The notes under the pieces: model-generated | What the model saw: only the letters and a program-made list of their open reading frames with translations | Told to the model about the DNA's origin: nothing | Database searches by the model: none | Shown: positions 1-62,141 of the stretch, piece after piece | How positions within the stretch are numbered: the stretch's first letter is position 1 | Layout: each line of letters starts with the position of its first letter | Program-made: the position numbers and the translations under genes | Source: Candidatus Aenigmatarchaeota archaeon | Lineage (GTDB): Archaea > Aenigmatarchaeota > Aenigmatarchaeia > Aenigmatarchaeales > Aenigmatarchaeaceae | Assembly: GCA_011773475.1 (NCBI GenBank) | Contig: WVXN01000047.1 | Location: forward strand, 1,979 to 64,119 | Reading direction: 5' to 3' | Length of the DNA: 62,141 nt

Positions 1-510
1 GTTCACTGGTTAAAAGGGGACATTAGCTGGGTTCAGTACGTCGTGATCTGGCGCAGGGTCCTATATTCTTTTCCCTGATTTAAGATAGCATGATTAGCTT
101 TAGCTAGAGCTAGCTATGAAATCATGTTACCTTGTCTAATTGGTGATGAATGGACCGCCCCAATGCGAAACATTCGCTGATGGAGTAGCTGATGAACCAA
201 CTTAGAATCCTACGCCAGACGACAAAGACAGTACGGTTTATATCTACTGAGGGTGTTGTTACCTGACTCGAAGGATGGGTGAGTACGAAAGGAACGCTCA
301 TTCGTGACCTCTTGTTGACCGGTTATCATTTGGTAATGCCGGGCAGCAACGTCATAGCTCTTAACAGCTGAAAGCATCTAAGCTGGAAACTGCCGGGAAA
401 AATAGGTAACTGGTGCGGATAGATTATCCGCTTAATGGGAGTGAGGTGTACGCACAAAGCTTCGGCGATGTGTTCAGCTTGCACTTCCCAATTCCTTTAA
501 GCTTAGACCC
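1..510 (+). rRNA. 23S (LSU) rRNA, 3'-terminal part, truncated by window start and interrupted by intron 46-225
   Basis: Universal LSU strings: gctgggttcagtacgtcgtg (26-45) continuing as agacagtacgg (226-236), sarcin-ricin loop agtacgaaaggaac (282-295), gctgaaagcatctaag (367-382). GC is well above background. The 3' end (~500-515) is estimated from E. coli-like spacing, not mapped. Confidence 0.9.
46..225 (+). other. Archaeal bulge-helix-bulge (BHB) intron in 23S rRNA, 180 nt, no ORF
   Basis: 4-bp helix gtcg(40-43)/cgac(220-223) flanked by 3-nt bulges tga(44-46) and aaa(224-226) on opposite strands, then 7-bp helix tctggcg(47-53)/cgccaga(213-219). Removing 46-225 restores the universal GTCGTGAGACAGT. 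Boundaries +-1 nt. Confidence 0.7.
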
Positions 511-619
511 CTTTAAATGTTTCTGCTGATAAATTTTCTTTTGATTTTCAGAATTACTGTGAAGTATAAAAAAGAAAGGTTTTTATATTTTACTACTAAT
601 GAGTTATATAGTGTAAATT

Positions 620-1114
620 ATGAGAAGAGAGCCCGAAGAGTTTAATAAATATATTGAAAAAATAGTAGATGTAGGTTCTATTGAAACTTTTACAACTTTG
701 TGTGGTTTTACAGAAAACCTACTAAAATTGAAAAGAGATAGCACATTGTATATGGATGGATTTTATGTTTCTTACAGTACGATTTACTTTCCATTTCGAA
801 CCCCACCTCTAATTCCAACTTCAATTCCTCCTTCAAATCCATCTCCAATAAAAAACGGTCCGAAAAAAAATATTCTTTTAATTCATGTTCCATACGTTGC
901 ATACTCTAGAGAAAAATTTCATAACTATTTAACACTTGACATTAACAGTTTGCAATTTAAACCCGTGGATAAAATTTCAAATATTAAGCCCAGTGTTCAT
1001 TTTTGGGCTAAAGTTCTAAGATGTGAACATCATAATCGTGATACTATTGATGATCGTATTTTAGAAGAAATAAAAAAAGTAGAAGAGATTGAAAAAAACT
1101 CCTATAAAATATAA
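620..1114 (+). CDS. Hypothetical protein (164 aa)
   Basis: Open frame with TATA-like ggtttttatatt (578-589) ~30 nt upstream of the ATG. No family recognised and no homing-endonuclease motif seen. Confidence 0.4.
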   Translation: MRREPEEFNKYIEKIVDVGSIETFTTLCGFTENLLKLKRDSTLYMDGFYVSYSTIYFPFRTPPLIPTSIPPSNPSPIKNGPKKNILLIHVPYVAYSREKFHNYLTLDINSLQFKPVDKISNIKPSVHFWAKVLRCEHHNRDTIDDRILEEIKKVEEIEKNSYKI

Positions 1115-1158
1115 GTTATTAAGAAAATCTTTTTATACTTTGGAAATTATTTCTTATT

Positions 1159-1426
1159 GTGGGCTGGGCAGACAGCTGTCCGTACTTCAGTGCGGAGGAA
1201 ACTCCATCCACCATTAGCCTTGATGGTTTGCAGTTCGTGAGAACAAAGCTGAAAAGTTTGGGATTTAATTGAGCTTAAGATGTTCAAAAGAATCTTAGCA
1301 AGGTGTAAGATCAAACAGCTCTGTTGATGAAAGAGGAGCGGGTAGATCGCATAGACGAATGCTGTCAAACAAAGATGAACGTGTTTACAAGATTTGTTAC
1401 AGAAGATGGGTTATGCCCAGCACACA
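1159..1426 (+). ncRNA. rnpB: RNase P RNA (compact, ~268 nt)
   Basis: P1 pairing gtgggctgggca (1159-1170) with tgcccagcacac (1414-1425). CR-I-like ggaggaaactcc (1194-1205) and CR-V-like acagaagatgggttat (1399-1414). GC-rich island. TATA ctttttatact (1129-1139) ~26 nt upstream, T-tract after the 3' end. Confidence 0.72.
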
Positions 1427-1585
1427 CTCTTGTTTTAACTACTAATCAGTGTTAACAACACATAGGTTTAAATAGTCCCATTCCCTATTTAATTAAAGTA
1501 AAGTACAAAGCCTTGTTAAATAGCATTAGTTGAATACACTAATTCTATTGCTTTTGTGACTTGAAAAAAATTAAGAGATGATATT

Positions 1586-2791
1586 ATGAAATTCGAAAAT
1601 ATGAATATTGAAAAAAGTGTATTAGGTTCATTAAATGATATTGGATTCGAAGAACCTACAAGAATTCAGTATGAATCTATACCTATAATTAAAAAAGGTT
1701 ATGATGTTATTGGTCAATCTGAAACAGGTTCAGGCAAAACAGCAGCTTTTGGAGTACCATTAGTAGAGAAAGTTGTTAAAGGTGGAAAAATCCAAGCACT
1801 TGTTTTAGCACCTACAAGAGAATTGGCTAGACAAATAGCAAGTGATCTTAAGAAGTTCTCACGTTTCAAGAAACTTCACATACAAACAGTTTATGGAGGA
1901 GTTTCTATAAGACCTCAGATTTCTGGTCTAAGAAAAGCTGAGATAGTTGTTGGAACACCAGGTAGAATTCTAGATCATATGAGACGAGGAACAATGAACA
2001 CTAGTAATGTGAAAATATTTGTTTTGGATGAAGCAGATGAAATGATTGATATGGGATTCATTGAAGACATAGAAACAATTGAAAAAAACATTCCAAAAAA
2101 TAGACAAACATTGATGTTTAGCGCAACCATGTCAGACAGTTTGATAAGAATTAGAGACAGTTTTACAAAAAATGCAAAAAAGATTAAAACAAAAATCAAA
2201 GTTAGTGATGATATTTTAAAACAATATTATCGTGATGTTAATCAAAAAACAAAATTCTCATTGTTAGTTCATTTAATTAAACAGGAGAAACCAGGACTTT
2301 CAATTATTTTTTGCAATACTAGAAGAACGGTAGATGCAGTTTCTAGGAATCTTAAGGACAATAATGTAAATGCTACAGCTTTACATGGCGGGTTGTCACA
2401 AGCAAGAAGAGAAAAAGTAATGGAAGACTTTCATAAGGGAATAACAAGAGTTTTAGTTGCAACAGATGTGGCTGCAAGAGGGTTGGACATAAAAAATGTA
2501 ACTCATATTTTCAACTACGATATACCAAAGGATCCAGAAAACTATGCAAACAGAATAGGAAGAACAGCTAGAGCAGGAAAATCAGGAAAAGCAATATCGC
2601 TTTTGAGTAGAGATGATCATGGTTCATTTACGAGAATAATAAAAACATTTTCTTATGACATTGAAAAAATGAAAATTACAAATTTCAAAGTTTTACCATT
2701 TAAAAAATATCAACCTAATAGAAACAGAAATTTTAGAAGCAGGAGACCATTTAGAAAAAGATTTAGAGGAAAATCTAGAAGAAGATGGTAA
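1586..2791 (+). CDS. DEAD-box ATP-dependent RNA helicase with Arg/Lys-rich C-terminal tail
   Basis: Motifs GSGKT (I), PTRELA (Ia), TPGR (Ib), DEAD (II), SAT (III), ARGLD (V), RIGRTAR (VI), in canonical order. Confidence 0.92.
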   Translation: MKFENMNIEKSVLGSLNDIGFEEPTRIQYESIPIIKKGYDVIGQSETGSGKTAAFGVPLVEKVVKGGKIQALVLAPTRELARQIASDLKKFSRFKKLHIQTVYGGVSIRPQISGLRKAEIVVGTPGRILDHMRRGTMNTSNVKIFVLDEADEMIDMGFIEDIETIEKNIPKNRQTLMFSATMSDSLIRIRDSFTKNAKKIKTKIKVSDDILKQYYRDVNQKTKFSLLVHLIKQEKPGLSIIFCNTRRTVDAVSRNLKDNNVNATALHGGLSQARREKVMEDFHKGITRVLVATDVAARGLDIKNVTHIFNYDIPKDPENYANRIGRTARAGKSGKAISLLSRDDHGSFTRIIKTFSYDIEKMKITNFKVLPFKKYQPNRNRNFRSRRPFRKRFRGKSRRRW

Positions 2792-2906
2792 AAATTTCTG
2801 ATACAAATCTCGTAACATGTCATCTTAACAAATCCAAGCGTGACCAGCACACTATTGTTTTCATTACTGATTAATATTTATATAATAGAAGTTAACATGA
2901 ATTATT

Positions 2907-3215
2907 ATGTGCAAGCAGTATAAAATACCAATTTATTCTTTGTTGACTGGAATAATAATTACTTTGATCACAGCACTTTTTCCAAACGTCTTTTTAGTAG
3001 GGGTCAGTCATTGGGGTTATCTTTTACCATGGTTAAGAAGAGTAGTTTATCCAGGAGCAGCTTTTGAAGTTCTATGGGTTTATTTTTTATCTGATATAGT
3101 TATTTGGTCAGTTTTAATATACCTGGCTTTAATCAGTGTTAAAGAAGAAAAGAAAAAACCAGTTATAAAGAAACCAAAGAAGAAGACAATTAAAAAGAAA
3201 CGAAGAAAAAGATAG
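2907..3215 (+). CDS. Small membrane protein with poly-Lys tail
   Basis: Two to three hydrophobic helices then KKPVIKKPKKKTIKKKRRKR. TATA atatttatata ~27 nt upstream of the ATG. Confidence 0.5.
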   Translation: MCKQYKIPIYSLLTGIIITLITALFPNVFLVGVSHWGYLLPWLRRVVYPGAAFEVLWVYFLSDIVIWSVLIYLALISVKEEKKKPVIKKPKKKTIKKKRRKR

Positions 3216-3257
3216 TATTTAAATAATTTTTAGATAAAGTAATGAGTATTGATTATT

Positions 3258-3416
3258 ATGGCTGATAAGAAAAAATTAAGAGCTCCAACAGGAATGGCAG
3301 GATTAGTAAGATATGAAGAAGATGCAGAAAGCAAAATAAAGTTAGAACCCAAAATAGTTGTTTTTATTGCAGTAGCAATAATAATTCTAGAAATATTATT
3401 GTTTTCTTTTCTTTAG
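3258..3416 (+). CDS. Preprotein translocase subunit Sec61-beta (52 aa; absent from the ORF track)
   Basis: Translation MADKKKLRAPTGMAGLVRYEEDAESKIKLEPKIVVFIAVAIIILEILLFSFL matches the archaeal Sec61beta pattern (basic N-terminus, GLxRYxxE, single C-terminal TM). TATA gtatttaaataat ~28 nt upstream. Confidence 0.75.
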   Translation: MADKKKLRAPTGMAGLVRYEEDAESKIKLEPKIVVFIAVAIIILEILLFSFL

Positions 3417-3449
3417 ATATAATTTATAAGCTCGTTTTTACAATTATTA

Positions 3450-4226
3450 TTGATGGTAATAGAACACATAGAAAAATCTTGGAAGGCCTATAGAAAAAAT
3501 TTCTGGCCAATTATTACAGCTATGGTCCTACAATTTATACTCGTTGGTATACCATTTTTAATTGGTATCATACCATGGGTTTTTATTTTCTTATCTTATA
3601 GAACTGTTGATATGATAACACTTCTTATGTCTAATTTAGGTGCTCTTTCCTTTTCTTTAATAATGTTTGCAATAGGGTTTTTGATATCAATTGCTTTGAC
3701 TGGCGGTTTTGTAAAAATGCTTTATGAAGCTTTAAGAGGAAAAACAAAATATGAAACAATGTTAAAAACAGCTAAAGAAAAATTCTGGACAATAATTGGA
3801 GCTAATTCACTTTTTATTTTAATTTTATTAGTTCTCTTTATTGCTGTATTTTCCCCTTTGTTTATTTTAACGGGCTTTTCAACAACATTTTCAGGAGCAG
3901 GTTCTTTAACCCTCCTAATTACTATTTTTTCAATAGCAACTTTGGGTTCAATACTTATAATTTTAGTTAGTATTTTCTTTGTTTTCATTAATCAAGCAAT
4001 AGTAATTGATAATCTAAATGCAATTGATTCTGTTAATAAGAGTTTTGAGGTTTCAAAGAAAAGTTATTTGACAATTCTGGGTTTAATGATAATCTTTATT
4101 CTATTAAATTCAGCATTGGTTAATCTTTTTTCATTTTTCGGAACAGTTTTAGAAGCTTTTGTAGTAACACCTCTACTTCTTCTTTCTTATACATCTGTAT
4201 ATCTGGAAAAAAGACGTAAAAAGTAA
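3450..4226 (+). CDS. Multi-pass membrane protein, unknown function
   Basis: 258 aa with about 6 hydrophobic helices and a basic C-terminus. ATG at 3453 directly follows the TTG at 3450. Confidence 0.6.
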   Translation: MMVIEHIEKSWKAYRKNFWPIITAMVLQFILVGIPFLIGIIPWVFIFLSYRTVDMITLLMSNLGALSFSLIMFAIGFLISIALTGGFVKMLYEALRGKTKYETMLKTAKEKFWTIIGANSLFILILLVLFIAVFSPLFILTGFSTTFSGAGSLTLLITIFSIATLGSILIILVSIFFVFINQAIVIDNLNAIDSVNKSFEVSKKSYLTILGLMIIFILLNSALVNLFSFFGTVLEAFVVTPLLLLSYTSVYLEKRRKK

Positions 4227-4269
4227 GTTTTATAAGAAGACTATTCTATTAATTAGAATAGGTGATTAG

Positions 4270-4890
4270 TTGAATTTTAATTTATGGATAGATAGTTTAA
4301 CGAAACCCATACCAACATTTAAAAAAGAAAAGAAAAATGCAACTCTAGGCGAGGGTGCTTTACACATAGCTGTGGCAGGTCTTATATCAGGTTTTATATC
4401 AGGTATATATCAGATGTTCTTCGGTGCAGCATTTGCAAGTTATTTATCTCCTTTTGCTTCAGCTTTTGCAGGTCCAATGATATTTTTAGCATCTTTAATA
4501 TTAACACCAATAATGGCTGTTATAGGATGGCTCATATTGTCAGGTATATTATATATATTTGCAATGCTTTTCGGTGGAAAAGGAAGTTACACAACCCAAT
4601 CTTACTTATATGCTATTTATTATGCGCCATTGAGTATTATATCATCAATATTAGTGTTAATTCCAATCGCAGGATGGATACTTTCATTTGTACTCATGAT
4701 TTATGGATTATATCTTTTAACAATGGCACTAAAGGAAGTTCATAATTATACAACAGGTAGGGCACTTCTTACATGGTTAGTACCAGTTGGTATTGTAGTG
4801 TTAATCTTATTTGTACTAGTGGGCATAGCATTCATGTTTCTGATGGGAGCTTTTATTGGTAGTGGATCAATGTCAGGCATGTTCTTTTAA
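4270..4890 (+). CDS. Multi-pass membrane protein, Yip1-domain-like (tentative)
   Basis: Short soluble N-terminus then 5 Gly/Ala-rich TM helices. TTG start 5 nt after aggtga (4260-4265). Confidence 0.5.
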   Translation: MNFNLWIDSLTKPIPTFKKEKKNATLGEGALHIAVAGLISGFISGIYQMFFGAAFASYLSPFASAFAGPMIFLASLILTPIMAVIGWLILSGILYIFAMLFGGKGSYTTQSYLYAIYYAPLSIISSILVLIPIAGWILSFVLMIYGLYLLTMALKEVHNYTTGRALLTWLVPVGIVVLILFVLVGIAFMFLMGAFIGSGSMSGMFF

Positions 4891-4963
4891 TTTCTTTTAA
4901 TTATTTTTTACAACTCTTGGTAGTCAGAATCCTATATGCTCTACTCTTTATCATATCTAATTT

Positions 4964-5437
4964 ATGGACGAGAAAATAATTTTCGTTTCACATTGTATAT
5001 TAAATCAAAGTATAAGAAATGAAAAATTCTCTAAAATAAAAGAAGTAGTAAAATTACTTAGTGAGACAGATGTAGGAATAGTTCAATTACCATGTCCGAA
5101 AATAGATTGTAATGGAAAATTTATAAAAAACACAACTAACGTCAAAATTTATAAAAAATATTGTGAAAAAACTTCTGTTATTATTGTAAATACAATTAAA
5201 AAATATCTAGATGCAGATTTTAAAGTTCTCGGGATTCTTGGAGTAGAGTTTTCTCCAATCTGTGGTGTTTATAGAATTAATAATGGTAGAAAGAACATTC
5301 CAGGAAAAGGGGCTTTGATAAAAGAAATTGAAAATGAGATGCAAAAAAGAAATTTTCAGGTTCCAATAATCTCAACCAATCTAAACAATGTTTTTTCAAT
5401 CTTAGAAAAAATCAATATTCTTTTAAAAAATTCGTAG
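4964..5437 (+). CDS. DUF523/TudS-like Cys-rich protein (putative 4Fe-4S), paralogue A
   Basis: VSHCILNQ, QLPCP and SPICG cysteine motifs line up (from memory) with the three Cys ligands of DUF523 proteins. Paralogue at 17462-17968. Confidence 0.55.
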   Translation: MDEKIIFVSHCILNQSIRNEKFSKIKEVVKLLSETDVGIVQLPCPKIDCNGKFIKNTTNVKIYKKYCEKTSVIIVNTIKKYLDADFKVLGILGVEFSPICGVYRINNGRKNIPGKGALIKEIENEMQKRNFQVPIISTNLNNVFSILEKINILLKNS

Positions 5438-5448
5438 GAGGTGTTAAA

Positions 5449-5694
5449 ATGAGTATAAGAGTTAGATCAGGAAGGGGTAAAACAACAGTTGAAACAGATT
5501 ATGGTGGGTCTGAGGTTGATCATTCCATGGTTCACAGAGATAGGGGATTAATAGGTGCTATGAATTCATTTGGAATAAAAGAAGTAAAAAGTTCAAAAAA
5601 TTATTGTGGTGTGAGCTCTTCTCTAAAAGAAGACTTTGACAGACAAATCAAGAAAAAATATGGAAGGACCCAAGGATATTTTAGTCCTCTTTAA
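5449..5694 (+). CDS. Small protein P1 (81 aa), unknown
   Basis: ATG 5 nt after strong SD aggaggtg (5436-5443), 11 nt after the upstream stop. First of a packed five-ORF array. Confidence 0.5.
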   Translation: MSIRVRSGRGKTTVETDYGGSEVDHSMVHRDRGLIGAMNSFGIKEVKSSKNYCGVSSSLKEDFDRQIKKKYGRTQGYFSPL

Positions 5695-5702
5695 GTGATT
5701 TT

Positions 5703-5855
5703 ATGCTAAATAAAAAATCTCCATATTATGTGAAAAGCGAGTTATCTAGGAATTTGTATGGAAATAAAGATTCTACAACATTTGAAAGAAGTCTAAACGT
5801 TGTAGGAAAAGACAAAGATCATGTAAAAAATGCAGCATCAATGTGTGCAAAGTGA
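5703..5855 (+). CDS. Small protein P2 (50 aa; not in ORF track), weak relative of P3/P4
   Basis: MLNKKSPYYVKSELSRNLYGNKDSTTFERSLNVVGKDKDHVKNAASMCAK. Starts 8 nt after the P1 stop and shares the YY-x-K start motif with P3/P4. Confidence 0.4.
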   Translation: MLNKKSPYYVKSELSRNLYGNKDSTTFERSLNVVGKDKDHVKNAASMCAK

Positions 5856-5864
5856 GGTGATTTA

Positions 5865-6062
5865 GTGTCATATTATGGAAAACTTCATAATAAAAGCACA
5901 ATAACAACTAGAAAAGATTATACGAAATTAGAAGGTAGAGGTTCTAGCCGCTCAAATGATAGAGATATTGCAAGGACAATTTCAGAAGGTTTGGCTGATT
6001 CTGTGAATAGAGCAAATCAAATAGCATATGAAGCTCATAAAAGGTCCATGGGTTGGAAATAA
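5865..6062 (+). CDS. Small protein P3 (65 aa), YYGK...GRGS-x2-SND-x2-IAR family
   Basis: GTG start 4 nt after SD gaggtga (5854-5860). About 35% identical to P4 over its full length. Confidence 0.5.
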   Translation: MSYYGKLHNKSTITTRKDYTKLEGRGSSRSNDRDIARTISEGLADSVNRANQIAYEAHKRSMGWK

Positions 6063-6250
6063 TGACTGAATATTATGGTAAGATGAGCGTTACTTCAGTA
6101 TGCACTAATAACAAATACTTCTCAGCTATTCATGGTAGAGGTTCTGCTAAATCAAATGATTTAGGAATAGCAAGAGATCTATCCCATAGACTACCTGATG
6201 TGCTTGATAAGGCTAATTACTATACTTATGATTTACAAAGCAGGAGATAA
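6062..6250 (+). CDS. Small protein P4 (62 aa), paralogue of P3
   Basis: ATG overlaps the P3 stop (taATG at 6060-6064). The track start 6053 is an in-frame TTG. Shares YYGK, GRGS, SND, IAR and AN positions with P3. Confidence 0.5.
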   Translation: MTEYYGKMSVTSVCTNNKYFSAIHGRGSAKSNDLGIARDLSHRLPDVLDKANYYTYDLQSRR

Positions 6251-6251
6251 C

Positions 6252-6512
6252 ATGTACCAATCGAAAATCAGTTCAACAATTGTTATAGACAAAGAAAAAG
6301 GAAGTGTAAAATTAAATCAGTTTGATGTTAAAATTGATGGATATAAGAACAGAGGAAAATTAAGGAAAGCTAGAGATGCTTATAATTCAGATAAGAATCT
6401 AGAAAAAGAATATAAGAACAATGATTGGCCAGCAGGAATTTGGAACTATCTATTTGAAGACTATTTCAAAATATTAGAAAAATGGAAAAAAAGAATTAAC
6501 AAAAAGAAATAG
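6252..6512 (+). CDS. Small basic protein P5 (86 aa), unknown
   Basis: ATG at 6252, 6 nt after aggaga (6242-6247) and 1 nt after the P4 stop. The track start 6198 lies inside P4. Confidence 0.5.
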   Translation: MYQSKISSTIVIDKEKGSVKLNQFDVKIDGYKNRGKLRKARDAYNSDKNLEKEYKNNDWPAGIWNYLFEDYFKILEKWKKRINKKK

Positions 6513-6553
6513 AAAAAACAATAAAAAAACAAGTTTAAAATAGTAAAACACTA

Positions 6554-7021
6554 TTAGCTGTATGTTCCAGTTATGGTACCTGATGTGCTAAAGTCAGCTG
6601 TTGCTGCGTCTGAGGGATACCTGTAGCTTATGACAGTTGTTGCACTGTAACTTTCCCCTGTGTCTGCACCTGTTATAGGCGTTGGAGCTGATGTGCAAGT
6701 GAATGTATCATCTTCACCTGAAGCTATTTCCAATTCTACAGTTGGTGTGCACGTGTAGTCAGTTGCGTCTATAGTCAAAACAGCCTGCGTTATATTGATT
6801 GCTCCGCCAACTCTGTTAGCTAGGTTTAGAGTTACAACCCCAGCTGTTGAAACAGCCCACGGGTTAAGAACCTGTACTTGTCCAAACCCTCTTGCTGTTG
6901 GGCCCAAGAATCCAGCTGGCGCAAATATTCCATAGTATGCTAGAACTCCAGCTACTATCAAAATTATCAAAATTGCCCATCCATAAGTCATTAGATACTC
7001 AACTGCTGTCTGTCCTTTCAT
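6554..7021 (-). CDS. Archaeal type IV pilin (class III signal peptide), probable major pilin
   Basis: N-terminus MKGQTAVEYLMTYGWAILIILIVAGVLAYY (KG|Q cleavage-type motif plus hydrophobic helix). Thr/Ala/Gly-rich body and GC far above neighbours. Strong SD aggaggt 7 nt upstream. Confidence 0.8.
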   Translation of the reverse strand: MKGQTAVEYLMTYGWAILIILIVAGVLAYYGIFAPAGFLGPTARGFGQVQVLNPWAVSTAGVVTLNLANRVGGAINITQAVLTIDATDYTCTPTVELEIASGEDDTFTCTSAPTPITGADTGESYSATTVISYRYPSDAATADFSTSGTITGTYS

Positions 7022-7075
7022 TTTTAATACCTCCTATTTAATATTTTATTTTGTCAACTTGGTACTTAAAGATTT

Positions 7076-8068
7076 CTATAGAGCAAAAAACCCTCCGAAA
7101 AACATTTTTACAATCATTTGAGATACCATTAACACTGCTATAGAAGCTATGAGCAAGACAGGAATAAGTTTTAATCCATTTTTCTCCTTGCCTGTTTGTA
7201 TCAGAGCTATTGAAAGAGAGCCAAAGAAAGCTGTTACTGATATTGCTGATATTGCAAACCAGAACAGATCATCTACACCAATTTGAGGTCCGCCAGCTTT
7301 TTGGAACATGCCTCCCATTCCCATTGATGTTCCTGTCACTTCTGCACCAAAACTCGCCGAACCCCAAAGTTCTGTCATAGTCTCAACAAAGAAAAGACTT
7401 ATTGAAAATAAAAAAGGAGCTGCAATTACAGCAGCAAAAACTATGAATATAGAATAAGTCATTACTGATGATTTTATCTCTTTTTTAAGAGTTTGAGTAA
7501 CTCTTATATTGTTTGCAGTCTCCTCTAATAAGTGAGCTATTTCTCCACCAGATGCTATTCCTTCTAATAATAATTTTACTGTCCTGTTTAGTATTTTCGA
7601 TTTAATGTTTTTTGTCATTTCAGTAAGCGCTACTTTTAATGGCTTTCCTCCCATTGTTCTTGCTCCAACTTTTTTAATTTCTTCTTCAAGAACTCCAAAT
7701 TCGGGTCTCGCAGCAAGCCATATTGCTCTATCAATAGTCATCCCAGCTCTAACATTTGCTGACATTAATTGCAAAGCATCTGGTAAAACTGTTTCAATTT
7801 GATTAGCCCTGGAATCTGCAATAAACATGAAAATTAAATAAGTAAAAATTATAACACCAAAACCCAAACCCAAACCAAATAAAAATCCCATGAGTTCAAA
7901 ACCAAGTAAGAAGAAAATAAAAGAAAAATTAAGAGCTAACAATATTGATAAGAAAAAGGAGATTCCTACAATTCTATTTGTAGAAGCTTCTTTTACTCCA
8001 GCATATCTTATCTGCTTTTTAAAAAAATCCCTATATCTTTTTGGGGTCAAATAGTAAATATCTTTCAA
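7076..8068 (-). CDS. Pilus platform membrane protein, T2SS-F domain (TadC/FlaJ-like half)
   Basis: Two N-terminal TM helices, a soluble helical domain, then C-terminal TM helices. Follows the TadB-like gene and ATPase directly. Confidence 0.72.
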   Translation of the reverse strand: MKDIYYLTPKRYRDFFKKQIRYAGVKEASTNRIVGISFFLSILLALNFSFIFFLLGFELMGFLFGLGLGFGVIIFTYLIFMFIADSRANQIETVLPDALQLMSANVRAGMTIDRAIWLAARPEFGVLEEEIKKVGARTMGGKPLKVALTEMTKNIKSKILNRTVKLLLEGIASGGEIAHLLEETANNIRVTQTLKKEIKSSVMTYSIFIVFAAVIAAPFLFSISLFFVETMTELWGSASFGAEVTGTSMGMGGMFQKAGGPQIGVDDLFWFAISAISVTAFFGSLSIALIQTGKEKNGLKLIPVLLIASIAVLMVSQMIVKMFFGGFFAL

Positions 8069-8944
8069 TCATCTCACCATTAAAGGTCTTTTTGTTTTTA
8101 TCATTCCCATAAAAAAATATTGAAAAACTGCTAAACCAAGAACTATTAAAGGAAATATTAGTTTTGGAATTTGGAGCCCTGCAAAAGAAGATAAAATAAT
8201 TAAAAATGTTATTCCCAATGTTGGCATGATTATTGCAATTAACATGTAAATTAATGTGTAGGGGCTTAATTCTTGGCCGTATTTTCTTATTGCTATTATT
8301 TGTTCTTGTGTTAAATTATGAACAATTGCTTCAAGGGCATTACCAATATCACTGCCCGCCTTAATCGAATTTGTTAATTGCCACAAAGTTCTTCTAAAGT
8401 ATAAAGAAGGATTTCTTCTAGATGCTTCTTCTAAAGCTTTTATTTCAGATTTTCCAGCATTTATCTCTTTAACTACTTTTTTAAATTCTTCGCTTATTTC
8501 TCCATAACCTGTGCTTATGCTTATCATTGAATTAAAAAGTGGAACACCTGATTTAATTTCTATTAACATATGTTGTAAAGAATTTAACAGATCAGATTCC
8601 AGGACTTTCATTCTTCTGCTAGCAACAAGTCTCGGATATTGTATTAAATAAAAGAAAACGAAAAGAGAAAAAACACCACCAACCGCAAAAGGCAAGAAAA
8701 AATCTACTTTACCAGCAATAAAACCTATCCAAAAAACCAGTGGTGTCAATATTATAAAATAAAAAATAGTTGTTAATACAATCAAAGATGCATACTCTCT
8801 AGGTCTTAGTCCAATTTTAGCCTGATAAAGATTTAGTTTCAAAGAAGGAAAGGATCTACATATAATATCTCCAAATTTCGAAAAATGTGCCACTGCTTCT
8901 TTTGATGCTTTTTTAAGTGGAAAGGGAACAAAAGGAATTATCAT
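8069..8944 (-). CDS. Pilus platform membrane protein, T2SS-F domain (TadB/FlaJ-like half)
   Basis: Same architecture as 7076-8068. Abuts neighbours with 0-1 nt gaps. Confidence 0.72.
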   Translation of the reverse strand: MIIPFVPFPLKKASKEAVAHFSKFGDIICRSFPSLKLNLYQAKIGLRPREYASLIVLTTIFYFIILTPLVFWIGFIAGKVDFFLPFAVGGVFSLFVFFYLIQYPRLVASRRMKVLESDLLNSLQHMLIEIKSGVPLFNSMISISTGYGEISEEFKKVVKEINAGKSEIKALEEASRRNPSLYFRRTLWQLTNSIKAGSDIGNALEAIVHNLTQEQIIAIRKYGQELSPYTLIYMLIAIIMPTLGITFLIILSSFAGLQIPKLIFPLIVLGLAVFQYFFMGMIKTKRPLMVR

Positions 8945-8945
8945 T

Positions 8946-10496
8946 TTAAACAGCTTTTTCGAGCTCTTTCATTAAACTTGCATCAAGGACTTCTTGTGCT
9001 TTACCTTTTTTATTAACTATTTTTAATATTTTTTCTTTATCATGATAATAATCAGCAACAACTTTTCCTACAGTGTTTACAGTATTTATTCCGTTTTCTA
9101 ACATCCATTGTAAAACAGTTTCTTTCTCCTTTAAGTCTTTTTCCATTTCATCGTCTGTCATTCCTGTGTGCATTCTTATCTCATCTATCAGCCTTATACT
9201 GTCTCTAACTTTTATTATCTTATCAGTTTGAGGTTTCCACCTATACAATGTTTCTAATCTTGCTTTTGCCTCACCTCTTGCACCTCCTGGAAGTAATTCT
9301 GCTACTTGTAAGGTTCTTCTTATTCCTCTTCTTCTGTGTCTAAATTGAACTATAACTAAATGTAAGGATTCTAACAAAGATTCTGGTAGATTAATAGGCG
9401 GGTTAGTTAGTCTTCTTATTACTTGCTCAGCAGTATCAGCGTGTAAAGTTGCATAAACACTATGACCAGTGTGCATTGCCTCAAATAAAACTTCAGCTTC
9501 TGCTTGTCTTCTTATCTCCCCTACAACAACTCTATCAGGTCTCATTCTCAATGAATTAACTAATAAATCTAACATTGATATTTCTCCTTTTCCTTCTGGG
9601 TTTGGTTCTCTTGTTGTTAAAGGGATCCAATGCAAGAAATCCGGAAGTCTCAACTCTCTTGTGTCTTCTATTGAAATTATTCTATGACTTACTGGTACGA
9701 ATGGCATTAAAGAATTTAATACTGAAGTTTTTCCTGAAGCAGTTCCACCAGCAACTAATATGTTCAATTCATATTGCATACACAACCATAATAGTGCAGA
9801 TATTTCCATAGAAAGTGTTTTATTACTAGGATGAATAAAATGTATCATTGTCCAAGGTTCCCTCCTAAATTTTCTTATCGTTATAGTATTTCCTTTTGTT
9901 GATATTGGAAACAGAGTAGCATTAACTCTATCTCCAGTTATTAAGTGAGCGTCCATCAAAGGACTTAAATTAGTTATTTCTCTTCCAACTTTTCTTCCAA
10001 TTAAGCTCGCATAATTATATATTTGTTCTTCTGAGGGAATTATTATGTTTGTTTTTAACCATCCATACTTTTTATGAAATACCCAAGCACATTCAGTAGA
10101 ATTGTTTATAACCAGTTCTTCTAAGTCATCATCATTTAATACAACTTCAAGTCTTCCCAAGCCAAGCATCTCGTGAACCAGATATCCGGCTAATATGTTT
10201 TTCTCTTCATCTGGAACCTTCGGCATTTCTTTACCAATAGTTTCAAGAGCGCTCGCTAAAAATCTTTTCTTAATGCCTTCCATAGCTTTAGGATCTAAAA
10301 TTTCACTTACCTCTATTTTTACAACTTCTATTAATTTTTCTTTTATAGAATCTAATATAGCTCTTGTTGCAGGTTCTACTGCTGGAAACTTCACTTCATA
10401 AACAGGAGTATATTCTTCAGGTCTTTTTATAATACTAACTCTTCCAGGTACTTTATCTGATTCTATCTGATAAGTATCAATTGTTTCCTTTACCAT
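8946..10496 (-). CDS. Type II/IV secretion ATPase (FlaI/PilB/VirB11 family)
   Basis: Walker A GGTASGKTS, Asp box IEDTREL, Walker B RPDRVVVGEIR, His box GHSVYATLHA. Confidence 0.92.
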   Translation of the reverse strand: MVKETIDTYQIESDKVPGRVSIIKRPEEYTPVYEVKFPAVEPATRAILDSIKEKLIEVVKIEVSEILDPKAMEGIKKRFLASALETIGKEMPKVPDEEKNILAGYLVHEMLGLGRLEVVLNDDDLEELVINNSTECAWVFHKKYGWLKTNIIIPSEEQIYNYASLIGRKVGREITNLSPLMDAHLITGDRVNATLFPISTKGNTITIRKFRREPWTMIHFIHPSNKTLSMEISALLWLCMQYELNILVAGGTASGKTSVLNSLMPFVPVSHRIISIEDTRELRLPDFLHWIPLTTREPNPEGKGEISMLDLLVNSLRMRPDRVVVGEIRRQAEAEVLFEAMHTGHSVYATLHADTAEQVIRRLTNPPINLPESLLESLHLVIVQFRHRRRGIRRTLQVAELLPGGARGEAKARLETLYRWKPQTDKIIKVRDSIRLIDEIRMHTGMTDDEMEKDLKEKETVLQWMLENGINTVNTVGKVVADYYHDKEKILKIVNKKGKAQEVLDASLMKELEKAV

Positions 10497-10500
10497 TCTT

Positions 10501-11340
10501 TCACCAAAAATCCTTATAAATATTTGACTTTTTCTTGGCTTTAATTTTCTTATTTTTTACTTTTTGTTCTATCTTAGAAATTTTTTTGTCTATTTTTTTA
10601 TGTTTCTTTTTAATTTTCTCTGTTTTTTTCTCATGTCTTCCAAACAGTCTTCTCAATGGGTTTACAGTATGTATTTTTTTACCTTTTAAAACTAGCTTTG
10701 TTAATTTAATTTCTGCGTCCAGATTTTCTATATCGTTTCTTATTTCTTCTCTCATCTCTTCTAGATTTTTTATTTGCTCTCCATGTGCTTCTATAAATTC
10801 AATTTTTTCATTTATTTTTTTGTCAATTGATTCTACACTCGATTTTAAATCATCAAAGTTTTTTACTATTTCTTCAGCTACTTTTTCTATTTCCTTTGTA
10901 TCCTTAATTACTTCCCGTTTTTTACTTTCTAAGGATTCTAAAATTTTAAGGTTTTTTTCCACACCTTCTAATTTTTTACGTAATTCTTTTTCTAATTTAG
11001 ATACTTTCTTGTCTGTTACTTCTACTTTCTTTTCAGTTTCAGTTATTTTTTTCTCAAAAAGTTTTGACTTTTTTTCAATCTTTTTTCTTTCCTTTTCAAT
11101 TTTTTTAGTTATTTTTCCACTTTTAATTTTTTTGAGAATTATAATAGGTTCCCCAATTGCTGGATATCTCATTTCTACAAAATCACGCTCTTCTAGAATT
11201 CTAACCCATTGTTCTATTTGAGTCCGTGTAACTCCAAGAGATTCGGATGCTTCACTAATACTTATCTTCTCCCTCTCTTTAATTAATTTTATAAGTTTAT
11301 CAATTGGAGTTTCTATAATCATTTCTTTTAATTCAGTCAT
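10501..11340 (-). CDS. Winged-helix N-terminal domain plus long Lys/Glu coiled-coil protein
   Basis: N-terminal ISISEASESLGVTRTQIEQWVRILEERDFVE (HTH-like), then ~200 aa of KE-rich heptad-like sequence. 4 nt upstream of the ATPase gene. Confidence 0.6.
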   Translation of the reverse strand: MTELKEMIIETPIDKLIKLIKEREKISISEASESLGVTRTQIEQWVRILEERDFVEMRYPAIGEPIIILKKIKSGKITKKIEKERKKIEKKSKLFEKKITETEKKVEVTDKKVSKLEKELRKKLEGVEKNLKILESLESKKREVIKDTKEIEKVAEEIVKNFDDLKSSVESIDKKINEKIEFIEAHGEQIKNLEEMREEIRNDIENLDAEIKLTKLVLKGKKIHTVNPLRRLFGRHEKKTEKIKKKHKKIDKKISKIEQKVKNKKIKAKKKSNIYKDFW

Positions 11341-11358
11341 TTAATTCCCCTATTCAAA

Positions 11359-12585
11359 TTATAGTTCATTAACACCATATATAGTTTCATGATTTGAGTC
11401 TATCTTAAACCAATCAAATACAGGATCATAATCACCATTTCTTATTGAACTTCCTCCAGTCATATTCCAATACATATAATCAACACAACTTAAATTGTAA
11501 TATACTACTATATCTGCATCAGATATAGCTGGTAAGTAAACAAATGATTCCAAGCCATAATTGTATTTACCTGAGAGTTTTAACCTACCTTCTAATCTAT
11601 CTAAAAAACTTGCTCCGTCAATAGAAGGTTTATAATAGCCATTCCGCATGGCTAAAGTTAGGTTTTGTAAATCCCAAACCTTTTTTGTTTGTGCATCTAA
11701 ATATATTCTTGTTTCATTTTCAATTATTGTTACAGCATTTGTTGCTCCTGATATTATAGCTTGTCCTGTAAAAGTTTCGGGAATTGCTGTATCGCCTTCA
11801 GATACGACTCCTGCAAACGAGGAAGCTATAGCTTCTTTACCTACTATAGTATCTGTTACAAGTACTCTGCTAGAATTGATATCGACTGCTTGTAAATCTG
11901 CGTTTAGCTTAACAAAAGCATAACCACTGTTAGAACCAGATGAATTAGAACCCCCAACTAAATTTTTACTATAATCACTGAAATTATAATATCTTATTAC
12001 TTTGAATACCCTACCTAATGTATTCAACGGGAACAAAGGATCTTCTATGCCATCTATAGAGACAATAGACTTTGCAGTTATATTTCTTAAAATACCCATT
12101 TTTGCGTTCTCATCTGAAATATTTACCAAAACTTTAATTTCAAACAAAATGTTAAAACTACTGTTTTGTGTCACATTGGTTTCTGTAATCTTTAATGATA
12201 GATCAAAACCCGAATTACTTGCTATATCACTCACATTTTTTTCCCATCTCTTTAAATTGTCTTTATCGACAAGCGGAGAATAATTTCCTTTTAAAGTTCC
12301 ATTTTCTATTAACTCTCTTAATCTTAGTTGTGCATCATCAAGGGGAGTTCCACTGATTGTAATATTCGATACTGCTGATATCAAAGCTCTTTTTCCTACT
12401 ATTTCCATGAATCTTTGTAAATCAGTTTCAATACTGTCTACAAAATATTTGAGCTCGTGAGCTCTGATGCTAATATCAATATTTTTCTGTCCTATTTGAG
12501 AATGGAAAAATATGATACCGAATATTGGAACAATAATCAAAGCAGCCATTATACTATAAAGCAAACCTCTCATATCTACACCCAC
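11359..12585 (-). CDS. Pilin-like protein with class-III-type N-terminus (408 aa)
   Basis: MRGLLYSIMAALIIVPIFGIIF start, Asn/Ser/Thr-rich body with many N-x-S/T sequons. Start overlaps the upstream gene by 10 nt. Confidence 0.6.
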   Translation of the reverse strand: MGVDMRGLLYSIMAALIIVPIFGIIFFHSQIGQKNIDISIRAHELKYFVDSIETDLQRFMEIVGKRALISAVSNITISGTPLDDAQLRLRELIENGTLKGNYSPLVDKDNLKRWEKNVSDIASNSGFDLSLKITETNVTQNSSFNILFEIKVLVNISDENAKMGILRNITAKSIVSIDGIEDPLFPLNTLGRVFKVIRYYNFSDYSKNLVGGSNSSGSNSGYAFVKLNADLQAVDINSSRVLVTDTIVGKEAIASSFAGVVSEGDTAIPETFTGQAIISGATNAVTIIENETRIYLDAQTKKVWDLQNLTLAMRNGYYKPSIDGASFLDRLEGRLKLSGKYNYGLESFVYLPAISDADIVVYYNLSCVDYMYWNMTGGSSIRNGDYDPVFDWFKIDSNHETIYGVNEL

Positions 12586-14465
12586 GTTCTAACTCTTGCG
12601 CTAAATGGTCCCCACATATAAGGAACACCGGAAACTCTAACAGCATCCACGACCATTTCCATAGCTGAAATGTCATCACCCAATATATCCTCCAATCTTA
12701 TTACAGCATCATCAATAGCGTCAGTTTCATTTTCAAATGTTTCACCGTAACCTACAGATGCAGGTACTAAAAATGTAACGTCTCCAAAAGAGTCTCCCGG
12801 ATTAATAGAATATCCATCACTAAAATTAAGTTCAAATTTATTATCACCGCTAATCATAACACCTTCTGGGTTAGTGTCATAACCGAATCTAGCAAATGCC
12901 TTAATAAAAGGATCACTTGATGCATTGCTTGGATCATGATTATAAACTGTAATGTCATTTGCTCTTGCAAGCTGTAAAGGATCATATCCATCCCAGTGGC
13001 CCCATGGGTATTGCCATCTAGCCATCAAAGGAATTTTGCTTGTTAAGTTAAAGTCCCATCTTATATACCTATAAAATTCTGAAACACCAAAGTTGGGATC
13101 AACATCTTCGGCAATATAATCTTCAAGTACTCTTGTCATGTCAATGTAATTATATATTGCTCCTATGTCAATAAGTTGAGAATAATTCAAAGCAATGTAA
13201 GAATCTTCACCAACTATTTTCCTCTCGTAGCTTATTGGTTCATTCTCATGGTAAGGATCAATCTCAAAAATAAACCAGAAAAATCTACCAGTTAACATGT
13301 TATATGAAATTCCATTAGAATTTAAAACATTTTTTATTTCTGTGTCATTCCAGTCAACTGTTCCATTCGTAACATTCTTTATATTTATATCATAAGTCTC
13401 TCCGTTCCACATAAATTTCGCTGTCACATTTTTTACTTCTGTTTCATTTGTAAGATTAATATGAATACTCATGTTATAAATCTCACCAACAGTAAATATC
13501 GGTTTTCTATATTCTATAGATGCTTCTGAAATTGTATTTTGAAGATATTGTCTTCCGAAGTCCACCAATGTTGTCAATTGGGAAGTATTGTATACTATAA
13601 CTAAATGTGTTGCTCCATCATCGCCAGCAGTCGGTTCACTAGCATATTTTCTATACGATATATGGCCTATATTATGTCCTGGTTGTAGTAGATGTATATA
13701 ATCTCCTGATTCTAATTTTGTATTTCCTATTGCCCCTTCACATCCAGGTATGTTTTCACCATTCATGTAACAACTAAATTTATTTATTATCCCCCAAGTT
13801 GCTTCTATGAACCAATAAGTATCTAGAATAGTAGCATCTTCTGGTATATCTGCAATATAACTTACATTTATTTTATTTTGAGCACTCTCGACACTGCTAG
13901 TTATAATATCACCCATTACAACAAGTGTATTATTTTTACTTATTTTTCTAGCTATAGCTCTTGCAACATAACCTTCCGTAGACTTACCTCTTTCATAACC
14001 TGAAACAATCCTCCCAGAAGAAATCTCTATTGTTGAATTTTCATAACTTGGTCTTACTGTATCTGAAGAATTATAAATGGGGTCATTGTTTATTAGGAAT
14101 TCATAACCAATGTTACTTGGAACAAAATCATCTAAAATATCTTTTGTCAAATTTGCTGCTTCAGATATATTTCCAGATGACCATAAAGCACCTATAACAT
14201 CTATTGTTTTTTCATCTAAATCGGTCTGATTTAAAATACCGTCCGTTATATATTGATTTAAAAGAGTTTGATTATCAACAACATCTCTAAGCTTAGAGTT
14301 AGAAAGGACTGTTAATATATCTTCTGATATGAAATGTAGTTGTTGTGAAGCCAAGAGTGGTGATGCTACTTTGGTTCTAAAGAAAATTAATCCACTTATT
14401 ACTCCTATTATTATACCAAGAGCTATCAGAGCATCTATAGTGAAGACAATAGCTTTCATATCCAA
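12576..14465 (-). CDS. Large pilin-like / putative tip or adhesin protein (629 aa)
   Basis: MDMKAIVFTIDALIALGIIIGVISG N-terminus, no further TM, many N-x-S/T sequons. Translationally coupled on both sides. Confidence 0.6.
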   Translation of the reverse strand: MDMKAIVFTIDALIALGIIIGVISGLIFFRTKVASPLLASQQLHFISEDILTVLSNSKLRDVVDNQTLLNQYITDGILNQTDLDEKTIDVIGALWSSGNISEAANLTKDILDDFVPSNIGYEFLINNDPIYNSSDTVRPSYENSTIEISSGRIVSGYERGKSTEGYVARAIARKISKNNTLVVMGDIITSSVESAQNKINVSYIADIPEDATILDTYWFIEATWGIINKFSCYMNGENIPGCEGAIGNTKLESGDYIHLLQPGHNIGHISYRKYASEPTAGDDGATHLVIVYNTSQLTTLVDFGRQYLQNTISEASIEYRKPIFTVGEIYNMSIHINLTNETEVKNVTAKFMWNGETYDINIKNVTNGTVDWNDTEIKNVLNSNGISYNMLTGRFFWFIFEIDPYHENEPISYERKIVGEDSYIALNYSQLIDIGAIYNYIDMTRVLEDYIAEDVDPNFGVSEFYRYIRWDFNLTSKIPLMARWQYPWGHWDGYDPLQLARANDITVYNHDPSNASSDPFIKAFARFGYDTNPEGVMISGDNKFELNFSDGYSINPGDSFGDVTFLVPASVGYGETFENETDAIDDAVIRLEDILGDDISAMEMVVDAVRVSGVPYMWGPFSARVRTWV

Positions 14466-14944
14466 ACACCAACGTTTAAAATAGCTTTTGTTGTATTACC
14501 ATTAAAATCAACTAAACATAGTCTTTTTACATAGAAAACTTGACTAGAACTTTCATCTTCTTCAATACCATAACTATAGCCGTCTATAATATCATCTGTC
14601 TTATTTCTAATATCAATATAAATTTCATAACCTCCAACACCCATTATCCTCTTTGCAGTATAATATTCAATTTTTTGAAGTTCTTCAAATTTAGTTAAGT
14701 TTATCAGACCATCACTAAAAAATCCTATAACTTTTACACTATCATTATTCCAGTATTCTGGAAATCCGGTGCTTGTTACTAGAACATCTGCTATACTATT
14801 AACTTTGGCCTGTATGTCATCACGTATTTTATAATCGTTTATTTCTGCATGTAGACTACCATAAAATACTTCAAATATAACTAATCCTATTAAAAATAAG
14901 GATAATCCTAAAACAAAATCTGAAGAGAATATTTCAGCTTTCAA
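14456..14944 (-). CDS. Minor pilin-like protein (162 aa)
   Basis: MKAEIFSSDFVLGLSLFLIGLVIF class-III-like N-terminus. 10-11 nt overlaps with neighbours. Confidence 0.6.
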   Translation of the reverse strand: MKAEIFSSDFVLGLSLFLIGLVIFEVFYGSLHAEINDYKIRDDIQAKVNSIADVLVTSTGFPEYWNNDSVKVIGFFSDGLINLTKFEELQKIEYYTAKRIMGVGGYEIYIDIRNKTDDIIDGYSYGIEEDESSSQVFYVKRLCLVDFNGNTTKAILNVGVWI

Positions 14945-15344
14945 TTAATACCAACCCCTCGTCATTCTTTATTTTTATTTTAATTAATCCCGGTTCCACT
15001 GTTCCACTAACCCTTTCTGTAATTATGTTAGCTATAGCTTTTTTGTCATCCCATTTAACTTCAACAAATCTAAAATCAGTATTAATAGAAACATTATATT
15101 CTATGTTATTTACAAGTTTTTTAGGTATTGAAAATTCTCTATAGTATCCTTCCATACTTGCTGCAAAATTAATTTCATTTGCTATTAAATTAGCCATGTT
15201 TTGCGCTTCTGAAAAGATAATTGATTCTGATACATCATTATATCTTAAACCAACTATAATTAAAACAGAAATAAAAACAATTAGTATAAAGCCAACTAAA
15301 CTAATGAATTCCGAAGAAACCTCAGACTTCCGTAATGTTAACAT
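14934..15344 (-). CDS. Minor pilin-like protein (136 aa)
   Basis: RKS|EVSSEFISLVGFILIVF N-terminus. Overlapping starts and stops. Confidence 0.6.
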   Translation of the reverse strand: MLTLRKSEVSSEFISLVGFILIVFISVLIIVGLRYNDVSESIIFSEAQNMANLIANEINFAASMEGYYREFSIPKKLVNNIEYNVSINTDFRFVEVKWDDKKAIANIITERVSGTVEPGLIKIKIKNDEGLVLIES

Positions 15345-15729
15345 AATTATCCTCAGCTTTTATCTTTACTCTCTTTATTCCTTGCGTATTTGATATAGAA
15401 CCTTGTAAATCTGCTTTTGATGTTGCAAAAATATCAGTTATGCCACCAGCTACTCTGACTTTCATTAAAACAGTTTTGCCATTAATAGTTATTGATTCCA
15501 CTCCTTCAGGAATATAAACTGATGTTAGTGTAAGCGAGGTAGGTTTTCCTTGTGTGTTTACTATGTTTGCAGTGTCTACTATTTCATGTGACGCAGCTAT
15601 AGCGTTTGATATTCTTATTTCTTCTTTATTCCTTTCTGTAATCTGTAATGCATATGCTACTAAAACTAATACTAATGCTATGACTATTGAAAAAATCATT
15701 AAATATTCAAAAGCAGCTTGGCTCTTCAT
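15322..15729 (-). CDS. Archaeal type IV pilin-like protein (135 aa), first gene of the pilus operon
   Basis: MKSQAAFEYLMIFSIVIALVLVLV closely resembles the N-terminus of the 6554-7021 pilin. Confidence 0.7.
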   Translation of the reverse strand: MKSQAAFEYLMIFSIVIALVLVLVAYALQITERNKEEIRISNAIAASHEIVDTANIVNTQGKPTSLTLTSVYIPEGVESITINGKTVLMKVRVAGGITDIFATSKADLQGSISNTQGIKRVKIKAEDNYVNITEV

Positions 15730-15792
15730 AGGTAAAAATTGTTAAACCTTTAAGAAAAAGATTACTTATTTAGTTAAAAATAATAATATTAT

Positions 15793-17460
15793 ATGATTTT
15801 TATGCAAAATCCTTGGTTAGACTTAAAACAAGAAATAGCAAAACAACTAGACATAGGTATAGAAGAAATAGAAGAACCAGAAAAATATGGAGATTTTGCT
15901 TATCCTTGCTTTTCTTTATCAAAAAAATTAAAAAAAGATCCTAAAGAAATTGCCAAAGAATTAGCTAAAAAACTAAAAATAAAACATATTGAAAAAATAG
16001 AAGCCATAGGACCTTATGTAAATTTTTATATTGTTTGGAAAAAGTTTGGTCAAGATTTATTAAAATCTGTAAATGAAAAATATGGAGGTTTTATAGTAAA
16101 AGATAAGAAAGCTTTAATTGAACATACTAGCATAAATCCCAATGCTTCTCCTCATGTTGGTAGAGCAAGAAATGCTATTATTGGGGACTCTTTAGTTAGA
16201 TTAATTAAATTCCTAGGTTATGAAACAGAAGTTCACTATCTTGTTAATGATGTTGGAAAACAAATATCTGTTTTAGTTTATGGTGTTATGAATAAAGACA
16301 CTAAAGATCTGAAATTTGAGGACTTGTTGAAAATATATATTGAAACAAGTAAAAAGGTAAGCGAAAATCCTGAGGATGAGAAAAAGGTTTTTGAAATTCT
16401 TTCAAAATTTGAAAAAGGAGATAAAAAAACCATGAATTTGTTTAAAAAAATAGTTTCTTTGTGTATCAATGGTCAGGAAGAAATATTATCTAAACTGGGT
16501 ATAAAATATGATTTTTTCGATTATGAGAGTGACTATATTATTAATAAAAAAACTAATGAAGCTTTAGAAAAACTTGAAAAAACAGATAGAATTTTTACAG
16601 ACGAAAATGGTAGAAAGGTTCTTGATTTAAAAGGTTTTGATATACCCATGGAGTCTCCAGCTTTTGTTTTATTAAGATCAGATGGAACAAGTTTGTATAA
16701 TCTAAAAGATATAGCGTACACTATAGACAAAATTAATAAAGCAAAGGATCTTAACATTGTTGTTCTGGGAGAAGATCATAAACTTTATTTTAAACAATTG
16801 TCAGCAGCATTAAGAATTTTAAAATATGAACCACCAAAAGTTATTCACTATGCTTTTGTTTTGTTGCCATCAGGAAAAATGAGCACAAGAAAAGGAGAAC
16901 TGGTTTTATTAACAGATTTTATTAATGAAGCTTGTGAAAAAGCTTTAAAAGAAATTGAAAAAAGATATCCAGAACTATCTAAAGAAGAAAAAGAAACAAG
17001 AGCAAAAAAAGTTGCTGTTGGGGCTATTAGATATAGTATAGTAAAAATTAGCCCTGAAAAAAATGTTATGTTTGTTTGGGATGAAGCTTTAAGATTCGAT
17101 GGTAACACAGGTCCTTATCTTCAATATACATATGCAAGATCAAATTCTATATTAAAAAAAGCTAAGCTAAAAGACTTTGATGTAAAATATCTAAAAGATG
17201 AAAGAGAAAAAAAAATATTAAAATCATTAGCTAAATATCCACAGATTTTAGAAAAGTCTTTGAATGAATTGAAACCTCACTACATAGCAAATTATTTATA
17301 TGAACTAGCAGATGTATTCAACTCTTTTTACCAATCATTACCAGTTTTAAATTCTGAGGAGAATTTAAAGAACGCTAGATTAAAACTTGTGGATTCAGTA
17401 AAAAATGTTTTAGAAACTGGTTTAGAATTGCTAGGCATACCGACTTTAGAGAAAATGTGA
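15793..17460 (+). CDS. argS: Arginyl-tRNA synthetase
   Basis: HIGH-region variant NPNASPHVGRARN, KMSK-type motif GKMSTRKG, C-terminal anticodon-binding (DALR-like) region. 555 aa. Confidence 0.9.
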   Translation: MIFMQNPWLDLKQEIAKQLDIGIEEIEEPEKYGDFAYPCFSLSKKLKKDPKEIAKELAKKLKIKHIEKIEAIGPYVNFYIVWKKFGQDLLKSVNEKYGGFIVKDKKALIEHTSINPNASPHVGRARNAIIGDSLVRLIKFLGYETEVHYLVNDVGKQISVLVYGVMNKDTKDLKFEDLLKIYIETSKKVSENPEDEKKVFEILSKFEKGDKKTMNLFKKIVSLCINGQEEILSKLGIKYDFFDYESDYIINKKTNEALEKLEKTDRIFTDENGRKVLDLKGFDIPMESPAFVLLRSDGTSLYNLKDIAYTIDKINKAKDLNIVVLGEDHKLYFKQLSAALRILKYEPPKVIHYAFVLLPSGKMSTRKGELVLLTDFINEACEKALKEIEKRYPELSKEEKETRAKKVAVGAIRYSIVKISPEKNVMFVWDEALRFDGNTGPYLQYTYARSNSILKKAKLKDFDVKYLKDEREKKILKSLAKYPQILEKSLNELKPHYIANYLYELADVFNSFYQSLPVLNSEENLKNARLKLVDSVKNVLETGLELLGIPTLEKM

Positions 17461-17461
17461 A

Positions 17462-17968
17462 TTAAGAAAAATCTAAAAGAGATTGAACCTTTTCTATAGA
17501 ACTGTAAATATTATCAATATTAACCCCTATTATTGGAACCTGGAAATTCTTTTTTTGCATTTCATTTTCAAGTTCTTCTATTAAGATTCCCTTTCCCGGA
17601 CTACTCTTTCTACCATTCTTTATTTGATGGACAGCACAGGTGACAGAAAGCTCTACACCTAGAATGGCAATCACACTATAATTTTTTCTAAGATAATTTT
17701 CTATTTGATTTATAAGATTGATAGATAGTTTATGGCAGTGCTTTCTATATCCATTTGTTTCGTAAGAATCTCTTGATTTTACTCTTCTGTCCAAACCACC
17801 GTTAAAATCTAATTGAGGGCATGGCAGCTGAACTATTCCTACACCTGATGCTGCAAACAATTCTAACAAGTCTTTAAATGATCCAGCAAATTTTTCCCTT
17901 CCAACAGCTCTTACATTTTGATTTAAAAGACAATGAGATACAAAAATAATTTTTTTGCTACGTTCCAT
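17462..17968 (-). CDS. DUF523/TudS-like Cys-rich protein, paralogue B
   Basis: VSHCLLNQN, QLPCPQ and SVTCAV motifs. C-terminal ~50 aa are ~65% identical to 4964-5437, and the DNA is ~80% identical over ~95 nt in inverted orientation. Confidence 0.55.
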   Translation of the reverse strand: MERSKKIIFVSHCLLNQNVRAVGREKFAGSFKDLLELFAASGVGIVQLPCPQLDFNGGLDRRVKSRDSYETNGYRKHCHKLSINLINQIENYLRKNYSVIAILGVELSVTCAVHQIKNGRKSSPGKGILIEELENEMQKKNFQVPIIGVNIDNIYSSIEKVQSLLDFS

Positions 17969-18044
17969 CTTATTATCACAATATAATATTATAGTTTTTT
18001 GGTTTTATAAACTTACTCGTTGTCAGTAGTAAATGTATAAGGTT

Positions 18045-18069
18045 AAACGACAAATGACGATTGTCGTTT
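18045..18069. promoter_or_regulatory. Perfect 9-bp inverted repeat (possible operator)
   Basis: aaacgacaa (18045-18053) - 7 nt - ttgtcgttt (18061-18069), inside the 278-bp AT-rich divergent region between 17968 and 18247. Confidence 0.3.
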
Positions 18070-18246
18070 TAAATTTTAAATAATCTTGAAAAACTATTAC
18101 TTTAATAATCAATTTATCTTTTAAATTTTTGTTTTGAAAGTTTTTTAATTTTATATTTTTAGAAAGATTTTTAAAGTTTTAGAAAGTACTATTCAATACG
18201 TCATTTATTAACTAAAATAAGAGAGTGAAAAATAAAATATTAAAAA

Positions 18247-18939
18247 GTGAAAAAAATGCTTAGGAAAGATGATACGCATAATTTTTTGAATGCATTACAA
18301 ATGAGAGTATTAAATGATGCTCCAATAATGATTAAACATTTAGATAGTCGTCGTTTTTGGGATTCCAGTTTTGAGGTAACCAAATTTTATGAAAAATCTG
18401 AATTTACACCCTACTTAGATCAAAGAATAGAAAATTTAAAAGAAAAACGATATGGTAGAAGAGATTTCATATCAATTACTGGCGATGGGGATGCATGGTC
18501 AGTTGGTAACGATAAAAGACTTGCTATGTATAGGGAGTTAGTAGAATCAGGTGTTGATATAAAAATTATGATGACAGAAATAGGAGCTTGGACAATAGGT
18601 GAAAAATCTAGTGCTAGAAGACTACATGATATAGGTGTTCATGTTAGGCGTGTAGAAGCTTCTCGTGAATATCATTCTGGAGTTATAGGCGGAGAAGAAA
18701 TGTATACTATTCATAGATTTCCCGTTGAAGGTGCTAGCAAAGTTCTTGGTAAACCTCAAAAAAGAGGTAAAGTTAATTACACTTTTGTAGCTACAAACCA
18801 TCCCCAATTCGTTAAGCATGCTCAACGAGAGCTTAAATGCCTTTGGAAAAACCAATCTGTTAATTATGATGAGGTTTTGAAGGAAGAGCAAGAAAATATG
18901 AGAGCAAGAGAAGATCTCTTAAGATTAGAAACGCCTTAA
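18247..18939 (+). CDS. Hypothetical protein resembling the C-terminal (effector) domain of TrmB-like regulators, no HTH
   Basis: 230 aa with no N-terminal wHTH. Loose similarity by eye to the C-terminal halves of 18936-19748 and 26194-26961. The 3' end overlaps the convergent gene by 4 nt. Confidence 0.45.
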   Translation: MKKMLRKDDTHNFLNALQMRVLNDAPIMIKHLDSRRFWDSSFEVTKFYEKSEFTPYLDQRIENLKEKRYGRRDFISITGDGDAWSVGNDKRLAMYRELVESGVDIKIMMTEIGAWTIGEKSSARRLHDIGVHVRRVEASREYHSGVIGGEEMYTIHRFPVEGASKVLGKPQKRGKVNYTFVATNHPQFVKHAQRELKCLWKNQSVNYDEVLKEEQENMRAREDLLRLETP

Positions 18940-19748
18940 CTTAATTTCTTCCACCAATAATCAAAGTTTTCTTTTAATGCAATTGCAATTGCGGGATTTT
19001 CGATTATAATTAATTCATATCTTCTATTGATGTCTGATTTAGGCAATCCTTCTTCTGCTATGTTAGTTCCTTTTTCTGAAAGTTTAAGTGCTAAAGATGC
19101 AATTTTTTTATCAACTATATAACCTCTCAAAGTTCCACTATAACCAGTTTTAATCTCTATTCCTAATTTTTTAGCTTTATTTATGTTTTTTAAAAATTCT
19201 TTAGAATCATTCAATTCTTTTGCTAAGATTTTTATTTCAACTCCTCTTTTTTTAGCATTTTTTATTGAATTTATAGTTTCTGGTAACCATGATATATCTC
19301 CAGCAAAACTTAATACCTGCTTTTTAGCTGAGATTAGTTGTTCATTTAAAGCTTCAACAACATTTCTTCTTCTGTCAGTGGACCATATCTCTCCTTTTTT
19401 TCTAATTGTTAAAGGTTCTATTTTTGAGAGGATTTCAGATATTGTTTCAATGTTATTTTTCAATTTTTTTATTTTTTTATCAAATTCATTCTTTCTTGAT
19501 TCAATTAAATTATTTAGAGCTTTTTTAGGAGAGATGATTTTAAATCTCTTGGGTCTACCTCTATTTATTAAAACAAATCCTTTTTTTTGTAGTTCAGTTA
19601 GAGTATCATAAACTCTTGGTAAAGGTATTTTTCCAGCTTCTGATAATTGTTCTGCTGTTGCTATGTTGAGTTTTGATAGTGTTAAGAATGCTCTAATCTC
19701 ATATTCAGTCAATTCAAATTCTCTTAAGAGGTTCCCAACTTTTTCCAT
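18936..19748 (-). CDS. TrmB-family transcriptional regulator
   Basis: N-terminal LTEYEIRAFLTLSKLNIATAEQLSEAGKIPLPRVYDTLTELQKKGFV wHTH, coiled linker, C-terminal domain. Confidence 0.75.
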   Translation of the reverse strand: MEKVGNLLREFELTEYEIRAFLTLSKLNIATAEQLSEAGKIPLPRVYDTLTELQKKGFVLINRGRPKRFKIISPKKALNNLIESRKNEFDKKIKKLKNNIETISEILSKIEPLTIRKKGEIWSTDRRRNVVEALNEQLISAKKQVLSFAGDISWLPETINSIKNAKKRGVEIKILAKELNDSKEFLKNINKAKKLGIEIKTGYSGTLRGYIVDKKIASLALKLSEKGTNIAEEGLPKSDINRRYELIIIENPAIAIALKENFDYWWKKLS

Positions 19749-19850
19749 TTTTTTTCACCAAATTAACTCTCTTACAGTTAAAAAAGTTATCTATTATTTA
19801 CTAAATTCTTAAATTATTTAAAGCTTTCTTTTAAAAGTCAGGAAATATAA

Positions 19851-20444
19851 TTGAATATTATGAAAAAAAGAAATTGGATTATTTTTATTATACTTTTTAT
19901 TGTTGCAGACTTGATAATATTTTACATTTTTTATCCATCTTCACCTGCTCAAGATATTTTTAGTACTTCTACTGAACAACAAGAAGGAGAGAATGAAACA
20001 CAAACTCCAGATGAGTCTACTTTTCCTGAACTTCCAGAAGAGCCTTCAGAAGGATCTGGAGGTGAGGGAGGGAGTGGAAGCGGTGAAGGAGGTTCAGGTG
20101 GTAGCGGTGGAGGCGGAGAAGAACCTACTGGACCAACAGGACCTGTAAATTATACATTATATGTAAAATCAGAACCTTCCAATTTATCAGTTTTTGTTAA
20201 TTATAGTATTGATGGAACTGTACTTACTGCAACAGATGACGCTCCTTATTCTTTAAGGGTTGACGGTAATTCAATTGCTTGTGTTCTGGCTGCTGAATTA
20301 AAAGGTAGTGGAACTTTGAAATGGACAAAAGATGGTGAAGATTGTATATCTTCATTATGTTATCCTCCTTTCTTCGGTTGCGAAGTATTAATGGATTCAG
20401 ACCATACTGTTACTGAGCATTGGAATGCAAGTGCAACTGAGTAA
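19851..20444 (+). CDS. Membrane-anchored extracellular protein with acidic Gly/Ser linker and Cys-containing beta-rich (PEGA-like?) domain
   Basis: N-terminal TM WIIFIILFIVADLIIFYIF, then a (GGS/GEG)n linker, then YTLYVKSEPSNLSVFVN. Confidence 0.5.
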   Translation: MNIMKKRNWIIFIILFIVADLIIFYIFYPSSPAQDIFSTSTEQQEGENETQTPDESTFPELPEEPSEGSGGEGGSGSGEGGSGGSGGGGEEPTGPTGPVNYTLYVKSEPSNLSVFVNYSIDGTVLTATDDAPYSLRVDGNSIACVLAAELKGSGTLKWTKDGEDCISSLCYPPFFGCEVLMDSDHTVTEHWNASATE

Positions 20445-20476
20445 TTATTAAAAATTAAAAAACCAATTCTATTCTT

Positions 20477-20893
20477 ATGCCATTTAAATTTTTAGATATA
20501 ACAACGTCTGATACTGCATTCGAAGCAACTGGGAAAGACTTAAATGAACTTTTTGCTAGCTCTGCTCTGGCAATGTTTGAAACCATGATAAATACAAAAC
20601 AAATAAAACCTGAAGTTGAAAGAGAAGTTAAGGCACAAGCAGATGATTTGAAAGGTTTGTTATTTGAATGGCTTAATGAACTTTTAGTTTTTTATGGTGC
20701 AGAAAATTTAGCTTTTTCTAAATTTGAAGTTAAAGTTGATGAGAAAAACTTTAAACTTGAAGCAAAATGCTGGGGAGGAAAGATAAATCCAGATAAACAT
20801 GAGACTAGAGCAGAGGTAAAGGCTTGTACATATCATAAAATGGAAATAGAAAAAAATGATATTTGGAAAGCTAGAGTGATATTAGATATTTAA
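20477..20893 (+). CDS. Archease (RtcB activator)
   Basis: 138 aa. FLDITTSDTAFEATGKDLNELF N-terminus and C-terminal EVKACTYHKMEI...W.ARVILDI match the archease pattern. Adjacent to rtcB. Confidence 0.85.
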   Translation: MPFKFLDITTSDTAFEATGKDLNELFASSALAMFETMINTKQIKPEVEREVKAQADDLKGLLFEWLNELLVFYGAENLAFSKFEVKVDEKNFKLEAKCWGGKINPDKHETRAEVKACTYHKMEIEKNDIWKARVILDI

Positions 20894-22344
20894 CCCTTCA
20901 CGACACCAAGAGGCACTAATCTTACAACACATTTACTTATTCCAGCGTTTTCAGTTACTTTTGCTACCTCATCTATTTCTTTATAAACTGAAGGTGCTTC
21001 TTCTGCAATTACTTTCCAGCTTGCAGCTCTTACCAAGATTCCTTTTTGAGCTAAAGCTGCTTTAATTTTCTCACCTCTAAATCTTTTCAAAGCTCCGCGT
21101 CTTGACATAACTCTTCCAGCTCCATGTGCTGTAGAATAAAAAGTTTCTTTTGCAGTTTTAGCTCCTACTAAAACATAGCTTGCAGAGCCCATTGAACCTG
21201 GAAGCAGAACAGGTTGTCCTACACTCTGATAATCTATTGGTATTTCTGGATGACCAGCTGGAAATGCTCTAGTAGCTCCTTTACGATGAATATAAACTTT
21301 TCTCTTTTCTCCATTTATTTTATGTTCTTCTATTTTCCCAATATTATGACACAAACCATAAACTAAATCCAATTCCATGTCTTCTAGCTTCATTCTTAAA
21401 CTCTTAACAAAACTTTCTCTTACCCAATGCATAATCATATGCCTGTTTGTAAAAGCAAAGTTAGCAGCACAAGACATTGCAGAAAAATAATCATCACATT
21501 CTTTTGTTCCTGCAGGTGCATATATTAATTCTCTATCTGGTAATTTTTTCAATAAATCACGAAACTTGCTTTCTAATAATTTTATATAATCAGTACAAAC
21601 TTGATGACCAAGTCCTCTACTTCCTGAGTGAATCATTACTGTTATTTGTCCTTCTTTTTCTATTCCAAAGGCTTTTGCTACTTCTGGTAAAAATATTTTA
21701 TCAACTTTTTGAATCTCTAAGAAATGGTTTCCAGCACCTAAAGTTCCTAATTGGGGAGCTCCTCTTCTTTTAGCATTCATTGAAACTTTTTCTGGATTTG
21801 CTTGCTTCATTCTTCCATTTTCTTCTAAATGATTCAAATCTTTTTCTAAACCATAACCATTTTCAACAGCCCATTTCGCTCCATTAGTTAATACTTCATC
21901 TAGTTGAGATGTGCTTAATTTAATTTTTCCACTTCTGCCTACTCCAGAAGGAACATTTCTAAAAATAGATTCTAATAATGCTTTTACTTTTGGTTTAATT
22001 TCTTCTTCATTCAAATTAGTTCTTAATAATCTTACACCACAGTTAATATCAAAACCAATTCCTCCTGGTGATAATCCTCCTTGTTCATAATCCAAAGCAG
22101 CAACTCCTCCAATAGGAAATCCATAACCAAAATGCATGTCTGGAAGAGCTATTGAGTGTTTGTATATTCCTGGTAAAAATGCAATGTTTGCAACTTGTTC
22201 AACTGCTCCTTCTTCGAGATTTTTTAATAGTTTTTCTGACAGGAATAACCAGGCTGGGACATTCATTCCTGGCTTTGCTGTTTTAGGTAATTCCCACAAA
22301 CAAGGGCCAATTTTTTTCAATTTTTCTTTTAACATATTCAACAT
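20890..22344 (-). CDS. rtcB: RNA-splicing ligase RtcB
   Basis: HFGYGFPIGG, GFDINCGVR, GSRGLGHQV, HRKGATRA and HGAGR motifs. 484 aa. Confidence 0.95.
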   Translation of the reverse strand: MLNMLKEKLKKIGPCLWELPKTAKPGMNVPAWLFLSEKLLKNLEEGAVEQVANIAFLPGIYKHSIALPDMHFGYGFPIGGVAALDYEQGGLSPGGIGFDINCGVRLLRTNLNEEEIKPKVKALLESIFRNVPSGVGRSGKIKLSTSQLDEVLTNGAKWAVENGYGLEKDLNHLEENGRMKQANPEKVSMNAKRRGAPQLGTLGAGNHFLEIQKVDKIFLPEVAKAFGIEKEGQITVMIHSGSRGLGHQVCTDYIKLLESKFRDLLKKLPDRELIYAPAGTKECDDYFSAMSCAANFAFTNRHMIMHWVRESFVKSLRMKLEDMELDLVYGLCHNIGKIEEHKINGEKRKVYIHRKGATRAFPAGHPEIPIDYQSVGQPVLLPGSMGSASYVLVGAKTAKETFYSTAHGAGRVMSRRGALKRFRGEKIKAALAQKGILVRAASWKVIAEEAPSVYKEIDEVAKVTENAGISKCVVRLVPLGVVKG

Positions 22345-22400
22345 TATTTCTTCATTCTTTTTAAATGTTAAATATACTAATAATTATAGAGGTGATTTTC

Positions 22401-22685
22401 TTGCCAATAAGCACAGCACCATACACAAGGTCTTACGCCCATACAAAAAGAAGGGGGAGAGAAGGTTTTGTTAAATGTGGTTTTTGTGGAAAAAGTGTTC
22501 CCAGATGGAAAGCTTTTATAAAATATAAAGGATTTAGAATATCTGATCCAGTATTGAGAAAGCAAATAAAAAGACACAATGTTCACATGTTTAGCAGAAA
22601 AATATATGTTTGTCCGAGCTGTGCTAGATTTAGAAAAGTTGTTAAGCCTGGAAAAAGTGTTAGAAAAAAACATCTAAAAAGATGA
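22401..22685 (+). CDS. rps26e: Ribosomal protein eS26
   Basis: KRRGREGFVKCGFCGKSVPRWKAF aligns with eukaryotic [23 protein letters not shown], and YVCPSCARFRKVV with YCVSCAIHSKVV. TTG start 5 nt after SD gaggtga (22389-22395). The track start 22365 lies upstream in frame. Confidence 0.72.
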   Translation: MPISTAPYTRSYAHTKRRGREGFVKCGFCGKSVPRWKAFIKYKGFRISDPVLRKQIKRHNVHMFSRKIYVCPSCARFRKVVKPGKSVRKKHLKR

Positions 22686-22725
22686 CTTACTTTAACCTTT
22701 AAAAACTTCGCTTTCTAACTTTAAT

Positions 22726-23064
22726 ATGATATTTATGAAGGTATTAGAAATAAAACCAACAGGAATGGCTGAAGCAAAGAAGATTATGCTTAGCCGTGAG
22801 AAGAAAAAAGAGCTAAGCTACGAACAAAAGCTTGCTTTGGATCATTTAAATAAATTTTCTAAAATATCTGATTCTGATGCTAAGAAATTTTTAGAGGAAT
22901 TGTCTCAAGTTCTTAGAATGTCTGATGAAACTATGGTTAAAATCCTTGATTTAACCCCCAAAACTCCAGATGAATTAAGAATGATATTTGCGAGGGAAAA
23001 ATTTAGTCTAAAAGATAAGGAAATTAAAAAAATTCTAGAGACAGTTAAGAAATATTGTAAATAG
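22726..23064 (+). CDS. rpoF: RNA polymerase subunit Rpo4/RpoF (Rpb4 homologue)
   Basis: ~110 aa helical protein. ELSYEQKLALDHLNKF...KILDLTPKTPDELRMIF matches the RpoF pattern. Conserved neighbourhood with the DUF655 gene. Confidence 0.72.
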   Translation: MIFMKVLEIKPTGMAEAKKIMLSREKKKELSYEQKLALDHLNKFSKISDSDAKKFLEELSQVLRMSDETMVKILDLTPKTPDELRMIFAREKFSLKDKEIKKILETVKKYCK

Positions 23065-23075
23065 TGTGATGGCTT

Positions 23076-23636
23076 ATGCCGATTCTAAAAGATGAAAACG
23101 TTATAGTATTGGATTTCCTTCCAAGAGGACATGCTAGTGGTAGACAGGAACCCATAGCCCAGGTTATAGGTGTTAAATATTTCTCTCTTTTAGAGCTTGT
23201 AGTCAAAAGAGACGTTACTTTAAAGCCAGGTGATACAGTCTATATCGGAGATTCAAAGAGAGATCATATTGATCATATTAAAAGAAGACTGACCATTAAA
23301 GATCTAACAAGTTTTGCTAAGTCAGAACTGCCTTTCTTAGTTGAAAAATTAGTTAAAGACAATGAGAAAAAATTTGTTAATTTCTTTAATAATGCACGTC
23401 CATTATCCACAAGACTGCACCAATTAGAACTATTGCCCGGAGTTGGAAAAAAGCATATGTGGGATGTCATCAAAGAGAGAAAAAAAGGGGAATTTAAGAG
23501 TTTTGAAGATATTAAGAAAAGAATAAAATTAATGCCAGATCCTAGTAGTGCTGTTATAAAAAGAATTATGGAAGAATTAGAAGGAAATAATGTCAGATAC
23601 AGATTATTTGTTGCTGGACCTGTTAGGAGATTCTAA
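23076..23636 (+). CDS. DUF655-family protein with helix-hairpin-helix motif
   Basis: N-terminal VIVLDFLPRGH...PIAQVIG OB-like part and C-terminal LELLPGVGKKHMWDVIKER HhH. Typical archaeal partner of rpoF. Confidence 0.72.
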   Translation: MPILKDENVIVLDFLPRGHASGRQEPIAQVIGVKYFSLLELVVKRDVTLKPGDTVYIGDSKRDHIDHIKRRLTIKDLTSFAKSELPFLVEKLVKDNEKKFVNFFNNARPLSTRLHQLELLPGVGKKHMWDVIKERKKGEFKSFEDIKKRIKLMPDPSSAVIKRIMEELEGNNVRYRLFVAGPVRRF

Positions 23637-23908
23637 TGAATAAAATGAGAGAATTACAGATTCTGTTAACAAAGATTCCTAAAGGAAAGGTTACTACATA
23701 CAAAATTGTTGCTAAGAAACTAAGAATACATCCCAGAACTGCTGGGAGATTGTTAAGCAAAAACCCTTATCCAGATAAATATCCCTGCTATAGAGTTGTG
23801 TTCTCTGATGGAAGAGTTGTTAGGAAACATGTTAAATTACTTAGAAAAGAAGGAATAGAAATAGAGCAAGGCAAAATTGATTTAAAAAGGTTCTTGTTTT
23901 CTTTATAA
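23636..23908 (+). CDS. MGMT-family DNA-binding domain protein (stand-alone C-terminal domain)
   Basis: KVTTYKIVAKKL...NPYPDKYPCYRVV fits the TYxxxA...NP...PCHRV alkyltransferase signature with the Cys retained. Start overlaps the upstream stop. Confidence 0.68.
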   Translation: MNKMRELQILLTKIPKGKVTTYKIVAKKLRIHPRTAGRLLSKNPYPDKYPCYRVVFSDGRVVRKHVKLLRKEGIEIEQGKIDLKRFLFSL

Positions 23909-23986
23909 GTTTTTACTACTGACCGATGGTTTTATAAGTCTTTCTATCTATATATTTATTACGGATAAGTGATAAAGTGATTCATT

Positions 23987-24193
23987 ATGTTTCCTAATGG
24001 TGATTTCGTGTTTAGAAAACTAAAACCTCAAAGGCCCACTGTAATAAGAATTAAGGATACTGTTAAGACTTGTTTTTATTACAGAGGAACTAAAACATGT
24101 CTAGGACCTTTGTGTTTTTGGACTAAAGTAGGAGATTGTCCTATTTTTAATAGACTAAAAAATAGAAAAAGAGTTCATTTCACTGCAAAATAG
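23987..24193 (+). CDS. Hypothetical small Cys-containing protein (68 aa)
   Basis: Open frame only. Weak TATA upstream. Confidence 0.3.
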   Translation: MFPNGDFVFRKLKPQRPTVIRIKDTVKTCFYYRGTKTCLGPLCFWTKVGDCPIFNRLKNRKRVHFTAK

Positions 24194-24200
24194 AAAATAG

Positions 24201-25310
24201 TTAAGAAATTAATCTACAAAATTTCTTATAATTAGCATCAGTTTTTATAGCAGTTAGGCAAAAATGAGTTCTAGATGCTTTAAAACCCTTTTTCTTAAGT
24301 TTTTTAATTAGAACTTCCATTTTGGGAATATTCGTTTTCACTTTCTTAGCTAAAGAATGCAAATCATAATAAAAAGCAGACATTTCAGCTTCTTCTATTA
24401 GCATTTTTAATAGTTTTTCCTCGCCTTTTTTCAATCTAAAATATCTTTTTCTTATATCAGCTAGTACTTTTTTGCAGAATTTTTTGTCTAATATCTTTCC
24501 TAGATAAATCAAACCACAATTTTCAAAAACATGCTTTTTACTATCAGTTTTTTCAATGTTCCCGATGTTTCTTTCCAAACATTTAGGACAATAATTAACA
24601 TAACCAAAGTCTTTTAACAAACCTGCTATCTTTCCTGCATGCTCAATTCTCCCAAAAACCCTGTAATAGTGCTTTGTAGAAAAAGATAACAAAGGTATGA
24701 AAGCCCTATCATATCTTGCTAAATTTAATATAATAAAAGAAATCAGGATTCTAACTCCCAATTCATTATAAAATTCAGTTTTAATTGATTTTATTCCATA
24801 TTTTCTTAAACAAGACTTTGGATAGGTTCCAGCTAAGGCTGATTGATCTGTTGCTGTTACACATAGGAATCCTTTATGATAAATTGATCTTGAAGCAGAG
24901 TCCATAAAGATATTTGGAGAACCAAAAGGATCCAAATCAATAACAACAAAAACATTATTCCTCAATAGAATATTTGCATCTTCATTACTCGGTATGCATT
25001 TTCTAGAAAGTTTGTTTTCTTTGATGTTTTTTCTTATTAAATTTACTGCCTTCGGATTTTTATCATTTAAAATGACTTTTTTAATTCCTGATACTTCTTT
25101 TGCATATCTCAATCCTCTTATTCCTGTTCCTGCTAATGCATCACAGATTGTTATTTTGTTCTTGAATTGTTTTTGAAAGGCTTGGATTGCTGAAATTGAT
25201 ATGTCTCTCGTTAATTCTGCTTCTGGATTGTAAAATACAGGAGCATCATAAATTCTTCCTTTTGGAGCAAAGAAATTTATTTTTCCTTCTTGAATTTTCT
25301 TAGATTTCAT
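24201..25310 (-). CDS. trm1: tRNA (guanine26-N2)-dimethyltransferase Trm1
   Basis: VFYNPEAELTRD, DALAGTGIRGLRYA, DLDPFGSP, plus C-terminal Cys cluster CPKC...C. Confidence 0.9.
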   Translation of the reverse strand: MKSKKIQEGKINFFAPKGRIYDAPVFYNPEAELTRDISISAIQAFQKQFKNKITICDALAGTGIRGLRYAKEVSGIKKVILNDKNPKAVNLIRKNIKENKLSRKCIPSNEDANILLRNNVFVVIDLDPFGSPNIFMDSASRSIYHKGFLCVTATDQSALAGTYPKSCLRKYGIKSIKTEFYNELGVRILISFIILNLARYDRAFIPLLSFSTKHYYRVFGRIEHAGKIAGLLKDFGYVNYCPKCLERNIGNIEKTDSKKHVFENCGLIYLGKILDKKFCKKVLADIRKRYFRLKKGEEKLLKMLIEEAEMSAFYYDLHSLAKKVKTNIPKMEVLIKKLKKKGFKASRTHFCLTAIKTDANYKKFCRLIS

Positions 25311-25381
25311 AAGAATATGTTATTTTTAAAAAGAAATAAGCTTTTAAAGCTTACCTTATAACTATTTGTAAGTGGTAAATA

Positions 25382-26191
25382 ATGTTGAAAGTTATTGATG
25401 CTATTAGTCGTAGGAACCCTCTAGGAATAGTTTCTGATTTAAATGGCACCATACATACAGGAATATACGGAAATATATGTGCAGATATAATATATCATCT
25501 CGATAGAAGATTAATATATAACGGAAAATATAAGGATCTGTGGGAAAAGGCTAAGAATCATTGGGCAACTCCCATGGAATGGGAAGATAGAGTAAGGGGT
25601 GTGCCTGGTCTTTTACGAGATTTTGCTGTTACGAATATCGACTGGGTTGATTCGGGTTTATATACAATAAGAAACACAAAAATAGAAAAACCAACAAAAG
25701 AACTTCTGGAAGTCATTAATACAGTTCCATCAGTAGAATTTCATATTTTCACAGGTTCTGAAAAAAATATTGTAAAAGAATTTCTTAACAGTAGAATATC
25801 CAAACATGTACCTAATGCGAAAATAGAAATTTATGGAACTAATTTAAAATATGATGGTGGAAGATATTTCACAGGTGATGTAGAAGAGCCTTTATGGAAT
25901 TCTGAAAATAGGGCTAAAAAAGCTAGAGAACTAACTTTAAATAAAATTTCTGTTGGTATTGGAAACAGCTTATCAAACGATTGGAATATGCTAGAACAAG
26001 AAACGCAATCATATTTTTTAACTGGACCTGTGACTGCATATTTAAACGGATATACGAAAGGAAATATAAGTTGTATCAAAAGAGAAAATTTGTCTGGAGA
26101 ATTAAAGAAATTTTTAAAGAGCGATTTAAAGGAAATAATGCCACGAATAGCTGGTATTAATCCTCCACCAATTATAGCAAGGAGGTTTTAA
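25382..26191 (+). CDS. Hypothetical protein, HAD-superfamily-like with degenerate motifs
   Basis: IVSDLNGT (motif I-like, second Asp replaced by Asn), FTGS and GNSLSND. Stop is 2 nt before the TrmB-like gene. Confidence 0.4.
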   Translation: MLKVIDAISRRNPLGIVSDLNGTIHTGIYGNICADIIYHLDRRLIYNGKYKDLWEKAKNHWATPMEWEDRVRGVPGLLRDFAVTNIDWVDSGLYTIRNTKIEKPTKELLEVINTVPSVEFHIFTGSEKNIVKEFLNSRISKHVPNAKIEIYGTNLKYDGGRYFTGDVEEPLWNSENRAKKARELTLNKISVGIGNSLSNDWNMLEQETQSYFLTGPVTAYLNGYTKGNISCIKRENLSGELKKFLKSDLKEIMPRIAGINPPPIIARRF

Positions 26192-26193
26192 AT

Positions 26194-26961
26194 ATGGATA
26201 AAAATCTTGTTAATGAATTAATTGAGTTCGGATTTAGTGATTATGAAGCAAGGGTTTTCTTAGTTTTATCTATGAAAGGATCATTAACAGCTTCGGATAT
26301 AAGTAAGAATACAGAAATTCCATATTCAAAAGTTTATGAAATATTGAACAAACTTGAATCAAAATCAATACTAGAAGTCTCTTTAAATGGTAGAAATAAA
26401 AAATACAAGGTTTCAGAACCTTCTCAAATTATTAAAAGAATAGTCGAGGAAAGAAAAAAGAATGCTGATGCTCTAGATAAGAAAGCAGAGGAAATATTAA
26501 AGAAAATTAAAAAAAGAACAACGAATGAAGAACTTAAAGAAAGCATATGGACATCCCAAGGAAAGAAAAACTTCTTAGAAAAAGTTTCAACAATGATAAA
26601 AAATTCAACCAAATATGCTTATGGTATTACTAAAGAATTTTCTAGAATTCCAGAGTTAGACCAACAAATTATAAATGCTACTAAAAAAGGGATTGATGTT
26701 AGATTGTTAAGTATTACAAATGGACTTGAAAAATTAGATTCAGCAAGAGCAGACTGGTATTCTTCACACAATGTTAAAATAAGAACAATGCCATTGAAAA
26801 TTCAACCACGTATTTGCTTAGTTGATGACAAAGAAGTTTGTTTAAGAGTAGACAATGAATATGATTCTGAATTTATATGGTCTAACAATCCAGCTTTAAT
26901 AAATGTAATAAGATCTTATTTTGAAGTTTTATGGATAAACGCAGAACCTCTCAAAAAATAG
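26194..26961 (+). CDS. TrmB-family transcriptional regulator
   Basis: FSDYEARVFLVLSMKGSLTASDISKNTEIPYSKVYEILNKLESKSILE wHTH plus C-terminal domain. Confidence 0.75.
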   Translation: MDKNLVNELIEFGFSDYEARVFLVLSMKGSLTASDISKNTEIPYSKVYEILNKLESKSILEVSLNGRNKKYKVSEPSQIIKRIVEERKKNADALDKKAEEILKKIKKRTTNEELKESIWTSQGKKNFLEKVSTMIKNSTKYAYGITKEFSRIPELDQQIINATKKGIDVRLLSITNGLEKLDSARADWYSSHNVKIRTMPLKIQPRICLVDDKEVCLRVDNEYDSEFIWSNNPALINVIRSYFEVLWINAEPLKK

Positions 26962-27045
26962 TTCATTTTTTGTCGAACTATAAAACATAAATTTATAAAC
27001 ATCGATTATCTATTTAAAATAAGTTATTTTTAAGGAGATGTCAGA

Positions 27046-28122
27046 ATGTCTGAGATTGATATTAAAAGATTGTTAGCAGAAAAAAAGCCCACCATAGACA
27101 AAATAATTGAAAAGTGGATACCTAAACAATTTGACATGGATTTTATGAATTTTGTTTTTGGAGAAGCTAAGTATAAGTTTAATTTAGATTGTGTGAATAA
27201 AACCATTACTGAGCCTATATGGGAATTCTTGGACAGGGGTGGAAAAAGATGGAGGCCAAGCTTGTTTTTGTTAACTGTTGAAGCTTTAGGAGGAGACAAG
27301 AACAAAGTTTTTGATTTTGTTGTAATACCAGAGATCATTCATAATGGAACATTGTTTGTAGATGATATTGAAGACAGAAGTGAGATAAGAAGAGGAAAAC
27401 CCTGTACTTACAAAATATACGGTTTGGATGTAACCATTAATACTGGAAACATGATGTACTACCTACCTCTAATGCCTTTGCTAAAACACAAAGATAAATT
27501 TGATCCAGAAACCCTTCTTAAAGTCCATGAAACTTATGTCAGAGAAATGACAAATCTAGGTTTAGGACAAGCAATGGATATAGCATGGCACAATGGAATG
27601 TGTAATGCAGATAATTTAACTGAAGAAGAATATTTGCAAATGTGCGCATTTAAAACAGGGACCTTAGCTAGAATGTCAGCTAAAATCGCTGCAATACTTT
27701 CAGGTGCAGACGATGAGTTAATAGAAAGTATAGGTAATTATGCTGAAACAGTTGGGATTGCATTTCAAATACAAGACGATATCTTAAACCTAGTTGAAGG
27801 AGAATTTACAGATAAAAAGGGATTAGGAGAAGATATAACAGAAGGAAAAAGAAGTTTGCCAGTTATAAGAAGTTTAAGAAAAGCAAATGAAAATGATAGA
27901 AAAAGATTATTAGGAATTCTCAAGATGCATACAACTGATCAGAAATTAAGAGATGAGGCAATAGCAATAATCAAGAAATATAATTCCGTTGAGTATGCAA
28001 AAGAAAAATCTAGGAATATGATAAGAGAGGCTTGGAGAGGACTTGATAAATTACTACCAGAATCAGAAGCTAAAACTAAGTTAAAGGCTTTTGCTGACTA
28101 CCTGATTGAGAGGAAGATTTAA
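27046..28122 (+). CDS. Polyprenyl (geranylgeranyl) diphosphate synthase
   Basis: First Asp-rich motif FVDDIEDRSEIRRG, second motif FQIQDDILN, KT/GKR motifs. SD aaggaga upstream. Confidence 0.9.
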   Translation: MSEIDIKRLLAEKKPTIDKIIEKWIPKQFDMDFMNFVFGEAKYKFNLDCVNKTITEPIWEFLDRGGKRWRPSLFLLTVEALGGDKNKVFDFVVIPEIIHNGTLFVDDIEDRSEIRRGKPCTYKIYGLDVTINTGNMMYYLPLMPLLKHKDKFDPETLLKVHETYVREMTNLGLGQAMDIAWHNGMCNADNLTEEEYLQMCAFKTGTLARMSAKIAAILSGADDELIESIGNYAETVGIAFQIQDDILNLVEGEFTDKKGLGEDITEGKRSLPVIRSLRKANENDRKRLLGILKMHTTDQKLRDEAIAIIKKYNSVEYAKEKSRNMIREAWRGLDKLLPESEAKTKLKAFADYLIERKI

Positions 28123-28156
28123 AAAGTTTCTTAAACCACTAAATAGTAGTGATTAA

Positions 28157-28843
28157 ATGACCAAAGTAGATGAGATTGTAGGATTTTTAAAACAAAATAT
28201 TAAAGAACCTCCAAAAAGGATTTTAGATCTTTGTTGTGGATACGGAGAGTTGGTAAACGCATTTTCATCCACTTATCCTCATAGCACAGTTTATGGTCTA
28301 GATATTAATCGTGAAGCATTAGCCTTTGGAATAGTTAAAGGAAGATTTAAAAAAGCTGTTCCAGTTCATGGTGATGCTTTTAATTTAGGTAAAGAAGATC
28401 CTAACTTTACATTAGTTCATTTTGATCCGAATCCGAAAAATTACATAGAAGGACATGTTGATTTAAGAGAAGTAGAACATACAAAATTAAAAGAATCTTT
28501 AAAAGATTTTGATTTAGTGACTGCTGTTAATCCCTTTAATAAAATTCCAACAAGTCTGTTTTATCGTTTTCAATTAGGAAAACTGCAAGAAGTTCCTATA
28601 ACACCTGATATAATTTCTTTACCAGCAAAAAAAGGAGGACATGTTCTTTACGAAATGGAAATAGCTCATCGAGCAGGTATGAATTTCCGTTATGAACCTG
28701 AAGATATTACTGAAAAAATTACTGGAAAATTTTTAAATAAAATGATAAATAATATTAAGAATCCAAATTTGGAATACGTCTCTCATAATGTCATAAATGG
28801 AAACGATTCAAAAGATTTAGCTGTTTTATTTAAAAAAACTTAA
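28157..28843 (+). CDS. SAM-dependent methyltransferase-like protein
   Basis: ILDLCCGYGE (motif I), GLDIN, HGDAF, VNPFN (NPPY-like). Embedded between the GGPPS and IPK genes. Confidence 0.5.
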   Translation: MTKVDEIVGFLKQNIKEPPKRILDLCCGYGELVNAFSSTYPHSTVYGLDINREALAFGIVKGRFKKAVPVHGDAFNLGKEDPNFTLVHFDPNPKNYIEGHVDLREVEHTKLKESLKDFDLVTAVNPFNKIPTSLFYRFQLGKLQEVPITPDIISLPAKKGGHVLYEMEIAHRAGMNFRYEPEDITEKITGKFLNKMINNIKNPNLEYVSHNVINGNDSKDLAVLFKKT

Positions 28844-28849
28844 ATATTA

Positions 28850-29662
28850 ATGGTGCTGTTTATGGAAAATCTCATACTTCTTAAATTAGGTGGAAGCTTA
28901 ATTACTGATAAAACTAAACCATTCACTACCAGACCAGATATCATCAAAAGATTAACACGGGAAATACATGAAGCTAGAAAGAAAAAGGATATTAAATTAA
29001 TTATAGGACATGGTGGAGGTTCATTTCCCCATAAACCTGCAAAAGATTACAGAACAGATTTGGGAGTAATAGATAAAGATAGTTTCAAAGGAATAGTAGC
29101 AGTGCAAGATGCAGCAGCAAATCTAAACAGAATTGTTGTAAACTCTTTAATAGAAGCTGGTGAAAATGCCATTTCTTTTAACCCTTCTTCATCTGTTATA
29201 GCAGAAGAAAGTATAGTCAAGCATTGGCATTTGGAACCTATGAAAATGATGTTGAAATATGATTTGGTTCCTGTTGTATATGGAGATGTGGTAATAGATG
29301 TTAGAAGAGGCTGTTCCATAATTTCTACAGAAGAAATTTTAAATTTTTTATCAAGAGACCTAGATTCTAAAAGAATTATTCTTGTAGGAATAACAGATGG
29401 TGTTTTTGATAAAGATCCTAACAAGTATCCAGATGCAAAATTAATACCAGAAATAAATTCAGAGAATTATCTAAAAGTCAGAGAACATCTTGGAGGAAGT
29501 GCAGGAATTGATGTTACCGGTGGAATGCTTCATAAGGTTGACCAAATGTTTTTATTGACAAAATTTGGAATTGAATCTGAAATAATAAACGGAGAAAAAG
29601 AAGGTTTTCTTAAAAGAACCTTATTGGGAGAAAGAGGATTGGGAACAGTTATTAAAGCTTAA
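28850..29662 (+). CDS. ipk: Isopentenyl phosphate kinase
   Basis: KLGGSLITDK, GHGGGSFPH and IDVTGGM, collinear with characterised archaeal IPKs (amino-acid-kinase fold). Confidence 0.85.
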   Translation: MVLFMENLILLKLGGSLITDKTKPFTTRPDIIKRLTREIHEARKKKDIKLIIGHGGGSFPHKPAKDYRTDLGVIDKDSFKGIVAVQDAAANLNRIVVNSLIEAGENAISFNPSSSVIAEESIVKHWHLEPMKMMLKYDLVPVVYGDVVIDVRRGCSIISTEEILNFLSRDLDSKRIILVGITDGVFDKDPNKYPDAKLIPEINSENYLKVREHLGGSAGIDVTGGMLHKVDQMFLLTKFGIESEIINGEKEGFLKRTLLGERGLGTVIKA

Positions 29663-29674
29663 TTTAAATTTCTT

Positions 29675-29693
29675 TTACCACCTTTGGTGGTAA
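29675..29693. promoter_or_regulatory. TATA-proximal palindrome TTACCACC-ttt-GGTGGTAA (putative operator or RNA hairpin), copy 1
   Basis: 8-bp perfect inverted repeat starting 6 nt after TATA-like tttaaat (29663-29669), followed by caaa. A second copy lies at 31054-31072. Confidence 0.5.
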
Positions 29694-29731
29694 CAAATCT
29701 ATTTTCAATCTAAGCTCTATTAGATTTTAAT

Positions 29732-30040
29732 ATGCCTGAAGAAATAATAGGAAACAGATTAACTTCTGAAAAAATTAAAGTTCTAGGAAATTCAGATGAA
29801 ATTTCAATAAAATTTTCTCCATTTGAAGGTTATACTGAAATTGGTAAAAAAATTGAAAGTGAATTGAAAAGAAGATATGGAACAGATGGAATAGAACCCG
29901 ATTTGGATGGAAATAAAATGAGGTATGAAGGAGAAAAGCACAGATCTTGGTCTCATGATTGTGGCAGTACTTACTGTAATGGTTTAGGAGACACCTACTA
30001 TGTCAGCGGAGAGGAGCTCCAAGAGATTGCAGGAAGTTAA
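29732..30040 (+). CDS. Hypothetical protein (102 aa)
   Basis: Open frame downstream of the internal TATA/palindrome. Overlaps the MVK-like start by 41 nt. No family recognised. Confidence 0.35.
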   Translation: MPEEIIGNRLTSEKIKVLGNSDEISIKFSPFEGYTEIGKKIESELKRRYGTDGIEPDLDGNKMRYEGEKHRSWSHDCGSTYCNGLGDTYYVSGEELQEIAGS

Positions 30041-31046
30041 AGCTTCTGCTCCCGGCAAAGTAATACTATTTGGGGAGCATTCTGTAGTTTATAACGGGTT
30101 AGGAATAGCTTCAAGTGTTGATAAAAGATGTTTTGTTACAGTTAATCAAAATATCAAAAAAAATGTTTTGATTTATAGTAAAGATTTGAATTTAAAAAGG
30201 TCTTTTAAAGAAAATGAACTTTTTAAATTTTTTGACAAAATTGAGGAATTAAAAAAAGAAAATAAGTTTGATGAAATAAAAAAAATTGGAAAGAAACACA
30301 AACTAAATGCATTATTTTTTGTGATAGCCAGTTTAATGAAAAAGTATGGTTTTAAATCACTAAATATTTTAATTGAAACAGAAGTTCCTAAGAATTTAGG
30401 TTCAAGCTCTTCTCTATTTTCTTCAATTGCTTTGGCAGTTTCAAAATTTCTAGGGAAAAATTTGTCTAAAAAAGAAATTTCAGATTTTGCTTATGAGGGA
30501 GATATAATTGCACATGGTGGTACACCATCTGGCATTGACAATTCAATAGTAACTCATGGAAAATATATTCAGTACAAAAGATCTGAAGGAATAAAATTTC
30601 TTGATATTAATTTTAAACTTCCTTTGATTTTTGTGGATAGTGGAGAACCATCTAGAACAGGAGATACTGTTCCCTATATTAGATATCAGAGAGAAGAGAA
30701 TCAAAAATTTGTTGATCAAATATTAGAGAGATTAAATTATATTTCTATTCAATCTTTGGATGCTTTGAAAGAACAAAACTTAGAATTAATAGGAAAATTA
30801 ATGCTAGATTATTATTCTGAATTGAAAAAACTGAATATCTCAACAGAGAGATTAGATAAAATAATTGATATTTCTGTTGAGAATAAAGCTCTTGGAGCAA
30901 AACCAACTGGTGGTTGGGGAGGTGGTTGTTGTATTGTTTTAGCTAGAGACCAAAAGCATGCAGAAGATTTAATAAAAATCTATAAAAACAATGGTTTTCA
31001 CCCTTTTCAAGCTAAAATAGGAGTAGGAGGTGTTGAGGTAATATAA
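30000..31046 (+). CDS. GHMP kinase, mevalonate-kinase-like (divergent copy 1)
   Basis: ASAPGKVILFGEHSVVY, GHMP motif LGSSSSL, atypical motif III PTGGWGGGCC. MVK versus PMK role not assignable by eye. Confidence 0.75.
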   Translation: MSAERSSKRLQEVKASAPGKVILFGEHSVVYNGLGIASSVDKRCFVTVNQNIKKNVLIYSKDLNLKRSFKENELFKFFDKIEELKKENKFDEIKKIGKKHKLNALFFVIASLMKKYGFKSLNILIETEVPKNLGSSSSLFSSIALAVSKFLGKNLSKKEISDFAYEGDIIAHGGTPSGIDNSIVTHGKYIQYKRSEGIKFLDINFKLPLIFVDSGEPSRTGDTVPYIRYQREENQKFVDQILERLNYISIQSLDALKEQNLELIGKLMLDYYSELKKLNISTERLDKIIDISVENKALGAKPTGGWGGGCCIVLARDQKHAEDLIKIYKNNGFHPFQAKIGVGGVEVI

Positions 31047-31053
31047 ATCTTTA

Positions 31054-31072
31054 TTACCACTGAGGGTGGTAA
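31054..31072. promoter_or_regulatory. TATA-proximal palindrome TTACCAC-tgagg-GTGGTAA, copy 2
   Basis: 7-bp inverted repeat starting 5 nt after tataaat (31043-31049), followed by caaaa. Same layout as 29675-29693. Confidence 0.5.
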
Positions 31073-31108
31073 CAAAATACCATAGGAGTTTTTTCGATAA
31101 ATAAAATA

Positions 31109-32107
31109 GTGAAAGGAACTGCTATAGCAACTCCAAATATAGCTTTAATTAAGTATTGGGGCAAAAGAAATGAGAAACTGATATTGCCAACAGGGAACAA
31201 CATATCCTTCACATTAGATGAACAGCTCGCAACAAAATCCACAGTAGAATTTTCTGAAAAGTATAAACAGGATGAACTTTGGATTAATGGTAAGAATTAT
31301 TCAAACCCCGAACAAATGAAAAAAAGTAAACCTCAATTAGATTTCATACGTGAGATAGCTGGAATAAATACAAAAGCTAAAGTTGTTGCTGAGAGTTTGG
31401 TTCCAGTAGCAGGAGGCTTGGCAGGATCAGCTTCTGGTCTTTGTGCTCAGGCCTTGGCAGCTGCCAAAGCTCTAAATCTTAGAGTCAGTAAAAAACAACT
31501 TTCAATTATTTGTAGAATTGGTTCTGGTTCTGCTTGTCGTTCTGTCTATGGAGGCTTCGTTGAATGGGAAAAAGGAGAAAGCCCAGATGGTTCAGATTCT
31601 CATGCAATTCAAATTGCTGATGAAAATCATTGGCCAGAATTTAGATGTATAATTGCTATTGTTGAGAAAAAAGAGAAAAAGGTAAAATCCAGAGCAGGAA
31701 TGAAAAAAACCGTTGAAACGAGTGTTTTATATCCTAAAAGAATTGAATATCTACCTTTAGCTGCTAATATTGTAAGAAATGCCATATTGAAAAAAGATTT
31801 GCCAACTTTGTTAGAAGCTACAATGCGTGACAGTAATAATATGCATTCTGTTATGCTTGATACATGGCCCCCAATAATTTATTTGAATGATGTGTCAAAG
31901 CAAGTGATTAATTCTATTCACGATTTTAACTCTGAAGGAATAAAAGCTGGTTATAGTTTTGATGCAGGTCCCAATCCAACTATTTTTACTGTCGAAAAAC
32001 ATGTTAATGAAATCAAAAATGTTCTAAAAGAAATTGAAAGAATTAAGGACATTATTGTATCTAAGTCAGGTAAGGGACCGAGAATCGTTGAAGATCATTT
32101 GATTTGA
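31109..32107 (+). CDS. Diphosphomevalonate decarboxylase family protein (MVD or phosphomevalonate decarboxylase)
   Basis: TAIATPNIALIKYWGKR, LPTGNNISFTL, GSGSACRS. GTG start. Confidence 0.85.
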   Translation: MKGTAIATPNIALIKYWGKRNEKLILPTGNNISFTLDEQLATKSTVEFSEKYKQDELWINGKNYSNPEQMKKSKPQLDFIREIAGINTKAKVVAESLVPVAGGLAGSASGLCAQALAAAKALNLRVSKKQLSIICRIGSGSACRSVYGGFVEWEKGESPDGSDSHAIQIADENHWPEFRCIIAIVEKKEKKVKSRAGMKKTVETSVLYPKRIEYLPLAANIVRNAILKKDLPTLLEATMRDSNNMHSVMLDTWPPIIYLNDVSKQVINSIHDFNSEGIKAGYSFDAGPNPTIFTVEKHVNEIKNVLKEIERIKDIIVSKSGKGPRIVEDHLI

Positions 32108-33075
32108 TGATTAAAATGGTCAAAGTCTCTGCTCCCGGAAAACTAATGCTTTTCGGTGATCATGCTGTTGTTCATAACAGGCCTTGCATAGTTACTGCTG
32201 TTGATCATAGAATAAGTGTTTCTTTGGATAAAAGAAATGATAATAAAATTATTTTAGATGCTCCTGACATGAATATTAAAAATTATAAAATTTCTTTGGA
32301 CAATTTAGGAAAACAACCTCCTAAAAAAGTTAGGTTTGTTCTTACTGCTATTAAAAATTTTTTTGAAAAATATAAAGTTGAGAGTGGTTTGGACATTAAA
32401 ACTAAAAGCGAATTTTCTAGTGAATTTGGTTTAGGCAGTTCTTCTGCAGTTACTGTTTCTACATTAAAAGCATTGTCTGAATTATTTGGAATTAAAATTA
32501 ATAACAAAGAATTGTTTGATCTTTCTTACAAAACTGTTTTAGACATTCAAGATGTTGGTTCAGGATTTGACGTGGCAGCTGCAATATATGGTGGGACATT
32601 ATATTTTGTTACTGGAGGAAAAGTTATAGAACCGATTTATATTAAAGAACTTCCTATGGTTGTTGGTTACACTGGTATTAAAGCAGACACAGCCACCCTG
32701 GTCAAAATGGTTTATAGGAAATTAGCTGAAGAACCAGAAATAATTAATAAGAATTTTGATGATATTGCAAGAATAGTAGATAAAGCTAAAATTGAAATCC
32801 AAAGAAACAATTGGAAAAGAGTTGGGGAATTGATGAATCTAAATCAAGAATTGTTAAGAGATATTGATGTTAGTTCTAAAGAATTGGAAAGATTAATATC
32901 AGCAGCTAAAAATGTGGGAGCATATGGAGCAAAATTATCAGGAGCTGGTGGTGGAGACTGCATGATTGCTGTAGCTGATAAAGAAAATTATAATAATGTT
33001 ATAAAAGCAATTGAAAAAGAGGATGGAACATTCATAGAAGTTAAACTTAATGCTGAAGGAGTGAGAATAGAATAA
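32104..33075 (+). CDS. mvk: GHMP kinase, mevalonate kinase-like (canonical copy 2)
   Basis: VSAPGKLMLFGDHAVVH, GLGSSSAV, KLSGAGGGDC. ATG at 32107 shares one base with the MVD stop (tgATG). Confidence 0.78.
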   Translation: MMIKMVKVSAPGKLMLFGDHAVVHNRPCIVTAVDHRISVSLDKRNDNKIILDAPDMNIKNYKISLDNLGKQPPKKVRFVLTAIKNFFEKYKVESGLDIKTKSEFSSEFGLGSSSAVTVSTLKALSELFGIKINNKELFDLSYKTVLDIQDVGSGFDVAAAIYGGTLYFVTGGKVIEPIYIKELPMVVGYTGIKADTATLVKMVYRKLAEEPEIINKNFDDIARIVDKAKIEIQRNNWKRVGELMNLNQELLRDIDVSSKELERLISAAKNVGAYGAKLSGAGGGDCMIAVADKENYNNVIKAIEKEDGTFIEVKLNAEGVRIE

Positions 33076-33152
33076 TTAATAAAAAAATTATTTTTCTTCA
33101 CTAAATTTTTGACCAGCAAATTTACTAAATGGAAGTGTGTGATATACTGTTT

Positions 33153-33223
33153 TCATGATTAATCTTAAAAATAGTAATCTTTTTATGCTTGATGGGAAAT
33201 GGGTTTAAATTTTTTAGTATTCT
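33153..33223. repeat. 71-bp direct repeat, copy 1 (divergent promoter unit containing P1 module)
   Basis: 70/71 identical to 34873-34943, offset 1720 bp. Starts at a minus-strand ATG (33156-33154) and contains gggtttaaat (33201-33210). Confidence 0.9.
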
Positions 33224-33234
33224 TTATTGATAAT

Positions 33235-34107
33235 ATGAGTTTGTACGAAGAAAAACAAGCATTGCCTTTTGATGTCTATTTCGAATTCCTCCAAAAGTTG
33301 AAGGTGGAGGATGAAGAATTGCATAGATATTTGTGCGAAATGGGTTTTGTAATAAAAAGCAAAGAATACTATGACAATTCTGTCAGAAGAGCTAAATATA
33401 TAGAAAGTAATGATTATTCTAGAGAAGTCTGGGAAATTTTGGCTGAGAGGGTTAAATCTAATGATATTGTACAGATTGACACTTACTGCTCCCAGTTGAA
33501 ATTCTTGCAAAATTCCATTGTTAAAGAAGGTGTTATAATAGATTTAGGTTGTGGAAGCGGAGATACCACAGAATGGATAAGAAGAAATACTCAAGCAGAA
33601 GTGATAGGTATTGATTACTCTAGAAACATGTTAAAAGAACATAAAAAACTCCAATCTGATCTTGTCCTTGGAGACTGTGAAAGGTTGCCAATAAAAAACT
33701 GTTCGATAGATCAAGCTCTCTTAACCTGGTTCACCTCAAACACAGACAGAAGAAAAATTTTAGATGAGGTTAAGAGAGTATTGAAACCTGAAGGAGAGGT
33801 TAGGTTATCTAGCATAGGATTTGTTGTAGGAGTGTGTTCGATTAACGCTAAAACTTATGACAGCTTTCTTAGAACTTTTATGGATAAATTTTATGAAGAT
33901 CCGGAGGTTCGAAAAAAGATATGCTTGAATATGGAATTTAGATATTGTAGAGATAAGAGTATTCAAGAGGAATTGGAAAATCTTGCTAGACTTGGGTTAG
34001 AGGAAAGTTATGAATTTTCTAGATTTCCTGTAATGCCAAGAGGTTCATCAGAATATTTTGTTTTTAATGTGCCAATGACGGTTGTAGGTAAAAAACCTAA
34101 AGCTTGA
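33235..34107 (+). CDS. Class I SAM-dependent methyltransferase
   Basis: VIIDLGCGSGDTT, CERLPIKNCSIDQA, LKPEGEV. ATG 33235 lies 28 nt after the TATA. The track start 33199 lies inside the promoter repeat. Confidence 0.68.
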   Translation: MSLYEEKQALPFDVYFEFLQKLKVEDEELHRYLCEMGFVIKSKEYYDNSVRRAKYIESNDYSREVWEILAERVKSNDIVQIDTYCSQLKFLQNSIVKEGVIIDLGCGSGDTTEWIRRNTQAEVIGIDYSRNMLKEHKKLQSDLVLGDCERLPIKNCSIDQALLTWFTSNTDRRKILDEVKRVLKPEGEVRLSSIGFVVGVCSINAKTYDSFLRTFMDKFYEDPEVRKKICLNMEFRYCRDKSIQEELENLARLGLEESYEFSRFPVMPRGSSEYFVFNVPMTVVGKKPKA

Positions 34108-34124
34108 AATTCTTGAAAGAAAGA

Positions 34125-34876
34125 TTAAATAGTAAATTTAGATGTTTTTCTGTTTCTATCCTTCTTTAGTCTAATAATAATTCCCTCTTCAACGTCTCTT
34201 AGATGCCTTAATTTAATATTTCTATAAATATCTGCTACAGAATCTCCAGCTTGAGATCTCAAATCATTCTCAAATTTTCTTCCCATAGATGCTGCATCTT
34301 CACATTCTGGTCTGCATGGCAAAAATTCTTCTAGACAAAAAGAATCTGGATTTATTTTTTTGTTTTTCTTTTGATAGGATTTTACAAATTCTCTTATTCT
34401 TTCATCAGGGTCTAAAGGGTAAGAAAGATCTTTAATATATGCATTAATACAACATGTAGGATAATTCAACATAGTTCCAATTTTTTGGTGGAATGGTGGA
34501 AATATTTGTTCTAGAATATCTAAATAGTTAAGGGGTTCTAAAAAATGTAAATTATCAATCTCATCTGATTTTTCTTCAGTTGAAAATGTAAAACCTGTAT
34601 AGCCAAATGGCTTTATGACGGAAAATGATAACCTGTAAGATGGTCTAACTTTGAATCCTAAACCTAATCGTTGTGCATATTTTCTGTCTTTTTCATATTG
34701 GATTTTAGATCTAACATAAAATCGAGAAACATCTCTACTACCTGTATTTAAGAGTAAAAAATCTTCTATAAAGTGTATAGCTTTTCTTGATTTTTCTGAG
34801 ATATTAAAACTTTTAACTGCTTTTTTGGGTCAAGTATTTTATTTATGTTAATATCTTGAGAGTAGCTTATCGTCAT
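34125..34876 (-). pseudogene. Cys-rich protein gene (YPTCC...C-x4-C) split by a frameshift at A_AAA_AAG; either a pseudogene or a -1 recoding site
   Basis: ATG at 34876 opens a 36-codon frame. The long frame (34829 to 34125) has no start codon before M at 34472. The two frames join by a -1 shift on the minus-strand heptamer A AAA AAG (plus 34820-34826). Confidence 0.5.
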
Positions 34877-34943
34877 GATTAATCTTAAAAATAGTAATCT
34901 TTTTATGCTTGATGGGAAATGGGTTTAAATTTTTTAGTGTTCT
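34873..34943. repeat. 71-bp direct repeat, copy 2
   Basis: See 33153-33223. Again a minus-strand ATG (34876) at its left edge and a plus-strand gene 11 nt to its right. Confidence 0.9.
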
Positions 34944-34953
34944 ATCTAAAAGT

Positions 34954-35403
34954 ATGGAAGAAGTCAAATACCTAACCTTTGAAGAAGCAACAAAACTAAA
35001 TGGTTTCAATACTCCGTATGAAGTAAAAAAGAAAGGTTTTGAGCTTCAGCTAATAACATCTGAGTCATTTAGGGAATTACCCAAAAGAGGGAGTAGAGCC
35101 TTTATAGATGGTGATAAACGTTTGTACATAAACATTGGTGAAGAACGCTATTTTGTTTATGTCGGATCATACGATGGTGGTTTTATATTATCAAGAGAGC
35201 CTGTGGTTGGTGTTGGACTTTCTCTTAATACTATGGCAAAAGTTCTAACGAAAGAATCTTCATGGAAACATGAAAAATTTATGAAAAGATTTAAAACCAA
35301 ACTTGGGGAACATATAAAAATATTGGAAGAGGCTGGGTTGGTTGATCCTAGCTTAAAACAATTAACTCTGGAGATGGCAGAAGAAATAAAACTTAAATCC
35401 TGA
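34954..35403 (+). CDS. Hypothetical protein (149 aa)
   Basis: ATG 27 nt after TATA tttaaat (34924-34930). The last codons and stop (cttaaatccTGA) form part of a P2 module. Confidence 0.5.
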   Translation: MEEVKYLTFEEATKLNGFNTPYEVKKKGFELQLITSESFRELPKRGSRAFIDGDKRLYINIGEERYFVYVGSYDGGFILSREPVVGVGLSLNTMAKVLTKESSWKHEKFMKRFKTKLGEHIKILEEAGLVDPSLKQLTLEMAEEIKLKS

Positions 35404-35457
35404 CTTTTCTATATATTATGTATGCATTAATAAACTGAATTCTCTATATTCTTAGAT

Positions 35458-36420
35458 ATGAAGCAATTTTATAAACGAATAGGTTATGAAGGAGAACTAT
35501 CTGATATATCTCGATTGATATGTAAAGATTTTAATCTCGGAGAGTTTGTGTCAGATAGATTAGTTGAAGTTGGTTATGAAGACTTCAATTTCATCATAGA
35601 AACAACAAAAGGTAAATACTTCATCAAGATTTTCTCTAATTTCAGAAAAGATAATGACTGTCGCAGATATGTTGATATCATGTTAAAGGTTATTGAAAAG
35701 AACATATCATTCCCAGAATTATTCAAATCTGAACAGGGCTATCTTCATATAACAGATATCAACAAGATGAAAATAAGATTCGTTGTCATGCAATTCATTG
35801 ATGGTGAAAATTATTTCGAGTTAGGAGAGAAACCCACTTCTAATGAGATAAAGGAATTAGCCCGCCAAGCTGCTCTCATCAATTCAATAGACATTAAACC
35901 TCCATTTGTATATGATTCCTGGGCAATTGCAAATGTTCTGAAAGAATACGAGCAGAAGGGAGAATACCTATTACCTGAAGACGCAAAGATAGTGGAACCT
36001 TTGATAGAGGCATTCAAGAATATGAAAGTGGATGAACTTCCTCATTGTTTTGTTCATGGTGATTTTATTACAACTAATATAATGAAGGATAAGAATAACA
36101 AGCTCTGGATTATTGATTTCGCTGTTTCAAATTATTATCCTCGCATTCAAGAACTTGCTGTGATGGCCTGTAACATATTATTTGATGAGAAAAATAAAGA
36201 AAATAGCGAAAGAGACCTTAAAATAGCTTTAGATGAATACCAAAAGACTATTAAACTAACACCAAGAGAACTGGAAGTTCTATCAACTTACATAAAATTG
36301 GCACACGTGATGCATGTTCTAAGAGCAAACTTTGAAAAGGCTGTAGGAAAGGATAATAGTGAAGAGAACGAATATTGGCTTAATCAGGGCAGAATGGGAT
36401 TGAAACAAATGTTAGATTAA
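35458..36420 (+). CDS. Aminoglycoside/choline-kinase-type phosphotransferase (APH family)
   Basis: Catalytic loop HGDFITTNIM and metal-binding WIIDF. N-lobe FIIETTKGKYFIKIF with Lys. Confidence 0.78.
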   Translation: MKQFYKRIGYEGELSDISRLICKDFNLGEFVSDRLVEVGYEDFNFIIETTKGKYFIKIFSNFRKDNDCRRYVDIMLKVIEKNISFPELFKSEQGYLHITDINKMKIRFVVMQFIDGENYFELGEKPTSNEIKELARQAALINSIDIKPPFVYDSWAIANVLKEYEQKGEYLLPEDAKIVEPLIEAFKNMKVDELPHCFVHGDFITTNIMKDKNNKLWIIDFAVSNYYPRIQELAVMACNILFDEKNKENSERDLKIALDEYQKTIKLTPRELEVLSTYIKLAHVMHVLRANFEKAVGKDNSEENEYWLNQGRMGLKQMLD

Positions 36421-36484
36421 TTTAAGCTTGAAAGAAAAGGGTTTAAATTATAGTTTTAAAAGCTTAACTTTCTATAATTTTTCT

Positions 36485-36703
36485 ATGGTAGAAATAATAG
36501 GTTTGATATTTAGTATATTATGCTTTATCCTAGCTTTATTTGCATTTAAAAAACCAGAAAATATCCTTAATTCAAGATCGTGGCGAAACAGACTATGGAT
36601 AAAGATTTTCGGTGAAAGAGGGACTATTATATTTGTTAGATATATAGCTGCTCCTATTTGTATATTATTTGGAATATTTTTACTTTTATGGGCATTTTCT
36701 TGA
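36485..36703 (+). CDS. Small two-TM membrane protein (72 aa)
   Basis: ATG 36485 lies downstream of P1-like aaaagggtttaaatta (36435-36450). The track start 36428 lies inside the promoter. Confidence 0.4.
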   Translation: MVEIIGLIFSILCFILALFAFKKPENILNSRSWRNRLWIKIFGERGTIIFVRYIAAPICILFGIFLLLWAFS

Positions 36704-36763
36704 TAACCCTTAAATCCTGACTTTATGGAAGAACTTAAATATCTTAGTGTTCTTTCTTAAATT

Positions 36764-37405
36764 ATGCAATTAATACCACTTAAAAGATCTCAAAAAAGAC
36801 AATTACAAAAAATTTATGCAAATATGAAAGATGGTTCAGAGTTATGCGACCTCAATTGTCATAAATGTTGTATAGAGGGCGTGAAACTAACTTACATAGA
36901 ATTTGCTTTCTTAGTTGATAATTTAACTGAAAAAGAAATAGTAGATATCTTTAATAAACCAAGAAAACTTAGGGACGATGAAAAATATTTTCTTTGCCCA
37001 ATTTTAAATGATTCAGGACGATGCTCGAGATATGATAATAGGTCTTGGGTATGTAGAGCGTATAGAAAAGACCTAGATTTAGGTTCGTGTGTACAAAAGC
37101 CTTTAGAAGAAGTCAATAAAAAAGCAGCCAAAAAAATACTCCAACTTAATAATACGCTTGACATTCCATCTGTCTTTAAAGACTATTCTCGACCTGAAGA
37201 GTTAACAATAAGAGACTTTTTTGAGATTTTAGTGGAAGAAAATGAAGGAAGTGGGTATTTAATACCTTCTTTAACTATTTTTCCAAAAATTTCACTTATA
37301 TCTCCTTTCAATACAGATTCTGTTTCTTCATCAACCTTTGGTAATTTGCTTTTATCCTTAATATTGGCCAAAGAACTTTCACTTGTTTCAAATGCAGCCT
37401 TATAA
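36764..37405 (+). CDS. YkgJ/UPF0153-type Zn/Fe-chelating CxxCxxCC-domain protein
   Basis: CDLNCHKCC and CPILNDSGRCSRYDNRSWVCRAY. The last ~60 codons look like antisense read-through of 37183-37605, so the true C-terminus is uncertain. Confidence 0.55.
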   Translation: MQLIPLKRSQKRQLQKIYANMKDGSELCDLNCHKCCIEGVKLTYIEFAFLVDNLTEKEIVDIFNKPRKLRDDEKYFLCPILNDSGRCSRYDNRSWVCRAYRKDLDLGSCVQKPLEEVNKKAAKKILQLNNTLDIPSVFKDYSRPEELTIRDFFEILVEENEGSGYLIPSLTIFPKISLISPFNTDSVSSSTFGNLLLSLILAKELSLVSNAAL

Positions 37406-37605
37406 TCTACTCTTTGTATTTTACCTCCTCCAGCTATATAAACAACTTCAACAACAAGATTTGAATTCCCCTTTCTAAGTAAAAGCCTTTCATTTATTTC
37501 ATTACCTTTTCCAGGCCAACTACTTTCACTTAATAAATAACAACTTCTCTCTGCAAAACCTCTAGATACTGAATCTCTCACTTCTTTCCATGACTTTAAA
37601 ACCAT
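37183..37605 (-). CDS. Hypothetical protein (140 aa), last gene of a minus-strand trio
   Basis: ATG preceded by TATA tataaattt and palindrome CTATCA-n7-TGATAG (37613-37631). Its tail overlaps 36764-37405 by ~220 nt. Confidence 0.45.
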   Translation of the reverse strand: MVLKSWKEVRDSVSRGFAERSCYLLSESSWPGKGNEINERLLLRKGNSNLVVEVVYIAGGGKIQRVDYKAAFETSESSLANIKDKSKLPKVDEETESVLKGDISEIFGKIVKEGIKYPLPSFSSTKISKKSLIVNSSGRE

Positions 37606-37639
37606 TTAATCACTATCAAATTAATTGATAGAAACAAAT

Positions 37640-38446
37640 TTATACTTTAATCTCAGGATAAATGTCTTCCCATTTTAACAAGTATTTTCTTGAATGTTCA
37701 TTACCATGCAAGAAGTTCCAACAATCTCTGCATCCAACTAGAAAATCCCGAGCACGCCAATAGTATATCCTATCTGTGATATCACCCAAATGATAATAAT
37801 TTAATATATAATCTCCTTCTTCAATCAACTTAGACTCAACTTCTTTACCTTCATGCTCTTCATGCCACAACAACATGTGATATTCATGTATTATGCTTCT
37901 GAGCTTAGCAGCTAGTGTTTGTTTATAGAACTCATGCTCACATGCATTTAAATAATCTGAGAAAAGTTCTAGTGAATTTTGCAATCTTTGTTCAGTTTTC
38001 CTATCATCTATTTTAACAGTTCCTATTTTTGGATTTGCCTTCCATTCTTTCTGAAATTCACGTTCCTTCTTTTTTTGATTCGAATCTTTAGCTAATGGTC
38101 TTTCACCACTAGCCATACGCACTAACATATCTATAAGATCATACTGTATTTGCACTTTACCTTGTGGTAGATATTCTCTGAATCCAACTTCTTTAAAAAA
38201 TGAAACTTCTTTATCTAGGTAAAAAGCTCTTTTAATTGCTAATCTCAGATTTTCATCTTCTAGTTTACTTAACAAGAGTTCAATATTACCATCAATGACT
38301 TCTAGTTTTTCGAGTGTCTGTTTTTTAGTTTTGTCATAATCTTCTAACTGTTTAGATGTCATCCAATCAGCAACAGGTATTGATGCTAATTCTCTAGCAA
38401 AGTTATGATTCTTCCTAATTCTTCCAATGCTGCGTAGTTCTATCAT
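37640..38446 (-). CDS. Hypothetical His/Cys-rich protein (268 aa)
   Basis: HEYHMLLWHEEHEG and CRDCWNFLHGNEH clusters. No family recognised. Confidence 0.5.
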   Translation of the reverse strand: MIELRSIGRIRKNHNFARELASIPVADWMTSKQLEDYDKTKKQTLEKLEVIDGNIELLLSKLEDENLRLAIKRAFYLDKEVSFFKEVGFREYLPQGKVQIQYDLIDMLVRMASGERPLAKDSNQKKKEREFQKEWKANPKIGTVKIDDRKTEQRLQNSLELFSDYLNACEHEFYKQTLAAKLRSIIHEYHMLLWHEEHEGKEVESKLIEEGDYILNYYHLGDITDRIYYWRARDFLVGCRDCWNFLHGNEHSRKYLLKWEDIYPEIKV

Positions 38447-38511
38447 AAAAAGATTTTAGAATTAAAGCTTAAGCGTGTTTTGGTTAGAGGGAAATTTAAA
38501 TTCTGATATTT

Positions 38512-39570
38512 CTATTTAAGTATTCCTATTATCTTTTCTTTTGTTTTAGTGAAAAATTCTTTATCTATTGGTTCAGGTATCTTTCCCTTTCTCCCGTCTT
38601 CAAAATGTTTCAAAATCTCTAGTTCATCTTCATTGGGAAGAGGTGTGCCATGGAATGGATCAAAACCTTTTCTGAATGCATTTAAGTTTATACATGATGC
38701 TGTCTGATGAATGTGGTAATTATGTATTGTTTCAATTTTCTTTCCCCTTTCTAAAAAATATAATAATCCATCAGAGAGAGCAAGTTCTTTTTTTATAAGT
38801 TCTAATTCAAAATCCTTTACCCTCTCACCAGGATTCTTATGACTCTTGTCAAGATCTACCAAACCTATTGCTACACCACCATCAGAAGGATACAAAACAA
38901 CGTTGTGATCTCCAACATTTGTTTGAGGATATGCTAAATCAAAGAAAATACTTCCCCAACACAGATTAGATCTTTCTAATGAACCATACCAAAACCCTAT
39001 CCAGTTGCCTATTTTGCTTGTGAATCTTTCTTTGATACTTGATATCTTATCTTTATTCCTAAGATTCTTTCTAAAGGCTTCTTCAATTATTTCTAACATT
39101 TTTATATGAATTATCTCTAGTCTATTATCACCTCTGACTATTTGCACTGGACAACAAACAGGTTCACCTTCAAACGAAATTCCATATCTAAAATAGGAAA
39201 CTGGCTCTAAGGCAGATTCAACTCCGTTTTTTTTACCAAAATCACTCATAACTTGGCTTGCATTTAATTCACTTAAACAAGAAGATTCCTTCATGCAGCC
39301 AAAAGGCACGCCTTCTTCTTCATATGCTCTGTTAGTTGGTATTATTCCTTTGAGTTTGTAGACCTCACCACCTGTTTCTATTAATGCAGTTCTTTCTCCA
39401 GAAGGAACACCAACAATACTAGTTACTACATCGCTTTTCTTGAGCGGTGTTCTAAACAAAGGAGGAATTTCATTATTATTGTAACTAACAGTGTCTCCAG
39501 AAGTTCCCTCCAAATATGTTTTTCCTGTTCCTCCTTCGAAAATGAATATGTCTTCAATTGTCCTTACCAT
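38512..39570 (-). CDS. Hypothetical protein, possibly protein-kinase-like fold (352 aa)
   Basis: EVYKLKG (beta3-Lys-like), GDHNVVLY (catalytic-loop-like), GLVDLDKS (DFG-like). Very tentative. Promoter carries the P3 core (39583-39600). Confidence 0.5.
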   Translation of the reverse strand: MVRTIEDIFIFEGGTGKTYLEGTSGDTVSYNNNEIPPLFRTPLKKSDVVTSIVGVPSGERTALIETGGEVYKLKGIIPTNRAYEEEGVPFGCMKESSCLSELNASQVMSDFGKKNGVESALEPVSYFRYGISFEGEPVCCPVQIVRGDNRLEIIHIKMLEIIEEAFRKNLRNKDKISSIKERFTSKIGNWIGFWYGSLERSNLCWGSIFFDLAYPQTNVGDHNVVLYPSDGGVAIGLVDLDKSHKNPGERVKDFELELIKKELALSDGLLYFLERGKKIETIHNYHIHQTASCINLNAFRKGFDPFHGTPLPNEDELEILKHFEDGRKGKIPEPIDKEFFTKTKEKIIGILK

Positions 39571-39658
39571 AGTTTAATAATTAAAAGTAATCTTTAAGTG
39601 TTTTGTTGGTTTTGGTAAAAATTGAAGGACTTAAATTTTTAATCTTCTTATCTTAAAT

Positions 39659-39943
39659 ATGAGAAATAGAAGAAGGAGAAGACATGATGGCTGTAGATAC
39701 TCTTCTATTTGTAACAGGACTCTTGAAGAATTAGAAAATGATGATAGTTTCAATAATGATGAGCTTCTAGGCAGATGGAGAAATTTATTGACATATGAAA
39801 AAAGTTTTGGTGCGTGCAGCGAAAGAAATCCTACTTGTTTTATATATCGTGAAATTAGATTAATAGAGACCTGCGAAAGACCAAGAAACAATAGAGAATA
39901 TATTAATCTTCTTAAACAAGAGCTTAAGAAACCCTTGATTTAA
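39659..39943 (+). CDS. Hypothetical Arg/Cys-rich small protein (94 aa)
   Basis: ATG 28 nt after ttaaatt (39631-39637), divergent from 39570. The antisense ORF 39631-39891 is judged spurious. Confidence 0.4.
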   Translation: MRNRRRRRHDGCRYSSICNRTLEELENDDSFNNDELLGRWRNLLTYEKSFGACSERNPTCFIYREIRLIETCERPRNNREYINLLKQELKKPLI

Positions 39944-39977
39944 AGGTTTAAATTATTTATTATTCTTCTTCAATTAA

Positions 39978-40298
39978 GTGAAAAAAATGAAAAATAAAAA
40001 AGGACACGTACTTGTCAGTGTTTCCCAACGTACTGCTGGGAGTTTTTTTTTAGGTCATTTTAAGGATGGAGATGAAAACGAATATGTCCAAAGAGTAAGT
40101 TTAGATACTTGGATTTTTTTTGAGCATGAAAGAAGAAGTGGAAAACATCTTTCAAAGGAAGATATCAGATTTTTATATCATGAGACATTTGGTAGAAAAC
40201 CTGATAAAACTGATTTAGCAACTCGTCTTGAAGATTTAGTAAAAAAAGGCGAACTTAAATACGATGGAAAAGGTGGAACTTATTTTAAAAAAGATTAA
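39978..40298 (+). CDS. Hypothetical protein (106 aa)
   Basis: GTG 39978 or ATG 39987, ~27-35 nt after P1-like aaaggtttaaatta (39942-39955). Confidence 0.42.
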   Translation: MKKMKNKKGHVLVSVSQRTAGSFFLGHFKDGDENEYVQRVSLDTWIFFEHERRSGKHLSKEDIRFLYHETFGRKPDKTDLATRLEDLVKKGELKYDGKGGTYFKKD

Positions 40299-40353
40299 TG
40301 TTTGTAGTGTTTTATATTCTCTTGACTATTTATCTATTTTTACTTTGCTCAGT

Positions 40354-41334
40354 TCATACAACATATGTTATAGCAGAAAGACTAGGTTTTGATAAACTGC
40401 CAGATTTCATTTGATTTAATTGGTCTTTTAAAAGTTTTGCTGTATCATTTTTTTCAGAGGCTTTAAACAATCTTATGGCATTCTCTATTTTTCTTGTAGC
40501 ACCATCTTTGTCTTTGTCATGCCAAAGACTTTTCATAGCCAAGCTTAGATTTTCATATGCCCTGAAACGTCTAGTTGTTTTTTCTGGTTTATAGGACCTG
40601 AAACTACCTAACTTTTCAATGGAACCTCTTAATGCTTTCAAACCTATTTCTAAGTATTGTTTAGCTTCTTGCGGATTTATTTGATAACTGGAATCCCATC
40701 GATTCATCCAATTTAAATAGCGTCCAAATAGAATCTCTGCTTCTTCACCTAGAAATATGTCTTCAATCTGACCACTTACATTCATATTAATTTTTCCTAT
40801 TGTTTTAGCTTTCCTTCTTGCTTCTTCGCATGTTTTGAAAGCTTTTTCTAGTTGATCAGGATGATTTTCTCCTTCCCATTCTAGAATTTTTGCTTGAATT
40901 AAATGATTAGAAAGTATAGATGCTACTTGATAGTGCATTTTACTATCAAAACAACTTGAGCTAGAAGATATTTCTTTAGCTTTCTCAAAAAATCTTTTAA
41001 CTTCCATTAATGGTTTTTTATGTAAAGATTTCAATCCTTCTGAAATTGTATCGGATGCTTTTTTACATTCATTGCAAACAGGAGGTCGAGATACTCGTAC
41101 TCTTTGTACTACAATTACAGATGGTTTTTTTGGTTCTGGAGTTTTAAGTGAAGATTCATATCTGTTTGTATCTATACGATTTATTTCTTCTATACTAGAA
41201 AGATAGTTTTCCTTAGAATATTCCGTTTTTATATTAATTCTAAATTTTTTACTATCTCCATGGTTGTTTAATTTATCTCCAAAAAGTGGACCCTTCTTTT
41301 TCTTTTTCTTTTCCCATAAGTCACCATGATACAT
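40354..41334 (-). CDS. Hypothetical helical-repeat protein (326 aa)
   Basis: Long open frame. TATA ttatttaaagg ~24 nt upstream on the minus strand. Confidence 0.5.
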   Translation of the reverse strand: MYHGDLWEKKKKKKGPLFGDKLNNHGDSKKFRINIKTEYSKENYLSSIEEINRIDTNRYESSLKTPEPKKPSVIVVQRVRVSRPPVCNECKKASDTISEGLKSLHKKPLMEVKRFFEKAKEISSSSSCFDSKMHYQVASILSNHLIQAKILEWEGENHPDQLEKAFKTCEEARRKAKTIGKINMNVSGQIEDIFLGEEAEILFGRYLNWMNRWDSSYQINPQEAKQYLEIGLKALRGSIEKLGSFRSYKPEKTTRRFRAYENLSLAMKSLWHDKDKDGATRKIENAIRLFKASEKNDTAKLLKDQLNQMKSGSLSKPSLSAITYVV

Positions 41335-41389
41335 ATTTTAATATTTCTGAGAAACCTTTAAATAATCCATTTCAATAATCCTTTAATTA

Positions 41390-41428
41390 TGATTTTTGTA
41401 TATTGAAAAATACTTAAAGATTAGTTTT
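41390..41428 (+). promoter_or_regulatory. Promoter module P3, copy 1
   Basis: tgatttttgtatattgaaaaatacttaaagattagtttt is 38/39 identical to 44070-44108. TATA-like acttaaag lies ~25 nt before ATG 41441. Confidence 0.7.
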
Positions 41429-41440
41429 CTTTTTATTAAT

Positions 41441-42166
41441 ATGACTGAACAACGAGCACAAAGAATGCTTAATAGAATCGACTACAATAATATGGCAAAG
41501 GTAGCCATTGATATGGCAAAATATGTAGATAAAATTAGACCAGATGTCATAATACTTCCTTTAAGAAGCGGTCATCTTCCTGGAAAGCTCGTAATGGAAG
41601 CATTAAGAAGTAATTTAGATGTTTCTGTTTCTGAATATGATCCTCCTCTAGTTTATATGTGTTTAAACCATCATTCTTATTGCCATCCAGAAGAAGATTT
41701 GAAAAAATTAAAGGAAAGACGCCCAAATTGGAAAAAAATAATGATAATAGACAGTACAAATCGAGGGGCTTCTCCAAGTACTTATTTAGAATGTCTATTA
41801 AAAGAATCCAAAGGACTTGATGAAATTCATGTAAACTTTATGGGGGCTAATAGAAGAGAAGACCAAAAAAATAATTTAGATGAATTTTTAGAACATTTTA
41901 AGTTTAATATTAGTAGACTTAAAGAAAAATGCATTCTATTTGATGATGAAAGTGATATAATAGGAATGGAAAGAGATATAACTAGGAGGGGAAATTTTCA
42001 TATGTTTAATTATCATCCTTTTGGTTTTACTGCACCTCATGAAAATTTAAGGGAGAAACAAAAAGCATCAGAAGAATTTTTTTCACGTGCTAAAAAAGCT
42101 ATTGACAGAAAAGGTAGGATGAGAAGAAAAATAAAGGGATTTTTAAATAAAATATTAAAAACTTGA
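41441..42166 (+). CDS. Hypothetical protein, phosphoribosyltransferase-like (tentative)
   Basis: VIILPLRSGHLPG and IMIIDSTNRGAS resemble PRTase loop motifs. The track start 41396 lies in the promoter module. Confidence 0.45.
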   Translation: MTEQRAQRMLNRIDYNNMAKVAIDMAKYVDKIRPDVIILPLRSGHLPGKLVMEALRSNLDVSVSEYDPPLVYMCLNHHSYCHPEEDLKKLKERRPNWKKIMIIDSTNRGASPSTYLECLLKESKGLDEIHVNFMGANRREDQKNNLDEFLEHFKFNISRLKEKCILFDDESDIIGMERDITRRGNFHMFNYHPFGFTAPHENLREKQKASEEFFSRAKKAIDRKGRMRRKIKGFLNKILKT

Positions 42167-42198
42167 TCCTTAAATCCTGATTATTCCATATTCTTACT

Positions 42199-42777
42199 GT
42201 GAGAAAGAAAAAGTTAGCTAGTAAAATTGCAGTAAAATGGTCTAAGAAAAAGAACCCTCCTTTAATGGAGCCTTGCGAAACAGACTTGCTCATCAAATAT
42301 GTGAAGAAATGCAAGATTCATTTTGTTGAAATAGGAACCTACAAAGGTGGAGCTGCATCATTGATAAGCAAATTCTTGACTAAAAGAGTGAAGCTAACAA
42401 CCATTGACATATTTGAAAAAGCACCAAAAGGTTCTTTACATCCAAAGAAGCCACCAACATACAGACAAGCAAAGAAAACCATAGAAAAGCAAGGCAAGAT
42501 ATCCAAGGTTAATATCATTAAAGGAAACAGTTGGAAGGTCGCTAAAAAGTGGAAAAGAAAAATAGATGTTTTATTCATTGATGGAGACCATAGATATAAA
42601 GCAGTTAAGAAAGATTTCATTGAATGGGAACCTTTTGTGATAAAAAGAGGTTTTATACTCATGCATGATACAAATTTCAAAGGCGTTAAAAAAGCTTTGA
42701 AAGAAGTTCTAAAAAGTTCACGGTTCTTGCTCAAGGAGAGGGTAGTCTCGCTCGTTGTGATCAAGAAGTTGAGATAG
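42199..42777 (+). CDS. Class I SAM-dependent methyltransferase (Methyltransf_24/CmcI-like)
   Basis: VEIGTYKGGAASLI, DVLFIDGDHRY. GTG start ~25 nt after the P2 module (42167-42185). Confidence 0.65.
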   Translation: MRKKKLASKIAVKWSKKKNPPLMEPCETDLLIKYVKKCKIHFVEIGTYKGGAASLISKFLTKRVKLTTIDIFEKAPKGSLHPKKPPTYRQAKKTIEKQGKISKVNIIKGNSWKVAKKWKRKIDVLFIDGDHRYKAVKKDFIEWEPFVIKRGFILMHDTNFKGVKKALKEVLKSSRFLLKERVVSLVVIKKLR

Positions 42778-42832
42778 TTTGCTGGTTTTGGGAAAGAGGT
42801 TGAGAAATAAAATTAAAAAGGAAAGAAGAATA

Positions 42833-42964
42833 TTATTCTTCTTCTGTTTTTTCTTCAGTTTTAGCTTCTTCTTTAACTTCTGTTGCTTCCTCTTTAGCAG
42901 TCTCTTCCTTAGTTTCTGGTTTGACTTCTCCAACTGCTTCTTCTTTTTTTGTTTCTTCTTCCAT
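42833..42964 (-). CDS. Possible tiny acidic Glu/Lys/Thr-rich protein (43 aa)
   Basis: MEEETKKEEAVGEVKPETKEE... preceded by SD aaggagag and a TATA-like ctatttaaatt. Lies in a purine-rich low-complexity tract where several frames are open. Confidence 0.25.
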   Translation of the reverse strand: MEEETKKEEAVGEVKPETKEETAKEEATEVKEEAKTEEKTEEE

Positions 42965-43104
42965 AACAATCTCTCCTTAACTTTTGAATAAAAGCTTTTA
43001 TTTAATATAATTTAAATAGTTAACTGATTTTTAGATATTACAACGTAATAAAGTCCGACAAAATTATATTTTCTTTAACCATTAAATCCTGATTTTTGTA
43101 TATA

Positions 43105-43446
43105 TTATGTAATTTTTGATTTCAGTTCTTCTATTCCAGAATAAAATTGTGATTTCATTTCTTCTACTTTAGAATCAAAGATTTTCTTATCTCCTTCAAG
43201 AATGACAATTAATTTTTCTCTATTAACTCTTTGAGATTCTGCAATATTTTTAAGACGTATAACATGTTGATTTTGAATTGTACCAATGAATTCATAACGT
43301 TTTTTTGCTTTCTCTTCCTCTTCTTTGTTACAAGGAAGCGGATAAAACGGAGTTCCGGGTGGTTTATGTTCATCACCACAAGTTATAGATTTCTGAGTAA
43401 CGTATTCTCCTGTTTCCTTATCTTTCCATATATCTATTTCTACCAT
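43105..43446 (-). CDS. Hypothetical protein (113 aa)
   Basis: Open frame. The minus-strand promoter contains ttaggatttaaatt (inverted P2-like). Confidence 0.48.
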   Translation of the reverse strand: MVEIDIWKDKETGEYVTQKSITCGDEHKPPGTPFYPLPCNKEEEEKAKKRYEFIGTIQNQHVIRLKNIAESQRVNREKLIVILEGDKKIFDSKVEEMKSQFYSGIEELKSKIT

Positions 43447-43586
43447 AATAATTAAATTAATGTAAAACTTTAAATTCTTTTTAATTTAAATCCTAATTTT
43501 TATAAAGAAAGACAACCTAGATTTTCTCTTTTATATTCAAAATTCTTGATAGAAAACTTTTTATTTCTAAGCATCAAAGCATAGTA

Positions 43587-44072
43587 ATGGATTTCATAAG
43601 TGCTTACAAGACGACTAAAAGTAAAATACCGGAAACAGTTAAAAATGGTCCTTTGAATGAGCATATTTTTAAACTTCCTGATTTGGCAGTATCAGTAATA
43701 GTAAAGGGGCCTAAGATTATATATGAAAATAAGGAAATAGTGGTCCCACTAACATTAAGTTTAGTTTCTTATACAGTAGCAAGCCAACTCGGGATTCCAT
43801 TTCTAAATTATGATAAAACCATTCATTTTTCCGTTGGTTATTCAACTTCAAGATTTGGAAGAAAACTTACAAGAAAATTTAATAAAGAAAAATATGAAAG
43901 TTTAGCTTCTGTTTTAATGAATCTAGGATTAGGTGTGATGCGGGAAGCATGCCAGTCTAGATTTGATATCTTTGATTTATTAGGTGATTTGAGTGGTTGT
44001 GCAACTGAAAACCTAAGAGAGTACATAGGAGGGGCTAAAAAGAATATTTTTAAACAGTTTGGAAAATCCTGA
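43587..44072 (+). CDS. Hypothetical protein (161 aa)
   Basis: Open frame. The stop (aaatccTGA) is the first part of P3 copy 2. Confidence 0.45.
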   Translation: MDFISAYKTTKSKIPETVKNGPLNEHIFKLPDLAVSVIVKGPKIIYENKEIVVPLTLSLVSYTVASQLGIPFLNYDKTIHFSVGYSTSRFGRKLTRKFNKEKYESLASVLMNLGLGVMREACQSRFDIFDLLGDLSGCATENLREYIGGAKKNIFKQFGKS

Positions 44073-44108
44073 TTTTTGTATATTGAAAAACACTTAAAGA
44101 TTAGTTTT
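44070..44108 (+). promoter_or_regulatory. Promoter module P3, copy 2
   Basis: 38/39 identical to 41390-41428. Begins with the TGA stop of 43587-44072. ATG 44121 at the same spacing as in copy 1. Confidence 0.7.
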
Positions 44109-44120
44109 ACATTTTAGATT

Positions 44121-44738
44121 ATGATTAAAACGAGAAGCATTGAAGAATTAAAGAAGATGACAGAAAAAGAGTTATTGAAAATTTCTAATATTTCGAAACG
44201 TGAGGTATCATTTCTGCAATGGGTCTTAAATACTAATTATGTTCCTGCTATTACAAACCATGATAAAAGCATAGAAGAAATGGAAAATGATACTGGACTC
44301 GATAAAAAGGCTATAAAAATTTGTAGATCTGCTCTAATGAAAGCTGGAGCAGAGGAAAAACTTAAATCTGGAAAAAGAATAGTTCTCCAAGAAATCAAAA
44401 AAGTAGTGTATACACTAACAAATGATCCATCATTATATAAAAAAAATGGTAGAATGAGAAGGGAAGCAAAAAGACAAAAAATTTGGGAAATTAGCTTTAT
44501 AAAAATTGGTAAAAATATAATTAGATACTTGCAAGAAGCAAAAGATGATTGGAAACCAAAAACCTATCTTGCAAACAAAGTTAAAACTAAGTCTAGACGA
44601 AATAAAGAATACTTAAGTGTACTTGTAGAAGCTGATCTTATGGAAGAAAAAGAAAACCTCTTTAATGGAAATAAAAGATGGCAATACAGAACTTCTGAAA
44701 AAGGTGCAGAACTTCTTAAATCAGTTGGAAAACTATAA
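44121..44738 (+). CDS. Hypothetical protein with probable winged-helix domain(s) (205 aa)
   Basis: Basic helical protein. The C-terminal YLSVLVEADLMEE...WQYRTSEKGAELL looks wHTH-like. Confidence 0.48.
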   Translation: MIKTRSIEELKKMTEKELLKISNISKREVSFLQWVLNTNYVPAITNHDKSIEEMENDTGLDKKAIKICRSALMKAGAEEKLKSGKRIVLQEIKKVVYTLTNDPSLYKKNGRMRREAKRQKIWEISFIKIGKNIIRYLQEAKDDWKPKTYLANKVKTKSRRNKEYLSVLVEADLMEEKENLFNGNKRWQYRTSEKGAELLKSVGKL

Positions 44739-44805
44739 ATAAAAATTTAAGTTTTTGTGGGTATGGATAGAGATATTTAAGTTTTAAACATTTTTGTGTT
44801 TATAA

Positions 44806-44835
44806 GAAATGGGTTTAAATTTTTTAGTGTTCTAT
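44806..44835 (+). promoter_or_regulatory. Promoter module P1 copy
   Basis: gaaatgggtttaaattttttagtgttctat is 30/30 identical to 34916-34945. ATG 44844 follows. Confidence 0.7.
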
Positions 44836-44843
44836 AGAAGGAT

Positions 44844-45506
44844 ATGGTAAAAACTAGGCCTGTTTATGCTTTGGAGCTTGATTTATCAGATTTAACAAAA
44901 AGAAAATTTAGTCTAACTCCAACCCAATCCATAGTTAGTAAACCTTCAGAACTTTATGAGAAATTCGTATTTCCAAAAGATTTTGAGTGTGGAGATAAAC
45001 ATAGTAAATGGACAGATATTCCAAGACCATCTAAAGAAAATATAAGATATATGGTTTCAGCTGTTCAAATTGACCCTAACACTTTGAATGATGCTGTTTA
45101 TTTTGAAAGAACCAGAGATGTAATTTTACAAGAGAAAGCTGTTAGACAAGCACATTTAGAGATTGATAGAATTAGTGTTAATGTATGTAAATTCCTTGAT
45201 TCTCCGACCAATCATATGAGAGTAGAGTATTATATCCCACGACAAGAAGGTGTTGTCAGAGCAATGGATATTAAAGGTAATATATTCAAAAGAAGATTAA
45301 ATATACAAGATGTTCTAAAAATAAAAATGATAGAAAAGGTTAAAGGGTCTGTTAAGACACCAGCTCCTATACTCTCCTTTGAAACTGAAAGTGATCCATT
45401 AACTTACTTTGCTGCATTTAATTGGGATTTTAAAGATGAAGATGAACGTTTCAGTGTTGAAGTTGCACATTGGTTAAAAAAATTCACAGAAGAAAATAAT
45501 CTATAG
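44844..45506 (+). CDS. Hypothetical protein (220 aa)
   Basis: Open frame at canonical spacing from the P1 TATA. Confidence 0.5.
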   Translation: MVKTRPVYALELDLSDLTKRKFSLTPTQSIVSKPSELYEKFVFPKDFECGDKHSKWTDIPRPSKENIRYMVSAVQIDPNTLNDAVYFERTRDVILQEKAVRQAHLEIDRISVNVCKFLDSPTNHMRVEYYIPRQEGVVRAMDIKGNIFKRRLNIQDVLKIKMIEKVKGSVKTPAPILSFETESDPLTYFAAFNWDFKDEDERFSVEVAHWLKKFTEENNL

Positions 45507-45564
45507 TTAAACTTCTTTAAAGAAAAAATAACTCTTAAATCTTGTTTATTCTATATTCTTAGAT

Positions 45565-45678
45565 ATGATTTGGAACATTAAATTAAAAGATATAACTACA
45601 AAAAGGCTGACAATTGCAATAGTCATTTTATTTTTACTTTTCATTATTATGCGTATCTTATATGAATATATAATATAA
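45565..45678 (+). CDS. Possible 37-aa single-TM peptide (not in ORF track)
   Basis: MIWNIKLKDITTKRLTIAIVILFLLFIIMRILYEYII. ATG sits in the conserved P2 context tctatattcttagatATG (45550-45567). Confidence 0.3.
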   Translation: MIWNIKLKDITTKRLTIAIVILFLLFIIMRILYEYII

Positions 45679-45750
45679 CATTTTTATTCTGACTTTTCTT
45701 AACCAAAGGGTTTAAATGTTTTTGTGTTATATTTTTGTTTATCTGATTAA

Positions 45751-46011
45751 ATGAAAAAGTCTAAAACTGTTTCAACTGCTATAATTGATCTAGTAGAAAA
45801 TATAAGAAAAGAGTGTAAAAATCCAGACACTCTACTTTCAAGAGTCAATCTCCTGATAAGTGGTGAATCCATAGAAGCATCTTACATTGTTGATGAAAAA
45901 TGTGATGGATGTGAACATTATAGATTAGGACGTACAAGAGGACGTATAACTCATGATACATATTCTACTTGCAATATTATTCTGAAGGCCTATAATTCTC
46001 TTAAAACTTAA
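45751..46011 (+). CDS. Hypothetical small Cys-containing protein (86 aa)
   Basis: P1-like aaagggtttaaatg (45705-45718) upstream. The stop TAA is the first triplet of a P2 module. Confidence 0.4.
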   Translation: MKKSKTVSTAIIDLVENIRKECKNPDTLLSRVNLLISGESIEASYIVDEKCDGCEHYRLGRTRGRITHDTYSTCNIILKAYNSLKT

Positions 46012-46043
46012 CCCTTAAATCCTCTTTTTTCTATATTTTAGAT
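46009..46043 (+). promoter_or_regulatory. Promoter/junction module P2 copy
   Basis: TAAcccttaaatcct...ctatattttagat, then ATG 46044. Matches 49738-49772, 47026-47048, 36704-36720 and 42167-42185. Confidence 0.65.
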
Positions 46044-46244
46044 ATGAAAAAGAAATACTATTGGGTTATTGGAATTTTAATAATAGCAATTTTGATTATC
46101 TTTTTAGTTTGGTATTTATCTGAAGATTGTGTAAAAGGATATGGTGAACTTAAAGAGGGTGAATATTGTTGTTTTGGTTCATCCGAAAAAACTGTAAAAT
46201 CAGGTGCAACCGTCTGTGAACCATTTGGCGTTATTATAGATTGA
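46044..46244 (+). CDS. Small membrane-anchored/secreted Cys-rich peptide (66 aa), family with 49773-50036
   Basis: MKKKYYWVIGILIIAILIIF anchor, then a Cys-rich part with a CCFG motif. Confidence 0.45.
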   Translation: MKKKYYWVIGILIIAILIIFLVWYLSEDCVKGYGELKEGEYCCFGSSEKTVKSGATVCEPFGVIID

Positions 46245-46425
46245 CGATTTCTATGACACTCAAATAATTCCTAAAGCCAGACCTGTTAAGGATATTTGAG
46301 ATGGGAAACATACTGCATGATTTTGTTGTGGTCGTGCTGAAGAGTGAAAAGACGCCTGAGGTTGAGGTTTTGAAATTGGAGTTTGTGTTTAAAATAATAA
46401 ATAATTTCTAATCTATAGTTTTAGT

Positions 46426-47028
46426 ATGAAAAAATTATTGTTGACTTCTGAAGGGTTATCGAACCAAAACATCAGAAATGAATTTCTAGATTTGTTGGAA
46501 AAGCCTGCCTCTGAAACCAGAATTGTTATTATAACAACAGGCTCTAGGACAGAAGAAGAACTGAAATATGTCGAGGAATCAAAGGAAGAACTAATAGAAA
46601 CTGGGATTAAAAGAGAGAACATCAAAACTTTGGATTTGAAGCATAAAATAATTTACGGGGATGTGGAGAGATTTGATGCCATCTATTTCTGTGGTGGCAA
46701 CACCTTCTTTATACTACACAAGGTAAGGGAAAACGGCTTTGATAAGGTAATAGAAAGGTTCGTTAATGAGGGAAAGCTGTATATCGGAGTCAGTGCAGGC
46801 AGCATAATAATGTCTCCTTCAATAGTCACTTCATCTGACGAGAACAATATTGGCATAAAGGATTTGACAGGATTGAAGTTGGTTGATGTTTTGATAGTGC
46901 CCCATTACAATGAGGATAAAAAATCAATTATTGAAGAATATAGGAAAAAATTATCATATGAAATAGTTTCACTGACAGATAATCAGGCTTTAGTTGTAAA
47001 AAATGGGAAAATGGAAATTGTTGAATAA
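46426..47028 (+). CDS. pepE: Peptidase E (S51 family dipeptidase)
   Basis: IYFCGGNTFFILHKVRENGF...LYIGVSAGSII aligns with E. coli PepE IVGGGNTFQLL...LYIGWSAGA (Ser nucleophile). GC visibly higher than neighbours. Confidence 0.8.
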   Translation: MKKLLLTSEGLSNQNIRNEFLDLLEKPASETRIVIITTGSRTEEELKYVEESKEELIETGIKRENIKTLDLKHKIIYGDVERFDAIYFCGGNTFFILHKVRENGFDKVIERFVNEGKLYIGVSAGSIIMSPSIVTSSDENNIGIKDLTGLKLVDVLIVPHYNEDKKSIIEEYRKKLSYEIVSLTDNQALVVKNGKMEIVE

Positions 47029-47166
47029 CCCTTAAATCCTGATTATTGTGTACTCTTTTTTTTCCTAAGGTTCTTTCTCATCAGTATAACTAAAACAGTA
47101 AACAATTTAAGTTTAAAATCCTTGACAGAAAATAGGTTTAAATGTTTTAGGATTTGTTTCTTTATT

Positions 47167-47682
47167 ATGAAAATCTACCAATCTGTTCAAGATGTTAGAA
47201 GATTTGACTACAATAAACTAGTTAAACTTATAATATTGGAAGCATTAGAAAATAAAGAGTTAACTCTTTCTGGAATTCGGGAATACGCCAAAGACCAGCA
47301 TAGAAAAGGTTTAACTGAACGGGGTCTAACTTCTCATCTAACTAGACTTGGAGATATTTCTTTTATTGAAATAAGAGAAAATGAAGAAGTTCATTATAGA
47401 TTATTAGAACGCGGTAGAAATGCCTTAAAAGAACATAAAAAATACGGAATAGAACCGAGTGGAATGGGTTTAAGAAATTTCATTCGATGGGAAATTGTAG
47501 AAAACGGTAGTGGAACAACAACGAATATTATTGATAATTATAGTTTTATGTTCGGATTAGCTAAAGTGGGTAGAAGAAGGTCTAATGAAAAACATAAAAT
47601 AATTGATGAGATTAACTCAATGATGAAAACTCCAGAATTTGAATTTAATGGAGGGGAGTTAGATTTTACGGCACCAATATAG
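47167..47682 (+). CDS. Winged-helix DNA-binding protein (171 aa)
   Basis: LTLSGIREYAKDQHRKGLTERGLTSHLTRLGDISFIEIRENEEVHYRLLERG. ATG ~27 nt after P1-like aaataggtttaaatg (47130-47144). Confidence 0.5.
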   Translation: MKIYQSVQDVRRFDYNKLVKLIILEALENKELTLSGIREYAKDQHRKGLTERGLTSHLTRLGDISFIEIRENEEVHYRLLERGRNALKEHKKYGIEPSGMGLRNFIRWEIVENGSGTTTNIIDNYSFMFGLAKVGRRRSNEKHKIIDEINSMMKTPEFEFNGGELDFTAPI

Positions 47683-47720
47683 AAAAATCAGGATTTAAAT
47701 TTTCCTTACATATTAATTTT

Positions 47721-48038
47721 ATGTTTTCAGTTAGTAAAATCGAAAAAGGAATACGTATTGAAAATCTAGCATTAACTCTAAAATTTATTATATATTGTAA
47801 AAAACGTCAATTTAAAGCTAAAAATTTAGCAAACCAATCAGGATTAGGTGGTCGTCTTTTCGGTGGAAGTCTCCGTACTTTGGTAAGAGATGGTTATTTA
47901 ACAGTAGAAAGAAGTAGTCGAAGTAGTCGTATTTCAAGATACAATGTTAAAAATTTTGAAGAATTAGAAAGATATTATGAAGAAATTAAAAGTAAACTAC
48001 CTGAAGAATTTGTAGAATCTGTTTTAGAAGATGTCTAA
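47721..48038 (+). CDS. Small winged-helix-like protein (105 aa)
   Basis: KNLANQSGLGGRLFGGSLRTLVRDGYLTVE. Promoter atcaggatttaaat (47687-47700) is P2 in inverted orientation. Confidence 0.45.
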   Translation: MFSVSKIEKGIRIENLALTLKFIIYCKKRQFKAKNLANQSGLGGRLFGGSLRTLVRDGYLTVERSSRSSRISRYNVKNFEELERYYEEIKSKLPEEFVESVLEDV

Positions 48039-48169
48039 AACTTTCATTTTCTTTTTATTTTAAACAATCTAATTCTCTATATGATCGACTTCAAGAGGCT
48101 CATTGATTCCCATATATTCCGCAAATCCAGACCAAAGGGAATTTAAAGTCTTCTTCACATTTGAAGAAT

Positions 48170-48532
48170 ATGGGACTTAAGAACTTGCCTCCTATAATAA
48201 GTGATAAAGCATTTTATCTGATCTTTGGAGATATTTTTGAGAATTTTGAATCATTTATCGAAACAATAAATATACTAATGAAAAGAAAATACTCTTTTTC
48301 AGAGGCATTGAAAGACCAATTTGAATTCGAATCCTATCTTCATCAGAATTTTTGGAGAGTAGGTGGAGCGCCAACTCGCATTGATGATTATTTGGAGTTG
48401 GCTGACATATATATTTTTGATAACTTTGTCAATCGTCATATGAAATGTAAAGAAAATGTTCCAATTCTTATGCCTTTAATTCCTAAATATCAAACAGAAA
48501 TTGATGATTTTGTTTCTAAGAAATGGGTTTAA
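48170..48532 (+). CDS. Hypothetical protein (120 aa)
   Basis: ATG 25 nt after atttaaag (48141-48148). The last codons aag aaa tgg gtt TAA are themselves a P1 module for the next gene. Confidence 0.45.
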   Translation: MGLKNLPPIISDKAFYLIFGDIFENFESFIETINILMKRKYSFSEALKDQFEFESYLHQNFWRVGGAPTRIDDYLELADIYIFDNFVNRHMKCKENVPILMPLIPKYQTEIDDFVSKKWV

Positions 48533-48557
48533 ATGTTTTAGTCTTTAAGTCCTTAAT

Positions 48558-49319
48558 ATGGTTTCAACAAAAAGAATTTATAGAATGGCAAAGCAAAAAC
48601 TGCCAGCTGTGATGAAAGAAGCATGCGAAATATTTTCTGTTGATAATTTTGATTCAGAAATTATATGGGACGAGACCCCTAGAGAAACGCCTTTTCATTA
48701 TGGTTATGATAGTAGAAAAATTGAATTTTCTCCACAGGGTTTTTTGAGGGTGTATCCTTTAATGAAAAAAACTCTTTCTCAAAACCTTAGAGATTTTACT
48801 CCAGAAATGTTTATAATGTCTTATCTTGGTCATGAAGCTTCTCATAAAGTGCAAGATAAAAAATCAAAATATGAAATAAGTATGGAAATGATGGAACTTA
48901 TAGTTGCTGATGATTTACATAATGACAAGGAAGCAAGAGTTATACGTCATGTCTGTAGTGGTATAATGGAAGGTTTTGCTGCTTATGCTGAAGATATTAT
49001 ATTTGAAAGATTTGGTTTACATGATCTGAAAACTGAAAATAATAAGATTTTTGAATTAACATTTACAATGGCTACAATTAAAAATTTAAATGTAGCATCT
49101 GAAGATATACCAAAAATTTTCAGTGAAGAGCCGGAAAGAGCAAAAGAATTCATTTGTTTTGTAGAAAAATTACAAAAAAGGGTTTATGAAAAAAGAGGGT
49201 TAAAAACTTTTAGAGAACATGCAGAAATATGGAGACCTTCACAAATAAGTTATGAAATTGCTAAAACTTTGTTAGAAAACTCTTTAAATTTCTCAACGGC
49301 TCGTTATTTAGGTGTTTAA
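48558..49319 (+). CDS. Hypothetical protein with HExxH motif (possible Zn metalloprotease)
   Basis: YLGHEASHKVQD. 253 aa, no signal peptide. Confidence 0.5.
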   Translation: MVSTKRIYRMAKQKLPAVMKEACEIFSVDNFDSEIIWDETPRETPFHYGYDSRKIEFSPQGFLRVYPLMKKTLSQNLRDFTPEMFIMSYLGHEASHKVQDKKSKYEISMEMMELIVADDLHNDKEARVIRHVCSGIMEGFAAYAEDIIFERFGLHDLKTENNKIFELTFTMATIKNLNVASEDIPKIFSEEPERAKEFICFVEKLQKRVYEKRGLKTFREHAEIWRPSQISYEIAKTLLENSLNFSTARYLGV

Positions 49320-49380
49320 CTGTTGATTTGATGGGAAATGGGTTTAAATAATTTTGTGTTCTATTAGAATATGTGATAAA

Positions 49381-49740
49381 ATGGGTAGTTCAAAAACCGA
49401 GGAACAATCATGGCATTCATGTAAAAGTTCAATCGGTTATTTACCAATTAAACTACATTTCTCACCTATTGAAGAAGGTGGCGAACCAACTCAATTAGAT
49501 CACAAGCCAGTCTATGTCGCTTTTAGTTGTAAAAGAAAAGAAGTCTTAGATTCAGGGGTTTATAACACAGCTATCATTCCTGTAAGCGATTCCCCTCTTG
49601 AAGTTGCACGACTTTTCAATCTATCAGATATGCTGAATAGGGTGCAGTTTGATGCAGAAAGCTTACAAAGATTAGAAAACAAAATTAGAAGGGGACTCGT
49701 AATTTGTAATTTTTGTAAATTTTACGAACAAAAGAAATAA
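49381..49740 (+). CDS. Hypothetical protein (119 aa)
   Basis: ATG 32 nt after the P1 TATA. ttgatgggaaatgggtttaaat (49328-49349) is 22/22 identical to 33189-33210. Confidence 0.45.
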   Translation: MGSSKTEEQSWHSCKSSIGYLPIKLHFSPIEEGGEPTQLDHKPVYVAFSCKRKEVLDSGVYNTAIIPVSDSPLEVARLFNLSDMLNRVQFDAESLQRLENKIRRGLVICNFCKFYEQKK

Positions 49741-49772
49741 CCCTTAAATCGTGATTATTGCATATTTTAGAT
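49738..49772 (+). promoter_or_regulatory. Promoter/junction module P2 copy
   Basis: TAAcccttaaatcgtgattattgcatattttagat, then ATG 49773. The upstream stop codon is part of the module. Confidence 0.65.
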
Positions 49773-50036
49773 ATGAAAAAGAAATACTATTGGATTATTG
49801 GGATTGTAATAATTGTCTTAATTTTGTTTTTCTATCCAAAAAACTGTGGAAACTGGGGAACAGCTATTGACCCAAATTTAACTTATAAAGAATGCACTTG
49901 CTTTGGTATAAAATACAGTGAACCTTTACTTGGTGGAGGTTATATTGATTGTTTTGGAATACCAATTTCATATTCTTGTTATAAACAATTCCCAAGTGAA
50001 ACTGGACTACAAAGAATAGATATTCCTTGTGATTAA
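49773..50036 (+). CDS. Small membrane-anchored/secreted Cys-rich peptide (87 aa), paralogue of 46044-46244
   Basis: MKKKYYWIIGIVIIVLILFF anchor. CTCFG and DCFGIP motifs, 8 Cys. The track start 49758 lies inside the promoter. Confidence 0.45.
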   Translation: MKKKYYWIIGIVIIVLILFFYPKNCGNWGTAIDPNLTYKECTCFGIKYSEPLLGGGYIDCFGIPISYSCYKQFPSETGLQRIDIPCD

Positions 50037-50038
50037 GC

Positions 50039-50497
50039 ATGTCTGAAGAACTGAAAATAAGAATTCACGATTACCAGAAAATAGAAGAGAATCTTAAAAG
50101 ATTGGGAGCCAGATTTACTGAGGAGATCAATGTTGTTGATACCTATTTTAAACAGCCAGCTGGTGAGGTTCTTAAAATAACTGAGGATGATAGGGGAAAC
50201 TTCTTAGTTAATTTAAAATTAAAAGAAGGTAAGTTTCAGATCTTGAAGTATGAGAAGATTGATGATGTTGATGGTTTGAAAAAAGAATTAAATGATAAGT
50301 TTGGTGTGAAGTGTGTTTTGAAAAAGAAGAGAAGGTTTTTTGACTTTGAAGATTTTGTTATTAATATTAATTTGATTGAGGATGTTGGAGAGTTTCTCAT
50401 TGTTGAGGGAGAGAAAGTTTCTAGTGAGGTTATTAGTAGATTAGGTATTGAGAATCCTGAATATATTAGGGTTAGTTTTGATGAGTTGAAGAAGTGA
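50039..50497 (+). CDS. CYTH-domain protein (CyaB-type adenylyl cyclase / triphosphatase family)
   Basis: VVDTYF, LKITED, KKKRRFFDF.DFVININLIEDVGEFLIVEGE fit the CYTH barrel pattern. The N-terminal ExExK motif is only partly conserved (EELKIRI). Confidence 0.65.
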   Translation: MSEELKIRIHDYQKIEENLKRLGARFTEEINVVDTYFKQPAGEVLKITEDDRGNFLVNLKLKEGKFQILKYEKIDDVDGLKKELNDKFGVKCVLKKKRRFFDFEDFVININLIEDVGEFLIVEGEKVSSEVISRLGIENPEYIRVSFDELKK

Positions 50498-50562
50498 TTT
50501 TAAATAATTTCATTATATCAATCCACACACCATTATAAATAATCCTATATAATATTAATTTC

Positions 50563-50841
50563 ATGAACATCAAAAAATTGGATATAATAAAATCTGATGA
50601 ACGCGGAACAATTTTTAACTGTGAAAAAATAAACTATCTAACAAGAAAAAAACACACCATTAGCTCAGACCACACTCATGCTGAAGGTGAGGAAATTTTC
50701 TTGGTTGAAGGAAAAATGGTATTAACAGTAGGAGATCAAACCAAAGAGGTTGAAGCTCCTATAAAAATAGACATTCCTCCTAATGTATACCACAAAATAA
50801 CTGCTCTTACAGATATAAGGATATTGTATTTCTACAAATAA
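50563..50841 (+). CDS. Small cupin-domain protein (92 aa)
   Basis: HTHAEGEEIFLVEGKM...PPNVYHKI resembles the two cupin motifs. Confidence 0.5.
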   Translation: MNIKKLDIIKSDERGTIFNCEKINYLTRKKHTISSDHTHAEGEEIFLVEGKMVLTVGDQTKEVEAPIKIDIPPNVYHKITALTDIRILYFYK

Positions 50842-50863
50842 TAGTTTATACTCCAGTCAAATC

Positions 50864-51148
50864 TTATATTTGGACACCTTCAATTTCTGAATGATTACTT
50901 AAAAATTGTTCTCCCATACGACGAATTGTTTCTCCAGCAAAATATCTTTTAACATGAGCTTCTCCCTCTTCTGTTTGTTTCTTAGCCCAACGACGTGGCA
51001 TATGAACTTTAAGTCTATCAAGACTTTTACTAACTTCTAATCTTGCTTTTTTTTCTTCGTATCCTTGTTGTCTAAGAAATTCTATAAATTCTTTTATACT
51101 TACTCCAGTTTTTCTTAAATCTTTGTTATCAATACATTGTTTTAGCAA
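50864..51148 (-). CDS. Hypothetical protein; the frame stays open 28 codons upstream (to 51232) without an ATG/GTG/TTG
   Basis: The upstream extension IESELESIVKGTPYGFSETDVKLVTY looks protein-like. An ATA at 51226 sits 29 nt after minus-strand TATA cttaaattt, so this may be a lost or non-canonical start. Confidence 0.42.
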   Translation of the reverse strand: MLKQCIDNKDLRKTGVSIKEFIEFLRQQGYEEKKARLEVSKSLDRLKVHMPRRWAKKQTEEGEAHVKRYFAGETIRRMGEQFLSNHSEIEGVQI

Positions 51149-51262
51149 ATAAGTTACTAATTTTACATCAGTTTCAGAAAATCCATAAGGTGTTCCTTTT
51201 ACTATAGATTCTAATTCGCTTTCTATAAGTAATTAATTGATAGAAACAAATTTAAGTCTTTA

Positions 51263-51799
51263 TCAAGAAAATAACTTTTCTAATCCTTTATTCTTAAGAA
51301 GTTTAACAGACTCTTTTAGCCATTGTGAAAAAATTTCAGGATTTTTCTCAATTTCAGATAAAAGTTCATTAAAACTAATCCATCTAGATCCATATGCAAC
51401 TTCAGGATTCATTCTTAATTCTCCATTATACTCTCCAATAATCAGAGCGCAATGTTCATTTTCACAACGTTCCTCATCCTGTTTAAAGTAATTGTATGAT
51501 CCTATTTTTTTAAGTTCCACATTTTCTATTCCCCATTCATCTCTTAAGCAACGCAATGCAGCTTCTATATAAGTCTCGTTTTTTCCGTCTACATGAAGAG
51601 GATGACTTGCAGCAGTTAGATCCCAAATCTTATCAAAAACTTTATGCTTCCTATGTTGCAAAAGAATTTTCTTATCTTTATTATAAATCAATATTACAAA
51701 GGCTCTGTGCCTCTTACCTTTTCCAGTGTGACAAACATTTCTTGGAGCATAACCTAGAATATTATCATTATCACCAACTAAAATCATGGTTTGTTCCAT
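51263..51799 (-). CDS. Nudix protein of the type-1 isopentenyl-diphosphate isomerase (IDI-1) family, catalytic Cys apparently missing
   Basis: HTGKGKRHRAF, Nudix-like EAALRCLRDEWGI, ENEHCALI (E. coli ENEVCPVF) and FSQW (FSPW) are collinear with E. coli Idi. WDLTAASHP replaces WTNSVCGHP. Confidence 0.7.
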   Translation of the reverse strand: MEQTMILVGDNDNILGYAPRNVCHTGKGKRHRAFVILIYNKDKKILLQHRKHKVFDKIWDLTAASHPLHVDGKNETYIEAALRCLRDEWGIENVELKKIGSYNYFKQDEERCENEHCALIIGEYNGELRMNPEVAYGSRWISFNELLSEIEKNPEIFSQWLKESVKLLKNKGLEKLFS

Positions 51800-51907
51800 G
51801 AATCTTATCTTTTAATACTAATATTTAAATGTATAACTGCATTTACGAAATTGTCGAACTTGAAGAATTGCCAAAGACTTAAATTATTTATTTTCTTGAT
51901 ATTCAAT

Positions 51908-52426
51908 ATGAAGCTCCCAAAAATATTACCAGAGCATCTTGTTAAAACAGACATAGATATTGAAGACATTCCAAGAACCAGATTTGGTAGATCTGGTTAT
52001 GAGCTATTTAGATTAGCTATGAGATCAGTAAATTTATCTAAAAAATATCTACATAAATTTGATGATAGGTTGGTGTTCGACTTTAGAAACAGATATTTTC
52101 ATTTGTGGGTCATTGAAGGCAATGAAAAACCAAAACGTGAAGTTAGTAAAGAAGGGTGCGGCACTACACCAGCTAGGGTATGCGTAGGTGCTAACTACAT
52201 AGCTGCTTCAAGAGGATGGTTCGGAGAACCTGTTAAGATATGGGAGTTTTCAGAAGGAATACCTAAAATTAGATACAACGATGAAACGATGTTTCCCACA
52301 TTGAATTCAAGTGTTGTAACTAATTATTTTAAAAGAAGGATAGGAATAGATGTATTTGGTTATAATAAGAAAAGAGATACAATTAAACTAACATTCGTAC
52401 CAAGAGGAATTATACCCCCACAATAA
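51908..52426 (+). CDS. Hypothetical protein (172 aa)
   Basis: ATG ~28 nt after agacttaaatt. The track start 51791 overlaps the divergent IDI-like gene start. Confidence 0.42.
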   Translation: MKLPKILPEHLVKTDIDIEDIPRTRFGRSGYELFRLAMRSVNLSKKYLHKFDDRLVFDFRNRYFHLWVIEGNEKPKREVSKEGCGTTPARVCVGANYIAASRGWFGEPVKIWEFSEGIPKIRYNDETMFPTLNSSVVTNYFKRRIGIDVFGYNKKRDTIKLTFVPRGIIPPQ

Positions 52427-52514
52427 AGTATTTAAATATTGTTTCCCTTCTCGACAATTATCTTATTTTTAAAATTGTCGTAGTCATGTTTATATTTCAA
52501 CTATGTAATATTTT

Positions 52515-52790
52515 TTGTTAATGGCAGTTAAAGTTTATGGTCAGACAAAAAAATACAGTGTTAGAGATCCAACAAGAAAATTAGAAATGCTTATTCCTTG
52601 TGGAATAGTTGGTGGAGAAATTAGGAATTATCCTAAAGCAGATTTTATTTTAAAAAGAGTTTTGAAAGTTGAAACTGCAGATAATTTAGCAGAGATTATG
52701 GCTTCAGTTAGTCTTGCTGGAAATCTTGCTGCATTAAGCATGTTATCAACAATTGGATTGGAAGAAGGTCATCAGCCACATAGAAGATAA
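52515..52790 (+). pseudogene. Class II HMG-CoA reductase C-terminal remnant (~89 aa of a ~400-aa enzyme)
   Basis: CGIVGGEIRNYPKADFILKRVLKVETADNLAEIMASVSLAGNLAALSMLSTIGLEEGHQPHRR is collinear with Pseudomonas mevalonii [62 protein letters not shown] (from memory). No N-terminal or catalytic core upstream. Own TATA tttatattt ~28 nt before ATG 52521. Confidence 0.6.
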
Positions 52791-52832
52791 AACCTTTTAA
52801 ATAATTCTAAAATTAATTATTCTCTGATACTT

Positions 52833-54548
52833 ATGATTAGGCAACCTATTGTAGTAACTATTGGTCATGTAGACCATGGAAAAACAACTTTGCTAGACAA
52901 GATTAGAAAAACCGCTGTTCAGTCAAAGGAAGCAGGAGGAATAACGCAAGCAATAGGTGCAACAGAAATCCCAATTGATGTTGTAAAAAGAATATGTGGA
53001 CCTCTTTTAGAAAAATTAAAAATTAGTATAACTATTCCGGGTCTGTTGTTCATAGACACTCCTGGTCACGAGGCATTCACATCAATAAGAAAAAGAGGAT
53101 CTTCAATTGCAGACCTAGCAATCTTGGTTATTGATATAAACGAAGGATTCCAAGCACAAACAGAAGAGTCATTGCAATTTTTAAAAGAATTTAAAACTCC
53201 TTTTTTTGTAGCAGCAACAAAAATTGATAGAATAGAAGGCTGGATTCAAAACCAAGGAGAATGCTTCTTAGACAGTTTTGAAAAACAACCGGACTGGGTC
53301 AAACAAAAGTTTGATGAAAAATTCTACAAATTAGTTGGACAATTGTCAGAAAGAGGTTTTGAATGCGAAAGATTTGATAGAGTAACAGACTTTAAGAAAA
53401 CAGTTTCAATTGTTCCTTGTTCTGGAATAACTGGGGAAGGTGTTGCTGAATTGTTAGTTGTTTTAGCTGGATTGGCCCAGACATTTCTTAAAGAACAATT
53501 AGAAGTTTCCAGAGGAGTAGGCAGAGGATCCATTTTAGAAGTTAAAGAATTACGAGGACTGGGGACAACAATTGATGTTATTCTTTATGATGGAGAAATA
53601 AAAAAAGGAGACTGGATAATAATCGGAGGAAAAAAACCAATTGTTACAAAAATAAAGGCTTTGTTGAAACCAAGACCATTAAAAGAAATAAGAGTTGAAA
53701 AAAGATTTGAGAACATTGATTATGTCACTGCTGCTGCAGGAATAAAAATTGCAGCACCTGATCTAGAAAATGTAATTGCAGGGAGCCCTCTGGCTAGTGT
53801 GCATGAAGGAGGCCAGATAGAAGAATTGAAAAAGGAATTACAGGCTGCTATAGGAGAAATAGAATTTGAAAAAACAGGGGAAGGTATAATTCTTAAAGCA
53901 GATAATCTAGGAAGTCTGGAAGCACTAATAGGAATTTTCAAAACTAGAGTTTCTATTAAAAAGGCTGAAATAGGAAAAGTCCTAAGAAAAGATGTTATTG
54001 AAATAGAAACTGTTAAAGACAGAATGAAAAAAATTATAATTGCTTTTAATGTTGATGTTGATGAAACAGCAGCAAAAGAAGCCGAAGATAAGTCACTAAA
54101 GATTTTACAAAACAACATAATCTATAAACTCACTGAAGGTTATGACGAATTTGTTAAAGAAGAAAAAGAAAAAATCAAACTAGAAAAATTGGAAACCATA
54201 ACTTTGCCAGCCAAGATTAAGATTCTTCCAGGACATACATTTCATGTTTCCCATCCTGCAATTGTTGGGATAGAAGTTTTAGCTGGAACAATAAAAAATG
54301 GTTATAAGTTAAAAAAGAATGAAAAAGAGATTGGAGAAATAAAAGCAGTGCAGTCGGAAGGGGCGTCTGTGGAAAAAGCTGTTGCAGGTGACAAGGTTGC
54401 TATTTCTATTGAGGGGCCAGTTGTTGGAAGACATGTAAGTGAGGGAGACGAGTTAACAACTATTTTAACTGAAAATGATTTGAAAGTTTTAAAAGAATTG
54501 GACATGAAAGAAGAGATTGAACTGGCAAAAGAGATTTTAAGTCGATGA
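52833..54548 (+). CDS. infB: Translation initiation factor aIF5B (IF2-like GTPase)
   Basis: GHVDHGKTTLLDKIR, DTPGHEAF, ATKIDR. Four-domain length (571 aa). Confidence 0.92.
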   Translation: MIRQPIVVTIGHVDHGKTTLLDKIRKTAVQSKEAGGITQAIGATEIPIDVVKRICGPLLEKLKISITIPGLLFIDTPGHEAFTSIRKRGSSIADLAILVIDINEGFQAQTEESLQFLKEFKTPFFVAATKIDRIEGWIQNQGECFLDSFEKQPDWVKQKFDEKFYKLVGQLSERGFECERFDRVTDFKKTVSIVPCSGITGEGVAELLVVLAGLAQTFLKEQLEVSRGVGRGSILEVKELRGLGTTIDVILYDGEIKKGDWIIIGGKKPIVTKIKALLKPRPLKEIRVEKRFENIDYVTAAAGIKIAAPDLENVIAGSPLASVHEGGQIEELKKELQAAIGEIEFEKTGEGIILKADNLGSLEALIGIFKTRVSIKKAEIGKVLRKDVIEIETVKDRMKKIIIAFNVDVDETAAKEAEDKSLKILQNNIIYKLTEGYDEFVKEEKEKIKLEKLETITLPAKIKILPGHTFHVSHPAIVGIEVLAGTIKNGYKLKKNEKEIGEIKAVQSEGASVEKAVAGDKVAISIEGPVVGRHVSEGDELTTILTENDLKVLKELDMKEEIELAKEILSR

Positions 54549-54552
54549 AAAT

Positions 54553-55287
54553 ATGATAGAATACTCCATCTTTTATATTATTTTAGCTATTATTAATGGA
54601 ATATTTGGACTAATAGTTGGAGCAGGTAATCTCCTAGTACCTGGTTTATTAGCTGTAGGTATACCAGCTCATACTGTTTTGGGTACAATCCGCTTATCTT
54701 TTTTAGGTGGTTCTTCAACATCTTCTTGGCGTTTCAAAATCAAGGGATATTTAAAGTTCCGAGAAGGTGTGCCTTTGATTTTTTCTTCTTTTTTTGCTTC
54801 AATTTTAGGAACTTTCTTTATTCTAAGCATTGCTGAAAGAATTGCAACATATCTTCTAGTTTCAATCATAATTATATCAGTTGTGCTTCTTTTATTTCGT
54901 AAAAAAATTGGAGTAAAAAGAGAAAAAAGAAAACATTCTACAGTTAACTTATTACTGATAGGTATAGGTTCTGGTTTTGTTAGCGGAGCATTCGGAATAA
55001 TGGGTGGTGCTGTTTCTGTTTTACCCCTAGTTTTTTTTGAACGATATACAATGAAGCAGGCTATTGCATTAAGTTCGATTCGAGGAATTGGAAGTCAAAC
55101 TGCAGCATTAATTGTTTTTGCATTAAATGGTGCTATTTTATGGGATGTTTCTTTAATGCTTTTAATAGGAGGAGTCATAGGTTCATTAGTGGGAGTTGAA
55201 ATTGCACATAAAATTCCAGAAAAAATTATAAAGTTCGCTTTCGCTTTTTCAACAATTTTATTAGCAATAAAAATTCTTTTCTTTTAA
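54553..55287 (+). CDS. TauE/SafE (TSUP) family membrane transporter
   Basis: 244 aa, ~7 TM with internal duplication and Gly-rich helices typical of DUF81/TSUP. Confidence 0.6.
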   Translation: MIEYSIFYIILAIINGIFGLIVGAGNLLVPGLLAVGIPAHTVLGTIRLSFLGGSSTSSWRFKIKGYLKFREGVPLIFSSFFASILGTFFILSIAERIATYLLVSIIIISVVLLLFRKKIGVKREKRKHSTVNLLLIGIGSGFVSGAFGIMGGAVSVLPLVFFERYTMKQAIALSSIRGIGSQTAALIVFALNGAILWDVSLMLLIGGVIGSLVGVEIAHKIPEKIIKFAFAFSTILLAIKILFF

Positions 55288-55291
55288 ATTG

Positions 55292-56017
55292 TTAAAATAT
55301 CTTAAAGCCCAGAATTAATAAGAACAATACTAATACAGGCTGATGAACAAGATAAATAATTAATGATTTTCTTCCCAAATATGTTAAAAATTTTACAAGA
55401 GATAAATTTGAGATGTTCTTTATTTTAAATCTTCTTTTTCCATTTTTGTATAAAAGATTTCCAAAATATATGCCCAACAAAGTAATACCAAACCATGGAA
55501 AGATCGGAAAGTAGTCAAATGTATAAAAGTATGTTGGGGTGAAGCCTAACCATAGAAGCCATGGAAAATCGAAAATAAAGTTCTTTAGATAAAAACCTAA
55601 AACAATAATTAATATTCCTAAGAAAAGATTCAATTTTTCAAATTTTAGGAAGAATTGTCCTAATATTATAGAAATTCCTATGAAATGAAGAATTCCAAAA
55701 ATTACAAAAACTTCAGGAAAGGTCAGAAATGTGATAACAGTTATTAGAATACCATAACCAAATATTTTCAGACCTCTTGAAAAATACTTTTTATATAATT
55801 TCCTCCTTTCCCATTTTTTAACTCTGCTATAGCTTATTGTTAATGACAAACCAACTAGGAAAATAAAAACCGCTGCAGCTAATCCAGGGAAAGCCATTCC
55901 TTCTTCAAAAAAATATATTCCAAGATAGAAAAGTGCGAAGGACCAGTTAAAAATTACCATTTTAATTATTGCAATTCCTCGTAAGAGATCAATTTCCCAA
56001 AACCTTTGTTTTTTCAT
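55292..56017 (-). CDS. DUF1624 (heparan-alpha-glucosaminide N-acetyltransferase-like) membrane protein
   Basis: N-terminal RFWEIDLLRGIAIIKMV signature. Multi-TM. Confidence 0.62.
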   Translation of the reverse strand: MKKQRFWEIDLLRGIAIIKMVIFNWSFALFYLGIYFFEEGMAFPGLAAAVFIFLVGLSLTISYSRVKKWERRKLYKKYFSRGLKIFGYGILITVITFLTFPEVFVIFGILHFIGISIILGQFFLKFEKLNLFLGILIIVLGFYLKNFIFDFPWLLWLGFTPTYFYTFDYFPIFPWFGITLLGIYFGNLLYKNGKRRFKIKNISNLSLVKFLTYLGRKSLIIYLVHQPVLVLFLLILGFKIF

Positions 56018-56063
56018 AGAGATTATTTAGTATTTATAGTTAAAAATAAAGATAAAAAAAGAA

Positions 56064-56552
56064 TTAAACACAAGCTCCATCGTAACAATTTGTTGTTGTA
56101 TTTGTATAACAGTTATAATCTGAGTAAAGAGGTTCAATTCCTGAACAATAATATTCTCTTAGAGTCATGCTAGTTAAGCAATAGTCTGTATGACTGTAAG
56201 GGTTCCCTTCAGAATATCCTGAGACTGTTCCCTTTACAGTTGGTGCAAATCCGAAATCAGTATCTGAGCAAGAATCTGGTTCTCCGCAATCTTCTGGACA
56301 TGTTTCTGAAGTTTCTCCACCTTCACAGACACCATCTCCACAATCAGTTTCATCATTATCATTCTTTGAATCACAACCAGTATCATTTGGCCAATCTATA
56401 TTACCATCTCCATCATTGTCTATTTCATCTCTGCATTCTTTTGGAGCTTTAGGAGCTCTTCCAGGAATTCCTCCTTTTGCTGCAATTGCTAACTGAACAA
56501 TTAAACCAATAGCCACTATGAATACTAATAAAGCAAGAATTTTTTTGTCCAT
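56064..56552 (-). CDS. Secreted Cys-rich protein with Asp-rich Ca-binding-type repeats
   Basis: Signal/anchor KILALLVFIVAIGLIVQLAIA. DNDGDGNIDWPNDTGCDSKNDNDE, CGDGVCEGGETSETCPEDCG. Confidence 0.6.
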   Translation of the reverse strand: MDKKILALLVFIVAIGLIVQLAIAAKGGIPGRAPKAPKECRDEIDNDGDGNIDWPNDTGCDSKNDNDETDCGDGVCEGGETSETCPEDCGEPDSCSDTDFGFAPTVKGTVSGYSEGNPYSHTDYCLTSMTLREYYCSGIEPLYSDYNCYTNTTTNCYDGACV

Positions 56553-56658
56553 TTTTAATATAATATAAATTAGCTTTATATATTTTTGTAGTGGATTATA
56601 ATTATTAAAATAACCCGGATATGTGCATTATAAGCAAAAACTGGGGAGGTGTAAAAAT

Positions 56659-57216
56659 ATGGTATTTAAAATTGTAATTTCAGAGCCAAAATCAAGGAAA
56701 GCCTGGCAAATAGAAAAAGATGCTCCTTCTTTAATGGGAAAGAAAATTGGAGAACAGTTTGATGGTTCTTTAATAGGATTATCTGGTTTTACTTTACAAA
56801 TAACTGGTGGAAGTGATAAAGATGGATTTCCTATGAGACCAGATTTAGAGGGTTCAGTTAGAAAAAAAGCTTTGTTGTCTAAAGGAATTGGTTTTAGAGG
56901 ATTTAAAAAAATAAAGAAAAAGAAATACAAAAGAAAAGGAATGAGAAAAAGAAAATATATAAGGGGCAATACAATATCTGAAAATATTATTCAAGTTAAT
57001 TGTAAAATTTTGGAAGGTGAAGGGAATATTCCTATGATTTTAGGTATAAAACCAAAAGAAGAGGAAAAGAAAGAAGAGGCACCAAAAACAGAAGCTCCAG
57101 AACCTGAAGTCGAACAACCTAAAGCTGAAATAAAACCAGAGAAACCAGCAGTAGAGAAAGAAGAAAAAAAAGAAGTTAAAGAAGAACCTAAGAAAGAGGA
57201 TGTTAAAGAGGGATAA
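56659..57216 (+). CDS. rps6e: Ribosomal protein S6e with ~50-aa Lys/Glu/Pro-rich C-terminal extension
   Basis: MVFKIVISEP...GKKIGEQFDGSLIGLSGFTLQITGGSDKDGFPMR. ATG 56659 lies 7 nt after SD ggaggtg (56645-56651). The track start 56623 is upstream in frame. Confidence 0.85.
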   Translation: MVFKIVISEPKSRKAWQIEKDAPSLMGKKIGEQFDGSLIGLSGFTLQITGGSDKDGFPMRPDLEGSVRKKALLSKGIGFRGFKKIKKKKYKRKGMRKRKYIRGNTISENIIQVNCKILEGEGNIPMILGIKPKEEEKKEEAPKTEAPEPEVEQPKAEIKPEKPAVEKEEKKEVKEEPKKEDVKEG

Positions 57217-57332
57217 TGATGGAAAGATGTCCTGAGTGTGGTTGTGAACAGTTCTATGAGGATAAAACAAGAGGAGAAAAAGTTTGTGCAGTTTGTGGTT
57301 TCGTCATAGATATTAAAAAGAAAGGTGAATAA
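57216..57332 (+). CDS. 38-aa zinc-ribbon protein (TFIIB-type ribbon; not in ORF track)
   Basis: MMERCPECGCEQFYEDKTRGEKVCAVCGFVIDIKKKGE, with CPxCG...CxxCG. ATG shares a base with the S6e stop, and its 3' end overlaps the aIF2-gamma start. Confidence 0.5.
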   Translation: MMERCPECGCEQFYEDKTRGEKVCAVCGFVIDIKKKGE

Positions 57333-58542
57333 AATTCCCAAAAAAGAAACAGACCCAAGATTGATACCAGAAGTTAATATTGGCACACTTGGCCATGTTG
57401 ATCATGGAAAATCTACTTTAGTTCAAGCCATTTCTGGTAAATGGCCTGCAGTACATTCCGAGGAATTGAAAAGAGGAATTACAATAAAACTAGGTTATGC
57501 TGATGCAACAATATACAAGTGTAGCAAGTGTAATGCTCTTTGTTCAACAGAAAAATGTTTAAATTGTTTTGAAAAATGTGAACCTGAGAGAACAATTTCT
57601 TTTGTTGATGCTCCTGGTCATGAAACTTTAATGGCAACTGTTTTAGCAGGAGCAAGTTTAATGGATGGCATTCTTTTTGTCATAGCAGCAAATGAGGAAT
57701 GTCCACAACCACAAACAAGAGAACACATGATGGTTCTAAACATAGTTGGAATAAAAAATGTAGTTATTGTGCAAACTAAAATAGATATAGTCAGCAAAAA
57801 AGAAACTTTAGAACATTATAAAAAAATAAAAGAATTTGTTAAAGGAACAGTTGCAGAAAATGCTCCAATAATTCCTGTTTCTGCGCAAAACAAAATAAAC
57901 ATTAAAGCTGTCTTGGAAGCCATTCAAAACAACATACCAACACCCCAAAGAGATAATTCTAAACCTACTAAGATGTTGGTTGCAAGATCATTTGATGTTA
58001 ACAAGCCTGGAACAGAAATAGAGAAATTAAAAGGAGGTGTTATTGGAGGTGCTTTAATAGAAGGTGAATTGAAAATAAATGATGGAATTGAAATAAAGCC
58101 CGGAGTTTTCTTAAAAAATAAGTGGGTTCCATTAAAGACAAAAGTTGTTGGCTTGCAAAAAGCAGGAAAGAACTTAGAAAAAGCTGGTCCAGGTGGTTTA
58201 TTAGGAGTTCTAACAGAATTGGACCCCGGTCTTTCAAAAGCTGATTATCTAGCTGGTTCTATTGCAGGAGTTGAACTACCTTCTGTTTTAGACAAACTAA
58301 ACCTGAAAGTTAATTTGTTTGAAAAATCCCTTGAAGAAAAAGTGGAACCAATAAAAGTAGGAGAAGAAATAATGTTAAATGTAGGAACAACAAGAACATT
58401 GGGAATTGTTAAAGATGTTAAAAAAGATGTTATTGAAATGGAATTAAAATTGCCAGTCTGTGCTGATAAAAATGATAAAGTTGTTTTGTCTAGAAAAATA
58501 TCAGAAAGATGGAGACTAATTGGCTATTCTGAAATCGTTTAA
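57325..58542 (+). CDS. eif2g: Translation initiation factor aIF2 gamma subunit
   Basis: GHVDHGKSTL, zinc knuckle CSKCN...CLNC, DAPGHE, QTKID. 405 aa, GTG start. Confidence 0.92.
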   Translation: MNKIPKKETDPRLIPEVNIGTLGHVDHGKSTLVQAISGKWPAVHSEELKRGITIKLGYADATIYKCSKCNALCSTEKCLNCFEKCEPERTISFVDAPGHETLMATVLAGASLMDGILFVIAANEECPQPQTREHMMVLNIVGIKNVVIVQTKIDIVSKKETLEHYKKIKEFVKGTVAENAPIIPVSAQNKINIKAVLEAIQNNIPTPQRDNSKPTKMLVARSFDVNKPGTEIEKLKGGVIGGALIEGELKINDGIEIKPGVFLKNKWVPLKTKVVGLQKAGKNLEKAGPGGLLGVLTELDPGLSKADYLAGSIAGVELPSVLDKLNLKVNLFEKSLEEKVEPIKVGEEIMLNVGTTRTLGIVKDVKKDVIEMELKLPVCADKNDKVVLSRKISERWRLIGYSEIV

Positions 58543-58550
58543 ATGATAAC

Positions 58551-59012
58551 ATGAAATGTGAAAGATGTGGGAAAGTAGAAGGAGAATATTTATGCTCAGT
58601 TTGTAAAAGAGTTGTATGTTCAGACTGTAAAGTTGTGGACAAAGGAAAAGTTTTTTGTGCAGACCATGCCCCTAAAACTATTGCTCCAACTAAAACTCCT
58701 GCCCCAATTCAACCTCCTCAATCAAAAAAAGAGCCTACAATTTTTAAAATCTTAAGAGAACTTATTTATACCTTTTTAATACTACTTATTGGAATTATCA
58801 TAATCTTTGCTATTTCCAATTATTTTATTTCTGACTTATTGAGTTCAATTGCAGAAACAGTATCTGATATCCTTCCCGAACTCGAATTTGTATTTCTTTT
58901 TTTAACATACTTTGAGTCAGCGGGTCTGTATGCGATTATAACACTAGTTATAATTGTAGTGCTCTTAATAATGGTTTATAAGCTAAAAAAGCGTTCATAT
59001 AAAAATATTTAA
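58551..59012 (+). CDS. Zn-ribbon/B-box-like N-terminal domain protein with two C-terminal TM helices
   Basis: CERCG...CSVC...CSDC...CADH, followed by hydrophobic helices. Confidence 0.5.
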   Translation: MKCERCGKVEGEYLCSVCKRVVCSDCKVVDKGKVFCADHAPKTIAPTKTPAPIQPPQSKKEPTIFKILRELIYTFLILLIGIIIIFAISNYFISDLLSSIAETVSDILPELEFVFLFLTYFESAGLYAIITLVIIVVLLIMVYKLKKRSYKNI

Positions 59013-59014
59013 AC

Positions 59015-60436
59015 TTGAGCGTACAATTGTTTGTTATGAAAAGGGTTGTATTTTCGTTTCTTTTAACATTTCTTATACTCAGTTCAATAGGACTGGCTCA
59101 GGATTTTTCAATAGATGTGGATGTAAAGGACTTTTATGTTGCAACTCATACAGATTACATAACTTTGAAAATAAACAATCCAATGTCAGAAGACTGGTTT
59201 TCAATAAGCCTTATAGGACCAGAGGACTGGGTTAAGGCTGAAGCATTTTCTTTAAGAGTTCCAACAGCTGGAAGTGAAACAACACTCATAAAGGTTGAAC
59301 CTCCAAAAGATGTTGTACCACTACTTTATCCTTATCAATACTTTCTTAAAATAAAAAGAATTAGCACGGGTTCTGTTTTAGAAGAAAAAATATTATTAAA
59401 GATTAAACAGATAACAAATGCTATAATAAAAGATTTTAAATTGAGTTGTACTAGTTGTATGGACAAGGTTGATATCTCTGGAACAGTTTATAATGTTGGT
59501 TCTAATCCAATAGATCTTTCAATAGTTTTTAATTTAGGAGGCCAGACAAAAACACTTCATATAGGCTTTGTTAATGTATTTGGTAAAGAAGAGTTTGAGA
59601 CTAGCTTTTCTTTGAAAAACTGGAAACCTGGAGATTATAATGTTGAAGCAAAATTAATTGATGTTGAAGGAAGATTAATGTATGAAGAATCAGGATCATT
59701 TAAAATACCATTTATAGAAAACATAATTTATGATAGAGATGTTTCATCAACAATTTTTGGTGCCACTGTAACAGTGACTGCAACAAACGAGGGGAACAGT
59801 GCTTCTGAAGCTGATTTAAAATCTGTTGCTCCTCAAACATGGTATTCTATATATTCAGGACCTTCACCAACAGGAATGGCAATTGGTGAGCACTACTATT
59901 GGAAAGTTCAATTAGAACCAAATGAGAGCAAGAGCATAACTTATTCAGAAGTCTATTGGCCAACATATGTTATCATATTATTCATTATTGCGATCATAGG
60001 TTTAGCTTATTGGCAATCAAAAGCTTTTGACTTTTCTAAGATTATTCATGGTAGCAGAAGAGCTAAAGCTGGAAAAAACATTTCAGTCTCTTTACATATA
60101 AAAGGCAAGAAAAACGGAGTTGACAGAGCAGTTGTAAAAGATGTTGTTCCTTCTGGATATTCCATTGTGGATAAATTTGAAACTGTGAAACCTATAATAA
60201 GAAAAATAGCTAATGGTGTTGAGCTTAATTGGAAAGTAGGAAAATTAAAACCACAAGAAGAAAGAGTTCTCCATTACACAATCAAACCAACAGCAGAAGC
60301 TAAAACAAAGAAACTACCTCCAGCAAGAGCAAGGGCGCTCCATAAAAAGAAAATTGTCCATAGAAAATCTAATAAAATTTCTTTAAGCCCAGAAAAAGAA
60401 GAAGTAAAATTCGTTACAGTGAAAGTAAGGAAATAA
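59015..60436 (+). CDS. Signal-peptide surface protein with beta-rich repeats and a C-proximal TM (473 aa)
   Basis: Signal FSFLLTFLILSSIGLAQD, TM VIILFIIAIIGLAYW, basic tail. CARDB/DUF11-like is only a guess. Confidence 0.5.
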   Translation: MSVQLFVMKRVVFSFLLTFLILSSIGLAQDFSIDVDVKDFYVATHTDYITLKINNPMSEDWFSISLIGPEDWVKAEAFSLRVPTAGSETTLIKVEPPKDVVPLLYPYQYFLKIKRISTGSVLEEKILLKIKQITNAIIKDFKLSCTSCMDKVDISGTVYNVGSNPIDLSIVFNLGGQTKTLHIGFVNVFGKEEFETSFSLKNWKPGDYNVEAKLIDVEGRLMYEESGSFKIPFIENIIYDRDVSSTIFGATVTVTATNEGNSASEADLKSVAPQTWYSIYSGPSPTGMAIGEHYYWKVQLEPNESKSITYSEVYWPTYVIILFIIAIIGLAYWQSKAFDFSKIIHGSRRAKAGKNISVSLHIKGKKNGVDRAVVKDVVPSGYSIVDKFETVKPIIRKIANGVELNWKVGKLKPQEERVLHYTIKPTAEAKTKKLPPARARALHKKKIVHRKSNKISLSPEKEEVKFVTVKVRK

Positions 60437-60474
60437 TTACAAACCTTTATAAACAAAATATTTTAATAAAAAAT

Positions 60475-61173
60475 ATGAAGAAACAAAAGGATTTTTCTAA
60501 GAGAATACTGGTTGGAATTACTGGACATAAAGATAGCCATTGGAAAAATAAGTTAAAGGAGATTAATAAACTTGAGATTTCTAAAATAGCTTTGTTCTTA
60601 GAACGTTTTAGCAGTCCACAAAGGAAAAGAATCTATAAAGCTCTTTTAACTTCTAAAATCAAAAAAATCCCTTTAGTTCATATTAGAAATGATATGAGGA
60701 AAGAAGAACTTGTCTTTCTTGTTAAGAATTTTTACTCTTCATACCTTACTATCCACGAAGATAGTTTTAAAGTTTTAAAGAAATGGAAGGGTTTCTACAA
60801 ACACTTATTTTTAGAGATGAATACAGATAATTTCGTTTCAGATTCTGTAAATGTGGGTAAAGTTGGTGGATTTTGTGTAGATCTTGCTCATTTTAAAAAA
60901 GAAGAAGAAAGATGGTCAAAAGAATTTGAATATATTATTAAAAGAAGAAAAATATCTAAGTTTTTTGCCTGTAATCACTTAAATGGATACACATTCGAGA
61001 AAGATACTGATCTACATACAATAAAAAATCTAAAGGATTTTAATTATCTAAAAACACTACCAAAATTTTTGTTCGGAGACATTATTGGTTTAGAAACTGA
61101 AAATGGGATATTTAAACAATTAGAATTTAAAAAACATCTAGTTAAATTGTTGAATCAATTGTTTAACAAGTAA
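60475..61173 (+). CDS. Hypothetical protein (232 aa)
   Basis: Open frame. No family recognised. Confidence 0.45.
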   Translation: MKKQKDFSKRILVGITGHKDSHWKNKLKEINKLEISKIALFLERFSSPQRKRIYKALLTSKIKKIPLVHIRNDMRKEELVFLVKNFYSSYLTIHEDSFKVLKKWKGFYKHLFLEMNTDNFVSDSVNVGKVGGFCVDLAHFKKEEERWSKEFEYIIKRRKISKFFACNHLNGYTFEKDTDLHTIKNLKDFNYLKTLPKFLFGDIIGLETENGIFKQLEFKKHLVKLLNQLFNK

Positions 61174-61215
61174 ACAAATAAATTTTTAAATACTTGTAAA
61201 ATTAATTCTGAATAT

Positions 61216-61328
61216 CCCGACTTAGCTCAATAGTAGAGCGATCGGCTGTAGAGTTTTACTTTATAGTATTGCTCACCAGCAATTGCTCAGAAACCGATAG
61301 GTTGAGGGTGCGAATCCCTCAGTCGGGA
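61216..61328 (+). tRNA. tRNA-Tyr (GTA) with ~41-nt intron at the canonical 37/38 position (about 61252-61292)
   Basis: Acceptor cccgact/agtcggg with the archaeal-type C1:G72 pair and discriminator A. D arm gctc/gagc, anticodon stem atcgg/ccgat with loop ct-GTA-g...a, T arm gaggg-tgcgaat-ccctc. TATA tttttaaatac ~27 nt upstream. Confidence 0.8.
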
Positions 61329-61488
61329 CAATTTTAAGAATTCTTTTCATTTTTAGCTTTTTCCTTTAATTTTCTATACTCTTCCCTTCTAAGAAACTTC
61401 TTAAATATTTTTTTAAAAGAATAAGATATAGTTACTTCAAAACCTCTTTTTTGTTCTATTTTAACATATGACATTTGATAGGATAATT

Positions 61489-61860
61489 CTACTCCCTCGG
61501 GAATTTATTAAGAATTCTCTTTATTTCCAAGAAATACGATATTAAAAGTGGTATTATAAATAATCCAATTCCAGTTAGATCATTGAAAAAGCTACCGAAA
61601 CTAACAGATATTACATAGAGTATGAAAGCAGTGTCTATTCTTCCTTCAAAACTGGTTTTCTTTCTAAAATGATTAAATATAAGAAAAATAATAAGTGAGA
61701 AAATAACAGTCGTTGCCATGATTGAAATAATGTAATAAATTAATCGGAAATTAAAAAACAAGAGAAAATTATTTATTAAAATATTGTATATTGGGAATAA
61801 AAATCCTATTAAAAATAGTAAAAGCCACTGCCAGATTTTCAATTTCTTGGTTTCCATCAT
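61489..61860 (-). CDS. Small multi-TM membrane protein (123 aa)
   Basis: Four hydrophobic helices. No family recognised. Confidence 0.42.
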   Translation of the reverse strand: MMETKKLKIWQWLLLFLIGFLFPIYNILINNFLLFFNFRLIYYIISIMATTVIFSLIIFLIFNHFRKKTSFEGRIDTAFILYVISVSFGSFFNDLTGIGLFIIPLLISYFLEIKRILNKFPRE

Positions 61861-61927
61861 ATTATATAATTATTTAGCCCGCTTAAAAATGAAACCTTTA
61901 AATATTTTTGAGAATTAACTAATGATT

Positions 61928-62044
61928 GGTTGCCGATCAAAGAGAGATGGCAAGACCCGTTCCCATTTCGAACACGGCAGTGAATCGTCTCATCGATCTG
62001 GGTTGTACTATCGAAAAGATGGGAAGCTCAGAAAGTTGGCAACC
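61928..62044 (+). rRNA. 5S rRNA
   Basis: Helix I ggttgcc (61928-61934)/ggcaacc (62038-62044). Conserved cccgttcccatttcgaacacgg. TATA cctttaaatatt ~27 nt upstream. Ends +-3 nt. Confidence 0.85.
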
Positions 62045-62096
62045 GCTACTTTTCTGGAAAGTATTTAAATATAATTGTAAATAAAAGAATAGATAT

Positions 62097-62141
62097 GCCT
62101 CGGTAGTATAGTGGTTAGTATACGAGCCTGTCGAGCTTGTG
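62097..62141 (+). tRNA. tRNA-Asp (GTC), 5' part only (cut by window end)
   Basis: gcctcgg-ta-gtatagtggttagtatac, then anticodon stem cgagc/gcttg with loop ct-GTC-ga. Collinear with archaeal tRNA-Asp. TATA gtatttaaatat ~30 nt upstream. Confidence 0.65.

Follow-up and report, generated by a model that had tools for sequence, protein, structure and literature searches.

The COMM-domain proteins, COMMD1-10 of the Commander complex and their prokaryotic COMMD-like counterparts, are small paralogous modules of beta-strands followed by a C-terminal helix, and they are stable as obligate hetero- or homo-oligomers only. Other beta/alpha microproteins of about 60 amino acids (AA), such as YegP (DUF1508) and dodecin, the latter with a beta-alpha-beta-beta topology, often occur as tandem duplicates. 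At the level of transcription, the Thermococcales glycolytic motif (TGM), TATCAC-N5-GTGATA, is bound by TrmBL1, which acts as an activator from sites upstream of the BRE/TATA elements and as a repressor from sites downstream of them (PMC4706686). The TudS and RudS proteins (DUF523), finally, are thiouracil and 4-thiouridine desulfidases.

Here, an array of five small genes, P1 to P5, is described from a Candidatus Aenigmatarchaeota archaeon. The analysed stretch, hereafter called the window, comprises 62,141 nt of contig WVXN01000047.1 (assembly GCA_011773475.1, positions 1,979 to 64,119 of the forward strand) and belongs to a metagenome-assembled genome of roughly 1.0 Mb that is 81% complete and carries the operon in a single copy. 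The closest likenesses of the locus are functional and not homologous: the proteins compare best with the COMM-domain hetero-oligomers, and the promoter with the TrmBL1/TGM system. The tandem pair P3/P4 shares size and arrangement with YegP and dodecin, and the likeness to TudS/RudS belongs to the upstream gene alone and not to P1-P5. The analysis contributes structure models of P3 and P5, tests of charge and of a chromatin role, a relative dating of the duplication and a conserved TGM-like promoter.

Results

Array layout and translation signals

The five open reading frames were found on the forward strand with the sizes and spacing given in the initial annotation of the window, and all of its coordinates were borne out (Table 1). 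The gaps between TudS and P1, P1 and P2, P2 and P3, P3 and P4, and P4 and P5 are 11, 8, 9, -1 and +1 nt, respectively. All three Shine-Dalgarno (SD) strings that had been quoted are present in the window sequence, and two of them extend across the stop codon of the preceding gene. Both the overlaps and the SD sites of the array are kept across loci.

Table 1. Features of the P1-P5 locus and of its candidate regulator (positions within the window)
Feature	Position	Strand	Remarks
Imperfect palindrome TTACAAC-N5-GTAGTCA, 19 nt	4908..4926		degenerate TTACCAC-N5-GTGGTAA; candidate TGM-like (TrmB-type) operator
TATA-like box tcctatatg	4930..4938	+	25 nt ahead of TudS ATG
TudS-related (DUF523) gene	4964..5437	+	first gene of transcription unit, facultative
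SD aggaggtg	5436..5443		across TudS stop; serves P1
P1, 81 AA	5449..5694	+	conserved E15, D17, H25, M38
P2, 50 AA	5703..5855	+	conserved S6, Y9, S12, G35
SD gaggtga	5854..5860		across P2 stop
P3, 65 AA	5865..6062	+	GTG start
P4, 62 AA	6062..6250	+	start overlaps P3 stop by 1 nt
SD aggaga	6242..6247		
P5, 86 AA	6252..6512	+	Trp-rich C-terminal helix, basic tail
TrmB-family gene	18939..19748	-	PF01978 (E 7.4e-17) plus PF11495

The junction between P2 and P3 provides information on what is constrained in this arrangement. The P2 C-terminus, (E/D)VM(P), is conserved in relatives and is encoded by the SD sequence of P3 (GAGGTGATG). Compared to these relatives, the window carries a +1-nt difference by which the P2 C-terminus is shortened and the P3 start is changed from ATG to GTG, while the SD is kept. 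The constraint at this junction acts on the ribosome-binding site and not on the peptide.

Three of the five genes are lost or given a wrong start in standard ORF tracks; the initial annotation had counted two such cases. The longest-ORF rule places the start of P4 at 6053 (TTG) and that of P5 at 6198 (ATG), and P2 is lost from the ORF list at the 60-AA cut-off. The starts listed for P4 and P5 in Table 1 are backed by the N-termini of the orthologues. The GRAVY values of the five proteins range from -0.7 to -1.2 and no hydrophobic segment was found in any of them, in line with the claimed absence of signal peptides and transmembrane helices.

Conservation, selection and distribution

Related genomes were inspected by tblastn and examination of the ORFs. 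All five genes are present with unchanged order and orientation in loci L003-L009, L018, L022, L024, L025, L041-L048 and L053. The five-gene order is kept in at least 12 genera from two Aenigmatarchaeota families (f1 and f4) and in one outlier lineage, the distant genome G273; the carriers in f4 include a lineage with a GC content of 48-51%. All five are called as genes by other annotation pipelines, which place a Pfam domain on none of them. The dN/dS values against close relatives (Nei-Gojobori) are 0.23-0.31 for P1, 0.19-0.22 for P2, 0.14-0.16 for P3, 0.05-0.06 for P4 and 0.27-0.28 for P5, compared to 0.14 for the neighbouring enzyme gene, which makes P4 the most constrained of the five (about 0.05). 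The recurrence of this order in many diverged genomes, the gene calls of other pipelines and the dN/dS values together place the array far beyond chance. As judged from these sequence comparisons, P1-P5 are genuine protein-coding genes, make up a single operon and are all under purifying selection. The tightly coupled small-protein module that was proposed initially is therefore genuine, as its five-gene order recurs in diverged genomes at dN/dS values of 0.05-0.31. The outcomes that would have spoken against it did not occur: homologues exist, they show purifying selection, and the profile searches did not place them in any known family.

The distribution of the module is narrow. A HMMER search with a profile of 53 P3/P4 sequences against 1.84 billion representative proteins yielded 43 matches only, all of them 55-71 AA long and none fused to another domain. 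Among the 371 genomes of the class, the operon is present in 10 of the 20 genomes of family f1, in both genomes of f4 and in one genome of f38, the outlier G273. The remaining families do not contain it apart from one weak single match in G260. In genus g11, represented by four genomes that are 81-91% complete, and in genus g7, the flanking Yip1 gene is kept and the module behind it is absent. By genus, carriers occur in g1-g6, g8, g9 and g12 as well as in f4, and the module was not found in g7, g10 or g11. The operon is confined to a subset of Aenigmatarchaeota and is inherited vertically as an indivisible unit. Because sister genera exist without it, it is a lineage-specific and dispensable trait.

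Genomic neighbourhood

In family f1, the genes form a block in the order Sec61beta, DUF7847, Yip1, TudS-like (where present), P1-P5, further genes, ArgRS, a TudS-like gene on the opposite strand and a TrmB-like gene. ArgRS is located downstream on the same strand in both f1 and f4, and it directly follows P5 in L045 and L047.

The initial annotation suggested a toxin-antitoxin-type module as one example of what the array could be. Such a module, or more generally an addiction or anti-virus defence system, would fit small, tightly coupled genes whose function is unassigned and which some close relatives lack. The array, however, comprises five genes and not two or three, and it occurs in a single copy in the window genome (G000). 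Its chromosomal neighbourhood, from Sec61beta-DUF7847-Yip1 to ArgRS, is constant across genera, mobile-element genes are absent nearby, and strong purifying selection acts on every member. Searches against PADLOC, PHROGs, Pfam and NCBIfam returned nothing. A single-copy, syntenic and vertically inherited array without a match in the defence libraries is very unlikely to be a system of this kind.

The gene directly upstream of P1 matches the NCBIfam model NF045597 ("CD3072 family TudS-related") with an E-value of 1.7e-27 and 96 bits at a cut-off of 130, and Pfam PF04463 weakly with 17.7 bits at a cut-off of 34.7. In five genera, P1 is preceded by a TudS-like gene. This gene is absent from this position in L042, L045, L046 and L041, and genus g11 has retained it without the module. 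The TudS-like gene is an optional passenger of this transcription unit and not an obligate partner.

Downstream, a 9-kb type IV pilus locus is convergent on P5 in the window and is adjacent to the module in many genomes. A functional link to this locus was considered and rejected because of its convergent orientation and because other genes or ArgRS take its place in L041, L042, L045 and L047. In the outlier G273, the module lies between two giant surface proteins.

The pilus locus, these surface proteins and the DPANN lifestyle could together point to exported peptides, either precursors of RiPPs or bacteriocins or microproteins that act as host-directed effectors. Against this, the conserved block is devoid of signal peptides, leader/core architecture, Cys patterns, modifying enzymes and transporters, and the P3 and P5 models described below predict confident folding over the whole length. 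The pilus locus also offers little help to such a role given its orientation and its absence from the neighbourhood of the four loci named above. Export as the purpose of the array is thus highly improbable.

Relationships among the five proteins

An alignment of P3 with P4 over 58 residues shows 41% identity (E 2e-15), and G24, S30, N31 and D32 are invariant in the 53 members of the P3/P4 family, which corroborates the paralogy noted earlier by eye. In the conserved YYGK strand, both faces are conserved. In a maximum-likelihood tree whose backbone is poorly resolved, the proteins being so short, P3 and P4 from one genome never pair. The P3 and P4 labels change only twice on this tree compared to 8.4 times when shuffled, and none of 500 shuffles gave a number as low. 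From these label changes and the lack of pairing within genomes, the pair is placed as a tandem duplication that predates the split of f1 and f4.

P2 had been regarded as a shortened third copy. Its alignment with the P3/P4 hairpin by hhalign is in register, and the support for common descent is weak (E 0.002, probability 13%). This was the only signal in the hhalign comparisons among the five families; for P1 and P5, no similarity with P3/P4 was detected, nor any between the two.

Predicted structures and comparison with known families

The AlphaFold2 model of P3, built from an alignment of 53 sequences, reached a pLDDT of 93.5 and a pTM of 0.72. It opens with a long beta-hairpin formed by residues 5-15 and 20-30, after which comes a 29-residue helix (33-61), for which the invariant SND forms the N-cap. 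The model of P5, built from 20 sequences, reached a pLDDT of 87.5 and a pTM of 0.74 and comprises a hairpin (4-13 and 18-28), a helix (34-45) and, at the C-terminus, a second, long helix (61-84) that is rich in Trp and ends in a basic tail. P3, P4 by homology, and P5 are thus predicted with high confidence to share a long N-terminal beta-hairpin followed by an alpha-helix. As the monomer model of P5 is compact, this protein could be stable on its own. A crude hydrophobic-periodicity profile agrees with both models and predicts a beta-type pattern for the N-terminal parts of P1 and P2 as well, which is weak evidence that all five proteins follow the hairpin-first design.

Neither sequence nor structure searches linked the five proteins to a described family. 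Comparisons of P1-P5 with Pfam, NCBIfam, PHROGs and PADLOC gave nothing above noise, and PDB profile searches with the alignments of P1, P2, P3/P4 and P5 returned chance matches only, such as designed helical repeats, the chorismate mutase AroH and PI31. With Foldseek, no significant match was obtained for the P3 model (best E 0.57 in the PDB and 0.08 in BFVD) or for the P5 model in the PDB (best E 1.3). A literature search did not retrieve a description of the P1-P5 proteins. The impression that no known family fits is consequently upheld by Pfam, NCBIfam, PHROGs, PADLOC, the PDB and BFVD, the latter for the P3 model, and as far as these libraries show, the P1-P5 families and their hairpin-helix fold are undescribed.

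The top Foldseek match of P3 is the COMM domain of Commd9 (E 0.57, probability 0.16, TM 0.35), and a bacterial COMMD-like octamer is among the matches of P5 (E 7.1, TM 0.35 or lower, insignificant). Membership in the COMM domain family (PF07258) was rejected since there is no Pfam match and the structural superposition is insignificant. In contrast to COMMD proteins, the P3 and P5 models have two long strands and not three, and they lack the N-terminal helical domain. What remains is an analogy between P1-P5 and small paralogous modules that exist as oligomers. The string ...S..D..IA..V..AN of P3 and P4 superficially resembles YegP. However, hmmscan of P1-P5 against YegP/DUF1508 (PF07411) at E-values up to 10 remained without a match, and the same holds for dodecin (PF07311), whose topology also differs from the beta-beta-alpha order of the P3 model.

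Charge and nucleic-acid binding

All five proteins are basic in the window genome, with pI values of 9.2-10.0, and one side of the P3 hairpin carries the residue stripe Y-K-H-K, the side being deduced from strand alternation. Most other lineages have P1-P4 proteins that are acidic or neutral, with P1 acidic in most, and the basic tail of P5 is kept in most. Such a mixture of acidic, neutral and basic subunits is expected of partners and not of generic polyanion binders. Because the basic pI is not conserved and only P5 stays basic, generic nucleic-acid binding is disfavoured for P1-P5.

This bears directly on a possible role as nucleoid or chromatin proteins, that is, as functional analogues of Sul7d, Cren7 or Alba. 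The basic charge in the window genome would suit such a role, and the local string GRGSSRSND resembles GRGAVSEKD at the hairpin-to-helix junction of Sul7d. The charge is, however, not kept in the orthologues. Within the family, 20 of 21 genomes encode histones and 17 of 21 encode Alba, regardless of whether they carry the operon. Sul7d itself (PF02294, 7kD_DNA_binding) was rejected as a relative: there is no Pfam match at E-values up to 10, its chains are absent from the PDB profile and Foldseek matches, and the P3 model has two strands compared to the five in the SH3-like sheet of Sul7d, which is followed by a C-terminal helix. Chromatin proteins are accordingly a scarcely credible explanation for the array.

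Promoter and candidate regulator

The palindrome listed in Table 1 is located directly behind the Yip1 terminator region. In orthologous loci, the match to TTACCAC-N5-GTGGTAA is better, with one to two mismatches. The distance from the end of the palindrome to the ATG of TudS, the first and predicted leaderless gene, is exactly 37 nt in seven loci. In three loci without TudS, the palindrome, again together with its TATA box, lies 48-59 nt upstream of P1. A TCTATAT-type box with the 25-nt spacing is found in the window and in L010, L011, L048, L006 and L024. The conserved palindrome, the TATA box and the fixed 25-nt spacer make up the predicted promoter of the operon.

The position of the TATA box ahead of the TudS ATG would imply a leaderless mRNA. 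In loci without TudS, a leader of 11-22 nt that includes the SD is predicted before P1. The initial annotation had contrasted the strong SD sites of the array with the mostly leaderless genes elsewhere in the window. The SD sites are real, but the contrast is not anomalous: such sites are to be expected of operon-internal genes that follow a leaderless first gene, and P1 keeps its short SD-bearing leader even when it comes first.

Genome-wide, 12 sites with zero to two mismatches to the palindrome were counted compared to about 2.6 expected. They comprise two perfect sites, two with one mismatch (0.1 expected) and eight with two mismatches (2.5 expected); sites with three mismatches are at chance level. 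This also applies, within one genome, to the window's own copy with three mismatches, and it is the conservation across genomes that argues for a real site. Both perfect palindromes lie within the mevalonate operon (window positions 29675-29693 and 31054-31072), and further good sites precede cbf5, a gene next to LigT for a membrane protein with an OB-fold ("tRNA_anti-codon") domain, and a 36-AA ORF. This candidate regulon is defined from one genome plus the orthologous promoters.

The arrangement is similar to the TrmBL1/TGM system in several respects. Both have an inverted repeat of the form hexamer-N5-hexamer at a fixed distance from BRE/TATA, and the left half-site TTTACCAC agrees with the ChIP-seq motif T[TG][TC]A[TC]CAC. 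The palindrome is located directly upstream of BRE/TATA, corresponding to the activating geometry. The neighbourhood also contains a gene for a TrmB-family regulator (Table 1), and such a gene adjoins the block in L047. Unlike the TrmBL1/TGM system, the locus belongs to another phylum, its half-site is one base off (ACCAC vs ATCAC) and its targets are not in sugar metabolism. By analogy, the operon is probably controlled by a TrmB-family protein via the palindrome.

The company of genes around the array and in the candidate regulon raises the question of an RNA-directed role, in which P1-P5, complexed or not, would help in binding or modifying tRNA or rRNA or would be lineage-specific ribosome-associated proteins. 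ArgRS follows the array on its own strand in families f1 and f4, a gene related to thio-nucleobase or thiouridine desulfidases is often the first of the unit or close by, and the palindrome also precedes cbf5 and the OB-fold gene next to LigT. The basic tail of P5 in most lineages and the Y-K-H-K stripe of P3 in the window genome would be compatible with RNA as a ligand. On the other hand, most other lineages have acidic or neutral forms of P1-P4, and no RNA-binding family or fold was matched in Pfam, NCBIfam or by Foldseek against the PDB. The palindrome precedes genes of the mevalonate pathway as well, leaving the regulon without a single theme, and sister genera without the operon still keep ArgRS, TudS and Yip1. 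An RNA-directed role for the array is therefore unlikely, although it is less remote than defence, chromatin or export.

Discussion

The preferred reading of these results is that P1-P5 are the subunits of one soluble hetero-oligomeric complex of hairpin-helix microproteins, to which a probability of roughly 0.5 is assigned. It is based on the invariable co-occurrence of the five genes, their fixed order, the translational coupling, the hairpin-helix design, the conservation of both hairpin faces and the mixed charge of the subunits. In such a complex, translational coupling through SD sites inside the preceding gene and overlapping stop and start codons would provide the five microproteins in near-equal amounts. 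Their beta-hairpins would pair edge-to-edge, with the helices packed on one face, resulting in one cytoplasmic hetero-oligomer in which P4 would be the most constrained core subunit. The basic, Trp-rich C-terminal helix of P5 could dock the complex on a partner, which may be RNA, a membrane or a protein. Expression would probably be controlled by the TrmB-family regulator bound to the palindrome just upstream of BRE/TATA, as in activation by TrmBL1.

A bolder and rather doubtful extension is that all five proteins descend from a single hairpin-helix module whose copies diverged long ago. They would assemble into a defined hetero-oligomer in which helices surround a sheet or barrel of ten strands, specific to Aenigmatarchaeota and switched on by a metabolite-sensing TrmB-type regulator together with the mevalonate, Cbf5 and OB-fold genes. 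If this is true, the five-copy module would represent a type of microprotein machine not seen before, for example an RNA- or membrane-docking adaptor for a particular nutritional or host-contact state.

DPANN genomes are small, with a size of about 1 Mb, and each retained gene is costly. In this setting, five orphan microprotein genes are held as an unbreakable unit under strong selection despite the small genome. With about 350 residues in total, they constitute a compact and tractable system for finding a new hetero-oligomeric assembly. The palindromic candidate operator would provide a first handle on transcriptional regulation in this uncultivated phylum and may tie the operon to a small regulon.

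Palindromic sites and a candidate regulon

The palindrome TTACCAC-N5-GTGGTAA, which is located beside TATA boxes, is a candidate marker of a small regulon. Besides the operons listed in the table, the remaining putative members are cbf5, an OB-fold membrane protein adjoining LigT, and a 36-aa ORF. The element is similar to the Thermococcales glycolytic motif, the operator of TrmBL1, and a TrmB-family gene is present in the window. A conserved tiny ORF (MKI[MV]FEN...FLE[ML]CK...) adjoins the palindrome in two differing contexts, in one of which it is divergent from the TudS (DUF523) promoter of genus g6. The unit of palindrome, TATA box and TudS is also found in G019, a genome of genus g11, which has no P1-P5. 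There, an unrelated ORF of 67 aa comes next, perhaps as a replacement or as a remnant.

Features and their positions (G000, the MAG holding the window; C, contig; L, locus)
Feature	Position	Remark
Palindrome site	window 4908-4926	TudS/P1-P5 operon
Palindrome sites	window 29675-29693 and 31054-31072	two promoters internal to mevalonate operon
Further palindrome sites	G000 C22:26233, C30:39375, C24:315	copies at C56:986 and C31:1448
TrmB-family gene	window 18939-19748	
Tiny ORF	L056 (G000 C24) 369-479; L006 402-551 (-)	
67-aa ORF after TudS	L050 (G019) 3177-3380	C-terminus Ala-rich, hydrophobic
LigT/OB-fold block copies	G000 C22:25331-27147, C56, C31	two copies on contigs of ~2.4 kb
Type IV pilus locus	window 6554-15729 (-)	
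ArgRS	window 15793-17460	

Variation of the P1-P5 operon and its surroundings

Compared to close relatives, the window carries one additional base near the end of P2, within positions 5840-5867. The C-terminus of P2 consequently reads ...SMCAK in place of ...SYVQSEVM, and the start codon of P3 is GTG where the relatives have ATG; the Shine-Dalgarno site GAGGTGA is retained. The additional base may reflect either genuine variation or an error in the MAG consensus. For P1, the orthologue in G009 (L006, about 1150-1290) is masked by a run of N and was left out.

The three near-identical blocks of LigT, small ORF, OB-fold membrane protein, 79-aa ORF and MarR-like wHTH in G000 are probably due to strain heterogeneity in the bin and not a true triplication. 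In the relative G002, the whole P1-P5 operon occurs in two copies (L010 and L012, on contigs C3 and C27). Since the copy on C27, an 8.8-kb contig with a coverage of 7 compared to 24, is essentially identical to the operon of genome G003, this points to a mixed bin and not to a duplication.

In the window, the pilus locus separates P5 from ArgRS. P5 is directly followed by ArgRS in two other loci (L045 and L047), and it therefore appears that the pilus block was either inserted into an older P5-ArgRS junction or lost from it.

Follow-up and report, generated by a model that had tools for sequence, protein, structure and literature searches.

In a 62-kb stretch of DNA (62,141 nucleotides; the window) from an uncultured DPANN archaeon, a Candidatus Aenigmarchaeota genome, the mevalonate-pathway gene cluster is interrupted by a rapidly changing 18-kb island of short genes, most of them uncharacterised; with moderate probability it represents a gene-turnover hotspot, a flexible array of self-promoted gene cassettes with turnover at module junctions and no recognisable recombinase. 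The near-identical modules reported in a first-pass annotation (P1, P2 and P3) were all found again at the positions quoted and their similarity is real; together with a fourth family added here (P4) they occur in 3–13 copies each, all within 33.1–52.5 kb.

Locus and gene content

The mevalonate cluster is contiguous in relatives by synteny comparison, and the interrupted locus of the window is organised as follows.

32107–33075, + strand: left flank, last GHMP-kinase gene of the mevalonate operon (mevalonate kinase at NCBI), a conserved synteny anchor
33235–51229, unstranded: array of ~32 ORFs, median 152 aa, 87% coding
51263–51799, − strand: Nudix (IDI-like) gene, 66% identical to the second Nudix gene of L023 at the equivalent relative position
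51873–52426, + strand: last cassette, a P1-variant promoter and a 172-aa orphan gene, standing where relatives have thiolase and HMG-CoA synthase
52521–52790, + strand: truncated HMG-CoA reductase with a Pfam hit, C-terminal 68 aa only, 79% identical to residues 400–467 of the L019 reductase
52833–54548, + strand: right flank, aIF5B/IF-2 gene, a conserved synteny anchor

The kinase protein is 88% identical in L004 and L018 and 63–75% identical in many Aenigmarchaeota, and DNA homology between the window and L004 stops at 33076. The flanks of L004 and L018 are 85–88% identical to the window, while their kinase–aIF5B locus spans 5 kb, compared with 19 kb in the window, and shares a single island gene with it, the YkgJ-like gene. 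In three other relatives (L021, L023 and L019) the kinase gene and aIF5B are 3.7–7 kb apart; varying subsets of IDI, thiolase, HMG-CoA synthase and HMG-CoA reductase lie between them, and no P1 or P2 modules were found in this interval. In keeping with one of the three readings of the first-pass annotation, relatives lack the island or have a much shorter one, and gene content differs at or beside modules. What had been overlooked is that the island has displaced core mevalonate genes. The reductase remnant is a scar at the true right-hand limit of the rearranged region, and the variable region, previously closed at 51262, reaches ~52520 by synteny. Based on its match in L023 at the same relative position, the Nudix gene belonged to the mevalonate cluster ancestrally and is embedded in the variable region; it is not a cassette.

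The array ORFs are mostly monocistronic, and the many short genes described previously are present, though they number 33 and not ~35. No paralogy was detectable among them, except for the first 14 codons common to the genes starting at 46044 and 49773. The heterogeneous content was likewise borne out, with Pfam matches to two methyltransferases, APH, CxxCxxCC (the YkgJ-like gene), peptidase S51 and a cupin, and a CYTH match below the cut-off; ~20 of the 30 island proteins scanned lack a Pfam hit.

Promoter and gene-end modules

Modules were matched as 23-mers (with up to three mismatches for P1) against an expectation from 100 shuffles. P1 (GGGTTTAAATnTTTTAGTGTTCT) and P2 (CTTAAATCCTGATTTTTCTATAT) each had six matches (0.01 expected) and P3 had three (0.03 expected), all within 33.1–49.8 kb; the 44 kb outside the island had no match. 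At looser thresholds, 8/8 P1 and 7/7 P2a matches fall in the island, which makes up 29% of the window. Some 24–27 of the 33 island ORFs have a promoter of the P1–P4 families. The distance from TATA box to ATG is 29–31 nt across P1, P2 and P3, a fixed spacing that implies leaderless mRNAs; a TATA hexamer is present at −33 to −27 in 21/33 island genes vs 12/50 genes outside, and a Shine-Dalgarno motif in 1/33 vs 10/50. Positions that vary among modules coincide with N sites of the consensus. From this geometry and general knowledge of archaea, the modules are predicted to act as BRE/TATA promoters. The P1 family includes a bidirectional 71-nt block.

33153–33223, unstranded: 71-nt block, copy 1, with a rightward P1 and a leftward P3-like promoter
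34873–34943, unstranded: 71-nt block, copy 2, rightward to a 149-aa gene (34954–35403), leftward to a frameshifted gene (34125–34876)
33196–33223, + strand: P1 promoter, GAAATGGG-TTTAAAT-TTTTTAGTATTCT, of a methyltransferase gene (33235–34107), TATA to ATG 31 nt
44806–44833, + strand: P1 promoter, 28/28 identical to 34916–34943, of an orphan gene (44844–45506), TATA to ATG 30 nt
45704–45730, + strand: P1 variant promoter of gene 45751–46011
47130–47157, + strand: P1 variant promoter of a winged-helix gene (47167–47682)
48520–48547, + strand: P1 promoter of an HExxH gene (48558–49319)
49335–49362, + strand: P1 promoter with a vestigial ATG-TGA at the canonical start position (49371), the real ATG being at 49381

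The two 71-nt copies are 99% identical with unrelated flanks and form direct repeats bracketing a 1.7-kb two-gene unit. The leftward start codon of copy 1 opens only a vestigial 22-codon ORF, and the ATG at 33199 is internal to P1, the real start of the downstream gene being 33235. At 48520 the TATA box provides the stop of the upstream gene (48170–48532), and the KKWV-stop claimed earlier does lie inside it (TAA, 48530–48532). GAAATGGG is common to five P1 copies of the window and in this exact form occurs in no P1 copy of another genome, the nearest forms being GAAATGAGG in L016 and AGATGGG in L017.

The P2 family combines promoter copies with elements at gene ends (P2a).

35386–35421, + strand: P2 module, the TGA of CCTGA being the stop of gene 34954–35403
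36703–36766, + strand: composite junction, P2a (ATAACCCTTAAATCCTGA) ending gene 36485–36703 and, 25 nt on, the P1-type TATA box of the YkgJ-like gene (36764–37405)
38488–38515, − strand: degenerate P2a-like element (ATCAGAATTTAAATTTCC) between minus-strand genes 38512–39570 and 37640–38446
42164–42201, + strand: P2 module with the stop TGA of gene 41441–42166 and, 29 nt past the TATA box, the GTG start of a methyltransferase gene (42199–42777)
43075–43112, + strand: orphan P2 module with vestigial ATG-TAA, facing the 3' end of convergent gene 43105–43446, no gene downstream
45528–45567, + strand: P2 promoter of a 37-aa TM peptide gene (45565–45678)
46008–46046, + strand: P2 module, TAA the stop of gene 45751–46011, promoter of a Cys-rich TM peptide gene (46044–46244)
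47025–47057, + strand: P2a gene-end element, TAA the stop of the peptidase S51 gene (46426–47028), then a T8 run
47672–47703, − strand: inverted P2 copy directly after the stop of gene 47167–47682, its palindromic TATA box driving + strand gene 47721–48038
49737–49775, + strand: P2 module, TAA the stop of gene 49381–49740, promoter of gene 49773–50036

Of 26 intergenic P2a copies, 19 are centred ≤18 nt from a gene's 3' end, whichever way they face and also where two genes converge, and the distance to the next start codon is variable; P2a tracks the upstream stop more closely than it does the following start codon. Its stop codons cover all three frames and all are in use. The stops previously placed inside modules are there as TAA at 46009, 47026 and 49738 and as TGA at 35401, 42164 and 44070, but at 36704 the ORF stop is the preceding TGA (36701) and the module TAA a second, tandem stop (36701–36706). 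The P2 core (TTAAATCCTGATTTTT) is on or adjoining the upstream stop codon and an oligo-T run is present. Oligo-T runs are an archaeal termination signal, and on this geometry P2 probably doubles as a gene-end element with putative terminator activity. At 35386 a vestigial ATG at the canonical +29 opens a 6-codon ORF, with the real next gene starting at 35458, and the next promoter after the 47025 element, a P1 variant, is 100 nt further. The pairing of P2a with a second TATA box 23–25 nt away recurs in L027, L029 and L035, and L009 (11081) has the arrangement of the orphan module, with ATG-TGA. The Logan contig L003 breaks at the P2 module at 49737–49775.

P3 and P4 have fewer copies.

39568–39612, − strand: P3 promoter of a kinase-like orphan gene (38512–39570)
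41385–41443, + strand: P3 composite, a P2a-like half (ATGATTTTTGTATAT) and promoter AAAAATACTTAAAGATTAGTTTT, gene 41441–42166
44065–44123, + strand: P3 composite, the TGA of AATCCTGATTTTT being the stop of gene 43587–44072, promoter of a winged-helix gene (44121–44738)
37619–37642, − strand: P4 module, an exact 24-mer overlapping the stop of gene 37640–38446, upstream of gene 37183–37605
51231–51254, − strand: second P4 copy (24/24), between the Nudix gene and minus-strand gene 50864–51229

The P3 copy at 39568 is 36/38 nt identical in L004, where it drives an unrelated M23 peptidase gene, and the genes downstream of the two P4 copies are mutually unrelated. Longer repeats comprise 65 nt at 82% identity (41385/44065, with 38/39 identical in the P3 pair) and 76 nt at 88% (46009/49738), extending into the first 14 codons. 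Modules have been copied within this genome, as the 71-nt, P4 and P3 pairs and the common GAAATGGG of P1 show, and some copies, such as the 71-nt pair, are recent.

Conservation, turnover and origin

The same P1 and P2 sequences are found in at least seven other Aenigmarchaeota contigs (L008, L009, L012, L016, L017, L027, L029 and L035), where they likewise cluster among short accessory genes. Apart from a short match in 5' coding sequence of L016 and the YkgJ gene shared with L027 and L029, these loci (GC 0.29–0.37) resemble the window in DNA at the modules only. Recurrence without other DNA similarity indicates conserved functional elements and not just recent copies, and the modules are clade-wide, functionally conserved promoter and gene-end types, a breadth overlooked when they were first described as part of the island.

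Four distinct gene contexts surround the YkgJ-like gene, which retains its P1-type promoter in all of them; in L004 this promoter resembles a hybrid between the first P1 and the YkgJ promoter of the window. Near-identical strains of relatives (99.7–99.9%) diverge abruptly at modules: L035 and L036, after 13.6 kb at 99.7% identity, part at an inverted P2a, and L029/L030 and L031–L034 agree fully as far as the TTTAAA at the stop codon of YkgJ, after which they have two unrelated continuations. L027 and L029 have blocks in common that stand in another order, with edges at terminal TATA/P2 elements. The strain-level breakpoints come from relatives, the independent fragments of the window organism (L001–L003, L007 and L013) all being 100% identical to the window. 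One breakpoint between the window and L004 (37246) is inside the YkgJ coding end, 20 nt ahead of P2a and not on it. As the island's intergenic spacers are short (median ~55 nt) and largely module sequence, any neutral breakpoint would land on a module, and breakpoint position is no proof of module-mediated recombination.

The initial proposal of a recombination-driven hypervariable cassette island holds for the hypervariable cassettes, given the reduced or absent island in relatives, the YkgJ contexts and the strain divergence; its recombinational part is our inference. Each of the ~33 short ORFs of the island would form an expression unit of its own, preceded by an archaeal core promoter in which a purine-rich BRE and a TATA box are followed by a conserved stretch of 23 nt that runs up to the start codon; the P2 TATA box would either fire the next gene 29 nt downstream or precede that gene's own TATA box by 23–25 nt. 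Module sequences are retained by function across the clade and have also been copied within this genome. Blocks of gene plus promoter would come and go, replace one another and change order, with junctions on modules or adjoining them, most likely because module copies recombine by homology or microhomology and selection then favours units that are intact. At 25–35 nt and 75–90% identity, the modules are short substrates for the homologous route.

The suggestion that the island is a degraded integrated element finds no support. None of 20 island orphans matched PHROGs, nor were there matches to PADLOC or NCBIfam; no integrase or viral gene was found in the island, in line with the first-pass annotation, and neither a defence gene nor related viral contigs were found. 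The GC content of the island equals that of its flanks. No recombinase or recombination-site structure, including an attC-like hairpin, was found in the island either, and the junctions are unstructured as single strands (z-scores −1.2 to +1.9). A tightly co-regulated regulon is a possible alternative to the cassette array. The 12-bp palindromic core of P2a is conserved across species, and this specific AAATC-CT-GATTT core suggests binding by a sequence-specific protein, which the cassette explanation does not need.

Location and borders of the island

The island is bounded by the mevalonate operon's final GHMP-kinase gene (end 33075) and the gene for aIF5B (start 52833), and its GC content is that of its flanks (~30% across the whole window). 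NCBI labels the flanking proteins Candidatus Aenigmarchaeota. The island is 87% coding, with a median gene length of 152 aa, and eight of its genes are on the minus strand. Three independent contigs (L003, L007, and L013) confirm the island interior and the right junction at 100% identity. The site between the two syntenic core genes is fixed, while its content differs amongst close relatives, as in a flexible genomic island or hotspot.

Interval between the terminal kinase gene and the aIF5B gene
L019, L021, and L023 (kinase 63–75% identical): 3.7–7 kb; varying subsets of IDI, thiolase, HMG-CoA synthase, and HMG-CoA reductase; no P1 or P2 modules
L004 and L018 (flank DNA 85–88% identical): 5 kb; modules present
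Window: 19.7 kb; the island; modules present

Contig L018 and fragments of the window organism derive from one metagenome assembly. The L004/L018 interval holds, in order, a P1 module, a YkgJ-like gene ending in P2a (the gene-end core of P2), an M23 peptidase gene with a P3 promoter, a type-2 IDI gene, two small genes, and an HMG-CoA synthase gene; the YkgJ-like gene is the sole island gene common to the window and L004/L018, and the L004 modules are confined to this short island. The window has a Nudix gene orthologous to that of L023 (66% identical) and, directly 5′ of the aIF5B gene, a stump of HMG-CoA reductase (52521–52790) encoding the C-terminal 68 residues, 79% identical to residues 400–467 of the L019 protein. 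Given the short intervals in relatives, the Nudix orthologue, and the reductase stump, the island is therefore strain-specific, set within a normally contiguous pathway cluster, and by synteny reaches ~52520. Thiolase, HMG-CoA synthase, full-length reductase, and type-2 IDI, all encoded at this locus in relatives, occur nowhere in the 62-kb window; either the missing genes are encoded elsewhere in the genome or the mevalonate pathway of the organism is incomplete. That thiolase, HMG-CoA synthase, and most of HMG-CoA reductase were displaced from the lipid-precursor cluster is surprising for a presumed essential region.

The L019 contig also encodes an 819-aa polyprenyl synthase (3794–6253) with an intein bearing a LAGLIDADG endonuclease domain. 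Two homologues of the mevalonate-operon kinase, P0080 and P0096 (66% identical), carry the NCBI labels Candidatus Nealsonbacteria and Patescibacteria, which suggests misbinned contigs or cross-domain transfer.

Predicted promoter and gene-end modules

All of the modules listed by the first-pass annotation were reproduced by sequence reading and a repeat search, and within the window they are restricted to the island at counts far above those of shuffled sequence. Allowing up to three mismatches, with expectations taken from dinucleotide-preserving shuffles of the window, the 23-nt P1 consensus GGGTTTAAATnTTTTAGTGTTCT and the P2 consensus CTTAAATCCTGATTTTTCTATAT had six matches each (0.01 expected in both cases) and the P3 core had three (0.03 expected). 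Every match falls within the island, which makes up 29% of the window, as do all eight P1 and all seven P2a matches at looser thresholds. There is also a fourth family, P4, that the first-pass annotation had overlooked.

Repeated module copies in the island
33153–33223 and 34873–34943: 71 nt, 99% identity
41385 and 44065: 65 nt, 82% identity
46009 and 49738: 76 nt, 88% identity
37619–37642 and 51231–51254: exact 24-mer, P4

None of the ~50 genes checked outside the island carries a module, in agreement with the earlier statement that promoters there share the TATA core only. This core is frequent throughout the window, with 75 of the 110 TTTAAAT heptamers located outside the island.

In P1, P2, and P3, a TATA element (TTTAAAT, TTAAATC, or TTAAAGA) begins 29–31 nt upstream of the start codon, with a purine-rich stretch before it and a conserved spacer after it. 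A TATA hexamer at −33 to −27 is present before 21 of the 33 island genes and 12 of 50 genes outside, while a Shine-Dalgarno motif precedes one of 33 and 10 of 50, respectively; the island thus appears to be an array of separately promoted, mostly monocistronic genes. As the TATA box of archaeal leaderless transcripts is centred 26–27 nt 5′ of the first base of the ORF (e.g., PMC4983044), the modules have the expected sequence geometry and are predicted to be promoters of leaderless mRNAs. They resemble the BRE/TATA leaderless promoters of primary-transcriptome studies (PMC4983044, PMC5316973) in the purine-rich BRE directly 5′ of an 8-bp TATA box, centred ~26–27 nt before the start, and in a start codon that is also the presumed transcription start. 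They differ in that conservation spans the whole of −38 to −1 and is divided into discrete families, whereas the ordinary promoters of the window share the TATA core only. In P1 the conservation reaches over −23 to −12, a stretch in which core archaeal promoters usually lack any signal. A Shine-Dalgarno-like leader (TAAGGAGAGATTGTT-ATG) is found at just one island gene, a highly acidic 43-aa ORF (42833–42964, minus strand), and nearly the same leader precedes genes in the module-bearing contigs L027 (11816) and L029 (496).

Copies of the P2 core, TTAAATCCTGATT(T), were gathered from the window and five relatives. The P2a palindrome AAATC-CT-GATTT spans 12 bp, its inverted 5-bp arms separated by a 2-bp centre that is not palindromic; it is conserved across genomes, and CCTGA is its most information-rich part in genomes with GC contents of 0.29–0.37. 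In 19 of 26 intergenic copies the P2a centre lies ≤18 nt from the 3′ end of a gene, while the next start codon lies anywhere from 23 nt to several hundred nt away. P2a is found either way round and also where genes converge (window 43082, L004 11533, L009 9487 and 11081, and L027 2626), and is positioned either over a TATA box or 23–25 nt 5′ of a second one. What follows the core takes one of three forms: an ATG (+27 to +29 nt), a second TATA box that forms part of the following gene's P1 or P3 promoter (+23 to +25 nt), or no element at all. The extended P2 module ATAACCCTTAAATCCTGA has stops in all three frames, each used by upstream ORFs, such that ORFs entering it are closed within 20 nt, and a T5 run lies 3′ of the module; oligo-T runs are an archaeal termination signal. 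From this arrangement, P2 would be more than a promoter, with a putative role as a gene-end element. The claim that modules absorb the stop codon of the preceding gene holds, except that at 36701–36706 the ORF stops at a TGA and the TAA of the module is a second, tandem stop.

Three modules end in vestigial starts (module-ATG-TAA at 43107, module-ATG-TGA at 49371, and likewise L009 11109) and appear to have outlasted the genes formerly served. Within the module-rich region of L009, a gene for TATA-binding protein (10517–11053) is situated between P2a and the orphan P2 module with the vestigial ATG-TGA. A C/D-box sRNA origin for the CUGA in P2a was considered and rejected, since no suitably spaced C box is present and Rfam gave no match. 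Folded as single-stranded DNA, twelve junctions reached minimum free energies between −0.2 and −5 kcal/mol (z-scores −1.2 to +1.9), with the 5+5 nt palindrome as the sole symmetry, and were if anything less structured than shuffled controls.

Copying of the modules and probable cassette turnover at their junctions

A scan of the contig collection with the P1 pattern recovered six AT-rich contigs (L008, L009, L010, L012, L016, and L017) with similarity to the window that is restricted to the modules, bar one short match in L016 over the opening codons of peptide genes 46044/49773. Three further contigs found via protein homologues (L027, L029, and L035; GC 0.33–0.37) possess P1, P2, P3, and P2a-plus-TATA composites as in the window. 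In the module-bearing relatives, the modules cluster amongst short, mostly unannotated genes. An alignment of 21 P1 copies from nine genomes retains GGTTTAAAT-n-TTTTAgT-n-TTCT with variation at the n positions, a pattern that marks selection on function. Five window copies of P1 have GAAATGGG in common, which no copy from another genome matches exactly. The near-identical pairs of 71, 24, and 39 nt are not explicable by convergence, so that modules must have been copied within this genome as well; module similarity thus reflects both conserved function and recent copying. Gene duplication was rejected as its source because the downstream proteins are unrelated, with blastp detecting no paralogy amongst island proteins except the N-terminal peptide shared by 46044 and 49773. 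On the 1.2-kb contig L008, the same P2 module plus gene start occurs at both ends in inverted orientation (154, minus strand; 1103, plus strand), either a true inverted duplication or a hairpin assembly artefact.

Comparison of relatives places changes of gene content at or beside modules. Four genomes have the YkgJ-like gene in four different neighbourhoods, each time behind a P1-type promoter, and the L004 version of this promoter matches the first P1 of the window on its TATA side and the window YkgJ promoter on its ATG side. A simple deletion between these two window sites as the origin of the L004 arrangement was rejected as only a partial fit, with differing sequences upstream of P1. A P3 promoter is 36/38 identical between the window and L004, where the genes driven are unrelated. 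Relatives that were sampled more than once give the most direct evidence. L035 and L036 agree at 99.7% identity for 13.6 kb and are unrelated exactly from an inverted P2a copy onwards, though the placement of the breakpoint relative to P2a is not identical in the two; six contigs are identical through YkgJ to a stop-containing TTTAAA and then have two unrelated continuations. L027 and L029 have the same blocks (94% and 79.5% identical) in a different order, with block edges at the TATA/P2 of terminal promoters. Directly repeated modules enclose cassettes both in the window (33153/34873) and in L009 (9428/10287, ~85 nt). One breakpoint between the window and L004 falls outside any module.

These breakpoints fit the cassette-island reading proposed by the first-pass annotation, but the spacers are short and consist almost wholly of module, such that neutral breaks would land there under any mechanism and the position at modules is ambiguous. 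The analysis recovered no variant form of the window's own island, and the strain breakpoints come from relatives.

The YkgJ-like ORF of the window (36764–37405) exceeds its L004 orthologue by 46 codons, has lost the stop codon and P2a, and runs 223 nt antisense into the convergent gene 37183–37605; a deletion junction lies at ~37246. On the minus strand, 34125–34876 is a ~250-codon ORF with a frameshift at an A-run near 34810 that puts the first 19 codons in another frame, identically in L013, and is either a pseudogene or a slippery site.

Alternative readings and relation to known systems

The locus is, in our judgement, best read as a flexible island of self-promoted, leaderless cassettes that carry clade-specific promoter and gene-end modules and turn over at module junctions without a recognisable recombinase, an account that is somewhat more probable than all others together. 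Its main rival, itself unlikely, is that the modules are putative operators plus promoters. A clade-specific dimeric protein would read the P2a palindrome, and perhaps a second factor the P1 box TTTTAGTnTTCT 3′ of the TATA box; the whole island would be jointly switched, silenced, or insulated, and the likeness of the modules maintained by the factor and not by recombination. This would suit the G/C-containing CCTGA as the most informative part of P2a across genomes of 0.29–0.37 GC, the apparent capacity of P2a to work in both orientations, its location over or 5′ of a TATA box (typical repressor and activator positions), and the unusual conservation in P1 between the TATA box and the start. 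At least three likely small winged-helix proteins are encoded in the island, each with P2a upstream: 44121, with a sub-threshold match to Pfam HTH_45, and 47167 and 47721, judged from sequence (50864 has a weak WH1 match). However, no candidate factor is common to the islands, as tblastn against the loci of relatives yields the YkgJ-like protein, a kinase-like protein, and one peptide only; gene functions are mixed and turn over between strains, unlike those of a functional regulon. Operator conservation does not explain the 71-nt, 99% identical repeat or the copies with vestigial start codons, and P2a at convergent gene ends has nothing to regulate. Such regulation is compatible with a variable island and can coexist with the favoured explanation.

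A site-specific platform akin to an integron, with P2a or the module TTTAAA as crossover site, a recombinase encoded elsewhere, and circular gene-plus-promoter cassettes, is less likely than the regulatory reading and, in our estimate, very unlikely. The strain breakpoints exactly on P2a or TTTAAA, the cassettes between directly repeated modules, the module-ATG-stop remnants that suggest precise ORF removal, and the short inverted arms of P2a would all be expected of it. Against it, neither a recombinase of the tyrosine or serine type nor a transposase or nuclease was detected in the 30 island proteins or in the annotated flanks of relatives, junctions lack hairpins and have arms of just 5 bp, the L035/L036 and off-module window/L004 breakpoints do not share one position, and the cassettes lie both ways round with a promoter each. 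One orphan (352 aa, 38512–39570, minus strand) belongs to a family of eight known proteins, all metagenomic, and its predicted structure (pLDDT 76) is weakly like YdiU/SelO and VRK1 (TM-score 0.3–0.37), tentatively a weak protein-kinase-like fold and not a recombinase. A related and quite unlikely proposal is that the P2 junction (ATAACCC-TTAAATCCTGATTTTT-CTATAT..ATG) would be a ~35-nt universal adaptor of an archaeal gene-capture platform not described before, supplying any incoming ORF with stops in every frame, a terminator, and the next promoter, and at the same time the crossover point for cassette exchange, by either an unrecognised recombinase or module-guided homologous recombination. 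If true, DPANN would possess an integron analogue that relies on promoters in place of attC sites.

The first-pass annotation had also offered a degraded integrated element, here taken as the remnant of an Aenigmarchaeota plasmid or virus with uniform element-specific promoters; this is likewise less likely than the regulatory reading, and we regard it as highly improbable. Small orphans, winged-helix proteins, uniform strong promoters, and co-directional runs (41.4–50.8 kb) do recall archaeal mobile elements, and gene 50864–51229 has one weak match to the WH1 domain of Rep3_N (20.4 bits against a cut-off of 22.4). Yet in a scan of 30 island proteins (E ≤ 0.01; PF00589 included), no integrase, transposase, nuclease, or replication protein passed the threshold, and neither did capsid, packaging, or other viral hallmark genes, as the first-pass annotation had noted for integrases, transposases, and hallmark genes. 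PHROGs matched none of 20 orphans, the island borders lack a tRNA target and att-like terminal repeats, GC equals that of the flanks, and neither the P1/P3 patterns nor two island proteins have a match in 2.9 million viral contigs. In relatives, moreover, modules flank ordinary metabolic genes (PALP, TBP, and DNA glycosylase). Two P2a matches in viral contigs (L005 and L006) were dismissed as chance occurrences inside the coding sequence of higher-GC phage. MITE or IS hallmarks were also lacking, with no terminal inverted repeats around modules in the repeat search, no transposase, and copies restricted to the island. Searches of the 10 largest orphans against PADLOC (0/10, by which a defence island was rejected) and NCBIfam returned no match, and a PDB sequence search with the large orphans gave nothing significant. 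Scarcely credible is the ordinary promoter consensus of an AT-rich genome, or an assembly chimera: TTTAAA is common genome-wide and a P1-like promoter precedes a PALP enzyme gene in L027, but the ~50 module-free genes outside the island, the restriction of L004 modules to its short island, and the contigs that match interior and right junction speak against both.

Flexible islands between core genes are known, for example, from the hypervariable islands of marine picocyanobacteria and haloarchaea. The window island is like them in its fixed hotspot between syntenic core genes, its strain-specific orphans and small secreted or membrane peptides, and its native base composition; it differs in having no border tRNA gene or integrase and in a hotspot within an essential lipid-precursor cluster, part of which is deleted. 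We know of no description of uniform promoter/terminator punctuation of nearly every gene in such islands. In Borrelia cp32 plasmids, an upstream homology box precedes the erp/mlp genes, and in Neisseria, Correia elements likewise place a conserved promoter-bearing block before unrelated genes in variable loci. The likeness lies in a promoter block set before unrelated genes by recombination or transposition; these, however, are either plasmid-borne bacterial sigma-70 promoters or MITEs bounded by terminal inverted repeats, and neither inverted repeats nor target duplications were seen at the island modules.

Integrons and CALINs, also reported in Archaea (Ghaly et al. 2022, PMC9668308), share with the island many short, unrelated, mostly unknown genes, a junction repeat over gene ends, fast strain turnover, and co-directional runs. 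They differ in several respects. The island has no attI site and no IntI-type tyrosine recombinase beside the array (which CALINs may lack), its flanks being core genes. Its junctions are unstructured AT-rich promoters of 25–35 nt, whereas attC sites are imperfect inverted repeats of 55–140 nt that fold as single strands, a feature absent from the twelve junctions folded. Its cassettes lie in both orientations with their own TATA in 21 of 33 genes, in place of promoterless cassettes in one orientation behind a common Pc promoter.

Putative mobile promoters (Matus-Garcia, Nijveen and van Passel 2012, as summarised in PMC3575422) likewise consist of highly similar upstream sequences before non-homologous genes in one genome, and by that summary their mode of movement is similarly unexplained. 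Under the summarised definition (≥80% over ≥50 nt before non-paralogous genes), two island pairs qualify (71 nt at 99% and 65 nt at 82%), although the definition used −150 to −50 and the island match covers −80 to −1. The survey, according to the same summary, found mainly pairs, in bacteria (PMC3575422), whereas the island copies lie in one place, not dispersed, in several families of up to 13 members, and its modules take in the core promoter to the start codon, double as gene ends, and are conserved across species. Putative mobile promoters, integrons/CALINs, and flexible islands are the closest concepts, and none, so far as PMC3575422 summarises the first, combines island-confined, family-structured promoter and stop/terminator junctions shared across species. 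A literature search found no described equivalent in DPANN.

DPANN archaea are host-dependent organisms with tiny genomes, and their gene acquisition and expression are poorly understood. This locus offers a concrete DPANN architecture, in which accessory genes stand as predicted leaderless mini-units behind a few standard modules and turn over there between strains. If confirmed as promoters/terminators, the modules would be the first candidate regulatory parts for Aenigmarchaeota and a sequence tag for the flexible genome of the clade in metagenomes; if they also guide recombination, they would represent a route to cassette exchange that is recombinase-free or uses a new recombinase.

Rfam assigned the RNA genes of the window to an archaeal 23S rRNA end (1–511), RNase P RNA (1159–1425), 5S rRNA (61929–62044), and one tRNA, with nothing further in its scan. 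The 5S rRNA is 61 kb from the 23S rRNA 3′ end and unlinked from it, and the tRNA (61216–61328, 113 nt), unreported by ARAGORN, is presumably intron-containing. Also outside the island, a 221-nt inverted repeat with 71% complementarity (5150–5370 and 17529–17749) joins two ~160-aa paralogous genes 12 kb apart (4964–5437, plus strand; 17462–17968, minus strand).
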